Assembly (NCBI GenBank): GCA_963827685.1
Contig: CAWHBU010000008.1
Coordinates: forward strand, 11,027-75,026
DNA from: an uncultured delta proteobacterium
Lineage (GTDB): Bacteria; Desulfobacterota; BSN033; UBA1163
DNA: 64,000 nucleotides
Direction of reading: 5' to 3'
Shown: positions 1 to 64,000 of the stretch, in pieces
Numbering within the stretch: position 1 is the first letter of the stretch
How the letters are laid out: every line of letters begins with the position of its first letter
Position numbers and translations under genes: made by a program
The notes under the pieces: generated by a model
Told to the model about the DNA's origin: nothing
The model's database searches: none
Seen by the model: the letters and a program-made list of their open reading frames with translations, nothing else

Positions 1-745
1 ACCCAGGTCCCCTCGGGCTATCATGATGCCGTCAGCAGCATCGAGAATGAAATCTATCTGGTCGAGAGCTCTGGAGCGTTCAATCTTGGCTATGATGAAG
101 GGACTAAAACCGAGAGCAGTGGCTGCGTTGCGGACAGCCGCAATATCTGCTCCTGACTCGACAAAGGACTGGCTGACCGCGTCCACCCCTTGTTCCAAGG
201 CGAATTTCAGGAACTGGTAGTCACGATCGGTAAAGGCATTGATGCCGAGATCGATACCCGGCAAGTTGAGCCCTTTGCGAGAGCGAAGTTCGCCGCCCAC
301 CAATACTCGACACCTGACGTCCTTACCTTCGATCTTTACGGCTTCGAGCTGAATGAAGCCGTCATTCAAGAACAGAGTATCCCCTGGCTTTACAGCTTGG
401 GGAAGGCGACCAAAATTCACCGACACCCTGCTGGCATCGCCCACAATCTCCTCCGTCGTGAGGGTGAAGGCATCACCCGGCTTCAACTCGATCGGCTCCT
501 TGGCCAGTTCGCCAATGCGCATCTTAGGCCGGGCAGGTCAGCCATGATGGCCAATCGTCGTCCAGCTACATCGGCCGCTGCGCGGAGATTTTCGATCACT
601 TTCTGGTGACTCGTAAAATCGCCATGTGCGAAATTGATTCGGGCCACATTCATCCCGCTTGAATCATCTGCTCCATAACGCCGGGCGAATCGGAAGCCGG
701 CCCGATGGTACAAACGATCTTTGTCTTGTTAGTTGGAAGTTTCAT
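1..745 (-). CDS. pyk: Pyruvate kinase, N-terminal part (runs off window start; two apparent frameshifts near 655 and 527)
   Basis: Manual translation: MKLPTNKTKIVCTIGPAS / MNVARINFAHGD / IMADLPG / KGLNLPG / IIAKIE / DGIMIARGDLG, all pyruvate kinase motifs. Confidence 0.9.
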
Positions 746-801
746 AATCCATACCTTTCTCAAATCTGTTTTCCTTCCATTCTTATCCTCCCAACCGCCT
801 T

Positions 802-1020
802 TCATTCAGCATTCGTTGCCGCATTTCTCGATCGATGATTCCCTATGTCTCCCCGATAAGCGTGAGGAATAAACATTACTAATGTTGACCCCCCTGTAAT
901 TGCAACCTTTCCGTCCACGATTAAAATCTTCAGATGGTCGCGTTGGTTCAACATCCATCTTTTCCCACGTATTTTCGAACGATTAATCGGATTAAATTCA
1001 AGTGCCTGAATCCCGCCGCC
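802..1020 (-). pseudogene. Fragment of phospholipase D/cardiolipin synthase
   Basis: EFNPIN...NQRDHLKILIVDGKVAITGG is one HKD motif; the rest of the gene is absent. Confidence 0.7.
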
Positions 1021-1243
1021 GTGCGCGGTCGGATGCAGGAAGAACGCTGGAACAAAGCCAACACCGCTCCGACCGAAAAACCACCGCAACATACTCTATT
1101 CCCTTTTTGCACCAATGCTCGACCACGACCATGCCGGCCAAAATCCGCTCCGGCGGGCCACAGCAAAACTCTTAGGCGCGCAGGCGCGAAGCGGGTTTGG
1201 CCGATATGGCCCGCCATGGGCAAATCTGCGCGCTTCGCGAAGG

Positions 1244-1450
1244 CTATTTTTTATTGGCGTCTTTTGCCGCATCCTCGATTTTCTCACCAGCCTTTTCGAT
1301 CTGCTGCCCGGCTTTTTCTACCGCCTTATCGATTTGCTTGCCGGCGCGCTCCACGGGGCCCTCTTTCTTCTGGCAGCAGAATAGCCCTGCAATCAGAGCA
1401 CTCATTACTAATGCCGCCATGACACTCTTACCCAGTTTTATCATTTGCAT
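1244..1450 (-). CDS. Small lipoprotein with Lys/Ala-rich amphipathic repeats
   Basis: Signal peptide, Cys, then QKKEGPVERAGKQIDKAVEKAGQQIEKAGEKIEDAAK; AAGGAG RBS. Confidence 0.75.
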   Translation of the reverse strand: MQMIKLGKSVMAALVMSALIAGLFCCQKKEGPVERAGKQIDKAVEKAGQQIEKAGEKIEDAAKDANKK

Positions 1451-1689
1451 CTCCTTTAGCGGGTGGATGAACATGTCTTGAATCTTGCGCCCGAGGGGAT
1501 GAGCGCCCGATCGAAGAACCAGGTAATACTGAAGTCCTCTAACTTCCCTCCTGGGTGTAACAAGAACCACCTCAGACCGGACGCTCTTTTCCCTTCCGTT
1601 GGATGATGAGAGAGGTCAAAATGGAGGTGAAAGAAAGATGGACCGAAAAATCATCCCTTTCCTTCTGCGCAAATGGCGAAGTCCAGCAA

Positions 1690-1824
1690 TCAGCGGACCA
1701 ACCCGAGGATGCCAGTTATAATGAGATAGATGGCAACGATATAACTCAATAGTCTCGGGACAAGGAGAATCAATATCCCCGCGATTAGAGCAATCACTGG
1801 GTGTGCCGACATACCGAAATGCAT
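1690..1824 (-). CDS. Small membrane protein, DUF3096-like
   Basis: IALIAGILILLVPRLLSYIVAIYLIITGILGL; AAGGAGG RBS. Confidence 0.75.
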   Translation of the reverse strand: MHFGMSAHPVIALIAGILILLVPRLLSYIVAIYLIITGILGLVR

Positions 1825-2006
1825 GACATCTGGCCTCCTTTCTAAGGTCTGTATGAGCCGAGATTTCCCCAATTCATGGGCTGCGATTAGGGGCCTATCG
1901 GTTTTACCAAATCCTGTTTATGTCCCTTTCACGCGAATCAAGTCGTCTCAAAATCTCTCTTTTTTCTAGGTCGTTGGCGATGAGGACTAATTCATGTGCC
2001 CCAAAA

Positions 2007-2165
2007 CTACCTCAAATCTCGCCCCAGCAGTAACAGGATGATCAAGATCAGGAGGATCAATCCGAGTCCGCCGCTGGGATAAGGTCCCCAGGACTTACTG
2101 TGGCGCCAGGTGGGAAGAACGCCGATGAGCAGGAGGACTAAGATGACGACCAAGATGATTCCCAT
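2007..2165 (-). CDS. Small membrane protein, DUF3309-like
   Basis: LLLIGVLPTWRHSKSWGPYPSGGLGLILLILIILLLLGR family signature. Confidence 0.85.
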   Translation of the reverse strand: MGIILVVILVLLLIGVLPTWRHSKSWGPYPSGGLGLILLILIILLLLGRDLR

Positions 2166-2253
2166 GACATTTTTCTCCTTTCCTCTTTTCTGAAATCCAT
2201 GATTCGGGTCAACAGCGGCCGCCATGCTCCATCCGGGAAAGGATAACGGTCGC

Positions 2254-2568
2254 CTATTTCACGATCAGATTATTCTTTACGGATTTGACCCCTTTGACGC
2301 TCCTTGCGATTTGACCCGCTTTATCGACGGCCTGTTGAGAATTAACGAAGCCGCTCAGTTGAACGATGCCCTTGTAAGTTTCGACACTGATCTGGAATGA
2401 CTTGAGAAAATCATCTTCTGCAAGCAGAGATTTTACCTTGGTCGTGATGACCGAATCGTCAACGTATTCACCTGTACTTTCATGTGTGCGTGTCGATGCA
2501 CAGGCTGCAAAGGTGGCGATCAGCATAAGAAGCACAAAATAGTGGATAACGATATTTCTCTTTTTCAT
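2254..2568 (-). CDS. BON-domain (OsmY-like) lipoprotein
   Basis: Lipobox FAAC; GEYVDDSVITTKVKS...VETYKGIVQLSGFV...VKGVKSVKNNLIVK. Confidence 0.9.
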   Translation of the reverse strand: MKKRNIVIHYFVLLMLIATFAACASTRTHESTGEYVDDSVITTKVKSLLAEDDFLKSFQISVETYKGIVQLSGFVNSQQAVDKAGQIARSVKGVKSVKNNLIVK

Positions 2569-2720
2569 AGCGGTTACTCCTCCCTGTAAGTTTGTGGTGA
2601 AATGGTTGGTTACGAGACCTTTTCTACTGAAGGTACTAAGATTCGGCAAAATCTTTCTGGACCTGCTGACCACCTCCTTTCCAAATACCTTACCTTCTCC
2701 GGCAAGGGTCCAAATCGCTA

Positions 2721-2867
2721 CTATCTCTTCGTCCCTGAATAAGTTGGACCACTACCACGATGATGGCAATGACCAGCAGGATATGAATGAGTCCACCACC
2801 CGTATAGCCACTCAATAAATCCCAACAACCACAAAATTAAGAGAATCACACATATGGTCCAAAGCAT
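2721..2867 (-). CDS. lmo0937-family small membrane protein (frameshift near 2820)
   Basis: MLWTICVILLILWLLG, then in another frame SGYTGGGLIHILLVIAIIVVVVQLIQGRR. Confidence 0.7.
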   Translation of the reverse strand: MLWTICVILLILWLLGFIEWLYGWWTHSYPAGHCHHRGSGPTYSGTKR

Positions 2868-3070
2868 GTTCGACTCCTTTCTGAGGACAGAATTGCGTCC
2901 ATCCATTTCAATCTACTTTTGGGGGCCCTTAAGACCATGATTTTCTATAAAAATGGCCTAAAATGTATATAAGGTAATACCTGTATTTTTTCATAAGAAA
3001 TACTGTATTTTCAGGCTGGTTTTCCCTGGAGACGAGACAAGTACAACTTGCCTTTCAAACTTTAGGAATT

Positions 3071-3122
3071 AAATAACCCAAACTCAGCCGCCCGTCTTTG
3101 CGTCGGCAGGCGGTTGTTCGGT
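3071..3122 (-). other. Degenerate attC-like site
   Basis: Minus strand ACCGAAC-AACCG-CCTGCC...GCGGCTGAG-TTTGG-GTTATTT: AAC...GTT-bounded imperfect hairpin. Confidence 0.35.
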
Positions 3123-3189
3123 GCAGCAACCCTGAATGGTGTGCTCGATTGCAGAAAGGGGTCGGTAACAACTGAAAACGATATTGAGT

Positions 3190-3397
3190 AGTAAGAGGTT
3201 TACGGATCGTTTCCACGATGCCCTCAGTGTATTTTTGAGCTTTCTCAAAGGGTTCCTCTGATCGTTTGCGCTCGGCGATTTGAGCCTGCAATAGTTCGTT
3301 AGCCTCCTGGAAGCGCCGCTCCGTGGCAGCAAGTCTCGTCCGAAGCTCTTCCATCTCAGGGAGGAGGCTCCTGTTTTGTTCTGGTCTTCTTTTTATA
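3190..3397 (-). pseudogene. N-terminal fragment of a PAS sensor kinase
   Basis: Coiled coil ..QIAERKRSEE..YTEGIVETIRKPL (start of a PAS domain), then truncated. Confidence 0.55.
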
Positions 3398-3665
3398 ATA
3401 TCCCCCCGCCCTAATCGCTCTCAGATCATTAACGTTTATTCTCCACATATCATTGATTTTATAGAGAAGGTTTAAATAAATTGCAACTCGAATAAGAATC
3501 TAGCTTCTGTTGACTTTTTCATCACCATTTTTTAGAATACGACCAAAGGGTTTTCCTTACTTAATTTCTTATAATTTTTGTTTCCCAAAACGATAATTAG
3601 AAGTTCATGTCTTGAGACCAGCGATGCTCGAGAGAGGACAGACGAGCCAAGGGAGGGCCGATCAT

Positions 3666-4517
3666 ATGAGAAAAAAGCCCAAAACAAAGAAAGAACTTCT
3701 TGGCGAGATTGCAGGCCTCGGAAAAAGGCTTGAAGCCGCAGAGCAACGGTCAGAGAAGGCTGAAAATAATAGGGTTGGACGAGACACGCAGAAGAAGCAC
3801 TCATGCAATCAGAAATTGGGCGTAAGAAGGTAGAGAATGCGTTGACGGAATCCGAAACACAAGTCAAGAATCTCACTAACAAGGTCTTATTGGTTGAGGA
3901 GAGGGAGCGGAAACGGATCGCCAATGAACTCCACGATGGCATTGGACAATCCCTGAATAGCATCAAGTTTAAGGTGGAGAACATTCTCCAACAAACGAAT
4001 GTAAAAAAGGCCAAGACAAACGCCGAATCATTGGAGACCATCATTCCCATGATTCAGCAAAGTATCGAAGAAGTCCGAAGGATCGCAATGGACTTACGGC
4101 CACTGTCTTGGATGATCTGGGTATCCTAGCCACTCTTGCATGGTTCTGTCGGGAGTTTCAGAAGACTTATCCGGGCATTCATATCGAAAAAGAGACCGAT
4201 ATACAAGAGCACGAAGTGCCTGAAATTCTGAAGGCAGTAGCCTACAGAATTTCGCAGGAAGCCCTGAACAACATCCTAAAGCATAGCAAAACAAATCTGC
4301 GTCTCTCTCCTTGCGAAAAACGGACAATACGATAGAATTGGCTATCCAGGATAACGGTCGGGGATTCGATGTACAGGAAGTTCTCTCTATGGAGAGGTCC
4401 ATGCGGGGATTGGGGCTTTCCAGTATGAGAGAGCGAGCCGAGCTTTCAGGTGGGTCATTTGTTATTGAATCCGTCAGGGATAGAGGAACAGTTATCCGTG
4501 CATCATGGCCGACATAA
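3666..4517 (+). pseudogene. HisKA_3 (NarX-like) sensor histidine kinase, split by about three frameshifts
   Basis: ERERKRIANELHDGIGQSL, LRP..LDDLG, YRISQEALNNILKHS, IQDNGRGF, GLGLSSMRER lie in different frames. Confidence 0.8.
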
Positions 4518-4703
4518 ATCCAATCGATTACCTCTCCGCAATTCCCCCCCCAAGTTAAAAAAATAAAAGAACCGGTTTGTGCAATCTTTTTTTAGATACA
4601 CGCTGAATCGACAGATATTCAGGATAAGACTGCTTCTGATTGCCATGAAGATGATATTTGCCAGATGGTCAAATGATGCCCACATTTTAGGGAATGATTC
4701 CGT

Positions 4704-7225
4704 ATGAACCACAGCCAAACTCTTTTTTGGAGCGTCCCCTCTCTTGAATTGCTTCAGCAACTTCAAACCACCCCTCAAGGCTTGACGAGCGATGAGGCTC
4801 AACAACGACTCTTACGCTATGGATCCAATCTCCTGAAGCCTAAGAAGAAATCGGACGCGCTGACACTTCTGTTAGCTCAATTTAAGAGTCCGATTATTCT
4901 CATTCTTATTTTTGCAGCAGGATTATCCTTCTTCCTCCGTAATCCCATTGATGCCACGATCATCCTGGTGATTGTTTTGGTCAGCGGTTTCCTTGGATTC
5001 TGGCAGGAACGGGGAGCGGTCAATGCTGTTGAGAAGCTGTATGCAATCGTGCAGATCAGAGCGACGGTGTTTCGCAATGGAGACTCAAAAGAAGTTCCCA
5101 TCGAAGAGGTCGTCCCAGGCGATATTGTGTTCATCAAGGCAAGCGATGTCATCCCTGGAGACTGTCTTCTTCTGGAATCCAAAGACCTCTTTGTCGATGA
5201 AGCAACCTTGACAGGTGAAACCTATCCTGTCGAAAAATCAATCGGCACTTTACCGCCGGAAACACCGCTCAGCCAGCGGACAAACTCGCTCTTTATGGGA
5301 ACCCATGTGGTCAGCGGGAGTGCCACGGCGGTGGTCATCCGAACAGGGAAGGAGACCGAATTCGGAAAGGTGTCCGAACGGCTGAGACTAAGACCTCCGG
5401 AGACAGAGTTTGAGCATGGTGTCAGGCGATTTGGGTATCTCCTCATGGAGATCACGCTGGTGCTGGTGATCGCCGTCTTTGCCATCAATGTCTATTTTAC
5501 GCGACCGGTATTAGAATCTTTTCTCTTTGCACTGGCGCTTGCCGTCGGACTGACTCCAACACTCTTACCTGCGATCATCAGCATTAACCTCGCTCATGGT
5601 GCCAAGCGGATGGCCCTCGATAAGGTCATCGTAAAACGGCTGGCATCGATTGAAAACTTCGGCAGCATGAACGTGCTCTGTTCCGATAAGACCGGCACCC
5701 TGACTGAAGGATGGTGAAATTACACTCTGCCTTAAATGTGGACGGCCATGAGAGTGAAAAAGTCCTTCTCTATGCCTTTGTCAATGCTTCTTATGAAACA
5801 GGCTTCATGAATCCAATCGATGAAGCGATCCGTAAATATCGCCCATTTGATCTGTCAGGCTATAAGAAATTGGATGAGGTGCCTTACGATTTTATTCGCA
5901 AGCGATTGAGCATTTTGATTTCAAAAGGTGACACGCATCTGATGGTAACGAAAGGGGCCCTGTCAAATGTGCTCGCTGTCTGCTCTTCCGCAGAAATTGC
6001 TGAAGGAAGGATTGTGGACATCGTTACCGTGAAGGAACAGGTCCAGCAGCACTTTGAAGAGTTCGGTCGCAAAGGCTTTCGTACTCTGGGAGTGGCTTAC
6101 AAGGATGTTGGCTCCGACACGGTCATCACCAGGGAGCAAGAAGCCGACATCACTTTTTTGGGATTTCTGATTCTTTTTGATCCGCCCAAGCCCGGAATCA
6201 TCGAAACCATCAGAGAGCTGAAACATCTCGGCGTTTCATTGAAGATCATCACCGGAGATAACCGGCTGCTTGCCGCCAATGTCAGTCAACAGGTGGAGTT
6301 ATTGAATCCCCACATCCTCACAGGTGGAGATCTTCACCAGATGAGTGATGAGGCGCTTCTCAAACGGGTCAATGAGGTGGATGTCTTCGCTGAGGTGGAG
6401 CCCAACCACAAAGAACGTATCATTCTCGCCTTGAAGAAAGCCGGGCATGTCGTCGGATACATGGGAGATGGTATCAATGACGCCTCGGCACTTCATATTG
6501 CTGATGTCGGCATCTCCGTGGATAGCGCGGTCGATGTGGCCAAAGAGGCGGCTGACATTGTACTGCTTGAAAAAGATCTCGGCGTTCTGGTACAGGGCGT
6601 ACGCGAAGGGAGGAGAACTTTTGCCAACACACTGAAATATGTGTTTATGGCGACCAGTGCGAATTTTGGAAATATGTTCAGCATGGCAGGAGCCTCCCTC
6701 TTTCTGCCTTTTCTTCCTCTTCTGCCCAAGCAGATTCTACTGACCAATTTGCTGACAGACTTTCCGGAGATGACCATTGCCACGGACAGTGTCGATCGTG
6801 AACTGGTTGAGAAACCTCGACGCTGGAATATCCAGTTCATAAGAAACTTTATGCTGACTTTCGGCATTCTAAGCTCGGTATTTGATTATCTTACCTTTGG
6901 TGTGCTTCTGCTTCTCCTCCATGCCACGACGGATCAATTCAGAACAGGCTGGTTTATAGAGTCTGTGATTTCAGCCTCGGTCATTGTCCTCGTTATTCGC
7001 ACCCGGAGGTCTTTCTTCAGAAGTAAACCCGGGAAGTATCTGCTGATAGCCACTCTGCTGATTGTTGCTGTGACGACCCTATTTCCGTTCACGCCGCTTG
7101 CAGGACTTTTAGGTTTTCAACCGTTGCCAATGACTATCCTTCTGGTCATCGGCATGATTGTGGTGCTTTATATTATTGCAGCAGAAATAACAAAAAGGTC
7201 CTTTTACAAAAGAGTAAATTTTTAA
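4704..7225 (+). CDS. mgtA: Magnesium-translocating P-type ATPase (one-base frameshift near 5710 splits it into ORFs 4704-5717 and 5711-7225)
   Basis: LTGET, CSDKTGTLTEG, VPYDFIRKRLS, ITGDN, MGDGINDA and TSANFGNMFS (MgtA-type) motifs. Confidence 0.9.
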
Positions 7226-7250
7226 AAAGGTACCAGCAGATTATAAAAAG

Positions 7251-7541
7251 GAGCATATTATAGTTTGCATTAGCCCCAGCAGGTCATTGCGAGGAGCGAC
7301 AGCGGTTGCGAGGCGCAGTCGAAGCAAACTCGGAGATTCCTCGCTCCGCTTGGAACAAGCTCCGCAATCTCAAAACGAGATTGCCACGCTTGCGCGCCGG
7401 AGCGCTTCAGCGCGCAGGCACGCCTGCGTGCCGTAACTTTTTTTTGCACTATAGTCAAGACAAGCACTCCGGCGTGCAGGCACGCCCTTTGGGCTCACAA
7501 TGACAACTTTTATCGTTCCGAATCTAAACTATTTTATGCTC
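7251..7541. repeat. Nested palindromic REP/MITE-like elements
   Basis: Outer inverted repeat GAGCATA.. (17/21 match); inner GTCATTGCGAG...CTCACAATGAC (7283-7504); innermost CCTGCGTGCCG...CGGCGTGCAGG. Confidence 0.65.
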
Positions 7542-7581
7542 TCGGTAATAATTCATTTTATCCCATAGGGGGAGGAGTTAA

Positions 7582-9069
7582 ATGGACCGTGATCATAGAA
7601 GACATCGAGCAGATCTCAAGGCCATTGCTCGCCGGGCAATGATCGACCGCGGCCTGCTGCCAGATTTCTCGGATGCGGTGAAGGGAGAAGTTGGGAGAAT
7701 CAAATCCCCTGCTATTGATAACGATCCTCGAATTCGCGATCTGAGGGGTTTGCTTTGGGCCTCGATCGACAACGACAACTCCGAAGACCTGGATCAGCTT
7801 ACAGTGGCGGAACCGCTGTCGGGTGGAGCGGTGAAAATATTGGTTGCAATCGCTGATGTCGACGCTATCGTAAAGAAAGAAACGGCCATCGACGGCCACG
7901 CCAAGTACAACACAACTTCCGTCTACACCGCTGCGCAAATCTTCTCGATGTTACCCGAGACGCTGTCCACCGATCTTACATCTCTTCGTCAAGACGAAGA
8001 ACGATCGGCAATTATCATCGAGATCGTCATCGGTGAGGAGTCTTCAATTGCCAAATGGGATCTCTACCGAGCCGTTGTTTGTAACCGCGCAAAGCTCACC
8101 TATAATGGTGTTGCCGCATGGCTTGAAGGCAAAGGGCCTGCTCCGGAGCGGGTCGCGGCGCTGCCTGGCCTTGACCAACAGATCCGCATTCAGGATGAAG
8201 TTGCCCAGAGATTGAAGAATCTCCGAGTTCACTGCGGCGCTCTTCAGCTCGAAACCATTGAAGCGAGGCCGGTGTTTAAGGGAGACTCCCTAACCGATCT
8301 GGAAGTGGAGAGGACCAATCAGGCCAAAGAGTTGATAGAAAACTTTATGATCGTGGCGAATGAGGTGACAGCAAGATATCTTGAAGCCAAAAGGTTTCCG
8401 TCTCTTCGCCGCGTCCTCCGCTCCCCGGAGCGTTGGACGCGAATCGTCGAGCTGGCGTCAAGTCTGGGCGGGCATCTGCCCCCGGAGCCCGACTCAGGTG
8501 CACTGGAAGAGTTTCTGTCGAAGCAGAAGAAGGCCGACCCGATTCGATTTCCTGATCTTTCCCTCAGCGTGGTCAAGCTGATGGGTTCAGGGGAATATGT
8601 GGTTGATCTCCCCGGCGATACATCCCCCGGCCACTTTGGGCTTGCTGTCAAGGATTATACTCATTCCACTGCCCCCAACCGGCGATTTCCAGATCTTATC
8701 ACCCAGAGGCTTATCAAGGCAGCCATGGCAGAGCAGCCGGTTCCTTACAGCAAAGATGAGTTGACAGGGCTCGCTCAACACTGTACGCAAAAGGAGGATG
8801 ATGCCAACAAGGTTGAGCGGCTGGTGAGAAAGTCAGCTGCCGCCTTGCTCCTGGAATCAAGTATCGGGCAGCGGTTCGATGGCATCGTTACGGGCGCCTC
8901 AGAAAAAGGAACGTGGGTTCGCCTCTTTCACCCGCCGGTCGAAGGAAAGCTGATGCGAGGATTTGAAGGTCTTGATGTCGGAGATCGAGTTCGCGTTCAG
9001 CTCATCGGGACTGATGTAGAACGAGGATTCATCGACTTTGCCCGAGTAGAAAGAGGGCAGGGGAATTGA
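7582..9069 (+). CDS. RNB-domain exoribonuclease (RNase II/R family)
   Basis: SIDNDNSEDLDQ, VAIADV, LIENFMIVAN, HFGLAVKDYTHSTAPNRRFPDL; C-terminal S1-like region. Confidence 0.92.
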   Translation: MDRDHRRHRADLKAIARRAMIDRGLLPDFSDAVKGEVGRIKSPAIDNDPRIRDLRGLLWASIDNDNSEDLDQLTVAEPLSGGAVKILVAIADVDAIVKKETAIDGHAKYNTTSVYTAAQIFSMLPETLSTDLTSLRQDEERSAIIIEIVIGEESSIAKWDLYRAVVCNRAKLTYNGVAAWLEGKGPAPERVAALPGLDQQIRIQDEVAQRLKNLRVHCGALQLETIEARPVFKGDSLTDLEVERTNQAKELIENFMIVANEVTARYLEAKRFPSLRRVLRSPERWTRIVELASSLGGHLPPEPDSGALEEFLSKQKKADPIRFPDLSLSVVKLMGSGEYVVDLPGDTSPGHFGLAVKDYTHSTAPNRRFPDLITQRLIKAAMAEQPVPYSKDELTGLAQHCTQKEDDANKVERLVRKSAAALLLESSIGQRFDGIVTGASEKGTWVRLFHPPVEGKLMRGFEGLDVGDRVRVQLIGTDVERGFIDFARVERGQGN

Positions 9070-9291
9070 GATTCGCCTGTCCCAGCACGGGGATAGATCA
9101 TTCTAATAATAGAAATTTATGATTTTATGGACGTCCTCCTTGTCCACCAAACTGCGGTGATTGTCGTTCGGCCAAGTGTGTTTAACCATTACGTCTGCTC
9201 GTTTAAGAAAGCCGGAACAATCTGGTCTTGATTATCCAGGGGGTAGAATTGTATAAGAATAATACGATAATGTTCATAGATAATAGCATCA

Positions 9292-9606
9292 ATGAAAGGA
9301 GAAGCTAAAATGCAAGCCTCATCCTTAGCAGAAGAAATGAGAAAGGAGATACTTTCTCGTCTTAAAAAGATTGAAGGACAGGCACGTGGAATCCGGGGGA
9401 TGGTGGAAAAAGACGGTAATTGTACCGATATTCTCATCCAGATTTCAGCCCTTTCCTCTGCGGCCCGAAGACTGGGGATGGTCATCATGGAGGGGTGCAT
9501 GCGAGATTGTGCCTCTTCCATCCCGAGCATGCGTGACGAGGTAGATGTAAAGGAGAAGGTCGACAATATGGCCAAAGCCATCTATCGGTTCATCAACATG
9601 AAATGA
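9292..9606 (+). CDS. CsoR/RcnR-family metal-sensitive transcriptional regulator
   Basis: RLKKIEGQARGIRGMVEKDGNCTDILIQISA signature. Confidence 0.88.
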   Translation: MKGEAKMQASSLAEEMRKEILSRLKKIEGQARGIRGMVEKDGNCTDILIQISALSSAARRLGMVIMEGCMRDCASSIPSMRDEVDVKEKVDNMAKAIYRFINMK

Positions 9607-9741
9607 AGCTCAAGTTGCGTTCGGTTTGATGGCGCAATAGGGGGGAACAGCAATGGGTGAACACTTAGCGACAAAGGGAGAATGCAACAGGATCGCATCT
9701 TGAGATGTTATGAATTTGCCTGAGCCCTGTGTCTTTCGCCA

Positions 9742-9824
9742 TTGATGTCGGAGATCGAGTTCGCGTTGAGCTCATAGGGACTGATGTAGAACGAGGATTC
9801 ATCGACTTTGGGAGAGCAGGATGA
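9742..9824 (+). repeat. Second copy of the RNB gene 3' end with an alternative stop
   Basis: Near-identical to 8972-9040, ending IDFGRAG*. Confidence 0.85.
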
Positions 9825-9834
9825 AGAGAGGGGG

Positions 9835-9902
9835 GAAGGCGGATTATTTGTAATTGTCTTGAACGATACTTAATCTGACAGACACTGTCAAATTACCTCT
9901 TG
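9835..9902 (-). promoter_or_regulatory. Repeat family F, copy 1: sigma70-like promoter with palindromic operator over -35
   Basis: TTGACA (9886-9891) -17 bp- TATCGT (9863-9868); TGACAG-N3-CTGTCA palindrome; second copy at 46942-47011. Confidence 0.55.
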
Positions 9903-10102
9903 ATTAAAGATTGTACCTACAAAGAGTGATCATCATGCCCTATTAAGAGTTGTCGATTTGCGATTGGAAGAGAGAGCGCAAAGCGAAGAAGTGGAGTCAT
10001 GGCAAAACGGTCAACCTGTCAGCTCCGGCAAATTGCTAGGACGAATCAGTATTAGGTTTTTCAAATAAGGGCAAATCCCAATGACCCATTTGGGACACAA
10101 AA

Positions 10103-11587
10103 TCAAGCAGGCAATGTAACCGTAAATGTTGTATCTTTACCGATCTCGGATTTCAAGTCAATTTGCCCACCGTAAGCACTTACGAGACGTTTAACAAGTG
10201 CGAGGCCTAAGCCGGCACCTTCTACGTTTCCAGTAAAGAATTTTTCTATCTGGTAGAATTTTTCGAATACTTTCCCTTGGTCCTCGGCAGGTATACCGCG
10301 TCCATTATCGTAGATTGAAATCTCGAGCTCTTGCGCGGATTTCTTGACAGAGATGCTGATTTTAATAACTTCCTTATCGTTAAACTTAATTGCATTTTCG
10401 ACGAGATTTTTCATGATCATGTCCATATGGGATTTATTTATACGGACGATATAACCTTGATCGGGGCAATCAATTTTCAATTCTGTTTTTTTATCCTTTA
10501 TTCCTTCGATCATGGGATTGACAAGGAGAGGCAGATAATCACACAGCACGATCTCCTCCTTCTGTAGATCAAGCTTCATCGTATTCAATTCCGTGAACTT
10601 TAATAGTCCGTCAATCAAAGTTGTATGTAAACGCGCCTGTCTTAAAACAGACTCTATATATTTTTTCTGTTTGTCATTAAGTGGACCGCAAATATTTTCT
10701 TTCTGAAGTATGGATGCACTTTGAGTGATGACGGTAAGAGGCGTGCGCAGCTTATGCGACATGAGGCCTAAGAAATCCTGCTTCATTAGCTCTTCTGTGC
10801 GCGTATCCGTTACATCGCGTATCGTCATGATGATATTCGAGACTTTCTCTTGGGCATCTTTTAATACATCCAAACTTGCCTCTAAATATAATGCTTTGAA
10901 TTGTTCTGTCTCCTCTCTGATGACATCAAAAGCTTTATGCGACCGGGAAACATCAATCATTTCTTCCTTTGGGATTGAAACAGAATAATTTAGAAAAATA
11001 AAATCGACTAAATTAATGGTTTCCGGGTCGGTAATATTTAAGTACTTCTGGGCAGATGAATTAATCGCCGCTATTTTCCAATCGGCCGTACAGACCACGA
11101 CTCCATCGCCCATCTCTTGAATAACCCTATCGAACTTTTGCCTTTCAGCTTCCTCTTTCACCCTTTGTAATTCTTTCAATTCGCGCCGCTGACGCTGGAG
11201 TTCCAGATGGGCACTGACCCGGGCGTTCACCTCTTCAAACTGGAACGGCTTGGTCACGTAGTCCACGCCGCCGGTACCGAAGGCCCTGACCTTGTCCATC
11301 GTCTCGTTCAGAGCGCTAATGAAAATGACCGAGATCTCTTTCAGTTTTTCGTCTTTCTTCAGCCGCTCGCATACCTCATAACCATCCATTTCCGGCATCA
11401 TGATATCGAGAAGGATAAGGTCGGGCGGGTCGTTTTTCGCCGCCTGCAGGGCGAGTTTTCCGCTCGGCACCGGCCGGACCCTATATCCCCGTTCCTTAAG
11501 CATCCCGGTCAGCAATTGGAGATTCGCCGGTGTGTCATCGACGACGATGATATTCGGTACGTCCTCACGACTCGTTCGTTGTTCCAT
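10103..11587 (-). CDS. Receiver-PAS-histidine kinase hybrid
   Basis: [19 protein letters not shown] receiver; SHKLRTPL H-box; NAIKF, DNGRGI, GAGLGL. Confidence 0.9.
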   Translation of the reverse strand: MEQRTSREDVPNIIVVDDTPANLQLLTGMLKERGYRVRPVPSGKLALQAAKNDPPDLILLDIMMPEMDGYEVCERLKKDEKLKEISVIFISALNETMDKVRAFGTGGVDYVTKPFQFEEVNARVSAHLELQRQRRELKELQRVKEEAERQKFDRVIQEMGDGVVVCTADWKIAAINSSAQKYLNITDPETINLVDFIFLNYSVSIPKEEMIDVSRSHKAFDVIREETEQFKALYLEASLDVLKDAQEKVSNIIMTIRDVTDTRTEELMKQDFLGLMSHKLRTPLTVITQSASILQKENICGPLNDKQKKYIESVLRQARLHTTLIDGLLKFTELNTMKLDLQKEEIVLCDYLPLLVNPMIEGIKDKKTELKIDCPDQGYIVRINKSHMDMIMKNLVENAIKFNDKEVIKISISVKKSAQELEISIYDNGRGIPAEDQGKVFEKFYQIEKFFTGNVEGAGLGLALVKRLVSAYGGQIDLKSEIGKDTTFTVTLPA

Positions 11588-14500
11588 TAGTTGTTCCTCC
11601 GGTTGGTATCAGGTCGAGCAGTTTCTGGTAGTCGAATCGCTCCGCCAGGCTCCGCATCCCATCGGCAGCGTGAGCATCGTGAGTTGCGGCCTGCTGAATC
11701 AACTCCAGCATGCGATCCAAGTCCGCATTGATGGTGGCTTCGCGGATCTGACGGACGAGTTCACCCGGGAGACCGTTCAATGACTCCGGCGTTAGTGCTC
11801 CAAATGCCTCCGGCTCGGCGGCCACTGATACAGCCTCCTCCACGTAAATGTACTTCGCGCCCAGCAACCGGCCGATTTTCTCGAACAACTCGGTCTCCCG
11901 GAACGGTTTCGAGATGAAGTTGTCGGCGCCGGTGGCAAGCACCTCCTGCCGCGTATCCTCAAAGGCGCTGGCGGTCACAGCAATGATCCTGGTATCCTTG
12001 CCGCCGACACTGGCGCGGATGCGCCGGATGGCCTCGTAGCCGTCCACCACGGGCATACGCAAATCCATGAGGATCAGGCTGGGATTCCACATTTCGAACT
12101 CTTTAACCGCCTCTTCCCCGTCGGCCACTTGCCGAATCTGGAACCCAACAGGGCCAAGCATCTGGGAAAGGAGCTCGCGGTTGTCTTCTTTGTCGTCGGC
12201 AACCAGCACTCGGTACTGCGGTTGTCCGGGCTGGAGTCCTGTCACGCAGCGTGATTCCGCCTTCACGACCACGGCCGCCGGGTCCGCTTCTTTTAACGCG
12301 ATATTGAACCCGAAAAGGCTGCCCCTGCCCACTTGACTGCTGACCGTGATGTCCCCGCCCATCAGCCGTACAAACTCGCGACTGATCGCCAGACCTAACC
12401 CCGTGCCGGTTCCCGCATCGCGCCCGGCCTGCATCTGCTCGAAGTGATGGAACAACCGATCCATATCCTCTGCCGCTATACCCGGGCCGGTGTCCTCGAT
12501 TTCGGCCCGTAGACGAAGTTCTTTTGTCTCCTCATGTAGGGCACGAACGCGCAAAATGATCCCACCTTTCTTGGTGAACTTTACGGCATTCCCGAGGAGG
12601 TTGATGAGCACCCCCCGCAGTTTGCCCTCATCGGACACAACAAAGCGTGGCACCTCGCCTATGCGCTCCACTGAGAACTGCAGATTCTTCGCATCGGTGC
12701 GCGGCCGGAACATCATCTCCAGATCGTTGAGCAGTGCGTGGAGGTCGAAGGCAGTCGGGTTCAGGGTCACTCGACCGGCTTCGATCTTCGATATCTCCAA
12801 AATATCGTTGATCAGCGCCAGAAGGTGCTCTCCGCTCCGGTTGATGGTGTCAAGCTGCTGTCGCTGCCGAGGCGTGACGGTCGGGTCGCGCTGCATCAAT
12901 TGCGAGAAGCCCAGGATAGCATTCATTGGAGTGCGGATTTCGTGTGACATGTTGGCAAGGAAGATGGTCTTAGCGCGGTTGGCGCGTTCGGCTTCCTCTT
13001 TAGCCTTGTGCAGGGCGGCCTCCAACTCCTTCTGTTCAGTGATATCGAGTGAGACGTTGGCCAGAAAAAGCGGCGCTCCAGTAACCGCGTCTTTGATTAT
13101 GAAGCTCATCGTGTGCACGTCGGTCAACTGCCCGGTCTTGAGGTTTAGGTATTGCAGGTCACCCTCCCATGTACCATTGTTCATCAGTGCTGGCAGGAGT
13201 TCATTTTGAACCTTCTCCTTCAGGTGATCAGGTATAATCTGTATGATATTGGTTTGTTCAATCTCTGTGGGAGATATACCGAGCATCTTGGCGCCGGCCT
13301 CGTTGAGGAAGACCATCTTTCCGTCGAGGGTGGTCAGGTTGATGAGTTCGCTTGAGTACCGAACCACTGCTGCCAGTTTCTGCAGTTCCTCCTCGGCACG
13401 CTTGCGTTCAGTGATGTCTCTTAACGTGCCCTCAACGCCGATTGGCTTTCCAGCCAAGTCAAAAAGGACGTGTGCATTGGCAGAAGCATAGATCAGACGA
13501 TTGTCTTTCGATTTCAACCGAAGTTCATAATCAACGACCTCTCCCTTTTCTTGGATTGCCTTCAAAAGTCTTATTCTATCTTCCGGATTAAAATAGACCT
13601 CTCCAACAGATTTGCCAATCAGCTCTCCACGAGGATATCCTGAATATCTTTCTATAGATGGACTGATGTCAGTAATGTTCCCCTCATTATCAGTTTGATA
13701 GAATGCATCTTGAACATTTTCAAATATTTTCCTATATTTGTTTTCGCTCTCCCTCAAGGCCTCCTCAGCCTGCTTGCGTTCGGTGATATCTTGAGCCACA
13801 TACACGATTCCTCGAATGACCTTGTTGGCGTCATGCATGACCGAGGCTGAAAGCAGAACGGGTATTTCCCGACCATTTTTTGTCAGGTATGTTTCTTCAA
13901 TATTACTGACATGGTTATCTGTCAACATGGTCTTCATCCATGGATCTTTGCTTGACCCGTTCCCCCCGAAAATCGTTTCAACCGGCCGTCCGACAAGTTC
14001 CTTCTCTTCGTAGCCTAGAAGCACACAGGTAGCCGTGTTTGTTCTTATGATTTTATTGTCCGGCGAAACAACGATTAACGAGTTAATCATGCTCTTGATG
14101 ATGTTATCCACGTAATCTTTTGAAACGGTCGTCTTGTCCAGGTCTTCAGCCATCTGATTAAAACCTTCAAGCAACATCTGAACCTCTCCCGTAGCCTTAA
14201 CGGCAATCCTGGTCGAGAGGTCGCCTTTAGCAAGCCGGGCTATGGCATGGGCAAGCTCAGTGATCGGATCAAATATTATCTGTCTTGAGACAATAAACAC
14301 TACTGCAGCAAGCACAATCGCCACCATTACATTCAGAACAAGTACAAACAGTACCGTTTTCACAATTTGTTGATGAATATTGTATCGCGACATGCAAATA
14401 GTAACTTTGCCGATGGTATAGGTGCCCGTGAGAATTGGGACAGAAAGTTCTGTAATGGCCTCTTTATTCCTGATGGCTGCTATAATATCTTCAACCTCAC

Positions 14501-14867
14501 TCTTTTTTGACAGCCCTGCAAGGATCACCTTTAGTCTCGGCGACCGATAATTAATGCTGGCATATTGAGAGGTCACAAGGTTTCCCTGTGTATCATAAAT
14601 AGCGATATACATGATGTCTTCATCTTTATTCGCTTGGCTGACAATTGAATCCAGCTGAATGCTGTCCTTCATGATCAAAGGCTCTTGACTGAGCATCGCT
14701 ATATAAGATGCAAAGTTTTTCCCCTTGGTCACCAAGGACTGCCTGAGCATCTTTCCTTCATTGATCGCAATGACAGTGCTTAACAAAATGGTGCCAACAA
14801 AAAGGATAAGGAAGATCTCTTTCAGAAACTTATATCGGATGCTTTTTTCATAAGGCTTTCTGAACAT
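11565..14867 (-). CDS. Membrane hybrid sensor kinase (HAMP, three PAS, HisKA, HATPase, REC)
   Basis: Two TM helices, three DITE(R/Q)K PAS ends, MSHEIRTPMN, NAVKFT, GTGLGL, LILMDLRMP. Confidence 0.92.
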   Translation of the reverse strand: MFRKPYEKSIRYKFLKEIFLILFVGTILLSTVIAINEGKMLRQSLVTKGKNFASYIAMLSQEPLIMKDSIQLDSIVSQANKDEDIMYIAIYDTQGNLVTSQYASINYRSPRLKVILAGLSKKSEVEDIIAAIRNKEAITELSVPILTGTYTIGKVTICMSRYNIHQQIVKTVLFVLVLNVMVAIVLAAVVFIVSRQIIFDPITELAHAIARLAKGDLSTRIAVKATGEVQMLLEGFNQMAEDLDKTTVSKDYVDNIIKSMINSLIVVSPDNKIIRTNTATCVLLGYEEKELVGRPVETIFGGNGSSKDPWMKTMLTDNHVSNIEETYLTKNGREIPVLLSASVMHDANKVIRGIVYVAQDITERKQAEEALRESENKYRKIFENVQDAFYQTDNEGNITDISPSIERYSGYPRGELIGKSVGEVYFNPEDRIRLLKAIQEKGEVVDYELRLKSKDNRLIYASANAHVLFDLAGKPIGVEGTLRDITERKRAEEELQKLAAVVRYSSELINLTTLDGKMVFLNEAGAKMLGISPTEIEQTNIIQIIPDHLKEKVQNELLPALMNNGTWEGDLQYLNLKTGQLTDVHTMSFIIKDAVTGAPLFLANVSLDITEQKELEAALHKAKEEAERANRAKTIFLANMSHEIRTPMNAILGFSQLMQRDPTVTPRQRQQLDTINRSGEHLLALINDILEISKIEAGRVTLNPTAFDLHALLNDLEMMFRPRTDAKNLQFSVERIGEVPRFVVSDEGKLRGVLINLLGNAVKFTKKGGIILRVRALHEETKELRLRAEIEDTGPGIAAEDMDRLFHHFEQMQAGRDAGTGTGLGLAISREFVRLMGGDITVSSQVGRGSLFGFNIALKEADPAAVVVKAESRCVTGLQPGQPQYRVLVADDKEDNRELLSQMLGPVGFQIRQVADGEEAVKEFEMWNPSLILMDLRMPVVDGYEAIRRIRASVGGKDTRIIAVTASAFEDTRQEVLATGADNFISKPFRETELFEKIGRLLGAKYIYVEEAVSVAAEPEAFGALTPESLNGLPGELVRQIREATINADLDRMLELIQQAATHDAHAADGMRSLAERFDYQKLLDLIPTGGTTNGTTNES

Positions 14868-14909
14868 TGATCATTGCTCCATTCGGGCCATAGCTAAATG
14901 TCGTAGCAG

Positions 14910-15872
14910 CTATTCTATTGTCCTTGTTACCGTCTTCATAAGATTAGGCGGGATCTGAAACCGGCCTTTTTTGGCTGTCTTCATGTTCAGAATCACATCG
15001 GATTTTTTTGCAGATTCTATGGGAATAGACGACGGTTTCACACCTTTTAGAATCTTCACTGCCTTCTCCCCGGCAAGCTGGCCCATCGAATACGCGTCTG
15101 CGCACACGCCCAGAAGTACCCCTTTCTCTACCAGGTCGTCGAGGTGGGTTATTGTGATCACTTTAGCCTTGGTCGCCATATCCGTGATTACCGAAACCTG
15201 ACTGTCGACTAGATTGCTGCCGGTAACATAAATAGCGTCTGCGGTACGCAAGACTTCTGGAAGCAGTTGATTAACCTCTTTAATCTCGGTCAAAGGAACC
15301 GGGATAACCTTAATCTTATAATTTGCGTCAATTCTCTGCAGATCTTTCAGTACTGACTCGGAGTTTTTTTCACCTGGCGTATAGAGCACTGCCAACCTCT
15401 TTACCTGCGTAAAGTTTTTCAGGCTTTCCATAAGCCTCGGCATGGGAATCTTAGAACTGCTGCCGGTAGTGTTGTTTCCCGAACTCTTCCAATCCTTAGC
15501 TATTCTAGCCTCCACCGGATCATAAACCACGCTGAAGACTATCGGCACGTCCTTAATCTCCCGGCTAACGGCTACGGTTACAGAAGTGCCCAACGTGATA
15601 ATCAAATCCAGTTTTTCTGCGGCAAACTTCTTTACCAGTTCCGCTGCCCTTGCCTTGTTTGCACCCGCCTGTTCTACAATAAAAGTTGTTTTCGGCTCTC
15701 CAAAGCCCCCTTCTCTGAGCTTATCTTTAATGCCTTTTTCGGCCTCGATGTATCGGGCCTCTTCACTAAACATCAGGACCCCGATTTTTCTCTGTGCCTG
15801 CGCCTCCATGGAAAACAGAGCTAAAGTCAGAAAGATCACAGCACTAACCAAGAATCTTTTCATTGTCCGCAT
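14910..15872 (-). CDS. ABC-type periplasmic substrate-binding protein
   Basis: Signal peptide; DLIITLGT, PIVFSVVYDPV, SGNNTTG, LYTPGEKNS, KILKGVKPSSIPIE. Confidence 0.88.
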   Translation of the reverse strand: MRTMKRFLVSAVIFLTLALFSMEAQAQRKIGVLMFSEEARYIEAEKGIKDKLREGGFGEPKTTFIVEQAGANKARAAELVKKFAAEKLDLIITLGTSVTVAVSREIKDVPIVFSVVYDPVEARIAKDWKSSGNNTTGSSSKIPMPRLMESLKNFTQVKRLAVLYTPGEKNSESVLKDLQRIDANYKIKVIPVPLTEIKEVNQLLPEVLRTADAIYVTGSNLVDSQVSVITDMATKAKVITITHLDDLVEKGVLLGVCADAYSMGQLAGEKAVKILKGVKPSSIPIESAKKSDVILNMKTAKKGRFQIPPNLMKTVTRTIE

Positions 15873-16004
15873 ACCTTTCTACCCCCTTTATATCCTTATA
15901 TTTGTTAGATCGTTGAACTTCCAGATGGAATGCCCGATTATCTCTCCTTCTGTGTAGCATTTCATGATCCATTGTGGTTGGTTTCCTGTTACCAAAGCGG
16001 CGAT

Positions 16005-16211
16005 TTATGCCGGGTCGTTCTCTCCTTTCGATCTCCTCTTTCCACTCTTTAAAAACTTGTTTAGTTCTGTCTGGAGGACCCTCCAGCCACTCCCTACTTT
16101 GATGGCGTTTATCTTGCCAGCGCGGATGCACTTAAAATAGGTGGGTTTTGAGATCTTTAGGTATCTGATTGCTTCGTCCGTAGTTAAGACCTCATCGTTA
16201 CTTTTTCCCAT
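16005..16211 (-). CDS. Excisionase-like (HTH_17) DNA-binding protein
   Basis: VLTTDEAIRYLKISKPTYFKCIRAGKINAIKVGSGWRV. Confidence 0.85.
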   Translation of the reverse strand: MGKSNDEVLTTDEAIRYLKISKPTYFKCIRAGKINAIKVGSGWRVLQTELNKFLKSGKRRSKGENDPA

Positions 16212-16279
16212 AGGATGCCTTGTCTCCCTTTTCTTTGGTTTTATTAAGTTTGGTTTAGCGTGCTTGATTTTGATAGGCA

Positions 16280-16293
16280 GCAAGATATGTACC
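16280..16293 (-). promoter_or_regulatory. Putative sigma54 (-24/-12) promoter
   Basis: GGTAC-ATATC-TTGC about 70 bp upstream of the HTH gene; AT-rich IHF-like tract at 16320-16350. Confidence 0.55.
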
Positions 16294-16542
16294 GGAAAAG
16301 AGGGATGAAGGTTTCTGTTTTGTAAGTATTTAATTTAATAAGGATTTTTTATATTGTGGCAGAGTTGTTGACGGCGATTTAATACAGAAAGCCCCGGCTT
16401 AAAATGCCATTTTGTCCAAGGTATGACGAATCTTGTAAATCCAAGCTGAAATGGTGGCTCAGCGGGTACCCCTACAAGTATTCATTTCAAAATAGGCAGG
16501 AAAGTTAATGAGTCAAGTAGCGCGGTGGAATTTCCCTCGTTG

Positions 16543-16620
16543 AATGTCAAGCCGAAAGGACCACAAGATATGAAGGAAGGTTTTAGGCCAAGATCGCAGA
16601 TAACGATTACCAAATGAAAT
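16543..16620. repeat. Repeat family E, partial copy
   Basis: gaatgtcaagccgaaaggaccacaagatatgaaggaaggttttaggcc is identical to 18225-18272 and similar to 48829-48874. Confidence 0.8.
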
Positions 16621-16701
16621 GTGAATAATTTATGAAAAGAGGGCGGAAACATTTGTATCTCCGTCTATGGCTCTTTTAACTATTAGCCCACTAAGCTCTA
16701 A

Positions 16702-16853
16702 GGGTTCGACAAGCTGACCATTGATTCAGCCTGAGCGTACCGAAGGGCCACCCGCACCTTATCCGCTCCGTCCCTAAAGCTCTGGAGCGTCAGTGACTTC
16801 CCCCATCGAAAGAGGAGGAATGGGTCAGGGAGATTTCCAATATCTTTGGTTAG
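16702..16853. repeat. Composite REP-like palindromic cluster
   Basis: TTCGACAAGCTGACC..CCTGAGCGTACCGAAGGG hairpin followed by a CACCCGCACCTT..CCCCCATCGAAAGAGGAGG unit. Confidence 0.45.
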
Positions 16854-17164
16854 TCCTAAGAGCTTCTGACATTTAGCGAGATAGTTCCAGTAGCACCGCT
16901 TTTACCTTCTTGGGAGGGGAAATTTAGCTCCTTAATTCCTCCGATGATACATTGCTCCAATTTCTTTTCTGCCAGTTAGCTGTGCTTCCGAACCTTTAGC
17001 AAGTGGTCTTTTCTATGGTTTGAGGATAACATGCGATGTTGACCGAGGTGTTCTTGATGTAACCGGAAACAAGGCAGCAAAACGTTCAAAGGTGCCTTTT
17101 GGAGGGTTTTTTATGCAAGTGTGGGGAGACCCTTTTGTTAAGTTAATTGGAGGGTGGACCCAAT

Positions 17165-17524
17165 TTAATTATACTTTTTGGGCCACTGTTTGACGATTTG
17201 GATAATTTCTCTGACATAGGCGCATTCACATTTTGCAAGGCAGTGCTCGATATTATCCTTATAAAGACAGTATTGTGGACAATCTTCAGTATTGTCTAAT
17301 CTCCCGGAGAAGATTGGACCATCATAAAGATCCTTGAATTCACTTACCTTAATGGCGAGCGTTGTTTCGCAGCTATGATTGAAAAGAAATAAACCTTCTT
17401 CCAAGGAAGGAAAATTCACCTGGTAGCCGACAATATCAATTCCTGGATCCCCGACAAACCTCTCTCGTGTTTCCCATATTTGTCCACAAGATGAACATTT
17501 TTTGAATTCCTTGTCGGCAGCCAC
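17165..17524 (-). CDS. Cys-rich hypothetical protein
   Basis: 119-aa ORF, CxxC plus six more Cys, RBS upstream of GTG. Confidence 0.75.
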   Translation of the reverse strand: MAADKEFKKCSSCGQIWETRERFVGDPGIDIVGYQVNFPSLEEGLFLFNHSCETTLAIKVSEFKDLYDGPIFSGRLDNTEDCPQYCLYKDNIEHCLAKCECAYVREIIQIVKQWPKKYN

Positions 17525-17543
17525 TGTATACCTTCTTTTCTTT

Positions 17544-18027
17544 CTAAACTGCAGATCTGGAGTCTTTGTCCAGTACTTGCCTTACTTTTCCAGCTAGCCC
17601 TTCCAGCGCAAAGGGTTTCTGGATGTAATTGATCTCTTGCTCAAGGACCCCGTGATGGACAATCGCGTCTTCTGTGTAGCCTGACATATAGAGGACCTTC
17701 ATCTGTGGGTGAAGGAGCCTTAGAGGCTCATATAATGCGCGACCGTTCATTTTTGGCATCACGACATCGGTTAGCATTAGAGGAATGGGATCCCTATGCT
17801 TCTCACAGATACGTAAGGCATCATCTCCATCACATGCCTGCAAAACTTTATATCCCTGGTTCTCTAAGAGATAAGCGGCCAATTGCCGGACTCTCTCTTC
17901 ATCCTCAACCACCAGAATTGTCTCGCTTCCATGCGGAAGCTCTTCAGTGACCACTTTCTCCTCGAGATCCTCAAGGGCCTCCTCTACCCGAGGAAGATAG
18001 ATCTTAAAGGTTGTCCCCTTACCCGGA
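17544..18027 (-). pseudogene. C-terminal remnant (end of HATPase plus receiver) of a hybrid kinase
   Basis: PGKGTTFKIYLPRV...GSETILVVEDE..LMLTDVVMP..YMSGY..QKPF; the 5' part is replaced by the repeat at 18033. Confidence 0.8.
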
Positions 18028-18032
18028 GGATT

Positions 18033-18140
18033 TGTCTTCGGGGTCAGACTTAATTATTGAGATTTTTTCTTGCTCTCTTTAAAAACAAGATAATCTTTCG
18101 TTCTGTTCTTAAATGTCAATATTTAAGTCTGACCCCAGGG
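18033..18140. repeat. GGGGTCAGACTTAA...TTAAGTCTGACCCC palindromic element, copy 1
   Basis: 14-bp terminal inverted repeat; near-identical direct copy at 24131-24245. Confidence 0.85.
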
Positions 18141-18175
18141 TTTTTATCAAGTCAAAGTGTTCTTTTTCTAACGAT

Positions 18176-18272
18176 ATGATAAGAACTCGCTATCGGATGA
18201 GTTGAATGTATGAAAAACGGAGTCGAATGTCAAGCCGAAAGGACCACAAGATATGAAGGAAGGTTTTAGGCC
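18176..18272 (-). promoter_or_regulatory. Repeat family E with sigma70-like promoter
   Basis: TTGACA (18228-18233) -17 bp- TACATT (18205-18210). Confidence 0.55.
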
Positions 18273-18312
18273 GGTAGAGAAATAAACGGGACGGCTGTTC
18301 TATACTCCCCAA

Positions 18313-18492
18313 GGGTTTGAAGGTCTTGATGTCGGAGATCGAGTTCGCGTTGAGCTAATAGGGACTGATGTAGAACGAGGATTCATCGACTTTGCCCGAG
18401 TAGAAAGAGGGCAGGGGGATTGAGATTCGCCCGTCTCAGCAGGGGAATAGATCATTATATAAGTAGAAATTTATAATTTTGTGGACGCCCCC
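18313..18492 (+). repeat. Third copy of the RNB gene 3' end plus downstream sequence
   Basis: About 180 bp highly similar to 8959-9138. Confidence 0.88.
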
Positions 18493-18509
18493 CCTTTTTT
18501 ATCACAACA

Positions 18510-19163
18510 TCAAGTCTCTTCTGGCTGAGCCATCAACAAATTGGGTTGAATTCTCTTATTTCCCTCAATTGATACCCTAAATAGATTAATCAGCCTCAGT
18601 CTTTCGGATTCTCTCTTTTTTTCAATCGGACACAGTTGATATCGCAGATGAAATAAAAAAAGGAACGCATTATTTATTCCTCCCCCTATTCTAATTTCAT
18701 GCTGGTCAATAGGTGCTTCAATGTGTTGGTGTGTGTGAGGGTGACAGACTAACCCATCAATCACAGCTACCATGTCATATTCATCCATCCTTCGGATTGC
18801 ATCTTTGCGCCTATTGTGCTTCGTTAGAAATGATTGCTCCGGAAATGAAAAATAATGTGAATCAACACCATGTATCCACATCAACTCATTTTGCTTGTTA
18901 GCAGGACAGTATAAAAAATGTACCTCGTAATTGCCTATACCTGTGATATACATATCAAAATCAATACAAAACTGCTTACAGGATATTTTTACCTGGCCAT
19001 CTATAAACGGCTGTTTAAATGGGTGTTCTCCTATCTCCCAAAATTTCCCTAAGCTATTCCTATATTGCAGCAGCCACCGTTTTCGATCTTTTGAGCCTAA
19101 GGGACAGAAACCTAGCCGAATAGCATCACGCCAAAGGTAGGCACGAATGATGTCTCTATCCAT
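18510..19163 (-). CDS. Hypothetical protein, fourth gene of the Sir2-HerA operon
   Basis: Start overlaps the stop of the upstream ATPase; His-rich CHPHTHQH..HEIRIGGG motif; AT-rich like its neighbours. Confidence 0.75.
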   Translation of the reverse strand: MDRDIIRAYLWRDAIRLGFCPLGSKDRKRWLLQYRNSLGKFWEIGEHPFKQPFIDGQVKISCKQFCIDFDMYITGIGNYEVHFLYCPANKQNELMWIHGVDSHYFSFPEQSFLTKHNRRKDAIRRMDEYDMVAVIDGLVCHPHTHQHIEAPIDQHEIRIGGGINNAFLFLFHLRYQLCPIEKKRESERLRLINLFRVSIEGNKRIQPNLLMAQPEET

Positions 19164-21033
19164 TCGAGGACCCTCTTTTAGCATGTTTAAGATATTCTAA
19201 AACGATTTTTAGATTGTCTAGCACATTTGATTCGGAACTTTTCTTCTTTTGAACCAAATCCTTAAAATAATTTATATCAGATTGGATATCCTCTATACTC
19301 AGGCTTGCCAGTAGTTCATCTTCCAAAATAAATACTCGGAAAAGCTGACGAAGCTGGGTCCAAAAATGTAGGTTCCTTGAAAGACTATTTTCTGGAATCC
19401 ACCAGATCATTTGATGCCCGAGCAGGTTATCTCGCATTTTATCTATTTCAATTAAACTCTTCTCCTCCCATTTATTACCAATGAACTCAAGTGAGAGGAT
19501 ATCTGCATCCTTCTCCAATAATTCCAGCAACTTTATAACTGGAGGGATGACCTTGTCGTCTTCTATTTTATAATGCTTGAATGACTGATGTTCATAAGTG
19601 TTAGCCATGGCAAACAGATATGCCCGGGCAGCCTCAAGAACTTCAGGATTACGATACGCAACGATCATCCATTCAGCTCGGTCTTTAGACAACAAAGAAT
19701 TTTTAAGAATCTCTAGAATTTCAACCAAATTGGTTGCAATTGGCTGTTCAATTTCCGTTTTAAAAATCTCCCTCCATAAATCGAGTGAGATTATATCTCG
19801 ATTCAAATCCAGCCCAACTGGGCTGATGTGCTTCTGCTTAGCATAGCGCTTTAGATAACGCCTTAGCAATTGAACCTCCGGATCATTTATCTTCACCTTC
19901 AATCTCACGGAATAGAGTACAATAGGATTGACGATTGCCCTCAGTTTTCGTCCATCTTCTTCTTTTTTTTGTAACAATACCCAATTGCCATAGACTGCTC
20001 GCTGTGCCGTTTCTTTATCTCCGGGGAGAGATAATATCGTCGGTTCCAAATAGTTCTGCTTTCTTACCACGTTCAGCAAATCGTCATCGGGTTTAGGAGA
20101 ATAGGCAAAGTATTCCAAAAACAAGTTCCGAATGGCTTTAATAATGATTTCATCCTCTGTTCCCCCTTTTGCATTTCGCAGCGCCATAAGCATACGGATC
20201 GCCTGTCGAGGATTCCCGCCGGACCATTTCATCGCCGTCCCAATTAATTTATTTTCACTTTTGAAATAAATCCCCATTCTTTTTTGAAGCAACTTACGGA
20301 TTTCTTCTCTCTGCATGGTGTAGACAAGAAGCCACCGGTCTGATTCAAATGAAAACAGTGGCTGAAAAAGATGCACCACATTTAATTCAAAGAGTGTTTT
20401 CTTGGATAATAGGAACTTTAAGGGCCCTCTAAGATCGAAAAAAGCAGGGCTATCTGGGGAGTATTTATCAACCCCGGAAGCAAACAAAATAGGATTTCGA
20501 GTAATCTTTGTTTTAATACTTTTAAGTAGGTAAGAACAAGCTTCTTCAATGAACCCCGGCATTTCCGCAATTTTGTCCTGAACACTTTTTCTTTTTGAAT
20601 AGAGTTTTAAAGAAATCTTAGGAGGCCTAAGAATATCTAATAATTTTTGCCACTTTTGATAACCCAATCCTGCCAATTCCTCTGGTAATCTCAAAACGGA
20701 TAGATCGGCATCAAAATCAAGGGCCTTTTTGATCAGCTCAGCAAGTATGATTCGCCAAAAATCACCAAGAGAAAGATTAGATCCCTCTCTATCGAAGTGA
20801 AATTCCATGTCGGGTCTAATACCTGATGTGTGCCAAAGGTTTTGTATTAAAGTTGATTTTCCAGAACCAATCTGCCCCCCCACGAAGATAGCTTCTCCCT
20901 CATATTTCAACCAATATTCTAGCTTTGATAACAGCTGTTTTTGAACCGGTATATAGAGGTTCTGCAATTCCCATTCGGATTCAAGTGGAAGGCCCAAATC
21001 GAAATTTATCCCAGAGCGGTTTCTTTGCATCAA
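19156..21033 (-). CDS. P-loop NTPase with unknown C-terminal half
   Basis: Walker A GGQIGSGKST, Walker B-like ILFASGVD, SGGNPRQAIRML; ATGA overlap with the herA stop. Confidence 0.8.
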   Translation of the reverse strand: MMQRNRSGINFDLGLPLESEWELQNLYIPVQKQLLSKLEYWLKYEGEAIFVGGQIGSGKSTLIQNLWHTSGIRPDMEFHFDREGSNLSLGDFWRIILAELIKKALDFDADLSVLRLPEELAGLGYQKWQKLLDILRPPKISLKLYSKRKSVQDKIAEMPGFIEEACSYLLKSIKTKITRNPILFASGVDKYSPDSPAFFDLRGPLKFLLSKKTLFELNVVHLFQPLFSFESDRWLLVYTMQREEIRKLLQKRMGIYFKSENKLIGTAMKWSGGNPRQAIRMLMALRNAKGGTEDEIIIKAIRNLFLEYFAYSPKPDDDLLNVVRKQNYLEPTILSLPGDKETAQRAVYGNWVLLQKKEEDGRKLRAIVNPIVLYSVRLKVKINDPEVQLLRRYLKRYAKQKHISPVGLDLNRDIISLDLWREIFKTEIEQPIATNLVEILEILKNSLLSKDRAEWMIVAYRNPEVLEAARAYLFAMANTYEHQSFKHYKIEDDKVIPPVIKLLELLEKDADILSLEFIGNKWEEKSLIEIDKMRDNLLGHQMIWWIPENSLSRNLHFWTQLRQLFRVFILEDELLASLSIEDIQSDINYFKDLVQKKKSSESNVLDNLKIVLEYLKHAKRGSSNG

Positions 21034-22763
21034 TCTCTGCCCTGCCTGCGCATATTTTCAACAGATTTCACAAAATCCGGAGCCTGTGCCTTTTTCATCC
21101 ATTCAGACCAAATATCAATGGTGGCGCTCAGCGGTTTTTCATTTGGAGGATTAACTTTAATCCGGCTAGACAACAAAACCGCGTCGCCAAGTACCAAGGC
21201 TTCTCCGATATCCATAATTGGCAGCACATCCAGCAAACTCTCCAGGCTCTCTGGCATAAGCTTACGGACTGTGGTTTGGTCATCTGCATTGCTCAGGCGC
21301 AAGGCAATTACATTGTTGCATTGACTTAAAACTGTTGGACTAACATCTGAAGGCCTCTGACTGACAATGAGCAATGCTACTCCGTACTTCCTGCCTTCTT
21401 TGGCAATCTTTTCAAAAGCCTCAACGGCCCGCTGCTCAACTGGATTTTTCCCTTCCTTTTTCGGTATATAGAGATGGGCTTCATCACAAATGAATGCAAG
21501 GGGGCGACGTTTGTCATGATCGGTCCAAAATTGAATCTGGTAGATAATCCGTGCAACCAATCCCACAATGACCGGAAGGATATCTGCGGGCACCTCGGAG
21601 AAGTCGATTACTTTGATCTGCGCCCCTGGAGTATCATAGTCCATCAAGTTAGCGGCAGTGCGTGCCATAGATTCATATTTATGCTCAGAGTCTGGGGCCT
21701 GGAACAGGAAACCATATCGCTTATCGCTCAACTTGCTCCGAATGCGGGTTAGTAAGCGACTGAACTGCCCGTAGAAGTCTCCCTGTTTAAGGCCTCGGGC
21801 TCCCTGGACCATTTCTTCATTCATATTTCTAAGCTCTTCCAATACTGCGTTAAGTGAGAATGGAATTGGGCTATCGAGCGTGAATGCATTAAGAACTTCC
21901 GTTTTTCGCAAATCCTCAAGTGTTTTCTTTTTCTGTGCAATTACCGCATCCTGAAACGCCATCACCTGATTATGGGCACTGAATTCGGTTCGATCAATAA
22001 ACATGGCCTGCATTTCTTCGGCATTTAAAAGCCAATATGGTAGATAAAGAAGCTCCTCAGAAGTTCTCCGCAGATCCTCAGGGCCGGGAATCCGAAGATG
22101 TCGGGCATAAGTTAGATCCCGGTATTCCCCGTGCAGATCAAAGATAATCAAATTGGCGGAGGGTAGTTTGGCCGCTCGTTCCAAAATTGAGGCGACTGCC
22201 CAGGATTTACCTGACCCTGTGCTTCCTAGTAACGCTGCGTGACGTTGGAAAAGTTTGTTTCCATCCAAATAGGCTATAGCATTTTCGTCAATGGTATACT
22301 TTCCCAACTCAAGAGAATGCGCTTTATCGCCCTCTTCTGAAAGAACTCCCATGAAATTTTCCAGTTGGGCATCCCGTAAAATGTGGCACTCAGCGTCTAT
22401 CTCAGGCACATGTACAAGTGAACGAGAAAATGTCGGCCTCCCTTTGTTGGCATCCCACCGAACCGTTCCTACAAGCGTTAAACGGACCGTATTAACAACA
22501 TTTTCAATTTTATTAATTTCGTTTTCAGTACTTTCTTGTATGTCGTCCAATTCTTTTTCTTGGATCGCAACTGACTTTATTACTTTTTCAATAATACCAA
22601 TCAACCAGGACTCCACGGCACCCATAAGCCTCAAAGCCACCAATTGCCCAACTCGCGCTTTCCTTAGGTCTTCATCAGTTTTTACAAAGATGGATACCCT
22701 TCGAGTGTCAACTTCGCGAACTTGTCCTAAAAGATGTGAAGTATCAAAAGTGAATATTGTCAT
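21030..22763 (-). CDS. herA: HerA/DUF87 ATPase (Sir2-HerA defence)
   Basis: N-terminal HAS-barrel-like region, RHAALLGSTGSGKS, FDLHGEY, ICDEAHLY, KEGRKYG, SQRPS. Confidence 0.88.
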   Translation of the reverse strand: MTIFTFDTSHLLGQVREVDTRRVSIFVKTDEDLRKARVGQLVALRLMGAVESWLIGIIEKVIKSVAIQEKELDDIQESTENEINKIENVVNTVRLTLVGTVRWDANKGRPTFSRSLVHVPEIDAECHILRDAQLENFMGVLSEEGDKAHSLELGKYTIDENAIAYLDGNKLFQRHAALLGSTGSGKSWAVASILERAAKLPSANLIIFDLHGEYRDLTYARHLRIPGPEDLRRTSEELLYLPYWLLNAEEMQAMFIDRTEFSAHNQVMAFQDAVIAQKKKTLEDLRKTEVLNAFTLDSPIPFSLNAVLEELRNMNEEMVQGARGLKQGDFYGQFSRLLTRIRSKLSDKRYGFLFQAPDSEHKYESMARTAANLMDYDTPGAQIKVIDFSEVPADILPVIVGLVARIIYQIQFWTDHDKRRPLAFICDEAHLYIPKKEGKNPVEQRAVEAFEKIAKEGRKYGVALLIVSQRPSDVSPTVLSQCNNVIALRLSNADDQTTVRKLMPESLESLLDVLPIMDIGEALVLGDAVLLSSRIKVNPPNEKPLSATIDIWSEWMKKAQAPDFVKSVENMRRQGRD

Positions 22764-22765
22764 AA

Positions 22766-23866
22766 TTATCCTCCCATAATTTCTTTTGTAAATTCGTGGA
22801 AATCCCAAAGTCGTTTATCTGCTAAAGTAAGCCTGTCAGTATACTTACGGTTGAAGATGCATGTGCTTTCGTCCCTTTCATTCTGATGTTTACATACTGA
22901 CCAAAGGTTGTCGCAATCGCGTAGCAACTCCTCAATCTTTTTATTGATGTCTCTGGTAATAATTAACCCAGGGCATTTTTGTTCCTTCAACTTCCGCATT
23001 AAGGAACTATTGTTAAGTTGAGAGTCATTGAAACCAAAACCAATAAAAAGAAACGCATTGTGCTTCTCTATAGCATCATCATATTTTCCCAAAAGATCAT
23101 TGCGGTTTTGATGAAGTCGTTTGTATTTTAATGTACCGGGTGTAATAATAATGCGTTCCACGCCATCAGGTACATCGAACAACCAAGCATTGTTTTCAAC
23201 GACTAAATTATCTATTTTGAAAGTGTTAAGAGAACCATGGACTTTATAGAGTCGAATATGCTTCCTGAATTTTGGAGCCTTCTTGAGCTTACTTGCTATT
23301 GGAATACTTTCAACAAAAGTAACCCCTCGCTCGCACTGTTGCCAATCAAGGTGGCGGCATATCCCACCCACAAAACCCGTAATGTATGAAATACCAGCTT
23401 TCTCAAAAGCATATTCTGCCAGAAGGTCATAGTTTGGTGTAGCTACATGCAAGACAGGATCAGTTCCCTGAAGACCATCAATAAGTTTCTTAAATAAGCC
23501 CGTAGCAGGCCATTCAACGATTCCGGTCATGATCTTGTGCGAATATTCCTTGTCGAGAGTTGAAACGAAATCGGCAGTAATTCTTATTATATGTTTAACA
23601 ATTTGATCATCCCGAATCATATCCATGGCTGATTCAAGGTCTTTACCATTGCGTATGGCGCTTACTACTGCTTTCCACTGTTCTTCTTGGGGTTTTGAAA
23701 GACATATTTTAAGCATCTCGGAAAAGAGCTGATCCTGTAATCCGGGCATCCCATAGCGGGAATCCAAAGCACATGATGTTCCCGTTCCGAAAAGAACCAT
23801 TGGGGTTTCGCCAAAAAACTTTTGCAGTTCCTTGTAAGCTATATCTTTAGTAAGCGTAGGACTCAT
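22766..23866 (-). CDS. SIR2-family protein (putative NADase effector)
   Basis: LFGTGTS, ATPNYDLLAE, LYKVHGSLN, FIGFGFND; directly upstream of herA. Confidence 0.88.
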   Translation of the reverse strand: MSPTLTKDIAYKELQKFFGETPMVLFGTGTSCALDSRYGMPGLQDQLFSEMLKICLSKPQEEQWKAVVSAIRNGKDLESAMDMIRDDQIVKHIIRITADFVSTLDKEYSHKIMTGIVEWPATGLFKKLIDGLQGTDPVLHVATPNYDLLAEYAFEKAGISYITGFVGGICRHLDWQQCERGVTFVESIPIASKLKKAPKFRKHIRLYKVHGSLNTFKIDNLVVENNAWLFDVPDGVERIIITPGTLKYKRLHQNRNDLLGKYDDAIEKHNAFLFIGFGFNDSQLNNSSLMRKLKEQKCPGLIITRDINKKIEELLRDCDNLWSVCKHQNERDESTCIFNRKYTDRLTLADKRLWDFHEFTKEIMGG

Positions 23867-23940
23867 AAAGTTTTTTTCTGGAGCCTCCGTTCGTCTACCC
23901 TTCTGACAAACTCTGCCATAAGGTTAAATGAATGCAATAA

Positions 23941-24052
23941 GGCCACATCTTCAGATGCCATGAATTTGTCCGATGTTTTTTGGTGTCTCCCCGTGTTCCG
24001 GCACTTCCTGGTTCAGAGAATACACCTCTCAGATTTCTATGTCAAACATAAG
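23941..24052 (-). promoter_or_regulatory. Repeat family B, copy 1: promoter plus leader upstream of sir2
   Basis: TTGACA (24040-24045) -17 bp- TATTCT (24017-24022); copies at 25509 and 46107. Confidence 0.65.
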
Positions 24053-24130
24053 TTTTCTTGTTTCCGAAGCTTGAAAGAAGGTTTTGAAAAGAGGCCCGAG
24101 CACCAGGTTGGGACGTGAGGCATATAGAAG

Positions 24131-24245
24131 TGTCTTCGGGGTCAGACTTAATTATTGAGATTTTTTCTTGCTCTCTTTAAATACAAGATAATCTTTCGTT
24201 CTGTTCCTAAATGTCAATATTTAGGTCTGAGCCCATGACCCCAGG
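24131..24245. repeat. GGGGTCAGAC palindromic element, copy 2
   Basis: Direct repeat of 18033-18140. Confidence 0.85.
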
Positions 24246-24309
24246 CTTTTTCTCCCTTTTTCATAGCTCCCTCTTAATTGGAAATTGAATGGTATTCGTG
24301 GTCAAGTTT

Positions 24310-25455
24310 CTGTCCTTTTGCCCTCGCGTGCGGGCCCATCTTTCGGTAGCACGAACCAGAACGTACTTCCTTTGTCGACTTCGCTTTTCACCCCAATGGA
24401 GCCACCGTGGGCCTCCACGGCCAACTTGCAGAATGTGAGCCCGAGCCCGTCGAGAACTTCCGTTGGCTGGCGCGTGCCTCAACTTGTCCAAACTTCTCGA
24501 AAATCTTCTCCAAGTATTCCGCCGGGATCCCAGGGCCGTTGTCCCGCACCGTCACGCATATACGATCCTCATGCGGCTCGATACCCAACCGGATCCAACC
24601 ATCGGAGGGGGTGAACTTCAGTGCGTTTCCCAGAAGGTTCTGGATCACACGGAGAAGGAGATCCCCATCGGCAACCACGGTCACGGGTGCAGGCGGCGCA
24701 TCCAGAACCATCTCCCGTCCTTCTTTGAGTGACTGCATGTCAGACATGAGGTCGGCGGCAATACGGACCAGATCACACTCCGCAAGATGGAGTTTCATTT
24801 CCCCTGCCTCCATTTTGCTCACGTCCAGCACAGCGCTGACCATGCCAATCACTGCTGTTGTTGAGCGCTTCGCTGTCTGGAGATACTCGAGGCCATCTTC
24901 CGTGAGAGTTTCCTTTCCGAGCTCCAACGCCAAGTCCAGGAAACCGGAGATCCCGGTCAGCGGACTACGAAGGTCATGCACGATCATATGCACCAGGTTG
25001 TCCCGCAGCTCTTCAAGCCTGCGCATCCGCTCGTAGTTCTCTCTCAATTTGCGCCGCTGACGCTGGAGTTCCAGATGGGTACTGACCCGGGCGGCCACCT
25101 CTTCAAACTGGAACGGCTTGGTCACGTAGTCCACGCCGCCAACGCCGAAGGCCCTGACCTTGTCCATCGTCTCGTTCAGAGCGCTGATGAAAATGACCGG
25201 GATCTCTCTCAGTTTTTCGTCAGCCTTCAGCCGCTCGCACACCTCATAGCCATCCATTTCCGGCATCATGATATCGAGAAGGATAAGGTCGGGCGGGTCG
25301 TTTTTCGCCGCCTGCAGGGCGAGTTTTCCGCTTGGCACCGGCCGGACCTTATATCCCCGTTCCTTAAGCATCCCGGTCAGCAATTGGAGATTCGCCGGTG
25401 TGTCATCGACGACGATGATATTCGGTACGTCCTCACGACTCGTTCGTCGTTCCAT
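24310..25455 (-). CDS. Receiver-histidine kinase hybrid (frameshift near 24445)
   Basis: Receiver nearly identical to the 11587 gene; [20 protein letters not shown]; [25 protein letters not shown] continues in another frame. Confidence 0.85.
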
Positions 25456-25508
25456 TAGTCGTCCCTCCAGTTGGTAGTAGGTCGAGCAGTTTCTGGCGGG
25501 AGGAACAC

Positions 25509-25622
25509 GGTCACATCTTCAGATGTCATCAATTTGTCTTATTATTTTTTGTGTCTCTCCGTATGCGGGCACTTCCTGGTTCAGAGAATACACCTCTCAA
25601 ATTTCTATGTCAAACATAAGTT
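25509..25622 (-). promoter_or_regulatory. Repeat family B, copy 2
   Basis: TTGACA (25608-25613) -17 bp- TATTCT (25585-25590). Confidence 0.65.
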
Positions 25623-25835
25623 TCAATTTTTCCAAAGAAAGTTTGGAGATGAATCTACGTCAAGATCTGTCGATTTTGGATTAGAAGAGAGTGAATCTCT
25701 TGGGGACATCTCTTGGGGACGGTTCTTATATTCTGATTCAATAACAATTAGATACAAACTATTTTATTGGTCTCTCCATTTTTGTCCTATGTCAAGGGCA
25801 GATCTTGTGTTCTTATTTTTGGCGTTTCCTGCATC

Positions 25836-26309
25836 TCAGAAGGTCCAGTGCTCCCGTCGCATCAGCCCCAGCAAGTTTATGCATGGGATGCCGAGATCAC
25901 GGCATACGTCGGGTATGTAGTGAGTTCTCTTGGCGCTCTTCTTCTCTGCAGCCGAGGTTTCCTGCGACACAACTGTGCCGCCTTTCACCTTGGCAAGCGC
26001 TATAACGTAAGCATCGGCTGACTGATGAAGGCTCTTGGGATCCATCAAATCCGGATATTTGGATTCGATGTTTGCTGCTTCCGTCTGTACCAGGGGATCA
26101 AGCGTCACAAAAAGAGCCGGATTCTTTTTCGCCCACGCCCGCAATTCGGGGGTTCCCACAGCGTCGATTTCTTCTTTCACAAGCTCAACGGCAGAGCATT
26201 GACCAGCGACAACCAGTCCCTCGATTTTTGCTACCAGTGAGATAAAAACATCAGGCGGATAAAACCGTGCCTGCCAATCCATAAACACACTGGTATCGAA
26301 AGAGTACAT
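25836..26309 (-). CDS. DUF4411-like PIN-domain protein (putative toxin)
   Basis: MYSFDTSVF..ADAYVIALA..VVSQE..IPDVCRDLGIPCINL. Confidence 0.85.
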   Translation of the reverse strand: MYSFDTSVFMDWQARFYPPDVFISLVAKIEGLVVAGQCSAVELVKEEIDAVGTPELRAWAKKNPALFVTLDPLVQTEAANIESKYPDLMDPKSLHQSADAYVIALAKVKGGTVVSQETSAAEKKSAKRTHYIPDVCRDLGIPCINLLGLMRREHWTF

Positions 26310-26319
26310 TCTTTTTCCG

Positions 26320-27525
26320 TTATTCTCCGTCGTCAAAGGCGCCCGCAGGTCCCATAGGCTCCATGCGGAGTTCATTCCGTAGCTTGTCGAAGTGATCGAA
26401 CCGCAAATCAAGATATCGGCTCGCCTGGACTGCCGTGATTCGATTCATATCCAACGCTTCCAGTACCAACTGAACAAAGGACCGGCCGCTTCTTCCGAGC
26501 GTCTTGCCTACAGGGGACGCAAAGCCCTTCCGTTTCGGGAGTGTGCCGACGTATTGGTTCCATTCTAATTTCCACCGGTTGTAACCTTCCCACGACAGCG
26601 CACCGGCGGTCCGCAACCGTGTTGCCATCGCCAACGGTGTTATATTGAATTTGCCGGCGAGCGATCGCATCGAGGAAATATCCCATGCATCAGGTGAAAC
26701 ATCCATTCTCTGCAAAATTGAGGAAAGCATTTCCTGAGGAATGAGTGCGGCACTGGCGGCCTCCTCGGCGAATCGTTCGACTTCCAGCCAGCCGGCATCA
26801 TCGCGGGTCTCACCGAGGGCAGCGCGTTCCTCATTGCCAACCGCAAGCGCAAGGTGAGTAAGCTCATGCAATAAAGTAAAACTCCGTGCGCCGGGAGACG
26901 ACTCTTTGCTGTTAATACCTATCGCAGGCAATGGGAACTTAAACAACGTGACTCCCCGTGCCTGGGCAAGGCTCACTCTAGGAAACTGAAACACCAGCAC
27001 GCCTGCTGTTTCGACGGCCTCTCGCCAGCGGCGCCATGCCTGCCAATCGGACGTCCATCCGAGCTGTTCATCCCCGGTAATGCCAAGAGCTTCGCGCAGT
27101 CGTGCGCCAACGCCTGCTGTGCTTTCGGACAGATGAGCGTTAAAGTTGAAGTCCTCCACGCGCGCACCCAGTTCTTCACTCAACTCCAGTGCCACTTCCC
27201 GTCGCTGCGACATGACCCTCAGGGCAAGCCGGAATTCCGGCGATTCAACGCCCGGCCGGACACCCGGCAACCGACGGTACTCTGCCGCAAGGGGGGGCAG
27301 AGTCGGAGGTTCAGGGAGGAAGAAAACGCCGAACGGCCGGCGGTAGAACTTGGCAAGATCTTGGGCTTGCCGCACTGTGGGCTTTAAATCACCACGCTCC
27401 CAGGCAAGCAGGCGTTCCAGCTTTACATTCAGCCGCTTGGCCACCGGCTCCGGCGGATACCCGCTCTCTTGCCGCGCCCAGGTGAGCACAGTTGGATTGA
27501 CGAGTGCTTGTGTAGAAGTTCTCAT
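26320..27525 (-). CDS. XRE HTH + ImmA/IrrE Zn metallopeptidase
   Basis: N-terminal HTH (LTWARQESG..WERGDLKPT); FTLLHELTH (HExxH); EVERFAEEAA. Confidence 0.9.
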   Translation of the reverse strand: MRTSTQALVNPTVLTWARQESGYPPEPVAKRLNVKLERLLAWERGDLKPTVRQAQDLAKFYRRPFGVFFLPEPPTLPPLAAEYRRLPGVRPGVESPEFRLALRVMSQRREVALELSEELGARVEDFNFNAHLSESTAGVGARLREALGITGDEQLGWTSDWQAWRRWREAVETAGVLVFQFPRVSLAQARGVTLFKFPLPAIGINSKESSPGARSFTLLHELTHLALAVGNEERAALGETRDDAGWLEVERFAEEAASAALIPQEMLSSILQRMDVSPDAWDISSMRSLAGKFNITPLAMATRLRTAGALSWEGYNRWKLEWNQYVGTLPKRKGFASPVGKTLGRSGRSFVQLVLEALDMNRITAVQASRYLDLRFDHFDKLRNELRMEPMGPAGAFDDGE

Positions 27526-27580
27526 ATTTAAATTATACCCAATCTTCAGTGCTATCGGCAATCCAAGAAAGAATCAGGAT

Positions 27581-27660
27581 TTGGGATCAGATCTTCACGG
27601 GTTGTTGATTGGAATATATCTATTTTATGAAAATTGGTCAACCGAAACTTTTGGAAAGAA
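27581..27660 (-). promoter_or_regulatory. Repeat family C, copy 1
   Basis: TTGACC (27636-27641) -17 bp- TATATT (27613-27618). Confidence 0.65.
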
Positions 27661-27704
27661 GTCCTCCTTGTAGGACCATCTCCAAGCTATTTTACCCGCA
27701 CTTC

Positions 27705-28187
27705 TCATAGGTTTCCGGTAGTGTTTTGCCTCGACTTGCTGTCTTTAATCCTTTGAGTAAAATCCTTCAAGGTTTGATTCATTGGTTCCCCAAGAATATA
27801 GCGTACCTCAACTTTGTCTTTTTCAATAAGTATCTTACCAGCACGACCTTTTACGATAGTATTTCTCTCGTCTATCAAAAAAATGCACCGTTCGTTAAGC
27901 ACGAAACGGGCCTCAAAATTCGAGCGTGGATAGTAGGTTATATCAATTTGTTTGCCTTCGTAGTTTCCCACTATAATCTGCTCAATCTCGATTGTCGCAA
28001 CTGCCATCTTATGAAAAATGGGGTCCTCGATTCTGAGCACTTTTCCGATAACTACTATTTTAGATTCCTTAATCATTTCGTCCAATGGGATTTCATGCAA
28101 CTTCGCTTTCCTGTGTGGAGGACCCGGGAGAAAAGCGGCCAACAAAGTGAGAAAATGGTCGAGAAAATCGAGAAAATCGCCGGGCAT
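27705..28187 (-). CDS. Hypothetical protein
   Basis: 160-aa ORF with RBS; EMIKESKIVVIGKV suggests a secreted beta-fold protein. Confidence 0.65.
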   Translation of the reverse strand: MPGDFLDFLDHFLTLLAAFLPGPPHRKAKLHEIPLDEMIKESKIVVIGKVLRIEDPIFHKMAVATIEIEQIIVGNYEGKQIDITYYPRSNFEARFVLNERCIFLIDERNTIVKGRAGKILIEKDKVEVRYILGEPMNQTLKDFTQRIKDSKSRQNTTGNL

Positions 28188-28272
28188 TCGAATAAAACCC
28201 CTTTTCAGGAAAAATTCATTTAATCCAAGTCTGCGGGGATTCTTAATACCTGATGCAAACTATACGTGGTTC

Positions 28273-28445
28273 CGGGGTCGGATCTTTATCCTTATTGCCT
28301 ATATTTCACGAAAGTTTTCTTCTGACCCCAGGCTTTTTTCCTAAAAACGAAAAAATATCTGCACCGCCACCCTGGGGTTTAATGATTGGAATATATCTAT
28401 TTTGTGAAAATTGGTCAACCGAAACTTTCAGAAAGAAAGCAAGGA
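28273..28445 (-). promoter_or_regulatory. GGGGTC..GACCCC unit plus repeat family C, copy 2
   Basis: TTGACC (28413-28418) -17 bp- TATATT (28390-28395). Confidence 0.65.
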
Positions 28446-28569
28446 AAAACTGGTTGCCAATTTCCACGAACAAATCATCTTGAGCTTTTTCTGGACTAAC
28501 GGTATATAGAGTTAAGCATCATCTAAGAAATCAACGAAGAGTTGAAGTGACCGAGTCGAAGGAGAGAAT

Positions 28570-29304
28570 ATGGACTCCCTTATGGATCCTTTTGCAATGG
28601 CTGAAAGATTAAGGAAGATCGTTAGCTTTGGGGAAAAAAGGAAATATTACCGATTTCGCCCTGCTCCGTTTTATGGAGGGATTGCCACTGCTGATTGTGT
28701 GGGATGTTGTCTGAAATGTCTTTTTTGCTGGTCCTGGAATATCATCGTTCAACCAGAAAAGGCCGGGCGATTCTATTCCCCTCAGGAAGTGGCCAGAAAC
28801 CTCCTCTCCATCGTTAAAAAGAAAGGATTTCGCCAGGTCAGAATCAGCGGGAACGAACCTACCCTTCATCGTTCTCACCTCTTACAGGTTCTTCAGGTCA
28901 TCCCTAAAGAAATCCATTTCATCCTGGAAACCAATGGCATTTTAATTGGCGATGACCCTTCTTATGCAAAAGACCTCTCCCGTTTTCCTAATCTTTATGT
29001 CCGGGTGAGCTTGAAGGGTGCCTGTCCCGAAGAGTTCTCACGTCTCACCGGTACAAGGTCTGAAGGATTCGCCTTGCAATTAAAAGCACTGGAGAACCTT
29101 TTAGGGGAAGGAGTGGACTGTTTCCCAGCGGTCATGGCCAATTTTTCCTCGCCGGGGGAAATTGAGCAATTGAGACAAATATTGAAAGAGATCCGGTCAG
29201 ATTTTGCTGACTTTGAAGAAGAGGAACTGATCCTCTATCCTTTTGTTGTGGACCATCTCCAGAGGGCCGGGCTAAAATGGACCGGAGGTTGCACTCCCAA
29301 TTAG
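28570..29304 (+). CDS. Radical SAM protein
   Basis: CVGCCLKCLFCWSW (CxxxCxxC), RISGNEP, LETNG. Confidence 0.88.
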   Translation: MDSLMDPFAMAERLRKIVSFGEKRKYYRFRPAPFYGGIATADCVGCCLKCLFCWSWNIIVQPEKAGRFYSPQEVARNLLSIVKKKGFRQVRISGNEPTLHRSHLLQVLQVIPKEIHFILETNGILIGDDPSYAKDLSRFPNLYVRVSLKGACPEEFSRLTGTRSEGFALQLKALENLLGEGVDCFPAVMANFSSPGEIEQLRQILKEIRSDFADFEEEELILYPFVVDHLQRAGLKWTGGCTPN

Positions 29305-29307
29305 ATT

Positions 29308-29640
29308 ATGGAAAAAGAAGCGTATCTATACCATGAACTCGACCAAGGAAAGGTCTTGTGCCTCACCTGTCAGAGAAAATGTATTATTCCCGAAGGCCAA
29401 AAGGGTTGGTGTCAAACAAGAGAGAACAAAGGCGGAAAACTATTTAGCCTGATCTATGGAGAGGTCTCTATACTCTCCATAAACCCTATCGAAAAGAAAC
29501 CTGTCTTTCACTTTTACCCCGGATCCAGCTGGCTTTCCCTGGGAAGCCTGGGATGCAATTTCCGCTGTCCCGGATGTCAGAATTGGGATATCGCCCACTG
29601 GAAGGACAGATGGGAGACCCGGGGTCAGGTCTTGCAATAA
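29308..29640 (+). pseudogene. Truncated AmmeMemoRadiSam-type radical SAM gene
   Basis: CLTCQRKC..INPIEKKPVFHFYPGS..GCNFRCPGCQNWDI; cut off at GGGGTCAGGTCTTGC (29621). Confidence 0.82.
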
Positions 29641-29652
29641 TACAATGGCTCT

Positions 29653-29914
29653 GGGGGCGAATCTTTATTCTTGATTTTATCTATATTTCACGAAAGTTTC
29701 CCTCTGGCACCAGGTTTTTTCCCCTGAAATTGAAGAAATATCTGCACCGCCACCCTGTGGATTCCTGATTGGAATATATCTATTTTATGAAAATTGGTCA
29801 ACCGAAACTTTCAGATCGAAAGAGTCAAAGAAGTGGGATACTTGTAACATCTACAACGAGTGAAGATATGCTCTCTGTATGATCTGAAGATTTACGATTG
29901 AAATCGAGTATAAC
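29653..29914 (-). promoter_or_regulatory. GGGG unit, repeat family C copy 3 and terminus module D
   Basis: TTGACC (29796-29801) -17 bp- TATATT (29773-29778); module bounded by GTTATAC (29908-29914). Confidence 0.65.
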
Positions 29915-31717
29915 GAGCCTGTAGAAAAAGTCACTTTTTTAAAAACTGCTTCTTCTGCTGGATCAAAAATAGGAAATTATTTTCTGTCATCAAAAGTTTT
30001 TCCGATTCTTGGCGAAATGTTCGTCTTTTCATGATATTTTTCTTACCCCAATACCCTATCACCCAATCCGGCTCCTTCACGCAAGCTCCAGACCGTATCG
30101 ATGCACTTTAAATAGATTGTGCACCGCACAGTAGAGTAACCACTGGGTGTTCACTTTTCGTTTCCCTCGAAGGGTAAATCGGTTCAACCCTAAGGTAGAG
30201 CAGATATTCCCAAATACAGGTTCTGCCGTTCCGAGTCTCCTGTCGTAGATGAGTCTGCCTTTTATCGAATCGATCTTGCGCTTCATCTTCTGGGTAAACG
30301 TCTCCGGCTTCGACTCCGCACTCCCCTGAAAGAAGTACACCTGTCTTGCCTCCGTTCTGTCCGGATGTCTCAGGCATCTCTCCCGTAGTCCGCAGATCCG
30401 ACAGTCGGTCTTTCTCCCATGAAACTTGATGGCCCGCTGACCGTTGACCACCACATTCCCCCCATTGCGATACAGGCGCTTACCCCCAGGACAGATGCAA
30501 TGAGTCTTGTCTTCGCTGATCGTAAAATCCCTGTGTGGCCTGTATAAGTCGGCCACTCCGTAGTACTCAGCCCTCTCCTTTCTGAATTGCTCTTTGTATT
30601 TGTCAACGTCCGAAAACCGCGGGTCCCGCTTCCGAAACTGCGTGTCTGCAATATAGGCATCGATCCCTTGCCCCATGACCTCCTTCATATTCGCCTCGGT
30701 ATGAAACCCACTGTCCGCTGTGAGCTTTGCTTTCTCGAAGATATCCTGTTTAATGCCGACGGCCTCGAAGTTCTCCCTCGTCCCCTCGAGCATAGGAAGA
30801 AGAAGATCATGTTCCTGCGCTGCTCCAAATGCCTCCGCATGTACAACCACCTGGTGCTTTCCGTCTACCACCGCTACCCCATCGTAACCCTGGATCACCC
30901 CGTGCGAGGTCTTCATCTTGGCGCTCTCATTGTCCGTGATGTTGCTCTTCACGGGCTTACCGCTCTTGCCAGGTTTGTCCTCGTTTTCTCGTAGCCATGC
31001 CTTTATCTTCTTTACCTTCCCCCGAAGGGTCTCCACATACTGCTCTTCTTGCTCCATCACTCCCCGGTCCGCCTCGGTAACATCCACCTCCCGATGCCGC
31101 TTGACAATCTGCCTGATCACCTTCTCCATCTTCTCTCTTTTCTTCTCCAGTTCTTTCTTCGTCCCGCTCCATTCTTTCGAGGCGTTTGAAGGCAGCTTGC
31201 AGCCATCCACTGCAAACATCTCTTTCCCGATCAGCCCCATCTCATCGCAGATCAACAGTATCTCTAGAAACAGATGGATGATCTCCTGGCCCGAGGTCGA
31301 AATGAAGTCTGAGATCGTTGTAAAATGCGGCTGCGTATCTGCCGACAGTGCCATGAAGATAACATTCTCTTGACAACACTGCGCTATCTTTCGGCTCGAG
31401 GTGATTCCTCGTGAGTAGGCATACAGGATAATCTTTAATAGGATGGTGGGATCGTAGGCCGGCGCTCCCATCTCGTCGTTTCGGTACCGGCAATCAAAAA
31501 TCGACAGGTCTATCTCGTTGTCAATGAGGTAATGAAGGCTATACTCAAACGTCCCGGGTAAGATCTGTCGGTCAAAGTGGATCGGTATGAACTTTCCCTG
31601 TGAATAATCAAACTCTTTGTATCTCGCCATCCAGTCCCTCCTAAGCGGTCTCCGCTCTCTTTGCCGCTACTGATATGGCGATTTTATCATGCTTTTAAGA
31701 CTTTTTTCTACAGGCTC
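29915..31717 (-). mobile_element. IS1182-family insertion sequence
   Basis: Inverted ends GAGCCTGTAGAAAAA; AAC on both flanks; contains a transposase. Confidence 0.9.
30077..31630 (-). CDS. IS1182-family DDE transposase
   Basis: GAPAYDP..LYAYSRGITSSRKI (DUF772-like), AVDGCK, TADSGF, AEPVFGNI. Confidence 0.92.
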   Translation of the reverse strand: MARYKEFDYSQGKFIPIHFDRQILPGTFEYSLHYLIDNEIDLSIFDCRYRNDEMGAPAYDPTILLKIILYAYSRGITSSRKIAQCCQENVIFMALSADTQPHFTTISDFISTSGQEIIHLFLEILLICDEMGLIGKEMFAVDGCKLPSNASKEWSGTKKELEKKREKMEKVIRQIVKRHREVDVTEADRGVMEQEEQYVETLRGKVKKIKAWLRENEDKPGKSGKPVKSNITDNESAKMKTSHGVIQGYDGVAVVDGKHQVVVHAEAFGAAQEHDLLLPMLEGTRENFEAVGIKQDIFEKAKLTADSGFHTEANMKEVMGQGIDAYIADTQFRKRDPRFSDVDKYKEQFRKERAEYYGVADLYRPHRDFTISEDKTHCICPGGKRLYRNGGNVVVNGQRAIKFHGRKTDCRICGLRERCLRHPDRTEARQVYFFQGSAESKPETFTQKMKRKIDSIKGRLIYDRRLGTAEPVFGNICSTLGLNRFTLRGKRKVNTQWLLYCAVHNLFKVHRYGLELA

Positions 31718-31767
31718 AACGATCGAAATCAGCGGTGGCTGGAAGCCATCCGCTGGAGTTGTTAGCC
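31718..31767 (-). other. attC-like site interrupted by IS1182
   Basis: With the IS removed, the minus strand reads GGCTAAC..CTCCAGCGGATGGC-TTCCA-GCCACCGCTGATT-TCGATC-GTTATAC. Confidence 0.55.
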
Positions 31768-31863
31768 AAACCTACGGTTGATATACGGGTACAAATCGCT
31801 TGAATTCTGGCATCCAGACCATAAGCGGAGTAGGCGCTTCAGGCTCATCGAAAATTGCAATTA

Positions 31864-32574
31864 TTACTGCTTTGCCTGTTGATATATTTGGTTCATGTTC
31901 TGCACGTACTCCTCTAATGGCATAAGCGGACGACTGATAGCTGCCATGATCTGACTAGACATCTTACCTTCCCGAACCAACTGATGGCCAGCCTCCCTTG
32001 CTGCCTCGAATATATCATTGACCGGAGCGCCTCTGGACTTCATTATCTTCAAGGCTGAGCTATGAGGTCGCAGCAATGCTCCAGCAAATTCTCGATTCAT
32101 ATTCCTGCATCTTGCTTTCACGTGAGCAAGCATTGGATCAAAGTTGTCCATCTCCCAATAGCCGCAACTGGATACCAACACTACCTTACCTGTGTCGCTA
32201 TCTTTCCTTCGACGTTTGTAGCAATGACCATTGCGCAGCTCGAATAAAGGATTCGCCAGAGGAACTGTTCGTTCCCAAAGGCATTTCAAAGAACCAGCTA
32301 TACCATCCACATACACCGGTGTCGCAAATACTTGGATGTCTGCCTCAACAAGCTTGGGAAGTAACATCTCCATGTCGTCTTTCTGAAAGCATTTGCCAGG
32401 TGTCTTGATCTGACAGTTGAACTCGCCTTGGCATGGCTTAATGTTGAGCTGCTTGGTGTAATAAAGTTCGACTTCAGCTCCAGCCTCTCTCATCCCATCC
32501 AAGAAAGGGATTAAGATAGTAGCCGTGTTACCCTTGTCCATCATAGGGCTTGCGTTGATTGCAATTGCTTTCAT
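31864..32574 (-). CDS. Flavodoxin-fold iron-sulfur flavoprotein
   Basis: AINASP..GNT, IKPCQGEFNC..GKCFQKDDM, ATPVY. Confidence 0.88.
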   Translation of the reverse strand: MKAIAINASPMMDKGNTATILIPFLDGMREAGAEVELYYTKQLNIKPCQGEFNCQIKTPGKCFQKDDMEMLLPKLVEADIQVFATPVYVDGIAGSLKCLWERTVPLANPLFELRNGHCYKRRRKDSDTGKVVLVSSCGYWEMDNFDPMLAHVKARCRNMNREFAGALLRPHSSALKIMKSRGAPVNDIFEAAREAGHQLVREGKMSSQIMAAISRPLMPLEEYVQNMNQIYQQAKQ

Positions 32575-32580
32575 CTTCGA

Positions 32581-32805
32581 TTACTCCTTTCTGTGCGAAT
32601 CTAACAATTGACCAAGTCCACACTCGGACGATGGCCACATGATTAAACTTTCACGATATTTCACATAATCCCAAATCTCCTGCCTATGTTTCTCCATTTC
32701 ACGAAAGCCTTTCTCTAAGCTACACAAATCTACAATTAGATTGCCAACCCTCTTCCATCTCCCCCCAGGTCCATCGATGCAATCGTCATCCATTTTGCCC
32801 TTCAT
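32581..32805 (-). CDS. Small hypothetical protein
   Basis: Fills the gap between the cupin and flavoprotein genes in operon-like spacing. Confidence 0.45.
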   Translation of the reverse strand: MKGKMDDDCIDGPGGRWKRVGNLIVDLCSLEKGFREMEKHRQEIWDYVKYRESLIMWPSSECGLGQLLDSHRKE

Positions 32806-32806
32806 G

Positions 32807-33205
32807 TTATTTTTTATATAACCCTTTGAGTAGAATCGAAATACCGAATGGATTATCACCCGTTTCTAACAAAGCCAAGGTATGGAAGGTGTTTGGAGGA
32901 ATGTATACGGTAACGGGGGCTTCTATTAAATAGGTTTCCATCTCATCAGCGTTTTCTCCGAGATTCACCTCTGCCTTGATGTCCTGGCTGAAGCAATATA
33001 TTTGAGCGACATCATGGGCGTGAGGCTCCTCCGCAGCCCCCATTTTTACCTTCAATGATTTAGGAAGCTTGGGAATCATCACCCATATGTCGGCATCTTG
33101 ACAGAGCTCTTTATCAATAAAAACGGGAACATTTCGCATGGTGCTGTGGTAAGGTAACTCTGGAACAATTTTAGGACTGAAAATATATTTTTCAAATCGT
33201 TTCAC
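32807..33205 (-). CDS. Cupin-like protein
   Basis: PHAHDVAQIYCF..TVYIPPNTFH; AAGGAGG RBS before GTG. Confidence 0.7.
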   Translation of the reverse strand: MKRFEKYIFSPKIVPELPYHSTMRNVPVFIDKELCQDADIWVMIPKLPKSLKVKMGAAEEPHAHDVAQIYCFSQDIKAEVNLGENADEMETYLIEAPVTVYIPPNTFHTLALLETGDNPFGISILLKGLYKK

Positions 33206-33275
33206 AACGATCCCTCCTTGGGTTTAGAATGAGGCTCGTTGACTCTAATTAAATCACAATTAGGAGAGGAAGGGA

Positions 33276-33293
33276 ATCACCCATTTGGGGGAT
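33276..33293. promoter_or_regulatory. Possible LuxR/NarL-type operator
   Basis: ATCACCCA-TT-TGGGGGAT inverted repeat between the regulator and the cupin operon. Confidence 0.35.
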
Positions 33294-33306
33294 AGGGAGC
33301 AGACGG

Positions 33307-33981
33307 TCAGATCAACCTTTTTTGAGCGGCCCACAGAACTGCCTGGGTTCGGTCTCGAAGATCCAATTTATCAAAGATATGAATGATATGGCTTTTTATT
33401 GTATGAGAGCTAATAGAGAGGAGTTCTGCAATTTCCTTATTTGAAAAGCCTTTTGACATCAGCCTAAGGACCTCAATTTCTCGCTTCGTAAGATTGGGGG
33501 CTACCTTTTTACCCTTGTGTCGCCTGAGATTTCGGACCTCTTTTTGTGTTATTTCCTTCACCGTTCTCTCAAGAGATTTGAAGTACCTTCTCTGGTTTTC
33601 AAAGTCGGACTTCTTCTCCGTAATGTCAATAGCAATTTCAATGGCATAAGCTACATCTCCACGGGTATTAAAAACAGGGTAAGCCCGCACTTCCCCCCAC
33701 CTTCGTGAGCCATCAGGTAGGTCAACCCATCTCTCCATAACACACACTTTTCCCGAATTGAAAACAACTTTTACCGGACATTCAGGACAAGGCTCGGTTC
33801 TCCTTTGGAACATCTCATAACAGAACTTCCCGACCATTTCCGCCACACTTCGTTGGTGAATCCGAGCCCTTGCCTCGTTAGCCCAGAGGATTCGAAAATC
33901 CAGGTCAAGAATATTAAGAGGGTCTTTTATGCTGCGGAAAAGAATAGGATATAAATCAGGTGATATTTTCCCCAAATTCAT
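33307..33981 (-). CDS. PAS + LuxR-HTH transcriptional regulator
   Basis: GKFCYEMF..CPECPV PAS; LTKREIEVLRLMSKGFSNKEIAELLSIS..KSHI. Confidence 0.9.
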   Translation of the reverse strand: MNLGKISPDLYPILFRSIKDPLNILDLDFRILWANEARARIHQRSVAEMVGKFCYEMFQRRTEPCPECPVKVVFNSGKVCVMERWVDLPDGSRRWGEVRAYPVFNTRGDVAYAIEIAIDITEKKSDFENQRRYFKSLERTVKEITQKEVRNLRRHKGKKVAPNLTKREIEVLRLMSKGFSNKEIAELLSISSHTIKSHIIHIFDKLDLRDRTQAVLWAAQKRLI

Positions 33982-34095
33982 TTTTCATGCGGCTCTCTGC
34001 TGATTACTGGTAAAAATCTACACCTTTTGAAAAAAATGTCAATTGCATATTTCAGGAAGAAACATTGCATCTCTGCCCTCTTGAGTTGCGGGTCC

Positions 34096-34160
34096 TGGGG
34101 TCGAATCTTTATCATTGATTTTCCCCGTATTTCACGAACATTTCCTTCTGACCCCAGGCT
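34096..34160. repeat. Stand-alone GGGGTCGAATCT...TCTGACCCC unit
   Basis: Similar to units at 28273, 29653, 35148/36759 and 40606. Confidence 0.75.
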
Positions 34161-34197
34161 TTTCCCCTCGATTGTCGCCCACACCTTTTTCTTTATT

Positions 34198-35073
34198 TTA
34201 AAAATTATAAATAATGGGAGCATTTAAAGATACTTGATGAATACTACAATAAGGGTGGCATTTAGCTAAAAAGAGAAAAGAAACCTTTCCTTTCAGCCCT
34301 TCCTCCTCGGTCAACGAGTCATAGTTTCCTCCTCCTTTTGAAATAACCAAGTCCGATACCTCTATCTGCCCCTTCAATTCCTGACTGATCTTTTTCAGAA
34401 AGGTGCCAGGTAAAGGCTCATGCATTCCATTTTCCATAATTTGAGCCACTTTCCCAATGCCCACTGACATAGCATCTTGTATGGTAGCGTCATTCATTAT
34501 AGGAAGGGTTCTGGTGACAAAAATTATCTTTAAATTATACATCTCACGAAGGACCTCGATCAAAAGCTTGTCAAAAACAATCTCACCACAATTATCACCG
34601 AGGTATACAAGCCTCCGGGTCTTTTTTAGCCTCCCCTTTAAACGATTTAAATTTCCTACATCGATGTCAAACTTGCCAAACCTATTGAGTTTTTTTTCGG
34701 GTGTTCCCCCTCCTATATCCATCATCGCGTCTATTGAGTTGCCTGCTATGGCCAATTTAATGGCTTCAAGAAACGGATCACGGCTTTTCAAAACCAACTC
34801 TTTCGCAGCAGGATAAATCTCCAATGCCTCGTTATTCTGTTCCTTCTTTATTCCTTTCATAGGGTCTACTTCTCCTGAAATCTCAAGGATCTTGAACCAG
34901 ACGTTCTTGATTACCTCGGGTGATGTCACCCTCCAGTCTTCTCCTCTAAAATAGTTTAACTTTAATATTTGTTTCATAAATCTTCTAACCTGATTTTCGT
35001 CTTTCATTACCAAGTGGGCGATTCCCAAAGACATCTTTAAAATACAGGGAATACAATCAGGCCATATTTTCAT
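34198..35073 (-). CDS. ARMT1/DUF89-like damage-control phosphatase
   Basis: DCIPC, AIAGNSID, YLGDNCGEIVFD, NDAT, ISKGGGNYDSL, AKC. Confidence 0.88.
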   Translation of the reverse strand: MKIWPDCIPCILKMSLGIAHLVMKDENQVRRFMKQILKLNYFRGEDWRVTSPEVIKNVWFKILEISGEVDPMKGIKKEQNNEALEIYPAAKELVLKSRDPFLEAIKLAIAGNSIDAMMDIGGGTPEKKLNRFGKFDIDVGNLNRLKGRLKKTRRLVYLGDNCGEIVFDKLLIEVLREMYNLKIIFVTRTLPIMNDATIQDAMSVGIGKVAQIMENGMHEPLPGTFLKKISQELKGQIEVSDLVISKGGGNYDSLTEEEGLKGKVSFLFLAKCHPYCSIHQVSLNAPIIYNF

Positions 35074-35162
35074 GAATACCTTTCCCCATTCTTTAAAAGG
35101 AATAAGATTCTAAGTAATTTGTGTTGTTAAAAGGATGAATGGGTTGCTGGGGTCGAATCTTT

Positions 35163-36759
35163 ACAGTCTGTTGAAAAACTCTATTCAATAAATTCTTTGC
35201 TTTAATATATCACAATGGTAGAATATGGCAACTTTTGAATAAAGGAGGAGCCATTGTTAGGAGAAAACCCACGAAGTGAGCGCATGTTCTACTATGTCCG
35301 GATGGAAGATATCGTTCCAGAGAACCATCTTCTAAGATTGATCGACAGACATATCGATCTAAAATTCATTCGGGACAAAGTGAAGCATCTATACAGTCAT
35401 ACAGGGCGTCCATCGATTGATCCGGAGGTATTACTCAGGATGCTTTTAATTGGGTATCTGTATGGAATCACATCAGAGCGTCGCCTATGCGAAGAAGTAC
35501 AGATGCACATTGGGTACAGGTGGTTTGTGGGCTTGAACCTTGAAGACAAGGTGCCAGATCATTCGACCTTCTCCAAGAATCGGCATGAGCGGTTTTCAGA
35601 GAGCGATCTATTTCAGAGAATCTTTGACGAGATTGTGAATCAATGTGTCTCTCAGGGGTTGTTAACAGGAAAGCATCTGACGGTGGACAGCACCTATGTA
35701 CAAGCCAATGCGGCCTTAAAGAGTCTAGAACCAATAGTGGTGACCATGGGGACAGGAGAATACATAGAGAAATTAGAGAGAGAAAACCCTGTAACAGAAG
35801 AGCCTTGGGAGCCTGGGGACGACTATCCCCATCGGGGTCAGAAAATAAGCAATGGGACTCATCGGTCCAAGACCGATCCGGATGCCCGTCTGGCAAGGAA
35901 ATCGTTGAAAGCAAACACCCAACTTTATCATGGAGTGACCTATATCATGGACAACCGGAGCCGGATCATCGTAGGGGCGGATGTGGGAAAACCAGATCGG
36001 AAAACTGACTGCGAAAAGGCGTTGAAGCAGATACGAAGGATTCCATTTGCTTTTGGGATAAAGCCGGAGAGCTTAGGAGCAGATAAGGGGTACTCCACGG
36101 GAGAATTTATCAATGCACTGGTCAAAGAGAAGGTACAGCCTCACATTCCAATCATGGATTCTCGGAGTCAAAACGATCGAGGGATCTACTCGATAGAACA
36201 ATTTAGCTTTGATCCGGGTGAAAACCGGTTTCTCTGTCCGTCGGGGAAGGAGTTGAAATATTGGGGAATTCATAAACCCAGTAAGCAGCATGTCTATAGG
36301 GCGAGGGCGAAGGATTGCAAAGTGTGTTCGAGGAAGGCGGAGTGTACGAGGGACAGGTCCAGATCACTCAGTTATCACATTTATGAGGAGTTTATCAATC
36401 AAGCGAGGCAAATCAATCAAACAAGGGCTTATCGGATATCGCAGAGGATGAGGAAGAGGATTGAGGAGCTATTTGGAGAAGCAAAGGAGTGGATGGGACT
36501 GAGGAGGGCTAAATTCCGGAGGCGGAAGTTTATCAGAGAACAGGTATTAATGACGGCGACAGCGCAGAATATAAAAAGGATGGTAAAGCTGTTATCCAAA
36601 GGAGGATACACAAAGCAAGCCCAGGTGGCCCAACAGCTTGGGGAATCGTTTCTTTCAAAGACATTTTCTAAATTATTTGGTTTGATGACTCTTTTCAGGT
36701 TTCGAACTCAATATTTTCTTCAGGGTTGCTGATAAATGCTTAGTTTTTCAACAGACTGT
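35163..36759 (+). mobile_element. IS1182-family insertion sequence inside a GGGGTC unit
   Basis: Perfect 18-bp inverted ends ACAGTCTGTTGAAAAACT; short T-rich duplication; flanks rejoin to GGGGTCGAATCTTTATCCTTG. Confidence 0.9.
35254..36732 (+). CDS. IS1182-family transposase
   Basis: GRPSIDPEVLLRMLLIGYLYGITSER, VPDHSTFS, TVDST, GADKGY, IEELFGEAK. Confidence 0.92.
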   Translation: MLGENPRSERMFYYVRMEDIVPENHLLRLIDRHIDLKFIRDKVKHLYSHTGRPSIDPEVLLRMLLIGYLYGITSERRLCEEVQMHIGYRWFVGLNLEDKVPDHSTFSKNRHERFSESDLFQRIFDEIVNQCVSQGLLTGKHLTVDSTYVQANAALKSLEPIVVTMGTGEYIEKLERENPVTEEPWEPGDDYPHRGQKISNGTHRSKTDPDARLARKSLKANTQLYHGVTYIMDNRSRIIVGADVGKPDRKTDCEKALKQIRRIPFAFGIKPESLGADKGYSTGEFINALVKEKVQPHIPIMDSRSQNDRGIYSIEQFSFDPGENRFLCPSGKELKYWGIHKPSKQHVYRARAKDCKVCSRKAECTRDRSRSLSYHIYEEFINQARQINQTRAYRISQRMRKRIEELFGEAKEWMGLRRAKFRRRKFIREQVLMTATAQNIKRMVKLLSKGGYTKQAQVAQQLGESFLSKTFSKLFGLMTLFRFRTQYFLQGC

Positions 36760-37000
36760 TTATCCTTGACTTTGCCCATATCTCACGAAAGTTTCCTTCT
36801 GACCCCAATCTTTTTTTCCCTGAAAACGAAGAATATCTGCGCCGCCACCCTGCGGATTCCTAATTGAAATATACATATTTTACGAAAATTGGTCAACCGA
36901 AACTTTCAGAAAGAAAGAGTCAAAGAAGCAGGCTGTTCGTTCCGCCTACGAGTCTACAGTCTGAGATGACTCTAAGGATTGACGATTACTGGTACAAATG
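36760..37000 (-). promoter_or_regulatory. Rest of GGGG unit, repeat family C copy 4 and module D
   Basis: TTGACC (36891-36896) -17 bp- TATATT (36868-36873). Confidence 0.65.
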
Positions 37001-37169
37001 TGCCTAAAAAAGACAGAGTCATTTCTGATAATCATATAATAGGGACCTTGAAATATCTCATGTGATAGTTCATGGTATGCTTGGAAAAGAAACCAATCCC
37101 CACACTGCCTGCATTTTTTCACAAACGAACATCGGTTATTTCAGAAGATAGTCTGAAACCGGCACCGAG

Positions 37170-38120
37170 TTACTGCAGATAGGTCTTGAGGAATCGCTGG
37201 ACCTGATCATGCGCGTCTTTTGCCGCAGTCCGGTCGTACCCCAAGTGATATGTACGTCCAGAGACGCGGACGACGCGGTCCGGGCTAGGTTGGTCAAATC
37301 CGTGCATCGCACCTTTATAGACCTTCCACTCAACCGGAACGCTGCCGCTCTGCAGGCCCTTGCCGCGCGCGACACACTGGTCAGGAGGTGTCCAGTCATC
37401 GGCGCTCCCCATGAGCATGAGCAGCGGGCTTGAGAGATTACCATCCTGGAACGTTGCACAGGGCGGAAAGAAGGCGATAGCGGCTTGATAGCCGCCGCCC
37501 ACGGGGCGGGTTGTGTTAATGAAGCGGGCGCTGGCGGAGATAAGGGTAGCGCCGCCCCCATGGGACCATCCCATGACCGCGACTTTGGTGGGGATTACAT
37601 CGGGTTGGCTTCGGAGGTACGAAAGCGCTCCTAGACCGTCGAGGGCATGTTCCCGGAATGTCAGGCCACTAACGCCGCAGGCGGTGGACATATTTCGCGG
37701 GGAGAGGCTATCCGGAAGGATGGCGACGTAGCCTAATGTTTCCAACCACTCAGCCCAGTTGGAATCGCATTCCCTGATGCCAGAGCAGACGTGCAGGAGC
37801 ACAACGCCTGGGAACGGGCCAGTACCTTTAGGCCGAAACACCGTGGCCGGTATCTGTGCGCCCACGGCGGAATCCGTACTCTTGAAGGTGATCCGTTCAC
37901 TGCCGGACGCGGCGTATCCCCGGAGGCTGACGCCGAGCACACACATCATTGCTAGGAAGATCACGAGACCCGTTCGAAGCATGATAGTGTCAAAAGGTAC
38001 CCTTGGGTGTCCTCCTGGTCGAGCGGGTGCCGCTCCCGACGGCCATCCAGACAGGAATTTCTGATATGCACCCATGTTCTCGTTCCTCTTATGCCGCTGA
38101 GTGATTTGATTTGCTTTCAT
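37170..38120 (-). CDS. Dienelactone hydrolase-family protein (probably secreted)
   Basis: GWSHGG nucleophile elbow, ADDWTP, AMHGFD; hydrophobic leader. Confidence 0.88.
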   Translation of the reverse strand: MKANQITQRHKRNENMGAYQKFLSGWPSGAAPARPGGHPRVPFDTIMLRTGLVIFLAMMCVLGVSLRGYAASGSERITFKSTDSAVGAQIPATVFRPKGTGPFPGVVLLHVCSGIRECDSNWAEWLETLGYVAILPDSLSPRNMSTACGVSGLTFREHALDGLGALSYLRSQPDVIPTKVAVMGWSHGGGATLISASARFINTTRPVGGGYQAAIAFFPPCATFQDGNLSSPLLMLMGSADDWTPPDQCVARGKGLQSGSVPVEWKVYKGAMHGFDQPSPDRVVRVSGRTYHLGYDRTAAKDAHDQVQRFLKTYLQ

Positions 38121-38232
38121 GGTTGACCCTCCTCTCTATAAAAGCTCGGTTAGTTGGTTTCGCTCAAAAAAAAATAAACGCAGATCAAGGTGGTTTGACA
38201 AATAAAAAGCCCACCCTACCAAAGCTTCATCC

Positions 38233-38309
38233 CTCGGCAGCTCGGCCATCTTACTTCAAAAGACGCGTCGCTTTCCGCCCCTCCTCACGGAAGGTTTGCC
38301 TTTGTCGGG
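38233..38309 (-). ncRNA. c-di-GMP-I (GEMM) riboswitch
   Basis: CGACAAAGGCAAACCTTCC-GTGA-GGAGGGGCGGAAAGC...GATGGCCGAGCTGCCGAG matches the GEMM-I consensus; lies 5' of the hydrolase gene. Confidence 0.85.
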
Positions 38310-38365
38310 TAAGTTGTTTTTCGTGACACGGATTTAATCTTGGGGACGGTTCTTATATTCTGATT

Positions 38366-38471
38366 GAAGCTCCCCGCCCACAGGGCGGGACTTCCCGGCA
38401 TTGTATAATATCATTTATATTGTGCCCCTTAACCCCGCTAACAAGGCGGGACTTGCGGGGCACGTTCCGGC
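38366..38471. mobile_element. IS200/IS605-type miniature element
   Basis: Two CCCGC..GCGGG hairpins; absent from the homologous site at 25711-25759. Confidence 0.7.
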
Positions 38472-38503
38472 CAATAACAATTAGATACAAAGGGGACAGG
38501 AGA

Positions 38504-39223
38504 CTATGTGGTCTGTCCCCGGCTCTTTCTGGCCCAGGCTTCGTATTTCGCCGAGATTTCCAGGTATTGTTCCCCTGTCACTATCGGTCTGCTAATCTCT
38601 TCCAAAAGGGTTGGCTCTATTTTCTCATGGAGGGCAAGCATTTTCCCCGCCCGTTGAATCTTATCAAGGCAAGGTTCGAGAAGTTGCGGCGCCATCTGTA
38701 GAGCAAGTGAGCCGGGTATGCAGATTTCTCCGATGGATTCGCAACCAAAGTTCGCTGCCTGGGCCCTGAACGTCACGATCAGGGGCAGAAAAGTCTCCAT
38801 CTCCGGGAATCCCGACGTTGAGACGAGTAAGAATTTTGAAGGCATGGTCCAACTGTAGGGGTGCCTCACCCGGTTTGCAGGGTCGAGCCGCAAAAATGGA
38901 TCCATAGCGCAGATACAGCGGTCCATTACGGTCTTCATCTGGGCGCTCATATTGTCTGTATACACGGGCGTACCCATAACAAACAGATCCGACTCTCTCA
39001 GGAACGGATAGAGCCCGTCCATATCATCCCGTTGAGCACATTGACCTGGTGTTTTATGCATACACGTAAGACATGCCCGGCAGTATGAGATATTCATTTC
39101 CTTGAGCTGGAATTCTCTTACGGTGGCCCCTCCCTCCGACAGCCCCTTCAAAAGAGAATCCAGCAATCTCCACGTTACCCCTTTCTTCCCCCTCGCGCTT
39201 CCATTCAACGCAACAACCTTCAT
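38504..39223 (-). CDS. Flavodoxin-fold iron-sulfur flavoprotein
   Basis: ALNGSARG, CRACLTC..GQCAQRDDM, GTPVY; paralogue of 31864-32574. Confidence 0.88.
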   Translation of the reverse strand: MKVVALNGSARGKKGVTWRLLDSLLKGLSEGGATVREFQLKEMNISYCRACLTCMHKTPGQCAQRDDMDGLYPFLRESDLFVMGTPVYTDNMSAQMKTVMDRCICAMDPFLRLDPANRVRHPYSWTMPSKFLLVSTSGFPEMETFLPLIVTFRAQAANFGCESIGEICIPGSLALQMAPQLLEPCLDKIQRAGKMLALHEKIEPTLLEEISRPIVTGEQYLEISAKYEAWARKSRGQTT

Positions 39224-39296
39224 GATTCCCCTTTTACAGGTCTCAACAATCAACAAACGTTTGACTCCTTAAGTTAACACTAAGCCTTTCTGTATG

Positions 39297-39560
39297 GTCT
39301 AATCCTTGTTTTCATATCGCTGCGGCGAAATAAACTTTTTTCAAAATTGACCAATCACTTAGAAATATTATTCATTAGTGAAGACGAAGAAATATCTGCG
39401 CCGCCACCCTGCGGATTCTTGATTGGAATATATCTATTTTATGAAAATTGGTCAACCGAAACTTTCAGAAAGAAAGAGTCAAAGAAAAGGGCTGGTTGTT
39501 ACATCTACAAGTCCTCACTGAAAGAGAATCTTGCAAGTTGACGATTACGGATAGAAACAT
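39297..39560 (-). promoter_or_regulatory. Long form of repeat family C (copy 5) with attI-like end, plus module D
   Basis: TTGACC (39450-39455) -17 bp- TATATT (39427-39432); ends ATATGAAAACAAGG-ATTAGAC. Confidence 0.6.
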
Positions 39561-39580
39561 TCGCTATCATTCATTAGCTG

Positions 39581-39655
39581 CGGGGCATGGGCCTTGGGAG
39601 TGGGTCTTGATTTGACGAGCCACAGCCCCAGGTGTTTCAGGATGGTCTTGATGAC
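39581..39655 (-). pseudogene. C-terminal scrap of an IS91-like transposase
   Basis: Translates VIKTILKHLGLWLVKSRPTPKAHAP; homologous to the scrap at 47110-47297. Confidence 0.6.
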
Positions 39656-39732
39656 CAGCGTAGATTGACTCATCTCTCAGCAGACGAAAGATAGCACAAA
39701 ACATGGTATAAGGTTGCTGGAGGAGGATCGGA

Positions 39733-40449
39733 TTAACGTAGGGGTTGATGCTGGCTAAGCATCTTTTTGGTGCGCTGCCATGCATCAGCGGAGTCTTCAG
39801 GTCTATAAGTAGGGGTGTTTACCCAGGTGAAGGCGTGACCCGCGTTCGGGTAGACCACAAGTTCGAATGGTGCCCCACCCTGCTTCGCCGCAGCCTCCAT
39901 GGCCCTCATGGATTCGATCAGACAGCAATTGTGATAACTGTCTCGTTCGCCGGCCAGAACAAGGACTGAAACTTGGAATTTGGCGGCGAAGGCTCTCATG
40001 TCCGACACGAAACTGGTCGCCGGGTAGTAGGCAACGACGGCAGAGACAAGATCCGGCATGGATGCGGCATGCGTGAGCGCACCGCCACCACCCCTTGAGA
40101 AACCGATTACTGCAGCTTTACCCGGAAGTGCCTTCGCCGAGCTTTGTGCCCGCTCAATAACACGCCTCAAATCATCCGCAGCAGATTTGCCATATTTGGC
40201 TTGGAAGTCATTACCATCGAGAAGAACAGCATAATAACCGAGTCGGGCTACCTCGGCCGCATAGCTGCTGTACACAACGTTCATGCCCGAGGCACCAGAA
40301 AGCAGAATCACTATTGGGCCTCGGCCACTGGGCGGATCATACGTCCTCTGCGATAGACCTTCCATGGTCGCGCAGGACCATGTTAACGCCACCACAAAGG
40401 AAATGACAAAAATTCGCCAATCAATGAATCCATCAGGGTGCTGTTTCAT
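39733..40449 (-). CDS. Dienelactone hydrolase-family lipoprotein
   Basis: Signal peptide ending TWSC; GFSRGG, GERD, AGHAF. Confidence 0.88.
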   Translation of the reverse strand: MKQHPDGFIDWRIFVISFVVALTWSCATMEGLSQRTYDPPSGRGPIVILLSGASGMNVVYSSYAAEVARLGYYAVLLDGNDFQAKYGKSAADDLRRVIERAQSSAKALPGKAAVIGFSRGGGGALTHAASMPDLVSAVVAYYPATSFVSDMRAFAAKFQVSVLVLAGERDSYHNCCLIESMRAMEAAAKQGGAPFELVVYPNAGHAFTWVNTPTYRPEDSADAWQRTKKMLSQHQPLR

Positions 40450-40605
40450 AATGTCTCCCTCCTTTGACAAGAATTTATTTTGGCCACCCGTGCCATTATG
40501 AGATTTCAAAGTTGAAATTTCAGTTTGACGCGAACTGACTTTCTTGTACCGATAGAATACAGGGAAGGCACCCCCAAAGGGAAATCATAAGCCCTTTGCG
40601 GTTTC

Positions 40606-40860
40606 GGGGTCGAATCTTTATCCTTGGCTTTGCCTAAATTTCACGAAAGTTTCCTTCTGACCCCAGCCTTTTTTCCCCTGAAAACGAAGAAATATCTTCA
40701 CCGCCACCCCTGCGGATTCCTGATTGGAATATACATATTTTATGGAAATTGGTCAACCGAAACCTTCAGAAATGGATAGTTAAAAGGTGGGTTGGTTGTG
40801 ACACCTACAAGTCCTCGGAGGGAGGCTAATTGGAGAACTGAAGATTTCCATTTGAAAGTA
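40606..40860 (-). promoter_or_regulatory. GGGG unit, repeat family C copy 6 and module D
   Basis: TTGACC (40751-40756) -17 bp- TATATT (40728-40733). Confidence 0.65.
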
Positions 40861-40870
40861 ATGATCTGAG

Positions 40871-41608
40871 TCAGAAAAACCAGCTCACGCCGACTTGAAA
40901 CATCTCCGTGTTCGTCCCGTTGTTGGGTAACCGGGTATGCGCGTTGGAGAAGTGCAACCAGCGGTATTGCACGGTCAGTGCAGTCCGGTCACTCAGAAAA
41001 TAATGTATACCTGCGCCCCCCTGGATATTAAACTGGAAATTTCCGGTAAGATCACGACCGTCAATATTGGTGCTTGAAACCCCAGCCCCGGCGTCAACAA
41101 ACGGCACCCAGCGGCTGCCAGTGGCAAAGTTATAGCGAATTAATGGCGTCAGACCAATAAAATAACGATCATTAGGTTTGAACTGCTCCCCACCGAAAAG
41201 TTCAACCAACAGTTCAAAGTTGCCACGATACCATTTATCGGATGCCATTACGTCCCTAAATACCCAGCCAAGATTCGCTGACGCCAGTGCCAAATCGTGG
41301 GCAACCGCGGTGCCGAAAACTCTGATGCCAAAACCCGCCCCAACCGTGCCCCCCACTTGGAACAGGCCCTTACGAAACCCGCTGCCGATGCCATCCACCC
41401 AGATTTTCTCTGGTGACGAGCTCGTTTTTAATCCGGGTTCGTCGGAGTAGGCCCACTCCCCTGAAAGTCCTATTATCATCAGGATGCCCAACATCACCGA
41501 GGTCACCTTTCCTCTGGCCCAATGAGCACGGGCCTTCTCGCGTTTAGCCCGCGGGCACTTGCCACGAGCACGACACCCTTCAGATTTAGTTTGCATTTCT
41601 TCCCACAA
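40871..41608 (-). CDS. Acyloxyacyl hydrolase (PagL-like) outer-membrane beta-barrel
   Basis: FQFNIQGGAG..YRWLHFSNA..PNNGTN; C-terminal Phe. Confidence 0.85.
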   Translation of the reverse strand: MWEEMQTKSEGCRARGKCPRAKREKARAHWARGKVTSVMLGILMIIGLSGEWAYSDEPGLKTSSSPEKIWVDGIGSGFRKGLFQVGGTVGAGFGIRVFGTAVAHDLALASANLGWVFRDVMASDKWYRGNFELLVELFGGEQFKPNDRYFIGLTPLIRYNFATGSRWVPFVDAGAGVSSTNIDGRDLTGNFQFNIQGGAGIHYFLSDRTALTVQYRWLHFSNAHTRLPNNGTNTEMFQVGVSWFF

Positions 41609-41706
41609 TCCTTCCTGTAATTAATGCTCCATGCTTCAGATCATCGTAAACTAAATTCTTTTTTCTCTGCAAGCATCCCTGTAAGGGCTTTCAGAAAGTC
41701 AAATTA

Positions 41707-42003
41707 TTACAACGACTCTTCGAACCTTATCAAAATCGAACCTGTTGGGCAATTGTCACGACATTTCATGCATGCATGCAAAAGACATTTATGAAGGTTT
41801 TCTTTCACCAAATGGGATTTGGGGCCAGATTTGAATATATCCACTGGACAGCTAATAACACACATGCCTGCCCCAACACATGTTTCCTGGTTTATCTTTA
41901 TGGCTACCTTTCTACCTTGGTATTCCACCTCCCCTTCTGTCACATAAGTTAGAGCATCACCGAGTCCCATCTCCTGATCCTTTTCCCCTTTTTTTCTGAT
42001 CAA
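41707..42003 (-). CDS. Ferredoxin-like 4Fe-4S protein
   Basis: CVGAGMCVISCP and CLLHACMKCRDNCP. Confidence 0.75.
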   Translation of the reverse strand: MIRKKGEKDQEMGLGDALTYVTEGEVEYQGRKVAIKINQETCVGAGMCVISCPVDIFKSGPKSHLVKENLHKCLLHACMKCRDNCPTGSILIRFEESL

Positions 42004-42398
42004 TCTACCTTAACCAAATTCGAATTGCAACTTTTAGCGTCATAGCAATTCCCAAAATTAGAGATGATTTGTAAATCTGATAGAAAACTTAAGGGAAAAA
42101 GATTAACAGGCATTAGGTTTGGATGAGGATTTCTTAAGCTTGATAAATGAATTTTTTTGAAGAGGGCAATTATATGGTGCAGGTTAAATCTTGGACTCGG
42201 CTCCTTTCAAACCTCAATTCCTTCGTACCACAGAGAACTATTCCATCTTGTCGATTATCGTTTGAAACATTCATCTTGGGGTCAGATTTGAGATTCGCGA
42301 TTACAGGAAGAAAGAGTTAAGAAATGGGATCGCACTTCAAGCCACAAAGTTTGGAGATCAATCTGTGTTAAGAGCTTTTGGTTTTAGATTGGGGGAGA

Positions 42399-42435
42399 GG
42401 ATAACGGGGAAAATCAGCCGCCGCTGCAGGCGGTC
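42399..42435 (-). other. Right half of an attC-like site after the restriction gene
   Basis: CCGCCTGCAGCGGCGGCTGATT-TTCCCC-GTTATCC: L'/spacer/R' geometry as at 31718. Confidence 0.45.
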
Positions 42436-42439
42436 ATTT

Positions 42440-43141
42440 TTATTTTTTGAGCCGTTCAATTTCCTGTCTTATCTCGGCAATCACTTCTTTATTTCTAATT
42501 TTGTCTTCAACGCTGAACACGATAAAGACTTTTCCGCCGAACTGTTCCTCGAAGTCACGAAATGATTGCTCCATGCGAGCTGTAACCGAAAAATTGCCGA
42601 GGCTGGCGTGAGCGGTAATAGGTTTGATCTGGAGGCCAAATGCTTTATTGCCAACCTTGCCGATAAAATCAATGTCTCCGGCATGGTCGAGATCTGGATC
42701 CGTTTCTTCAAATACAATATCGGGAAACTCCTTAGCAAGAGTATCATGAACAACCGACTTCTCGGCCAAATATCCGTCAAATGTCCGATGGATCGTCAAT
42801 CCGTATATATAATCGACGCAATCCTGTAAGGTCAGCGTAGATAGCGCTTCGCGCAATTGTGGGGCAACAATTTCAGTAATCTTTTCATACAAACGTTGGC
42901 CAAGCTCAGTTAGTATTTCTCTGGTTATTTTTATTGGTTGTTTAGTATTTGTAAAAGCATTCTTGAAATACCAATCTTCCCATTCTTGGAATGTTCTCGG
43001 CTGGCATTGGCGTATCATCGCCATGACTTGACCAACCTTATTAGTCTTGGTAAAGCCCCACCGCCTATTTCCATAATTCAGGATGATCTCTTTGCTTCCA
43101 AAATCCTTAGCGAACTTTTTGAAGGTCATGAGGCGGGTCAC
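42440..43141 (-). CDS. MjaI-like type II restriction endonuclease
   Basis: VGQVM..FQEWEDWY..RTFDG..DIDFIGKV..GLQIKP (PD-(D/E)xK variant); next to a methylase. Confidence 0.8.
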   Translation of the reverse strand: MTRLMTFKKFAKDFGSKEIILNYGNRRWGFTKTNKVGQVMAMIRQCQPRTFQEWEDWYFKNAFTNTKQPIKITREILTELGQRLYEKITEIVAPQLREALSTLTLQDCVDYIYGLTIHRTFDGYLAEKSVVHDTLAKEFPDIVFEETDPDLDHAGDIDFIGKVGNKAFGLQIKPITAHASLGNFSVTARMEQSFRDFEEQFGGKVFIVFSVEDKIRNKEVIAEIRQEIERLKK

Positions 43142-44414
43142 CCCGAAGTTTTATGAATTTATCCTTGTATTTGAAATCAATAGAGCAGTCTACCTCTGCA
43201 AGACCTTCTTTTATGAGATGTGCATTAAGAAATGTTTTGTTTTTTAAATAGATATAACAAAGCAGGCGATTCTCATTATCGTGCTTTTGAGTATCAAATT
43301 TCAGAAATACTTTTTGCCCCTTCGTTTTTTCAGTAATGAAATTAACCGCCAAACCATTCAATGCCTTATCCTCTCTTACTCCGATAAGGCGGACAAGCAA
43401 TCCGTTGCTGAGTCTAATCAGCTCAGGGCTGATCACTTCCTTAACCGAGTAATACTCTTCGCGTTCCCCGCTGTTTTCGTCAATTCTGGAGCCGAATTGA
43501 AGCTTTTTCGGATCAATCTTCTTATCGAGTTTATGAGGGTCTTTGAAGATATAGGGCAGCCTTGCAATGTCTTCGTTCAAGTCGGTTTTTATATTGTCTT
43601 TTAAAAAGATGTATTCTGTTCCGTAAAGATCGGCTTGTTCGATTCGCAGCTTTTTTCTGATGGTTGGAATAAAATTCTCGTTAATTTCATAACCGATTGA
43701 ATGCCGCCCCAGATTGCGGGCAGCCATTGAAGTCGTGCCGCTGCCAAGGAAGGGATCAAGAACCGTATCCCCTGCAAAAGAAAACATTTTGATAAGCCGG
43801 GCGGGCAGTTCTTCGGGGAACATTGCAATATGCCCTTCCTGTTTAGCGCCTGCAAAATACCAGTGGCCCGAAAAATAAGTATTCCAATCTTCCTTTGATA
43901 TGACCGACAGTTCTTTTTGCTCTCGGGTTGGTTTTGGCGGGTTGCCTTGTTTCTTAAACAACAGAATAAACTCATAATCGAGTTTCAGAATTCCGTTGCG
44001 GGGATAAGGAAAACTTCCCATTATAGTGGCTCCGCCTGTTGTATTGGTCGTTGTCACCTTTTGCCAGATGATCGCCCCCATGTAGTCAAACCCGATTGTC
44101 TCGCAGAATTTAATGATTTCGGTTCGAATCGGGATTACCTTGTACCGTCCGTAATAAACCGAGCGAGCGAACTGATCCCCGATGTTTATGCAAAGCCGGC
44201 AGCCTGAGTGTAAAACCCGATGACATTCCTTCCAGACAAGGCTTAGGTTATTTATATAGCTCTCATAAGTCTCATGGTATCCGATTTGATCGCTTGTCCC
44301 GTAATCTTTAAGCTGCCAGTACGGGGGTGACGTAATGATCAAATGAACCAATTCATCGGTCACCAGATTCATTTGTCTGGAATCGCCATGAATTATTTTG
44401 TGTATGGTTTTCAT
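43107..44414 (-). CDS. Beta-class N4/N6 DNA methyltransferase with C-terminal SNase-like domain
   Basis: ITSPPY, HIAMFPEEL, VLDPFLGSGTT; tail VRLIGV..RLLCYIYL..FLNAHLIKEGLAEV. Confidence 0.88.
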   Translation of the reverse strand: MKTIHKIIHGDSRQMNLVTDELVHLIITSPPYWQLKDYGTSDQIGYHETYESYINNLSLVWKECHRVLHSGCRLCINIGDQFARSVYYGRYKVIPIRTEIIKFCETIGFDYMGAIIWQKVTTTNTTGGATIMGSFPYPRNGILKLDYEFILLFKKQGNPPKPTREQKELSVISKEDWNTYFSGHWYFAGAKQEGHIAMFPEELPARLIKMFSFAGDTVLDPFLGSGTTSMAARNLGRHSIGYEINENFIPTIRKKLRIEQADLYGTEYIFLKDNIKTDLNEDIARLPYIFKDPHKLDKKIDPKKLQFGSRIDENSGEREEYYSVKEVISPELIRLSNGLLVRLIGVREDKALNGLAVNFITEKTKGQKVFLKFDTQKHDNENRLLCYIYLKNKTFLNAHLIKEGLAEVDCSIDFKYKDKFIKLRGDPPHDLQKVR

Positions 44415-44465
44415 TTTTGTAATTTATTGTAGCTTAAATCAGTTGTGTTTGTAAATTGGTTGTTG

Positions 44466-44589
44466 TCGCTAACATTTATTTTTATATTGCTGCGGCGAAA
44501 TAAGCCTTTATCAAAAGTTGACCAAGTACTGATTAATATTTTTCGTTGCTGAAAACGAAGAAATATTTCCGGCCTCCACCCTGTGGATT
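44466..44589 (-). repeat. Long form of family C without its promoter; attI-like end
   Basis: Homologous to 39300-39418; ends ATATAAAAATAAAT-GTTAGCG. Confidence 0.6.
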
Positions 44590-44638
44590 ACCGAGCTGTG
44601 ATTCAAGCCGTCAAAGTGAAACAGCAGGTTAGGCAATC

Positions 44639-45647
44639 TTAAGACTTGCGCGCTGAGACAATACCCAACCCGTCTGACATCGCGTTATGTTCAATAGATA
44701 TATCAACAAATCCAGCTTCGAGCAACAAATCACGGTGCTCCTTTTCCGTGTAGGACTTTCCATCATCATAAACATTGAGGAATACAAGACTGAAAGCCAC
44801 AGATGCAATCGGAGATAATCGCGTGTCATTTAGAATACTCCCGACGATATAGATAGAACTGCCAGGTTCCATCACTTGAGAAATATTCTTCAATGCTTTC
44901 TTGGCATCCTGGGATGGCAAAACCTGGATCAACGCACGCAGAATCGCAACGTCATAACTTCCTTCAGGTGGCCTATTGATAAGATCGGCGGCCATTACCG
45001 ATATCCTTTTAGACATACCAGCTTCCGATATGAATCGTTCTGAGATCGACACCACCGCAGGCAAGTCGACCACTGTTGCCTCAAGATCAGGATATGTCCC
45101 ACAAATTCCGATCGAGAGTCCACCTGTCCCACCACCCGCATCTAACAGACGCTTAAACCTAGAAAAATCGATTTTCCCTGCCTAGTTGTCTCCCGGCGCT
45201 TAGACTGCCGGGATATTGGCCCTTAAAGTACTTGATCAGATCATCTTTCGGCAAAGACATCCAGTCAAGTTTTGCCTGAGGTTTGCCGGTGCGAATGCTT
45301 TCTGAAGTCTTAAGAGTGGCTTGCCACAAACCGTTATAAAAACCAGCCAATCCACCCATATATTCCGGGCGGCCACGCACTAGAAACCGGTTGGCTTCGT
45401 CAGTATTGGAGAAGACTCCGTCTTCAACGATCAGAAGGCCAGCCGTTACCAGAACGTAAAGAAGGGGTGAGAGCTTGTCCGCCTGAACGTGCAATGCTTT
45501 GGCAAGACTTTCGACATTCATAGATCCACCCTTGAGCGGCGTAAAAACGTCAAGCTGCATCCCAGCCAACATCGCGAAAGACGGATAAACAGCGTAGGCA
45601 TTACGCATAATGGCAGTGGGGCTAATGCTATTATTGTTCTTAGTCAT
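44639..45647 (-). CDS. SAM-dependent O-methyltransferase with dimerisation domain (frameshift near 45180); cassette-like
   Basis: AGMQLDVFTPL N-domain, LLDAGGGTG, VDLP; bounded by GTTATGC (45715-45721) and GCCTAAC (44628-44634). Confidence 0.85.
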
Positions 45648-45714
45648 CTTTTTCCCTTTTCGCTATCGTGCTTCATTTGGAGGTAGTACACGGTGCGATA
45701 ATCACGCATTGGGT

Positions 45715-45778
45715 GCATAACGCGAGAATTCAGCCACGCGGGCCGAAGGTCTGCGACGGCTGGAATGAAGGGTTAGGC
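45715..45778 (-). other. Integron attC site (64 bp)
   Basis: GCCTAAC-CCTTC-ATTCCAGC...GCTGAAT-TCTCGC-GTTATGC; extra base in L''; upstream stop codon inside R''. Confidence 0.8.
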
Positions 45779-46084
45779 ACAATGTTCACTAAAGATGATT
45801 TGCTCTTTCTTGGACCGAGGCATCGCTTTTATCTGTGCTTCTCGAATAAGAGCTTTGGAACGCGTCAGCCCTTCTTGTTGATATAACAGCTTGACGGGCA
45901 GGCGAGTTCGGGTGTAGGTTGCCCCCCGACCCTCACTATGTTGCTTGACCCGAGCCCGCACATCTTTTGCTATCCCAGTGTAGAGCGACCCATCCCCGCA
46001 GCGGAGGATATAGACTGTCCAATCCTTTCGCCCCCTTCTCTTCATCCCTTGGATCATTCTTAGGTATTTAGTCTCCACATTCAT
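45773..46084 (-). CDS. GIY-YIG nuclease (UPF0213-like)
   Basis: WTVYILRCGDGSLYTGIAKD..RVKQHSEGRGATYTR..ALIREAQIK. Confidence 0.9.
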   Translation of the reverse strand: MNVETKYLRMIQGMKRRGRKDWTVYILRCGDGSLYTGIAKDVRARVKQHSEGRGATYTRTRLPVKLLYQQEGLTRSKALIREAQIKAMPRSKKEQIIFSEHCA

Positions 46085-46106
46085 CCTCTCTAGGGGAAAC
46101 ACAATT

Positions 46107-46252
46107 GAGTCAGATCTTCAGATGTCTTGAATTTATCCGATGTTTTTTCGGTGTCTCCCCGTGTTCCGGCACTTCCTAGTTCAGAGAATATACCTCTCAG
46201 ATTTCTATGTCAAACATGAGTTTCCATGTCATATGCTGAGACCTGCCCCCTG
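46107..46252 (-). promoter_or_regulatory. Repeat family B, copy 3, bounded by GGGGCAGGTCT and AGATCTGACTC
   Basis: TTGACA (46208-46213) -17 bp- TATTCT (46185-46190). Confidence 0.65.
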
Positions 46253-46729
46253 TGTCCTTCGGTTTAATATTCTATCTAATAACTCTTTCCGCTTTTTAAA
46301 AAACGGGCTTATAATAAAAAAACCTCCAGGAAACGAACTTTCAGCAACAATAACTTTTTTGTATCGCATGAACGCTGGATAGTAGATTAGCGAAAACCAG
46401 AAATGAGTTTTAACCCCCTGAATTTCTCTTATTGGAATCGCTGACAGTTTACCGAATATTCTCTTTAAATATACATATTCCTTTTCGTTATCAACAAATA
46501 TTGCATGAGGGACACGGACGTAAATTTCCCAGAAGTATTGTTCTATTACTATGCAAAATAAGGAAAATATCGCCATCTCAAAAGATTCTTTCAAATTCTG
46601 CTTCTCAATAAGTATGAGAATAGCTGCAGCCATGAAAATTAAACACCCGAGGGGGATGAATACTACCAAAAAGAATCCCAAATACCAATCGCATGCTTTC
46701 ATAAATAGATGCAATTCATATTTTTCCAT
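46229..46729 (-). CDS. Hypothetical membrane protein
   Basis: Two TM segments; last codons supplied by the repeat end. Confidence 0.6.
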   Translation of the reverse strand: MEKYELHLFMKACDWYLGFFLVVFIPLGCLIFMAAAILILIEKQNLKESFEMAIFSLFCIVIEQYFWEIYVRVPHAIFVDNEKEYVYLKRIFGKLSAIPIREIQGVKTHFWFSLIYYPAFMRYKKVIVAESSFPGGFFIISPFFKKRKELLDRILNRRTQGAGLSI

Positions 46730-46941
46730 AGAGTCCCCATTCAGATATTTACTTGTCGATAAAGAAGTCTCGATTCTTGTTTTGATATTTGTCGCTTAAT
46801 GCACCAATATCTTGGCATCCCCCTATAAGTAAGAAGATCCAAAGAGTGTTGGTAATATTTTAAGAATCCGATGTTGTCTTGAAGCAATACCAATGTCATA
46901 TGTTGAGACCTGATCCCTGTGTTCTTGTCCTCATTGATAGA

Positions 46942-47093
46942 CGAAGGCGGATTATTTGTATTTGCCCTGAATGATACTTAATCTGACAGACCCTGTCAAA
47001 TTACCTCTTGCCTAACGAGTACACCGACTACCATTCAATTCTAGGTTGCTTTGGAAAGTGAAGATTGCGGATTGAAATACTCAACAGATAACT
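46942..47093 (-). promoter_or_regulatory. Repeat family F copy 2 plus module D
   Basis: TTGACA (46994-46999) -17 bp- TATCAT (46971-46976). Confidence 0.55.
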
Positions 47094-47109
47094 CGGTGGA
47101 ATCGTGAAC

Positions 47110-47297
47110 TCATATAGGAATCCATCGGGTAATCCGGGTCCGGATAGAAGGAAGGGGCAGAAAATGGAAGCTGGGAATCTGAATCATCGATGGAAATCGT
47201 TACGGGGATGTGCCTTCACCTTGGGCGGGGGTCTGACCTTCACCTCCCAGAGGCCAAGATGCTTGAGCATCTTCTCGATCACTTCTTCATCTTCGAT
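47110..47297 (-). pseudogene. C-terminal remnant of an IS91-like (rolling-circle) transposase
   Basis: IEDEEVIEKMLKHLGLWEVKVRPPPKVKA then IDDSDSQLP..PDPDYPMDSY. Confidence 0.65.
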
Positions 47298-47322
47298 GTC
47301 AAATCTGTAACCGACTATCGGC

Positions 47323-47838
47323 TCAGTCTGCGGGAAAGCCCATGGCTTGCTTCTCTATAGCCTTGCCATCTTTGAAATCAATCCAAACCCTTGCTTTCTT
47401 GCTGTTCTTCCACTCATAACGTTTCACATCGTATTTTTCTCCAGGTTTCCCGACTACCCTCACGACATCCTTGTAACTGAGACTATCTGGACTCTTTCGG
47501 GCCTGCATAAGTTTCTGGATTTCACTATCAAGTCGGTCGTGCCCTGGACCTGTTTTCCCAGGACTGATCAGTGAAGTTCCGTACCATTTGTTGTTCTGGA
47601 AGCCAACCTTGAGATTATCGTCCTTCCAGATATAAAAAACGATGCCCAAATCGACACCTTCACCTCCCAATATCTTCACAATCTCAGGATAGGACATGCC
47701 TAATCTCACCCGCTCATAGTCCACATTGCTGAAATCTTTAGGTGGACTCTGAGCCCATGCATTTCCTCCGCAAATTCCCACCGAAATCCCAAGTAATGCC
47801 AGAAGACACATGCCTGCAAACAGTTTCACTTTTTTCAT
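47323..47838 (-). CDS. Secreted protein with duplicated BLIP/SmpA-like motif
   Basis: Signal peptide; GMSYPEIVKILGGEG..YIWK and LSYKDVVRVVGKPG..YEWK. Confidence 0.7.
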   Translation of the reverse strand: MKKVKLFAGMCLLALLGISVGICGGNAWAQSPPKDFSNVDYERVRLGMSYPEIVKILGGEGVDLGIVFYIWKDDNLKVGFQNNKWYGTSLISPGKTGPGHDRLDSEIQKLMQARKSPDSLSYKDVVRVVGKPGEKYDVKRYEWKNSKKARVWIDFKDGKAIEKQAMGFPAD

Positions 47839-47988
47839 TTTCCCTCCTTACGATTCAAATGATAAGTTTCCCAAGCCGACAGATTGGCTGGCCCTTGCCA
47901 AGACCTCATCCGTATATTCGAAGGACCCCTTTAAAGGACCATTTCGCGCAGGGATTGGTTTGCACGCAATTGTTTAAAATGAAAAAAA

Positions 47989-48735
47989 TTACTTCTCCTT
48001 TTCGGAATGAGTATCTTTAGACCCTGTACCACCTGTTTTCACAGCGCCTTGCCCTCCGCCTCCTGAGGTTTTAGCTGTTCCCGTTTTTGTTCCCGTTCCT
48101 ACTTTTGTTCCTGTTTCAACCTTTGTTCCTGTCCCTACTTTTGTTCCTGTTCCTACAGTCTTGTTACTAGACCCTACTTTACTTCTTGTATCCTTCCCAC
48201 CCTTGTCAGTGGACTCTTTGCCGTGATGAACATCTCCACCACGATGAGCTTCTGTGGGCCTATGAAACTCTCTACCACCCCAATGATGCTGGGAGTGATC
48301 TCTATACCAAGGCTGTCTGTTCCAGTAGTGATTGCGACCCCAATTCCTCCAATGGCCATGGAAGTCACCGTAGTGTATCCGATGATATCCTGGCGGCACT
48401 CCGAGAATATAATCAGGTGGTATAACCACGACGGCCGGGGGGATACGAGGTGTCTCAACATAAGCCCATGGTCCGTTGTAGATGGAAGACCTGAACCAAT
48501 GATCTTCATGGAAGCGATACCAGAAGCCTCCGAAAAAATAGAGACCTACAGTGTTCGGCACCAAATAGACATCGTTTGCTTCACTGGGAACTACCACGAC
48601 ATCGGGCGGTGCTGGAAATACCAGAGGCGGGGGAGGGGGAACGCCAATGCTGATGTTCACCTCGGCCCTACCAACAAGCGCCATGCCAACGACAAAAAAC
48701 AGACAAACCATAAGAAATACTACGATCTGCTTCAT
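47989..48735 (-). CDS. Secreted Pro/Trp/His-rich protein with GTGTKV repeats
   Basis: Signal peptide, VNISIGVPPPPP, GFWYR..YNGPW, low-complexity tail. Confidence 0.8.
   Translation of the reverse strand: MKQIVVFLMVCLFFVVGMALVGRAEVNISIGVPPPPPLVFPAPPDVVVVPSEANDVYLVPNTVGLYFFGGFWYRFHEDHWFRSSIYNGPWAYVETPRIPPAVVVIPPDYILGVPPGYHRIHYGDFHGHWRNWGRNHYWNRQPWYRDHSQHHWGGREFHRPTEAHRGGDVHHGKESTDKGGKDTRSKVGSSNKTVGTGTKVGTGTKVETGTKVGTGTKTGTAKTSGGGGQGAVKTGGTGSKDTHSEKEK
48077..48156. repeat. Coding 18-bp tandem repeat (about 4 units)
   Basis: Encodes (V)GTGTK repeats. Confidence 0.7.
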
Positions 48736-48775
48736 AAAATGATCCCTCCTTTTGGCTAATAACGAGTAAGTAAGA

Positions 48776-48899
48776 ATGATAAGAACTCCCTTTAGAGCCA
48801 GGGATGAATATATGAAAAACGGGGTTGTATGTCAAACAAAAAAAACTGTAAGATATGAAGGACGGTTTTGGGCCAGTTTTCCAGATGACGATTACCAAC
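48776..48899 (-). promoter_or_regulatory. Repeat family E with promoter, interrupted by IS3
   Basis: TTGACA (48830-48835) -17 bp- TATATT (48807-48812). Confidence 0.55.
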
Positions 48900-48954
48900 T
48901 GACCTTCCCCCGAGTTGATGGACACACCTGAGAATTTGTATCATTGGACAGGAG

Positions 48955-49257
48955 GTGCGTATGGGGGAAAAGAATCGTCATTTCAGCCGTGAGTTCAAAC
49001 GAGATGCAGTGCAGTTGGTCACAGAGAAAGGGATGCCGGTAGGCAAGGTGGCCCGAGAGCTTGATATCCATCCCAATCTTCTTCATCTATGGAGGAGGAG
49101 GTTCTTAGCTAAAGGGGATAAAGCCTTCGTAGGGAAGGGCCGTGTAACGCCAGAGGAAGCGGAAATAAAGGGGCTCCGGAAGGAATTAGAAAAGGTGAAG
49201 GAAGAGAGGGACATTTTAAAAAAAGCCTTGGCCGTATTCTCCAAACGAAACAGATGA
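48955..49257 (+). CDS. IS3 OrfA (HTH)
   Basis: FSREFKRDAVQLV..VARELDI..ERDILKKA. Confidence 0.9.
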   Translation: MRMGEKNRHFSREFKRDAVQLVTEKGMPVGKVARELDIHPNLLHLWRRRFLAKGDKAFVGKGRVTPEEAEIKGLRKELEKVKEERDILKKALAVFSKRNR

Positions 49258-50111
49258 AGTATCGGTTGATAGAAGAGCACAGAGAGACCTACAAGATAAG
49301 GAGTATGAGTGAAGTGTTGAAGGTATCCAGAAGTGGTTATTATGCGTGGAAGACGCGTCAACCGAGCACACGTCAGAAAGACGATGAGGAGTTGCTGGGG
49401 CACATACGGGAGATCCACACTCAAAGCAGAAGGCTCTATGGGAGTCCGCGGATCGCAGCGGAGCTCAATAAGCAGGGTCTTAGATGTGGGAAGAACCGGG
49501 TAGCCAGGATCATGAAAGAGCACTCCATATGGGCAGAAGTGAAGAAAAAGAGATTCAGGCGGACTACCGATTCACGGCATCATTATGCCTTGGCTGCAAA
49601 CTTACTGATTGACCAGAGGCAGACAGAGGGGGTATGGGCATCTGATATTACGTTTGTGCCCACTTCTGAGGGATGGCTCTATGTGGCAGCAGTGATGAAT
49701 GTGAAAAGCAGAAAGATCATTGGGCTGTCCATGAGCGATAAGCTCTCTCAGGAGCTAGCTTCTGCTGCGCTCAGGGACGCGGTGGGCAGGCAAAGCCCCT
49801 CTGAAGGGTTGATCCACCATTCTGATCGAGGCAGGCAGTATGCAAGCTATGCCTATCAGGAGCTTTTAAGAGAATACGGCATGACTCCTAGTATGAGCAG
49901 AAGTGGCAATTGTTATGATAATGCCTATGTGGAGTCTTTCTTTGGCACGCTCAAGACGGAGTTGGTCCATGGTGAGCGGTACCGTTCAAGGCTGGAGGCG
50001 AGGCTTAGTATTTTTGAGTACGTGGAAGTGTTTTATAATCGTCAGAGGAGTCATTCGGCATTAGGGTACAGGAGCCCAGAGCAGTATGAAAAGCTCCTTA
50101 ATGAAACTTAA
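49254..50111 (+). CDS. IS3 OrfB (rve integrase core)
   Basis: YGSPRI, WASDITF, HHSDRGRQY, CYDNAYVESFF, YNRQRSHS. Confidence 0.92.
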   Translation: MKYRLIEEHRETYKIRSMSEVLKVSRSGYYAWKTRQPSTRQKDDEELLGHIREIHTQSRRLYGSPRIAAELNKQGLRCGKNRVARIMKEHSIWAEVKKKRFRRTTDSRHHYALAANLLIDQRQTEGVWASDITFVPTSEGWLYVAAVMNVKSRKIIGLSMSDKLSQELASAALRDAVGRQSPSEGLIHHSDRGRQYASYAYQELLREYGMTPSMSRSGNCYDNAYVESFFGTLKTELVHGERYRSRLEARLSIFEYVEVFYNRQRSHSALGYRSPEQYEKLLNET

Positions 50112-50432
50112 TCATGTGTCCACTTTTTCAGGGGAAGGTCAAACCGAAATCTTGCATCATGGTCGAAATCTGTCAGACAACGACTTCAGTAAGAAAGAGT
50201 CAAAAAAACGGACTACCTCTTCAACCTACAAAGTTTGAAGATGAATCTACGTTAAGAGCTGTTGATTTTAGATTGGGGGAGAGGGGGCAGAAGGGACATC
50301 CTATATTGCTCCTGTCAAGAGGGGAAACGAAACAATTTCATCTTTTGCAAAACAGGTGGTGAATCCGTCGGTTCCTGCAAAACGCTCCACAACTTATTTT
50401 CCCCTCAAAAGGCAAGAAATCTTTCGGGTCGT

Positions 50433-51905
50433 CTATGGTATTTTGTTCTCCTCATTAAGATGCGGTTCATCGTTTTCATACGGGCTACCATCTTTTAAAG
50501 TCTGAAACGGAAGAGGGGATTCAGGTAAAGGGAAGACGGTGCTCCCTTTTAAGACTTCATCATCGGGCCGAATCTCCTGGGAAGTCCACTTTTCGTTGTT
50601 ATCAGCCCAATCCAGGGATGTATCGATGTATCTCGCCACGCTTTTGCCAGCGATATTAAGTAACAGGAAAAGCAAGGCCCGCCTGAGGTTGATGGGAGAA
50701 ACCCTTAAAAGAAATGGAATATGCCGAAGGATCGAGGAGAAAGAATAAAACTCGCTTTGGACATGATGGTGTCCCTCGGCAAGCTCCTGGGGAGTCATGT
50801 TTTTAGGTTGAAATACGACGGTATGGTGGTCGTAATGGCTCCAATCGTGAGAAATGATTCGTCCCTGATCTTTGAAACGCTGGTATATTCGTGTTCCGGG
50901 ATAGGGCGTCAGAACATGTAAAGCCATTGTTGGAAGTTTGGTTCTTGCCAAAAATTCCAGGGTATCATCAAAAATGGCTTTCGTATCCGTATCAAACCCC
51001 AAAATAATGGAAGGGTGAAAGGCGATACCATTGTCCTGGATAATCTTAATCGCCCCCTCCGTCTCTTCTACAGATTTGAGCGTTTTTTTCATTCCCATCA
51101 GGCTTGAAGGCGATACAGACTCAAGCCCAAAGAATAAGGCCGCACAGCCCGAGAGGCGACATAATTTCAACATTTCTTTGTCTTTCGCCAAGGAGACGGA
51201 ACTTTGTCCTACCCATTCGATGCCCAGGGGTATCAACGCTTCAAATAATTCTTTGGAATATTCCGGGTGTCCAGCAACATTATCGTCTAAGATCAAAAAC
51301 GTCTTTGAGCCAGATCGTTTGATATCCTCAACAACCATGGAAACCGGTCTATGCCTGATTTTCCTCCCATAGAAATCCGTCACCGAACAGAATTCACAGG
51401 CGTACGGACACCCTCTGGTTGTCAATAGCCCTACACAGTTAGATAGCGCCTTGTCAATATGAAAATCTCGCCTTGGGAAAGGAAGCTTTGAAAGATCAGG
51501 TTCTGGTACATGGTAAAATTTCTGGAGGTTGCTCTTCCTAAAATCGTTGATGACATCTGCCCAGCAGCCTTCTGCCTCTCCGATGACAACGGCATCGGCG
51601 TGCTCTATGGCTTCTTGCGGTAAGATAGTAGGATGAATTCCACCGAGAACGACTTTGGAACCTCTCTGTCTAAATATGTCGGATAATTGATAGCTTCTAT
51701 TTGCCGTCGCGGTCATGCAGGAAATCCCAACCAGGTCGAAATCCAAAGAAAAATCGATCTCTCTGATTTCTTCATCTACAACGGTAATATCAACATCATT
51801 TGGCGTCAGTGAGGCCAGAATGTGTAGACTTAATTGAGGTATCTTAATAGCTCTTAGTTTCTTACGGAACTTATGAGAAGGTGAAATCAGTAGGAGTTTC
51901 ATCAC
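50433..51905 (-). CDS. B12-binding radical SAM protein
   Basis: VVLGGIHPT, TRGCPYACEFCSV, GLESV, LTPYPGT. Confidence 0.9.
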   Translation of the reverse strand: MMKLLLISPSHKFRKKLRAIKIPQLSLHILASLTPNDVDITVVDEEIREIDFSLDFDLVGISCMTATANRSYQLSDIFRQRGSKVVLGGIHPTILPQEAIEHADAVVIGEAEGCWADVINDFRKSNLQKFYHVPEPDLSKLPFPRRDFHIDKALSNCVGLLTTRGCPYACEFCSVTDFYGRKIRHRPVSMVVEDIKRSGSKTFLILDDNVAGHPEYSKELFEALIPLGIEWVGQSSVSLAKDKEMLKLCRLSGCAALFFGLESVSPSSLMGMKKTLKSVEETEGAIKIIQDNGIAFHPSIILGFDTDTKAIFDDTLEFLARTKLPTMALHVLTPYPGTRIYQRFKDQGRIISHDWSHYDHHTVVFQPKNMTPQELAEGHHHVQSEFYSFSSILRHIPFLLRVSPINLRRALLFLLLNIAGKSVARYIDTSLDWADNNEKWTSQEIRPDDEVLKGSTVFPLPESPLPFQTLKDGSPYENDEPHLNEENKIP

Positions 51906-52407
51906 TGCGCCCTCGTTTCTTATAGAGATTTTTAAAAGTTGGTGCCCCCTCTAACACAACATCGACGTTTGGGAGGAGTTTAAACGCGCCTATTCATGCA
52001 GAGAGTAAAGTGAATGCCTTAGAAACCGGGATAACCTCCCCGAAGGGATTCTTTAGAATATGGCTTAGGTTATTCCTTCTCCTTCTTTTGCAAGAATGCT
52101 GTAAGCAAGTCTATCGGCAGAGGGAGGATCGTCGTTGAGTTTTTCTCGGCCGAAGGATCCATCTTAAAGTATCTGTTCAAGAGGATCTAATATTCCTTAT
52201 CCTTTCCCTTAGTTTCCGGGTCTTTGTGCGGCCAAAACGGACTTTCGCCCGTGCCTCGGATTTCTTCCATGTCTACTACCCCTTCTGAATCTTTTCGGCA
52301 ATTCAGGGACGATTGAGGTGAAGGTATGTTCTAAAACATTTTTAGGCATTTGTCTACATTTGCCGCTTCTTTAAAAATAACCCACCGGGGTCAAGTTGTT
52401 TTGGAAT

Positions 52408-52830
52408 CTACGTCTCCTTCTTATCGCTATTTTCTTGGAAGTACCGTCGAACTTTCGCCGCAATTTGACGATCAGTCATCCTGTCAATGGTTTCAATACC
52501 GACAATGCGTCCACGCAGTTTGTTTCTCACGAGACGTTTCTTCAGCTCGCCCTTGGCCTCACCAGGACCAAATATCAGAATAGATTCTGCATCACGAATA
52601 CACGCAATGACCGCATTGTAGTAAATGTTGAGAAGTCCAGTAGACCTTCTCTCGCGGCTATCATCTGCGGGTACTAGCTGGGATTCATAGGGCGTCGTAG
52701 AACGTATACCACTAGAACGTCCGGGCTGTTCAACCTTTGATATGATTAGTCTTATTTCTTCCCCTTTGTCCGTAACCGCCACGATCAGGGCCTTCCTATG
52801 GTCAATCCACAAACCCACTTTTGTCCTCAT
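52408..52830 (-). CDS. Conserved hypothetical protein (release-factor/host-attachment-like fold)
   Basis: VGLWIDHRKALIV..ILIFGPGEAKGEL..MTDRQIAAKVRRYF. Confidence 0.75.
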   Translation of the reverse strand: MRTKVGLWIDHRKALIVAVTDKGEEIRLIISKVEQPGRSSGIRSTTPYESQLVPADDSRERRSTGLLNIYYNAVIACIRDAESILIFGPGEAKGELKKRLVRNKLRGRIVGIETIDRMTDRQIAAKVRRYFQENSDKKET

Positions 52831-53274
52831 CGATCTCTCCTCTGTCTATTAGCTTCAACTAACATTATATTCTATGTTGATGCTATATTTTCCTTAACGA
52901 TCAAACCTTTCGGCGTCTTTAGAGACTCCCTTGCGTCCTAAAATACTCTTACGCAGTCCTTTTTGCATGAAAATATTATTATTAAGAATATGATATCACA
53001 TCCGCATAATTAATGAACAAAATTATCTGGCCGTCAGGAACAGGGTTGTCAATCATCGATCATGGTTTGTAATATACACCACATTTAAACTTTTTGGAAG
53101 TGAGGATTGTCAGGAAGAAACACACATTTTGAAAAGCCCAATCAAGCCCTCAGTATTGGATAGGGTTTTTATTCGCATTTGAAATGTTGTATCGCGGGGC
53201 GAAATTTAAAAGTCACGACAGGAAAAAAGAATTAAAAAAAGGGGCTACCTCTTTCACCAACAAAATTTGGAGAT

Positions 53275-53440
53275 GAATCCACGTTAAGAGCTGAGGTTGT
53301 TTTCCCTACCCCGCACTTCTGGTCCGCCATGGCTATTATTTTCATCGCTAATTTGACTTCGTATCCGAATCCAATAGAATCTTTTTCTATTATAAAATCT
53401 AAATCATGGCCGCCTCTTGAAAGGCCCGTTATGGATAGAC
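53275..53440 (-). pseudogene. Fused scraps: nuclease-like tail and ParA N-terminus
   Basis: HDLDFIIEKDSIGFGYEVK followed by MKIIAMADQKCGVGKTT, ending in module D. Confidence 0.5.
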
Positions 53441-53652
53441 CGAGGTTCTGTGCCAATATCTAACGGTTTTCCAGCTAACCCACAATAACCATGTTCTCCA
53501 ACCCATCTCGATCCCACGATTTTTTGCCATGCCATACAACCTGAGCCTTCGCATATCCATTCTGGATTTATTTGTCCTAACTCCTTACTTGCAGGTTTTG
53601 AAAATTTAAACGGGCAATACATTTTCTTAGCTTCATCTTTTTTGACTAACAT
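53404..53652 (-). CDS. Small Cys-rich hypothetical protein
   Basis: AGGAGG RBS; YCPF..CEGSGCMAW..GYCGLAG. Confidence 0.65.
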   Translation of the reverse strand: MLVKKDEAKKMYCPFKFSKPASKELGQINPEWICEGSGCMAWQKIVGSRWVGEHGYCGLAGKPLDIGTEPRSIHNGPFKRRP

Positions 53653-53843
53653 AGGTTTTCCTCCTTTCTTTTAACCTTTCCATTACCGTCTTTGGGCCAA
53701 GGACCAAATCTGATTACTGCGTTTACATTCCTTTTTTGGCCCATATCCTAACCCTTTACCCTGCCCTGAAGTCTTCCCTGGGCCGTTGCAGAGGGACCTA
53801 CGTCAGAGCCAGACGTGCTCCTTTTTCACCCGTTCAACCGCAC

Positions 53844-53936
53844 GAAGCCCCGCCTTTGAAGGCGGGGAAGGAGGCGCGGCTCAGGGTGAACCTTGAGCAA
53901 ACCCCGGCCTTCAGGCCGGGGAGTCGAAAGGTTCAC
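53844..53936 (+). mobile_element. IS605-type right-end miniature element with nested hairpin
   Basis: GAAGCCCCGCC-TTTGAA-GGCGGGG ... TTCAC terminus. Confidence 0.5.
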
Positions 53937-53950
53937 TCGCGTAAAAAAGT

Positions 53951-54120
53951 GGGGTCTGGTCTTTTTCCATTGCTGAAAACGAAGAAATACTTTCGTCCCC
54001 ACCCCCGTGGATTGTTGATTGGAATATACATATTTCGTGAGAATTGGTCAACTGAAACTTTCCGGAAGGAATAGCTAAGAAGGGGTGCTAATCTTTGAAG
54101 TTGACGATGACTGATAGAAG
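53951..54120 (-). promoter_or_regulatory. Repeat family C copy 7 plus short module D
   Basis: TTGACC (54046-54051) -17 bp- TATATT (54023-54028). Confidence 0.65.
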
Positions 54121-54200
54121 GGAAGCATAAAGAAGCCTCGGGGGAACCACGGTGGAGCCATTGCTGGCCCTGCCTTGGTTCTCTGAGAAATGGTTTTGTC

Positions 54201-54374
54201 TCAAGATGTTATGCCTTCCAACTTCTCGCAAGTTTGTTTCAGACTTGCTTTACCAGTCAATCTGCGGCCCAAACCGTTTTCTCCCTCCAGGCAAAGCGTA
54301 TCGTTATCAATTTCCATTCTTATAATGTAGATCTTTCCGGTTGTCTTATCTTTGAACCTGTCTCCTATCTTCAT
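54201..54374 (-). CDS. Small hypothetical protein (57 aa; not in the ORF track)
   Basis: MKIGDRFKDKTTGKIYII.. resembles MIKPGDMFKSIENGKMFTV.. of 54663-54851. Confidence 0.65.
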   Translation of the reverse strand: MKIGDRFKDKTTGKIYIIRMEIDNDTLCLEGENGLGRRLTGKASLKQTCEKLEGITS

Positions 54375-54432
54375 CGTAACACCGTCTCCCTTCTTGACCT
54401 CCTGTCAGACTACAACGGTTTGAGGCCAAAAA

Positions 54433-54606
54433 TTAGTCTGCGAACTCCGGAACAATCCGTATTGCCTTTTTTTCCGGATCGGCAAGGTCGAGTTTAATGA
54501 TTCTTCGGCAACGAGGACATTGTATAAACTCTTTGACCTCCAGGCCAATCATGCTCAGTTTGAATTTCCCCTCACAATGCGGGCATAGCGCATCAAAATC
54601 AAACAT
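54433..54606 (-). CDS. Small zinc-ribbon protein
   Basis: CPHC..CPRC; RBS present. Confidence 0.6.
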   Translation of the reverse strand: MFDFDALCPHCEGKFKLSMIGLEVKEFIQCPRCRRIIKLDLADPEKKAIRIVPEFAD

Positions 54607-54662
54607 AGTTTTCCCTTCCTTTGAGATTTGAAAAAGAGGATGTGAATTTCTAACCTCGTTTA

Positions 54663-54851
54663 TCATTTGAGTTCTGCCTTGACTTCATCTTCCACGACAG
54701 GCACGAATACGGATTCCATGCTGTTCGGATTGACAAGCATGGAATGGGATCCGTCCTTGGTCCCCAAAATGATGATGCTGGAATCGGCGCTTTTAACTGT
54801 AAACATTTTTCCATTCTCTATGCTTTTAAACATGTCACCTGGTTTGATCAT
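54663..54851 (-). CDS. Small hypothetical protein
   Basis: AGGAG RBS; in operon after the prohibitin gene. Confidence 0.65.
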   Translation of the reverse strand: MIKPGDMFKSIENGKMFTVKSADSSIIILGTKDGSHSMLVNPNSMESVFVPVVEDEVKAELK

Positions 54852-54895
54852 TGTATCTCCTCTCTTGGGAATAGTTAGGGTTCTGCACTCTTCAC

Positions 54896-55777
54896 TTATC
54901 TTTTGCCTCCTTCCGCTCCGCCCGATGAGCCACCCATCTTGCCCAAGTCGATGAAGGGGACGGCTCCTCCGGAGACTTGAGGCAAAATTCCATTCCATTT
55001 CTCGATACCCTTGTACTGCACGAGGATCGGGCTGATCGACCGTGATAGCGCATCATTGGCCTTGGCCTGTCCCTGAGCCACCACCAGAATGGATTGCGCC
55101 TCACCTTTTGCAGTGGCGACCTTTTGCTGCGCTTCAATCTCGCGTTGGGCCAAAACCTGTTTCTGCGTCTCCACCTGTTGCTGGGCCACTTGCTTGGCCT
55201 CAATGGCCCCTTCATATTCGGGAGAGAACCGGATGTTGGCAAAGTAGATGTCATCGACGATGATGTGATACCTCGTCAGGTTATCTCCCAACTTTTTCAT
55301 CGCCCTCTGCCGAATCTCCTCCCTCTTGGGAAGTATCTCCCCGATTGGGTAGGTCGGCACAACCTCCTTGACAAAGTCGTTGAAAGCCGGATCGATCACC
55401 TTGTCGGCAAAATCGAGCCCCACTTTCTGGTAAAGGTCATTCACAAAAGATGGGTCGATATGAAAGTTCATCATCCCCGTCATTTTCACCATCTGGTATT
55501 CTTTTGAAGAGGCATCGATCTCCTTGAACGGATGGGGTTGAACCTTGACATCCACCTTGATCACTCTTTCGGCAATGGGCACTTTGAAATTGAGCCCCTC
55601 GCCCATGATTCTCTTTTCCACACTCCCCCACAAGAGGACAACCCCTCTGTGGCCTGCCGGGACGATGGCAAAAGAGCCCCATAAAACAATGAAAAGAATC
55701 AAGAGAACAACAAGGATTGAGATGGTTCGGGGCTTTGGTCCCTTAAAATCAAACGCTTCCAACGATCTTTCCGGCAT
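54896..55777 (-). CDS. Prohibitin/SPFH-family membrane protein
   Basis: TM helix, IVPAGHRGV, EGLNFKVP, AIEAKQVAQQ, IEKWNGILP. Confidence 0.92.
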   Translation of the reverse strand: MPERSLEAFDFKGPKPRTISILVVLLILFIVLWGSFAIVPAGHRGVVLLWGSVEKRIMGEGLNFKVPIAERVIKVDVKVQPHPFKEIDASSKEYQMVKMTGMMNFHIDPSFVNDLYQKVGLDFADKVIDPAFNDFVKEVVPTYPIGEILPKREEIRQRAMKKLGDNLTRYHIIVDDIYFANIRFSPEYEGAIEAKQVAQQQVETQKQVLAQREIEAQQKVATAKGEAQSILVVAQGQAKANDALSRSISPILVQYKGIEKWNGILPQVSGGAVPFIDLGKMGGSSGGAEGGKR

Positions 55778-55878
55778 GGTTCACCTCCTCTGGGTGTCTT
55801 AACATGACTGAATGACAAGAATCTCTGTCCCGATCCCGCCAGCCCTGCCCGAATCGCTACTTCCTCCACCTTTTCACA

Positions 55879-56139
55879 TCAAAACACTCTTGTACGAGGC
55901 CTCTGGGGCTTGACCTTTTTGGGCTCGCTCTTCTTAACGGAAAAACGATCGGATTTCTTGTTGGGTATCGATTGTGACTTCTCCTTGTAAAGGGTTTCCA
56001 GCCTATCCTCCTGCCGTTCTGTTAGTTCATGGTTCTTATCGAAGTCTCCCACAGCAGTTTTGAGAAATTGGTCTTCAGCCTGGGTTAATGCATACTGATT
56101 TAACCCTGACATAACCCATTCAAGCCTTGCTTTATCCAT
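55879..56139 (-). CDS. Hypothetical protein
   Basis: AAAGGA RBS; LTERQEDRLETLYKEKS. Confidence 0.6.
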   Translation of the reverse strand: MDKARLEWVMSGLNQYALTQAEDQFLKTAVGDFDKNHELTERQEDRLETLYKEKSQSIPNKKSDRFSVKKSEPKKVKPQRPRTRVF

Positions 56140-56182
56140 AATGGTCCTTTCTATCCTGATGACTGTCGTTAAGTTCTTATTG

Positions 56183-56449
56183 CTATCTTCCCCGGAAGCC
56201 ACGCCTGACGATCGCCTCTTTGACCAGCAAGTTTTTCCCCATGAAATCTGTTTTATTCAACATGGAGACAGCTCTCCGGGCTTCCCATTGTGTTGACATC
56301 TCAACGAATGCAATACCTCTCGGTTGGCCAGTTTGCCTGTCCGCTACAATCTTGACAGACATGACGTCTCCAGCTTTGGCGAACAGGACTTTGAGTTCAG
56401 GTTCGCTGGCCTGGAAAGGGAGGTTGGCTACGTAAACCTTTTTATTCAT
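56183..56449 (-). CDS. RRM RNA-binding protein
   Basis: RNP2 VYVANL, RNP1 RGIAFVEM. Confidence 0.9.
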   Translation of the reverse strand: MNKKVYVANLPFQASEPELKVLFAKAGDVMSVKIVADRQTGQPRGIAFVEMSTQWEARRAVSMLNKTDFMGKNLLVKEAIVRRGFRGR

Positions 56450-56667
56450 ATAGTTGCTCCTCAAATATCTCTATTTGCTGAAACACTCGGTACACAATAG
56501 TTTTTTGTCGGTCGGTGGAGGAACCGGGGTGACAACTTCCTTTCCGCAACCCGAACATAAAACTTTATAGGATTTCGGGCGCCTTAAATGGCTCGGTCTT
56601 GAAGCATGAAACCTCCCGTGTCTTCTTCGCTGTACCACTGTTCAACCTCTTTTCTGCGAAAACAGGA

Positions 56668-56976
56668 TTAATAACGGTTTCCGCGGCCGCTATAATCCAT
56701 CCGTCCTCCCCCAGTTCTTCCCTGGTCGGCACGGGGGCGGGCCTCATTCACACTGATCTGTTTGCCCAGGAGTTCCTTCCCGTTAAGGCTTCTAATGGCG
56801 GTTTGAGCCTGAGACTGCGCAGGCATTTCTACAAAACCAAACCCCCGGGACTGGCCATTGTACTTGTCTTTGATCACTCTCGCTGAGGTGACCTCACCGA
56901 AAGATTCAAAAGCCTCCCGAATCGTTACATCTGTTGCTTCATAGGATAAATTTCCCACATAAATATTCATAATCAT
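56668..56976 (-). CDS. RRM RNA-binding protein with Gly-rich tail
   Basis: RNP2 IYVGNL, RNP1 RGFGFVEM, VNEARPR. Confidence 0.92.
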   Translation of the reverse strand: MIMNIYVGNLSYEATDVTIREAFESFGEVTSARVIKDKYNGQSRGFGFVEMPAQSQAQTAIRSLNGKELLGKQISVNEARPRADQGRTGGGRMDYSGRGNRY

Positions 56977-56994
56977 TCTCCTTTTTTTAAGTTT

Positions 56995-57120
56995 ACCCCG
57001 TTAGAAAGCCCCGCTACTTGCAGCGGGATGACGGGATGGTTGTTCCCATCTTAACAAACATGGGGTTTAAAGCCGCATGTGAGCCTTCCCGTTAAAAAGT
57101 AGAAGACTTTCTAACGGGGT
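56995..57120. mobile_element. MITE with ACCCCGTTAGAAAG inverted ends
   Basis: 14-bp perfect terminal inverted repeat with internal hairpins. Confidence 0.7.
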
Positions 57121-57133
57121 TTATTTCTCTTTC

Positions 57134-57322
57134 TTAGACGGAATAATTCTTGTTCCAGTAACGTGAAAAATTGTCATAATTCCACGTTTTCCATTTCGAA
57201 GAAACAATTTCGTGGCGGACGATTACCTCCTTGTCTTTTTCCCTTTCGCCTTCAACTTTGATTACTTTCACACCACCATTTCCCTGCCCCTTGTAGAATG
57301 CAGTTACCATTTTAACCTCCAT
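57134..57322 (-). CDS. Small hypothetical protein, first gene of the RRM operon
   Basis: ORF between the leader hairpin and the RRM gene; GGAGG RBS before the second Met. Confidence 0.5.
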   Translation of the reverse strand: MEVKMVTAFYKGQGNGGVKVIKVEGEREKDKEVIVRHEIVSSKWKTWNYDNFSRYWNKNYSV

Positions 57323-57342
57323 GCCGGCTTTTATGCTGATAC

Positions 57343-57382
57343 AAAAAAGCCCGCAAAGAAGTCGGTTAGAGTTCTCGCGGGC
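57343..57382 (-). terminator. Terminator-like hairpin in the operon leader
   Basis: GCCCGCGAGAA..TTCTTTGCGGGC-TTTTTT between promoter and first ORF. Confidence 0.55.
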
Positions 57383-57434
57383 GTAAGCTATAAGCCTAAA
57401 AGGCTCTGTGCAACTTTTTTGATTTTATTGTGTA

Positions 57435-57463
57435 ATTATATACTAATTTGCACTTAAAAGCAA
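57435..57463 (-). promoter_or_regulatory. sigma70 promoter of the RRM operon
   Basis: TTGCTT -17 bp- TATAAT. Confidence 0.6.
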
Positions 57464-57569
57464 GGAAATATATTTTTTCACTATATATGGAACAGATGCA
57501 AGTGGGTCTCTCTCCATCGAATCCTAACGGATTTCTACTTGAAAGATTGTATTACAGGACGATCATTCT

Positions 57570-57863
57570 TTAACTCATCATTCTGACGCAATTCTGGCTT
57601 CCAAAAGGATTTTCAACCCTTTCTTGGGCATTTGGGTCATCATGCCAGACTTCATCAACCCAGAAACGGTATTCATACCTTCCGGGTGGTAGGGCGAAGC
57701 TGACCTCCCAGGTTCCTTTATTATCCCTCTTCATCGGGAGACTATCGACATCCCAATGGTTGAAATCTCCTGCCAAAAAAGCCCTCTCAGCCTCAGGGGC
57801 ATACAAATTAAATCGAACCTTCTTAGTCTTAGGCTTGGCTTCCTCGAATAGTTTCTTTTTCAT
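57570..57863 (-). CDS. Glycogen-binding (CBM48/isoamylase early set) protein
   Basis: FLAGDFNHWD..GTW..LPPGRYEYRFWVD..DDP..NPFG. Confidence 0.88.
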   Translation of the reverse strand: MKKKLFEEAKPKTKKVRFNLYAPEAERAFLAGDFNHWDVDSLPMKRDNKGTWEVSFALPPGRYEYRFWVDEVWHDDPNAQERVENPFGSQNCVRMMS

Positions 57864-58117
57864 CTTTTTTCTCCTTATCTCTGTATTCGTTATCTGTTTT
57901 AAGATCTCATTCAATCGTCTCTCGACTTCTTTTATAGGCGCCGTTCTCCTTTAGTCGTCGGCTCCAAGATACCGCTTCACCCATCTCGAACAATGCCTCC
58001 GAGGGGACAACCGGATCCATAACGGTTTCTACCCCACTATCATTCATTCACCCTCCCTGTCCTCGGAAAAATAAGCACTCATTGTTTGTGTTATTTAGGG
58101 ATGAAAATGGTTTGGAA

Positions 58118-59929
58118 CTATGGCTCGACAAGAGGCAACATGATACAAAAGGTGGTCTGACCTTCCTTAGACTCCACGGACATTGTCCCTCTCATATTTT
58201 TGACCAGTCGAGTGCTGATGTGGAGCCCCCTGCCTCTGCCTTCCCCAAGAATAAATCGATCTTTTTCTTCTTCCGAGATCTGACCCGTATTATTGATCTC
58301 GACCACAGCCCATGGGTCCTTGCGGTAGGACCGAATAGAAAGTTCTCCTCCTTCCTCAGGAATGGCATTGGAGGCGTTGTTAAGAAGATTATCTATCACT
58401 CTTTCAATATGAAGGGGAAAGCATCGAACCCATAAAGGAGATTCCAACTTTCGTTCAATCAATTGAATGTTCCCTCTATTCAACTCCTTCAGCGTCTCTT
58501 CATTGATTAGGAATCGCCTCTTCGATATTTCAGTTAGGTCAATGATCGATTCCTTTCCTTTCTCATGAAGGGTCAGTGCCAATTCTTGAATACGGGAAGT
58601 CTCTTTCAAAAGAATATCCAACGCCTGGTTCACTTTCTCATTCTCAGGATAGGCTCCTTCCTTAAGGATCTTCTGGACCCGTTTGGCAAAGCCTGCCACG
58701 GCAATGGCAGGGTTCTTAAAATCATGAAGGATATCGTCCATCTTCTCCAGTTTCAGCCCCTTTGTCAATTCCTTGCCAAAGAAGGTTAAGATCTCGATCT
58801 GCTCTTCTGTAAATCGCCGATGATGAGCTTGCGCATCAAAGACGAGGAAGTATTTGACGGTTTCATCCGTTCCTAAAGGAATATAAAGAACCGAATTGAT
58901 TTGCTGAGTTTCAAGGAAATGTTTGATGTCTGGGGGAAGGAGAAGGGTTTCCTTGGGATTGGTAATGAGGATATAATGGGCGTAGATCTTCTCATTTTCA
59001 AAACTACCGAAAGGCCCTGTCTGGTCCACAATCACCTTTGCATAAAGTTCTCCTTTCACAGAACGGACCTTTCCAATTCCATGTACGTTTTCCGGATATC
59101 CAGCCTCCAGGATAATGCGTTCTCGATCCTCCGTGACGGAGAAGAGGGCACACCTCTGGATCTTCATGATGTCCACCAATTCCGGAATGACTGAGTTGAA
59201 CAGATCCTTCATCTTGATCCCTTCACCCCTGGCCAATTTCTGGTAGATATGCTCCAAAATCTTGTCCTTGGTCACATTCAATTTATGAAGATAATTAATT
59301 TTCTTCAAAGCAATGACATAACCCACCCGTTTTGAAAACATCTCCGCAGTCTCGACCTCCAGCGGCGTAAACACCTTATCTTCCTTCTTATAATAGATCT
59401 GGAGAACTCCCTCTGTATCGACATCCTTAGAAAAACGGTGAAGGTAAATCGGCACGGCCAGCATCGAATGGATTCCAAGTTTTGCAACCTTCTCCTTATT
59501 CTTGTATCTCTCTTCTTTTAAGATATTGGGGACCAAGTAACTTTGACGTGTTTTGACCACCTCGCCGGCGATCGAATCTTCAAAAGGGATGATCTCCTTA
59601 TGATCTTCATTAACGCCGGGGTAAGACCCGTAAGAGATCATCTCCTTCTTTTCAGGATCGTATATCCGTATGCTTGAGGCCTCCGCACCAAGATTTTCCA
59701 CGATGGTTCTCGCTACAAGCTGGAGAATCTCCCTCTCCGTAAGGGAAGGATCTATGTCAAGGATCTTCTCGACCTGAGTGATCAATTGGTTTACATACCC
59801 GTAGAGCATTTCATCCTTGATCAGGTCGGCTACCCCCTTCACCTCTTCGAGGGAGAGGTGAATACCTTTCTCCGACAAACGAGAACTAATCGATTTAAGG
59901 TGTTTCTGGTCAATCTTCAGAGTATCCAT
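58118..59929 (-). CDS. GAF-domain sensor histidine kinase
   Basis: Two GAF-like regions, LHDFKNP, NLLNNASNA, GRGLHI. Confidence 0.85.
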   Translation of the reverse strand: MDTLKIDQKHLKSISSRLSEKGIHLSLEEVKGVADLIKDEMLYGYVNQLITQVEKILDIDPSLTEREILQLVARTIVENLGAEASSIRIYDPEKKEMISYGSYPGVNEDHKEIIPFEDSIAGEVVKTRQSYLVPNILKEERYKNKEKVAKLGIHSMLAVPIYLHRFSKDVDTEGVLQIYYKKEDKVFTPLEVETAEMFSKRVGYVIALKKINYLHKLNVTKDKILEHIYQKLARGEGIKMKDLFNSVIPELVDIMKIQRCALFSVTEDRERIILEAGYPENVHGIGKVRSVKGELYAKVIVDQTGPFGSFENEKIYAHYILITNPKETLLLPPDIKHFLETQQINSVLYIPLGTDETVKYFLVFDAQAHHRRFTEEQIEILTFFGKELTKGLKLEKMDDILHDFKNPAIAVAGFAKRVQKILKEGAYPENEKVNQALDILLKETSRIQELALTLHEKGKESIIDLTEISKRRFLINEETLKELNRGNIQLIERKLESPLWVRCFPLHIERVIDNLLNNASNAIPEEGGELSIRSYRKDPWAVVEINNTGQISEEEKDRFILGEGRGRGLHISTRLVKNMRGTMSVESKEGQTTFCIMLPLVEP

Positions 59930-60020
59930 AAATTTTGTCCCTCAGAAAAGCATTAGGTGGATCGATTCAGCATGGAGATAGCTCTCCGCGCAAGGGGTGC
60001 CTATCGGCAGGATGGACATC

Positions 60021-63000
60021 TCAAGCCGCTTGCTCCGACTTCCCCATGTGTACGAGGATCCGATGCTTGACCAGGCCCCGATCCAACGGGATCACCGCAT
60101 CCCGCAAGCGCTGGCCATCCATCTCCACCCACGACACACCTCGCTCGCAGCCTTCCGGATTCTCGACCTGGATCTCGTAGATCGCTTCACCGCGATGATA
60201 CCGCAGGTGGAAGCCCTCCCACCATCCGGGGATGACCGGATTCAACTGTAGGTGATCTCCGCGCACCTTCAAACCCAGGACCTCTTCAACCCAGGCTCGG
60301 TACATCAACGCCGCCGAACCCGTATACCAAGACCAGCCACCTTGACCGATCCGCCCGGGCAATCGGTACACGTCAGCTGCGACCACGTAGGGCTCAAGCT
60401 CATAGCGCCATACTGCTTCTTGATCACGCGCGCGCTCAATCGGGTTGAGGATGCGCAGCATTTTCGCCGCCCGCGTGCCATCCCCTCGACGTGCCAAGGC
60501 CATGGCGAACCACAGGGCGGCGTGAGTGTACTGGCCTCCGTTCTCCCGCACCCCCGGAGGGTACCCCTGAATGTATCCGGGTGACGGCTCCGACCTGTCA
60601 AAGGGAGGCGTTAAGAGCAGCACCAGACCTTCATCCTCGCGAACGAGATGGTTCCACGCTGATTCTAAAGCCTTATCCGCGCGATTTGTGTCCGCGGCTC
60701 CACTCAGACAAGCCCACGATTGGGGCAGGGAATCAATCCTCGCTTCCTTGTTCGCCGAGGAACCGAGGGGCGTGCCGTCGTCGAAGGTCGCCCGAAGATA
60801 CCACTCGCCATCCCATCCTGCTCGCTCGACACGCTGAATCAGCGCATTTCTATCTTTTTGATAGGACTGGCTTAGATCTGGCCGCCCCAGTTGCTCAGAC
60901 AACTCGGCCATACCCTGAAGCACATTCACCATGAACCACGCCAGCCAAACACTCTCCCCTTTGCCCCCAGCACCCACAAGGTTCATCCCATCGTTCCAGT
61001 CCCCTGTTCCTATCAGGGGCAAACCATCGGGCCCAGAGGTCATGCTACGCGTGACGGCTCGCTGGCAATGCTCAAATAACGTAGCGCGTTCTAACGCGAC
61101 CTCCGGTGTGATGAGGCTCTCGTGCTGGTCGCTCTTCAGCATGGGTGCGGCGAGGAAGTGGACCTCAGTGTGCAGGATGTCCACGTCGCCGGTGGTCCTG
61201 ATGTATTGAGCGACAACGTAGGGCAGCCACAGGGGGTCATCGGAGACCCGCGAGCGGACACCCGCGCCGCTCGGTGGATGCCACCAGTGCTGGACATCGC
61301 CTTCCTTGAACTGACGACCCGCCGCGAGCAGGATATGCTGGCGCGCCAGTTCGGGAGACGCGTATAGGAATGCCATGACGTCCTGCAGTTGATCACGGAA
61401 GCCGAAGGCACCTCCGGACTGGTAATGGGCGGAGCGTCCCCAAATTCGGCAGCTAAGGCTTTGGTACAGGAGCCAACGGTTGATTAGAAAGTCCGCTGCA
61501 AGCTCGGGGGTGTGCACTTCGATCGTGCCCAACAGATCATCCCACCACGCCTTCGTCTTGCCAAACATGGTCTCGAGGGCCAAACCTTGCCGGTAGGTTA
61601 GCACCAGTTCATGGGCCTCCTCCACCGAATCGGCCTGGCCCAACATGCACGTGATCTCAGCCCTCTCGCCAGGAGCCAGTTCAAGCGTAACCTGCAGTGC
61701 CGCACACGGGTCGAATCCCGCCCCCGTCCGACGTGATAGCCCGATCCGCTCCATCGCCGCGGGGCTACCCAGCGAGCCGTTGCGCCCGACGAAGGACGTG
61801 CGGTCGCCGGTGTAAGACTCCGCAGGCGGGTTGATGGCCGCGAAGGCGATCCGATCCCCGTACTCGGGGTGGTAGCGATTCCGAGCGATCAGGGCCTGGA
61901 CTTCGTCATCCCAGTGGGTCACGACGTGCATCTGGGAGGATTCGCGGTGCTCGCCCAGTGTCCACTCCACATAGTACGTCACCGACAGTCTGCGACGCCG
62001 GGAGGAGTCATTCCTCATCCGCAGCCTCTGCAGCTTAATCGGCTCTCCCCCGTTCTCATCCACTGGAACGAAGACCGTCAGCTCCTGCTCGATCCCTTGA
62101 CTGTTATGCTCGAAGACCGTGTACCCCGCCCCATGCCTTGTCCGATAAGCGGACTCTTCGCGGATCGGCGAAGGGGTTGGCGTCCAGTAGACACCGGTCT
62201 CCTCGTCCCGGATGTACACCGCCTCAGACGGTGGATCCATGACGGGGTCGTTCGACCATTGCGTCAGGCGATTGCGCTGGCTGCTGCCATACCAGGTAAA
62301 GCCAGACCCCGTTTCGCTGACCAATGTACCGAAGGTGGGGTTGGCGATAACGTTCACCCAGGGTGCAGGCGTGTGGGTGTTGGGGCCGAGATAGATTGCG
62401 TATTCACGCCCATCCGGGGTAAAACCGCCCAGGCTGTTGAAGTAGGGCAGCTCCATGAAGGGCAGCGAAGCCGAAGGCTCCCGAGGAGCACGTTTCTTAG
62501 CCATGGGTTCCGACAGCTCGGGAACCTCCACAGGCACGCCCTGGAGTAAAGTGCCGCGGGCCGCTACCAGCACCACACTCGCCGCGGCCATGAGTAGCGT
62601 CAGGTCCTCCTCCAAGATTTGATCCGCGCTGCGCAAGAAAATTCCACCAGGCTGATCCTTCCCCGTATACGTGGAATGCGCCTGGATCAGGCCCTCGAGT
62701 CGTTCACGCAACGGCTGCTCATAGCCGCCGGCCTCCTCGTTGAGGATCACCAGGTCTGCCGTCAACCCGTGCATTCGCCAATAGGTATGCGCCTGGAGCA
62801 TCTGACGGACCAGGCTGATATCCCGCGCCTCGCCAATGGTGATCAGGGCAATCGGCAAGTCGCCCGAGATTCCATAGGGCCATAAGCCGGCTTGGCCCTT
62901 GCGGTTCTCTTCGATGCGTTTGGCGGGAGGGCGCAAGAGCGGGTTGGGAAACAGCAGGTGGCTGGCTACCTGCTGGAAGCGGCGAGCTTCGTCGGGCTGG

Positions 63001-64000
63001 ATGCGAAGCAATCGCAGCTCAAGCTGGGCAGAAGCCGAGGCGAAATCCATCGCCCGATCGATTGCATGGGGATCGCTGTACTTCCCCATTAGCCTCAAGA
63101 CCTGCTGGCGTGTTTCGCCGGCGGCGAGAACCAAGGAAACCTGGACACGTTGGCCTGAACCGAGAGTCAGGCTCTGACGCAGGCTGAGGATCGGGTCCAG
63201 GACAAAACCCTGGCTGTTGCCAAGCTTCTGAAGGACCCCCATTGGATTCGCGAGCGTCCGTCCTCGGCCGATGAATCGGCGCCGGTCGGTCTCGAACTGC
63301 AACGCTTTGTCCTCGGCGTGTTCAAGCGTAAGGCGGTGCGCAACGTAAATGGGTGGGTCGTCTTCCGCGCGAGGTCGGCGGTACGCGAGGAGCGCTTGAT
63401 GTTTAGGCACCGCCTCGGTTTGGATGAATAGCTTATTGAAGGCCGGATGCTGCCGGTCTGCGTTGTGCGGCGCCAGCGAGAGTTCAACGTAGCTCGTGAG
63501 ATTGAAACGACGGGTGCGAACGGACCGATTGATCAGGGTGACCCGGCGAATCTCAACGTCATCTTCTGGCGAGACGACGACCTCCGTTTCGGTTTGAATG
63601 CCGTTATCAGCGCGCCGAAACACGGCACGGTCGAGCGTGAAGTTGGCGGAGTACGCCTCAACCTTCCCGCCGACTGGGTGATACGTGTTGGACCACAATC
63701 GATCCGAGTCAGCCTCATGGATGTAGCAGAAGGTTCCCCACGGATCCTGAGTCCGATCCGACCTCCAGCGTGTGATCTCAAAGTTGCCCCACCGACTGTA
63801 TCCCCCGCCTGCGTTCGTGATCATCAAGCCATAGCAACCATTGCAAAGGAGTTGGGTTTTGGGCGTGCTCGTATGGGGGGTATCGAATTTGCTCACCGAT
63901 GGGGCGACTTCGCCGACGCTCTCCGGCAAAGACATTCTTTCTCGCGTGGAGATGTGGTGCAGCGGAGACAGGATCGGGATGCGTTCATAGAGCAGGGGCT
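60021..64000 (-). CDS. ndvB: Cyclic beta-1,2-glucan synthase/GH94 phosphorylase (NdvB/Cgs-like), C-terminal part; frame continues past the window end
   Basis: HPAFNKLFIQTE, LWPYGISGDLPI, TPAPWVNVIAN, YQSGGAFGFRDQLQD, GDWNDGMN, RENGGQYTHAA, GWSWYTGSA; open to 64000 (LLYERIP). Confidence 0.9.
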   Translation of the reverse strand, partial: PLLYERIPILSPLHHISTRERMSLPESVGEVAPSVSKFDTPHTSTPKTQLLCNGCYGLMITNAGGGYSRWGNFEITRWRSDRTQDPWGTFCYIHEADSDRLWSNTYHPVGGKVEAYSANFTLDRAVFRRADNGIQTETEVVVSPEDDVEIRRVTLINRSVRTRRFNLTSYVELSLAPHNADRQHPAFNKLFIQTEAVPKHQALLAYRRPRAEDDPPIYVAHRLTLEHAEDKALQFETDRRRFIGRGRTLANPMGVLQKLGNSQGFVLDPILSLRQSLTLGSGQRVQVSLVLAAGETRQQVLRLMGKYSDPHAIDRAMDFASASAQLELRLLRIQPDEARRFQQVASHLLFPNPLLRPPAKRIEENRKGQAGLWPYGISGDLPIALITIGEARDISLVRQMLQAHTYWRMHGLTADLVILNEEAGGYEQPLRERLEGLIQAHSTYTGKDQPGGIFLRSADQILEEDLTLLMAAASVVLVAARGTLLQGVPVEVPELSEPMAKKRAPREPSASLPFMELPYFNSLGGFTPDGREYAIYLGPNTHTPAPWVNVIANPTFGTLVSETGSGFTWYGSSQRNRLTQWSNDPVMDPPSEAVYIRDEETGVYWTPTPSPIREESAYRTRHGAGYTVFEHNSQGIEQELTVFVPVDENGGEPIKLQRLRMRNDSSRRRRLSVTYYVEWTLGEHRESSQMHVVTHWDDEVQALIARNRYHPEYGDRIAFAAINPPAESYTGDRTSFVGRNGSLGSPAAMERIGLSRRTGAGFDPCAALQVTLELAPGERAEITCMLGQADSVEEAHELVLTYRQGLALETMFGKTKAWWDDLLGTIEVHTPELAADFLINRWLLYQSLSCRIWGRSAHYQSGGAFGFRDQLQDVMAFLYASPELARQHILLAAGRQFKEGDVQHWWHPPSGAGVRSRVSDDPLWLPYVVAQYIRTTGDVDILHTEVHFLAAPMLKSDQHESLITPEVALERATLFEHCQRAVTRSMTSGPDGLPLIGTGDWNDGMNLVGAGGKGESVWLAWFMVNVLQGMAELSEQLGRPDLSQSYQKDRNALIQRVERAGWDGEWYLRATFDDGTPLGSSANKEARIDSLPQSWACLSGAADTNRADKALESAWNHLVREDEGLVLLLTPPFDRSEPSPGYIQGYPPGVRENGGQYTHAALWFAMALARRGDGTRAAKMLRILNPIERARDQEAVWRYELEPYVVAADVYRLPGRIGQGGWSWYTGSAALMYRAWVEEVLGLKVRGDHLQLNPVIPGWWEGFHLRYHRGEAIYEIQVENPEGCERGVSWVEMDGQRLRDAVIPLDRGLVKHRILVHMGKSEQAA

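Follow-up and report, generated by a model that had tools for sequence, protein, structure and literature searches.

Reused promoter-like repeat modules in a co-oriented array of accessory genes from a genus of uncultured Thermodesulfobacteriota

How do unrelated genes come to line up on one strand behind reused spacers when the array contains no integrase gene? The question is raised by positions 9835-54120 of a 64,000-nucleotide stretch of DNA (the window). The original prediction was a gene-capture hotspot, in which ORF-less promoter/attachment modules express whatever lies downstream and are moved in trans by an integron integrase and/or an HUH transposase. The locus is best read as a hypervariable accessory-gene array in a genus of uncultured Thermodesulfobacteriota, with a host of the sulfate-reducer type.

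Genes and repeat families of the array

Twenty-eight ORFs between 9835 and 54120 have a Pfam hit, and four of them are IS transposase ORFs. Nearly all other genes were predicted to lie on the minus strand, and 23 of the 24 do; the exception is a radical SAM gene (28570-29304). Minus-strand co-orientation persists to 64 kb and tracks GC skew. Hence, part of it may be replication-strand bias. As predicted, the genes are unrelated and stand singly or in short operons, such as the three minus-strand units listed below. Across three arrays of this kind, the cargo includes R-M systems and PIN toxins along with esterases, tannase, nitroreductases, OYE and FMN reductases, AhpC, DoxX, HxlR and Usp. On its left side the window array is bordered by the 3' end of an RNase II gene, which recurs directly at 9742-9834 and 18312-18493.

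8958..9139, plus strand, RNase II gene (7582-9069), its 3' end with about 70 nt of downstream sequence
10103-16131, minus strand, two-component/ABC operon
18510-23866, minus strand, SIR2-HerA operon
38233..38310, minus strand, c-di-GMP-I riboswitch (39.8 bits, gathering score 35) in the leader of the dienelactone-hydrolase gene 37170-38120
42440-44414, minus strand, MTase-SNase / MjaI-like RE pair

The spacers between genes are indeed reused. All 43 self-BLAST pairs are direct, and a repeat search finds 17 direct families and no inverted pair; within 9.8-54.1 kb there are at least six families of direct intergenic repeats. Five families recur as putative promoter modules, with strong sigma-70-like hexamer pairs that match the consensus at 10 or more of 12 positions (M1 seven times, M2 three times, and M4, M5 and M6 twice each). 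All 16 of these sites read the minus strand, and every hexamer-bearing module sits closely upstream of a minus-strand gene. In self-BLAST, M1 pairs are 83-92% identical over 125-206 nt and pairs of M2, M4, M5 and M6 84-98% over 51-129 nt. Copy number per family is low (8-21 BLAST hits), and the copies are clustered, not dispersed. M4 folds strongly as DNA (z = -6.3).

9835..9920, minus strand, M6 promoter module (TTGACA-17-TATCGT at 9891-9863), left edge of the array region
46943-47028, minus strand, second M6 copy (TTGACA-17-TATCAT, 11/12)
16539-16617, minus strand, M5 copy
18176..18275, minus strand, M5 promoter module (TTGACA-17-TACATT at 18233-18205)
48776-48902, minus strand, M5 copy (TTGACA-17-TATATT, 11/12)
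18033..18137, minus strand, M4, MITE-like unit with 14-bp terminal inverted repeats and internal TTGACA-18-GATTAT
24131-24235, minus strand, second M4 copy
23936..24069, minus strand, M2 promoter module (TTGACA-17-TATTCT at 24045-24017), preceding the SIR2-HerA operon
25504-25637, minus strand, M2 copy joined to a duplicated piece of the RR-HK operon
46104-46237, minus strand, M2 copy upstream of a GIY-YIG gene
42298..42400, minus strand, M3, lacking a promoter hexamer pair and placed after gene ends, resembling the predicted terminus module D
50181-50284, 53219-53293 and 25638-25691, minus strand, M3 copies
38337..38491, minus strand, M8-type hairpin-rich repeat of about 155 nt, widespread in relatives
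25711-25741, shorter M8 piece
29857..31721, minus strand, IS with a 517-aa DDE transposase (30077-31630); contig C3 carries a copy with 97.5% identity
48955..50111, plus strand, IS3-family orfA/orfB

Structure of M1 and its reading as a promoter

M1 is a mosaic. It consists of an upstream (D) part, a core of about 65 nt with TTGACC-N17-TATATT, zero to five seven-base repeats and interchangeable 3' parts.

27598..27660, minus strand, M1 core-only (core 27641-27613), running directly into the leader of the HTH-peptidase M78 gene 26320-27561
28267..28456, minus strand, M1 copy (core 28418-28390) upstream of ORF 27705-28187
29646..29856, minus strand, full-length M1 (core 29801-29773), facing the sole pair of plus-strand genes (28570-29640) at their 3' end
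34086..34168, minus strand, M1b alone (GGGGTC..GACCCC)
36754..36998, minus strand, M1 (core 36896-36868) split in M1b by an IS; the remainder, at about 35150-35170, precedes the ARMT1-like gene 34198-35073
35163..36759, plus strand, the IS inserted in this M1b, with a 492-aa DDE transposase (35254-36732)
39306..39557, minus strand, M1 with the alternative module M7 as 3' part (core 39455-39427), upstream of the FMN reductase gene 38504-39256
40596..40816, minus strand, full-length M1 with D, core and M1b hairpin (core 40756-40728), upstream of the dienelactone-hydrolase gene 39733-40509
44476..44589, minus strand, partial M1 with the 3' half of M1a and M7, lacking the core, upstream of the MTase-SNase / MjaI-like RE pair
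53962..54083, minus strand, M1 copy at the right array edge (core 54051-54023) upstream of ORF 53404-53652

The predicted D part and GGGGTC..GACCCC end thus exist in M1, upstream and downstream respectively. The single grammar proposed for the spacers survives as a set of shared parts, but these form a loose mosaic whose order is not fixed. The core is present in nearly all of about 124-137 BLAST hits in six genomes and is at least 90% identical per position, including its upstream flank and its spacer, which contains a short inverted repeat. D and M1b are found in just 30-60% or so of the same hits. M1 varies at both its 5' and 3' ends, and homology between copies stops at many different downstream points; several truncated copies lead straight into RBS and start codon. 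One junction, after the M1a part, joins differing 3' modules. The solitary copy at 34086..34168 indicates that M1b is a separable sub-module. It is bounded by a 6-bp inverted repeat, and IS insertions strike it repeatedly at one position: identical copies of the IS at 35163..36759 occupy three M1 copies on contig C2.

Judged by hexamer consensus, orientation and spacing, the M1 core resembles a strong sigma-70 promoter, with a start site predicted from the consensus. Promoter-like sites are abundant between 24 and 44 kb (42, versus 24.4 +/- 3.9 in shuffles). When ORFs of 80 aa or more are considered, 76 of 94 M1 cores are followed by one in the same direction, 17 by one in the opposite direction and one by none; the median gap from core to ORF is 178 nt, and some of the opposite ORFs are IS insertions or spurious. 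Since flank and spacer are so well conserved, an additional protein such as a repressor may bind there. The same conservation might equally reflect a recombinase site. A role as an RNA element was rejected: neither 50 distinct M1 leader copies nor the whole unit yields a consensus RNA structure, and M1 has no Rfam match at E <= 1.

Distribution and turnover among relatives

Of the 14 other genomes of the genus, 13 carry M1; so does one of four genomes from other genera of the family, whereas all 12 genomes from two further families lack it. Each of 15 segments has its M1 hits on a single strand (137 of 137 hits), for example 27 hits in G002:C17 and 22 in one segment of G010. A tree of 46 full-length copies is star-like, with a terminal divergence of about 12% and no clustering by genome (24 label changes, shuffled mean 25.8). 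The family therefore appears to be old and conserved rather than recently moving.

The genes between modules turn over. In five relatives only scattered window genes recur, each in a different context. The arrays of G004 and G010 are about 94-95% identical, and at two rearrangement junctions between them the overlap is precisely the 51-nt M1 core; the third breakpoint is a 3.1-kb indel ending in an M3 copy. One of these three mapped breakpoints is a 2-nt microhomology join and not homologous. The unit of core-only M1 and HTH-peptidase M78 gene is 96-98% identical in G009, versus 92-94% for core genes, and the homology stops at the upstream edge of the M1 core. The segment 40871-44414 is missing from a metagenome contig that matches the window at about 99% identity; there, an OMT unit leads to M1, about 0.8 kb of other DNA and M1 ahead of the hydrolase gene, an arrangement that could be chimeric because it comes from a single short-read assembly across repeats.

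Genome-wide, 13 of 16 M1 core hits fall in two regions. Hence, modules are neither scattered in random orientation nor fixed in one gene order across related genomes: they are clustered, mostly co-oriented with the next ORF, and separated by content that differs between relatives. The hotspot reading holds in that the region is variable and ORF-less promoter-like modules precede unrelated genes, but M1 lacks the fixed ends expected of a discrete mobile unit.

Possible routes of movement

We consider it about an even bet that old, selectively kept 'mobile promoter' modules head the accessory genes and provide portable homology for host recombination. One of a few ORF-less, promoter-bearing mosaic repeat families would stand before each single gene or short operon. 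Transcripts would start a few bases into the seven-base repeat run and read into the following gene, whichever it is. Selection would keep the modules, most likely for expressing and co-regulating cargo that is largely stress, detoxification and defence genes. Because the copies are co-oriented direct repeats, they could act as portable homology. Host homologous recombination between them would delete, duplicate and re-insert units of module and gene, and Campbell-type insertion of an excised circle would always restore a co-oriented array. Illegitimate joins would fuse modules to new genes at varying points. On this best reading a dedicated integrase is not needed, and a dedicated recombinase could still take part. 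Given the star-like tree and the terminal divergence, long tracts of perfect identity for RecA would be confined to the M1 core. Homologous recombination leaves the first attachment of modules to unrelated genes unexplained.

A purely regulatory account, with the modules as promoters and operators of one or a few stress regulons and the arrays built by tandem duplication and gene replacement, gives the repeats no special role in rearrangement. It fits the cargo theme of detoxification, redox and defence, the inverted repeat in the spacer with its conserved flank, and the age of the star-like M1 family. Yet conservation of 80-90% spans about 200 nt, including parts dispensable in other copies, breakpoints coincide with repeats, and co-oriented arrays of about 27 are abnormal packing for members of a regulon; we regard this account as unlikely. 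A new integron-like system is a more doubtful proposal: the M1 core would be promoter and attachment site at once, and a site-specific recombinase encoded in trans would move cassettes of core and gene. The conservation of the core far beyond both hexamers, complete co-orientation within arrays, the two breakpoints inside the core, the unit shared with G009 and the single junction after M1a all agree with it. Nevertheless, no recombinase gene was found in or beside three arrays or among their cargo, the genome's tyrosine-recombinase hits lie far from the arrays, M1 homology stops at many downstream points, and one breakpoint lies outside the core. Homologous exchange would map to the core too, since core-only copies share no other long stretch.

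The predicted transport by an integron integrase found no backing. None of 62 window ORFs scanned has a Phage_integrase hit, which bears out the integrase-less part of the claim, and no IntI (TIGR02249) exceeds the cut-off in the genome and five relatives. The best match scores 191 bits against a cut-off of 265 and covers positions 197-315 only. CALINs are clusters of attC sites lacking an integrase, and a remnant of this kind, with attC-bounded cassettes moved by an IntI encoded elsewhere, would suit a co-oriented array of unrelated small genes. An IntI-like remnant is indeed present in the host genome and in G010. However, the best IntI match, which is also the only trace, is a 101-aa C-terminal remnant that sits between ligA and rarA with no adjoining array. 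A strict scan of both strands for R''/R' consensus and hairpin gives no attC-like site (0-1 in each of 10 shuffles), and the most promising hairpin (31700-31765) has asymmetric spacers and a terminator-like fold; divergent attC sites may still occur. Across the genome GGGGTC occurs 2124 times against an expectation of about 2553, which is no enrichment. The analysis did not confirm the labels attC, attI-like and IS91-like. With 16 consensus-based module promoters in place of a single Pc, and a repeat that brings its own putative promoter and goes with the gene downstream of it, contrary to how attC sites work, a classical integron remnant is highly improbable.

Movement by an HUH transposase likewise found no support. 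PF04986 (Y2_Tnp) has no hit in the genome, in a weak search whose control likewise gave none in 14 reference genomes. Y1_Tnp has 25 hits, among an IS-rich complement with 21 IS200-type copies. No module matches these copies, IS605-like sequences or the flanks of four diverged Y1 genes, one of which (RAYT-like) comes with REP-like repeats of its own, at least 64 in number and each about 60 nt long. Modules might still be non-autonomous transposable elements, MITE-like or PATE-like IS200/IS605 derivatives with outward promoters, inserted upstream of genes. The terminal inverted repeats and fold of M4, the bounded, solitary M1b and the wealth of IS in the genome point that way. However, whole M1 has no terminal inverted repeats or fixed ends, no target duplication is evident in 16 intergenic regions read, copies are few and clustered, and the star-like tree argues against a recent burst. 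We hold this origin to be very unlikely.

Comparison with known systems and implications

The closest concept in print is that of putative mobile promoters, sequences in front of unrelated genes that share 80% identity or more across 50 nt or more and whose mode of movement is unknown (Matus-Garcia, Nijveen and van Passel 2012, discussed in PMC3575422). The M modules show such identity and stand before genes of unrelated Pfam families; both kinds are ORF-less and common to related taxa. Most putative mobile promoter families are pairs scattered in the genome, whereas M1 alone heads up to about 27 neighbouring units, all in strict co-orientation, within arrays that span about 50 kb. M1 also differs in its mosaic, interchangeable 3' parts, its variable seven-base repeat and its conservation across the genus.

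Integrons and CALINs likewise form co-oriented arrays of unrelated, mostly single-gene units with a conserved repeat between them and content that varies in relatives, and CALINs have no integrase nearby. Here, however, there is no canonical attC architecture, intact IntI or single Pc/attI, and the repeat has its own promoter-like core and travels with the downstream, not the upstream, gene. Enterobacterial BIMEs and REPs, Correia elements and ERICs are mosaic intergenic repeats of sub-motifs, some of which provide promoters, and REPs are known IS targets, as is M1b. Those elements are short palindromes scattered at high copy number in either orientation, while the M modules form clusters of few, direct copies that are mostly non-palindromic, and the REP/RAYT-like system of this genome is a separate family. 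The pdif modules of Acinetobacter plasmids, bounded by inversely oriented 28-bp XerC/D sites, also lack their own integrase and are thought to be moved by host recombinase; M repeats are direct, much longer and promoter-like, and a non-rigorous look identified no dif-like site.

The array is therefore best read as an unusual variant of promoter reuse. Its more far-reaching interpretation, which we hold with considerable doubt, is an undescribed cassette system that mirrors the integron, with units of promoter core and gene and the 65-nt core as attachment site of a trans-encoded recombinase or as substrate of a dedicated homology-guided pathway. If so, genes would be expressed and co-regulated from the moment of capture, and the entire genus would keep 50-kb collections of interchangeable genes for detoxification and defence with neither intI nor attC.

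Unrelated genes on one strand

The window (C8:11027-75026) belongs to a 5.23 Mb genome in 14 contigs with a G+C content of about 47%. Our Pfam scan took in 62 window ORFs, and 28 with a Pfam match fall between 9835 and 54120. Four are IS transposases. Among the other 24, all but one lie on the minus strand (23/24), the sole plus-strand gene being a radical-SAM gene with a small partner ORF. The array genes are mutually unrelated. Hence the original observation of a co-oriented minus-strand array of unrelated genes holds.

Pfam-matched genes of the array (9835-54120)
10103-16131: two-component/ABC-binding operon
18510-23866: SIR2-HerA defence operon of four genes (SIR2 / HerA / AAA)
28570-29304, plus: radical-SAM gene
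30077-31630, minus: IS transposase ORF
35254-36732, plus: IS transposase ORF
42440-44414: MjaI-like endonuclease and methyltransferase-SNase fusion
48955-50111, plus: IS3 pair
Elsewhere in the array: response regulator (RR); truncated RR-histidine kinase (RR-HK) paralogue; HTH-peptidase M78 gene; two FMN reductases; two dienelactone hydrolases; PAS-LuxR regulator; ARMT1-like phosphatase; PagL-like protein; ferredoxin; split O-methyltransferase; GIY-YIG protein; B12-radical-SAM enzyme

Defence genes sit within the array, namely the SIR2/HerA/AAA operon and the MjaI-like endonuclease with the methyltransferase-SNase fusion. Some reading frames are broken: a P-type ATPase into two overlapping ORFs (4704-7225) and the O-methyltransferase into two ORFs (44639-45647). 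An ORF without a Pfam family (47989-48735) contains four 18-nt tandem units (48075-48164).

The same orientation persists as far as 64 kb, with a cumulative GC skew that drops steadily from 10 kb on. Replication bias may therefore add to the co-orientation. At the left array border, the 3' end of an RNase II gene plus about 70 nt occurs in three direct copies (8958-9139, 9742-9834 and 18312-18493), and similar fragments lie at array borders in the relative G010. Repeated insertions at the end of the gene could have left this triplication as a scar.

Intergenic repeats with promoter-like sites

A repeat search of the window gave 17 direct families and no inverted pairs. The 43 self-BLAST pairs are likewise all direct and, apart from two gene-fragment duplications, lie between genes. 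We sorted the repeat pairs into families M1-M8 of ORF-less repeats. Read on the minus strand, five of these families carry a promoter-like hexamer pair that scores at least 10 of 12.

Promoter-like hexamer pairs in the repeat families
M1: TTGACC-17-TATATT, minus, 7 copies
M2: TTGACA-17-TATTCT, minus, 3 copies
M4: hexamer pair, minus, 2 copies
M5: hexamer pair, minus, 2 copies
M6: hexamer pair, minus, 2 copies

All 16 promoter-like sites of the modules thus lie on the minus strand. Four promoter modules had been described; they are real, and we count five. A minus-strand gene lies directly downstream of each module. Between 24 and 44 kb there are 42 promoter-like sites compared to 24.4 ± 3.9 in shuffled sequence, and two other scanned stretches show no excess over shuffles (29 compared to 22.9 ± 4.7 and 16 compared to 15.7 ± 3.1). 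Hence the promoter signal consists of repeated high-scoring sites, not of a general excess.

Other elements accompany the modules. A c-di-GMP-I riboswitch (38233-38310, minus) precedes a dienelactone hydrolase gene. Just upstream of it lies a hairpin-rich M8-type repeat of about 155 nt (38337-38491), which has many sites in five relatives. Behind an M2 module, a 457-nt duplicate (94.5% identical) of the RR-HK operon junction is fused (24388-25496).

The main family, M1, is a mosaic. We aligned 89 copies and listed them in register.

Parts of M1 in the direction of reading
D part: upstream, about 100 nt, beginning with seven-base units
Core: about 65 nt, with -35, 17-nt spacer and -10
Seven-base run: CAATCAN type, 0, 1, 2, 3, 4 or 5 units in 16, 19, 36, 5, 7 and 6 of the 89 copies
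35-nt block: after the seven-base run
Variable 3' part: after a sharp junction, M1b, M7, an M8-type module or directly the ribosome-binding site of the gene
M1b: about 75 nt, with GGGGTC/GACCCC at its bounds

The seven-base repeat sits at the predicted transcript start (for example at 39420-39400 and in loci L031, L046 and L049). In some copies the -10 region is partly duplicated in tandem.

Since choosing copies by an exact 20-mer gives a bias, we redid the M1 profile by BLAST, with three window copies as queries against 15 array segments of six genomes. Nearly all of the 136-137 matches include the core (maximum coverage 123-124), and only about 30-60% include D and M1b. Core identity is 90% or more at nearly all positions, and this extends to most of the spacer and to the flank upstream of -35. 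RNAalifold found no consensus structure in 88 whole units, 50 leaders or 88 upstream parts. Two M1 copies had no Rfam match at E ≤ 1, and at the gathering score the c-di-GMP-I riboswitch is the sole Rfam match. In the absence of a conserved RNA structure or Rfam family, M1 conservation therefore acts at the DNA level.

A 1.6-kb IS occupies the same M1b position in four M1 copies (window 35163-36759; contig C2 14201-15797, 16867-18468 and 37534-39130). Different sequences follow at this position in other copies. Hence M1b looks like an insertion hot spot; REPs are likewise insertion hot spots for some ISs.

Spread, age and turnover of the arrays

In the source genome, the 66-nt core query finds 16 places: seven on C8, six within 13-40 kb of C2, and one each at 1.09 Mb of C2, at 2 kb of C3 and, partial, on C4. 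The other repeat families have two to nine BLAST matches each and are clustered too. Thirteen of the 14 further genomes of the genus carry M1, compared to one of four genomes from other genera of the family and none of 12 from two other families. G001 and G008 are among the genomes with few M1 copies or none. Exact matches to the main repeat come from MAGs labelled Thermodesulfobacteriota, "delta proteobacterium" and once Syntrophales, which places the source organism among the uncultured members of this phylum. M1 has no match in 72,556 plasmid records. Among viral contigs, the M1 core 20-mer has one exact match, in a 124-kb contig filed as viral (L131).

All 137 M1 matches in the 15 segments keep to one strand per segment. 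The counts reach 27 in G002:C17; G012:C175 has 19, and two G010 segments have 22 and 15. We took the 94 cores that span -35 to -10 and looked at the next ORF of 80 aa or more: it runs in the direction of the core in 76 cases and opposite to it in 17, and is missing in one; the median gap is 178 nt. Part of the 17 opposite ORFs are IS insertions or alternative spurious ORFs. Within the source genome, the distance from core to next ORF did not discriminate from that in the opposite direction.

A tree of 46 full-length M1 copies from six genomes is star-like, with a median terminal branch of 0.12 and good support for two of 43 inner branches. There is no clustering of copies by genome: the tree has 24 label changes, shuffles average 25.8, and 42 of 200 shuffles reach a value as low. 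The M1 family is therefore older than the sampled species, and neither homogenised within genomes nor the product of a recent burst.

The arrays themselves are variable. A 20-kb piece of the window matches five relatives in scattered genes only, and their context differs every time. Four genomes share the FMN reductase coding sequence alone, at 93% identity; the methyltransferase occurs without its endonuclease in G004, and the GIY-YIG gene recurs together with its M2. G009 carries the HTH-M78 unit (25739-27658) at 96-98% identity, compared to 92-94% for core genes, and the homology ends at the M1 core, on its upstream edge. These identities hint at a recent exchange of the unit.

Breakpoints lie in the repeats. 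Apart from rearrangements, the G004:C49 array is mostly colinear with an array of G010 (about 94-95% identity). Two of the junctions have flanking alignments whose overlap is precisely the 51-nt M1 core, and a further difference, an indel of 3.1 kb, ends on one side in an M3 copy and shows 2 nt of microhomology. A metagenome contig of 2825 nt (run X3), about 99% identical to the window, joins 46084-44576, M1, about 0.8 kb of other DNA, M1 and 40673-40298, and lacks the methyltransferase/endonuclease-ferredoxin-PagL block; as a single short-read contig spanning repeats it could be chimeric. We left out other metagenome joints, which have short sides or less than 95% likeness and may stem from M1 copies of other organisms.

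The genes behind modules in the G010 and G002 arrays are varied. They encode tannase/feruloyl esterases, carboxylesterases, kumamolisin-type peptidases and a class-A beta-lactamase-family protein; nitroreductases, OYE and FMN reductases and molybdoenzymes; AhpC, DoxX, HxlR, Usp and PNPOx-like proteins; and PIN toxins and R-M systems. An old M1 family combined with turnover of the cargo argues for selection on the modules themselves.

Proposed promoter reuse and recombination

What had been observed in the sequence was largely right; the proposed movement of the modules by an integron integrase or an HUH transposase is without support. For an integron, the best IntI match is a 101-aa C-terminal remnant between ligA and rarA without an adjoining array (G000:C3:782919-783275; L001:1492-1797, minus), which covers positions 217-315 of TIGR02249 with 154.8 bits as protein. 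G010 carries the same remnant, and no relative has an IntI match over the cut-off. The attC, attI-like and IS91-like labels found no support either. A strict scan for RYYYAAC...GTTRRRY pairs folding AAC on GTT gave no site (ten shuffles gave 0-1), and no individually folded hairpin was convincing as attC. In the most attC-like one (31700-31765), 9-10 nt are left unpaired on just one side and a T-rich tail follows, as in a terminator. We rejected GGGGTC..GACCCC as a general signal because GGGGTC is unenriched genome-wide; the 41 pairs in the genome lie mostly in unrelated sequence. A link to Y1 (HUH) elements was rejected because the modules share no sequence with the 21 identical IS200-type copies or the four diverged Y1 genes of the genome. 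PF04986 (Y2) had no match, and the control search was likewise blank. One diverged Y1 gene is RAYT-like (C6:428228-428560) and flanked by a repeat of about 60 nt with at least 64 copies genome-wide, which is a separate REP-like system unrelated to the modules.

M1 is not a discrete MITE either, as it lacks terminal inverted repeats and fixed ends; reading through 16 intergenic regions showed no target duplication. Within the mosaic, M4 may be a true MITE, and perhaps M1b too. In the main rival reading, the core, conserved beyond its hexamers, would be the site of a recombinase, and the arrays would form a novel integron-like system whose cassettes each carry a promoter. We regard this as improbable: the scanned ORFs of the G010 and G002 arrays include transposases (Mutator, IS3-type), and no integrase or other site-specific recombinase.

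To the likeliest mechanism, reused promoter/leader modules with homologous recombination as the engine, we give an even chance. The modules would be "putative mobile promoters" in the sense in which Nijveen et al. (PMC3575422) use the term. Their role would be to express, and probably to co-regulate, accessory genes for stress, detoxification and defence. As direct repeats, the modules would allow homologous recombination of the host to delete, duplicate and re-insert units of module plus gene. An excised circle entering through one module would always restore a co-oriented array, which would account for the strict orientation. Illegitimate joins at differing points would create new module-gene fusions, such as M2 joined to the duplicated RR-HK operon fragment at 25496. 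Observation covers the repeats with their orientation, distribution and age, the turnover of cargo and the breakpoints within repeats; promoter activity, regulation and the recombination engine are inferred.

We would class the system as an unusual variant of promoter reuse that forms arrays. Within our literature searches on Thermodesulfobacteriota intergenic repeats and promoters and on integrase-independent promoter cassette arrays, we found no description of such arrays. Promoter reuse has so far mostly meant scattered pairs of unexplained origin. Here, one promoter module precedes dozens of adjacent unrelated accessory genes, is kept genus-wide and falls at the points that distinguish the arrays of different species and strains. 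Should the modules be active as promoters, the layout would be a natural "plug-and-express" one: any gene put behind a module would enter a ready-made regulon, and the repeats would ease reshuffling of the set via ordinary recombination. Active modules would then offer a concrete case for studying the spread of mobile promoters, and a testable way for soil and wetland anaerobes to build integron-like gene libraries without an integrase.
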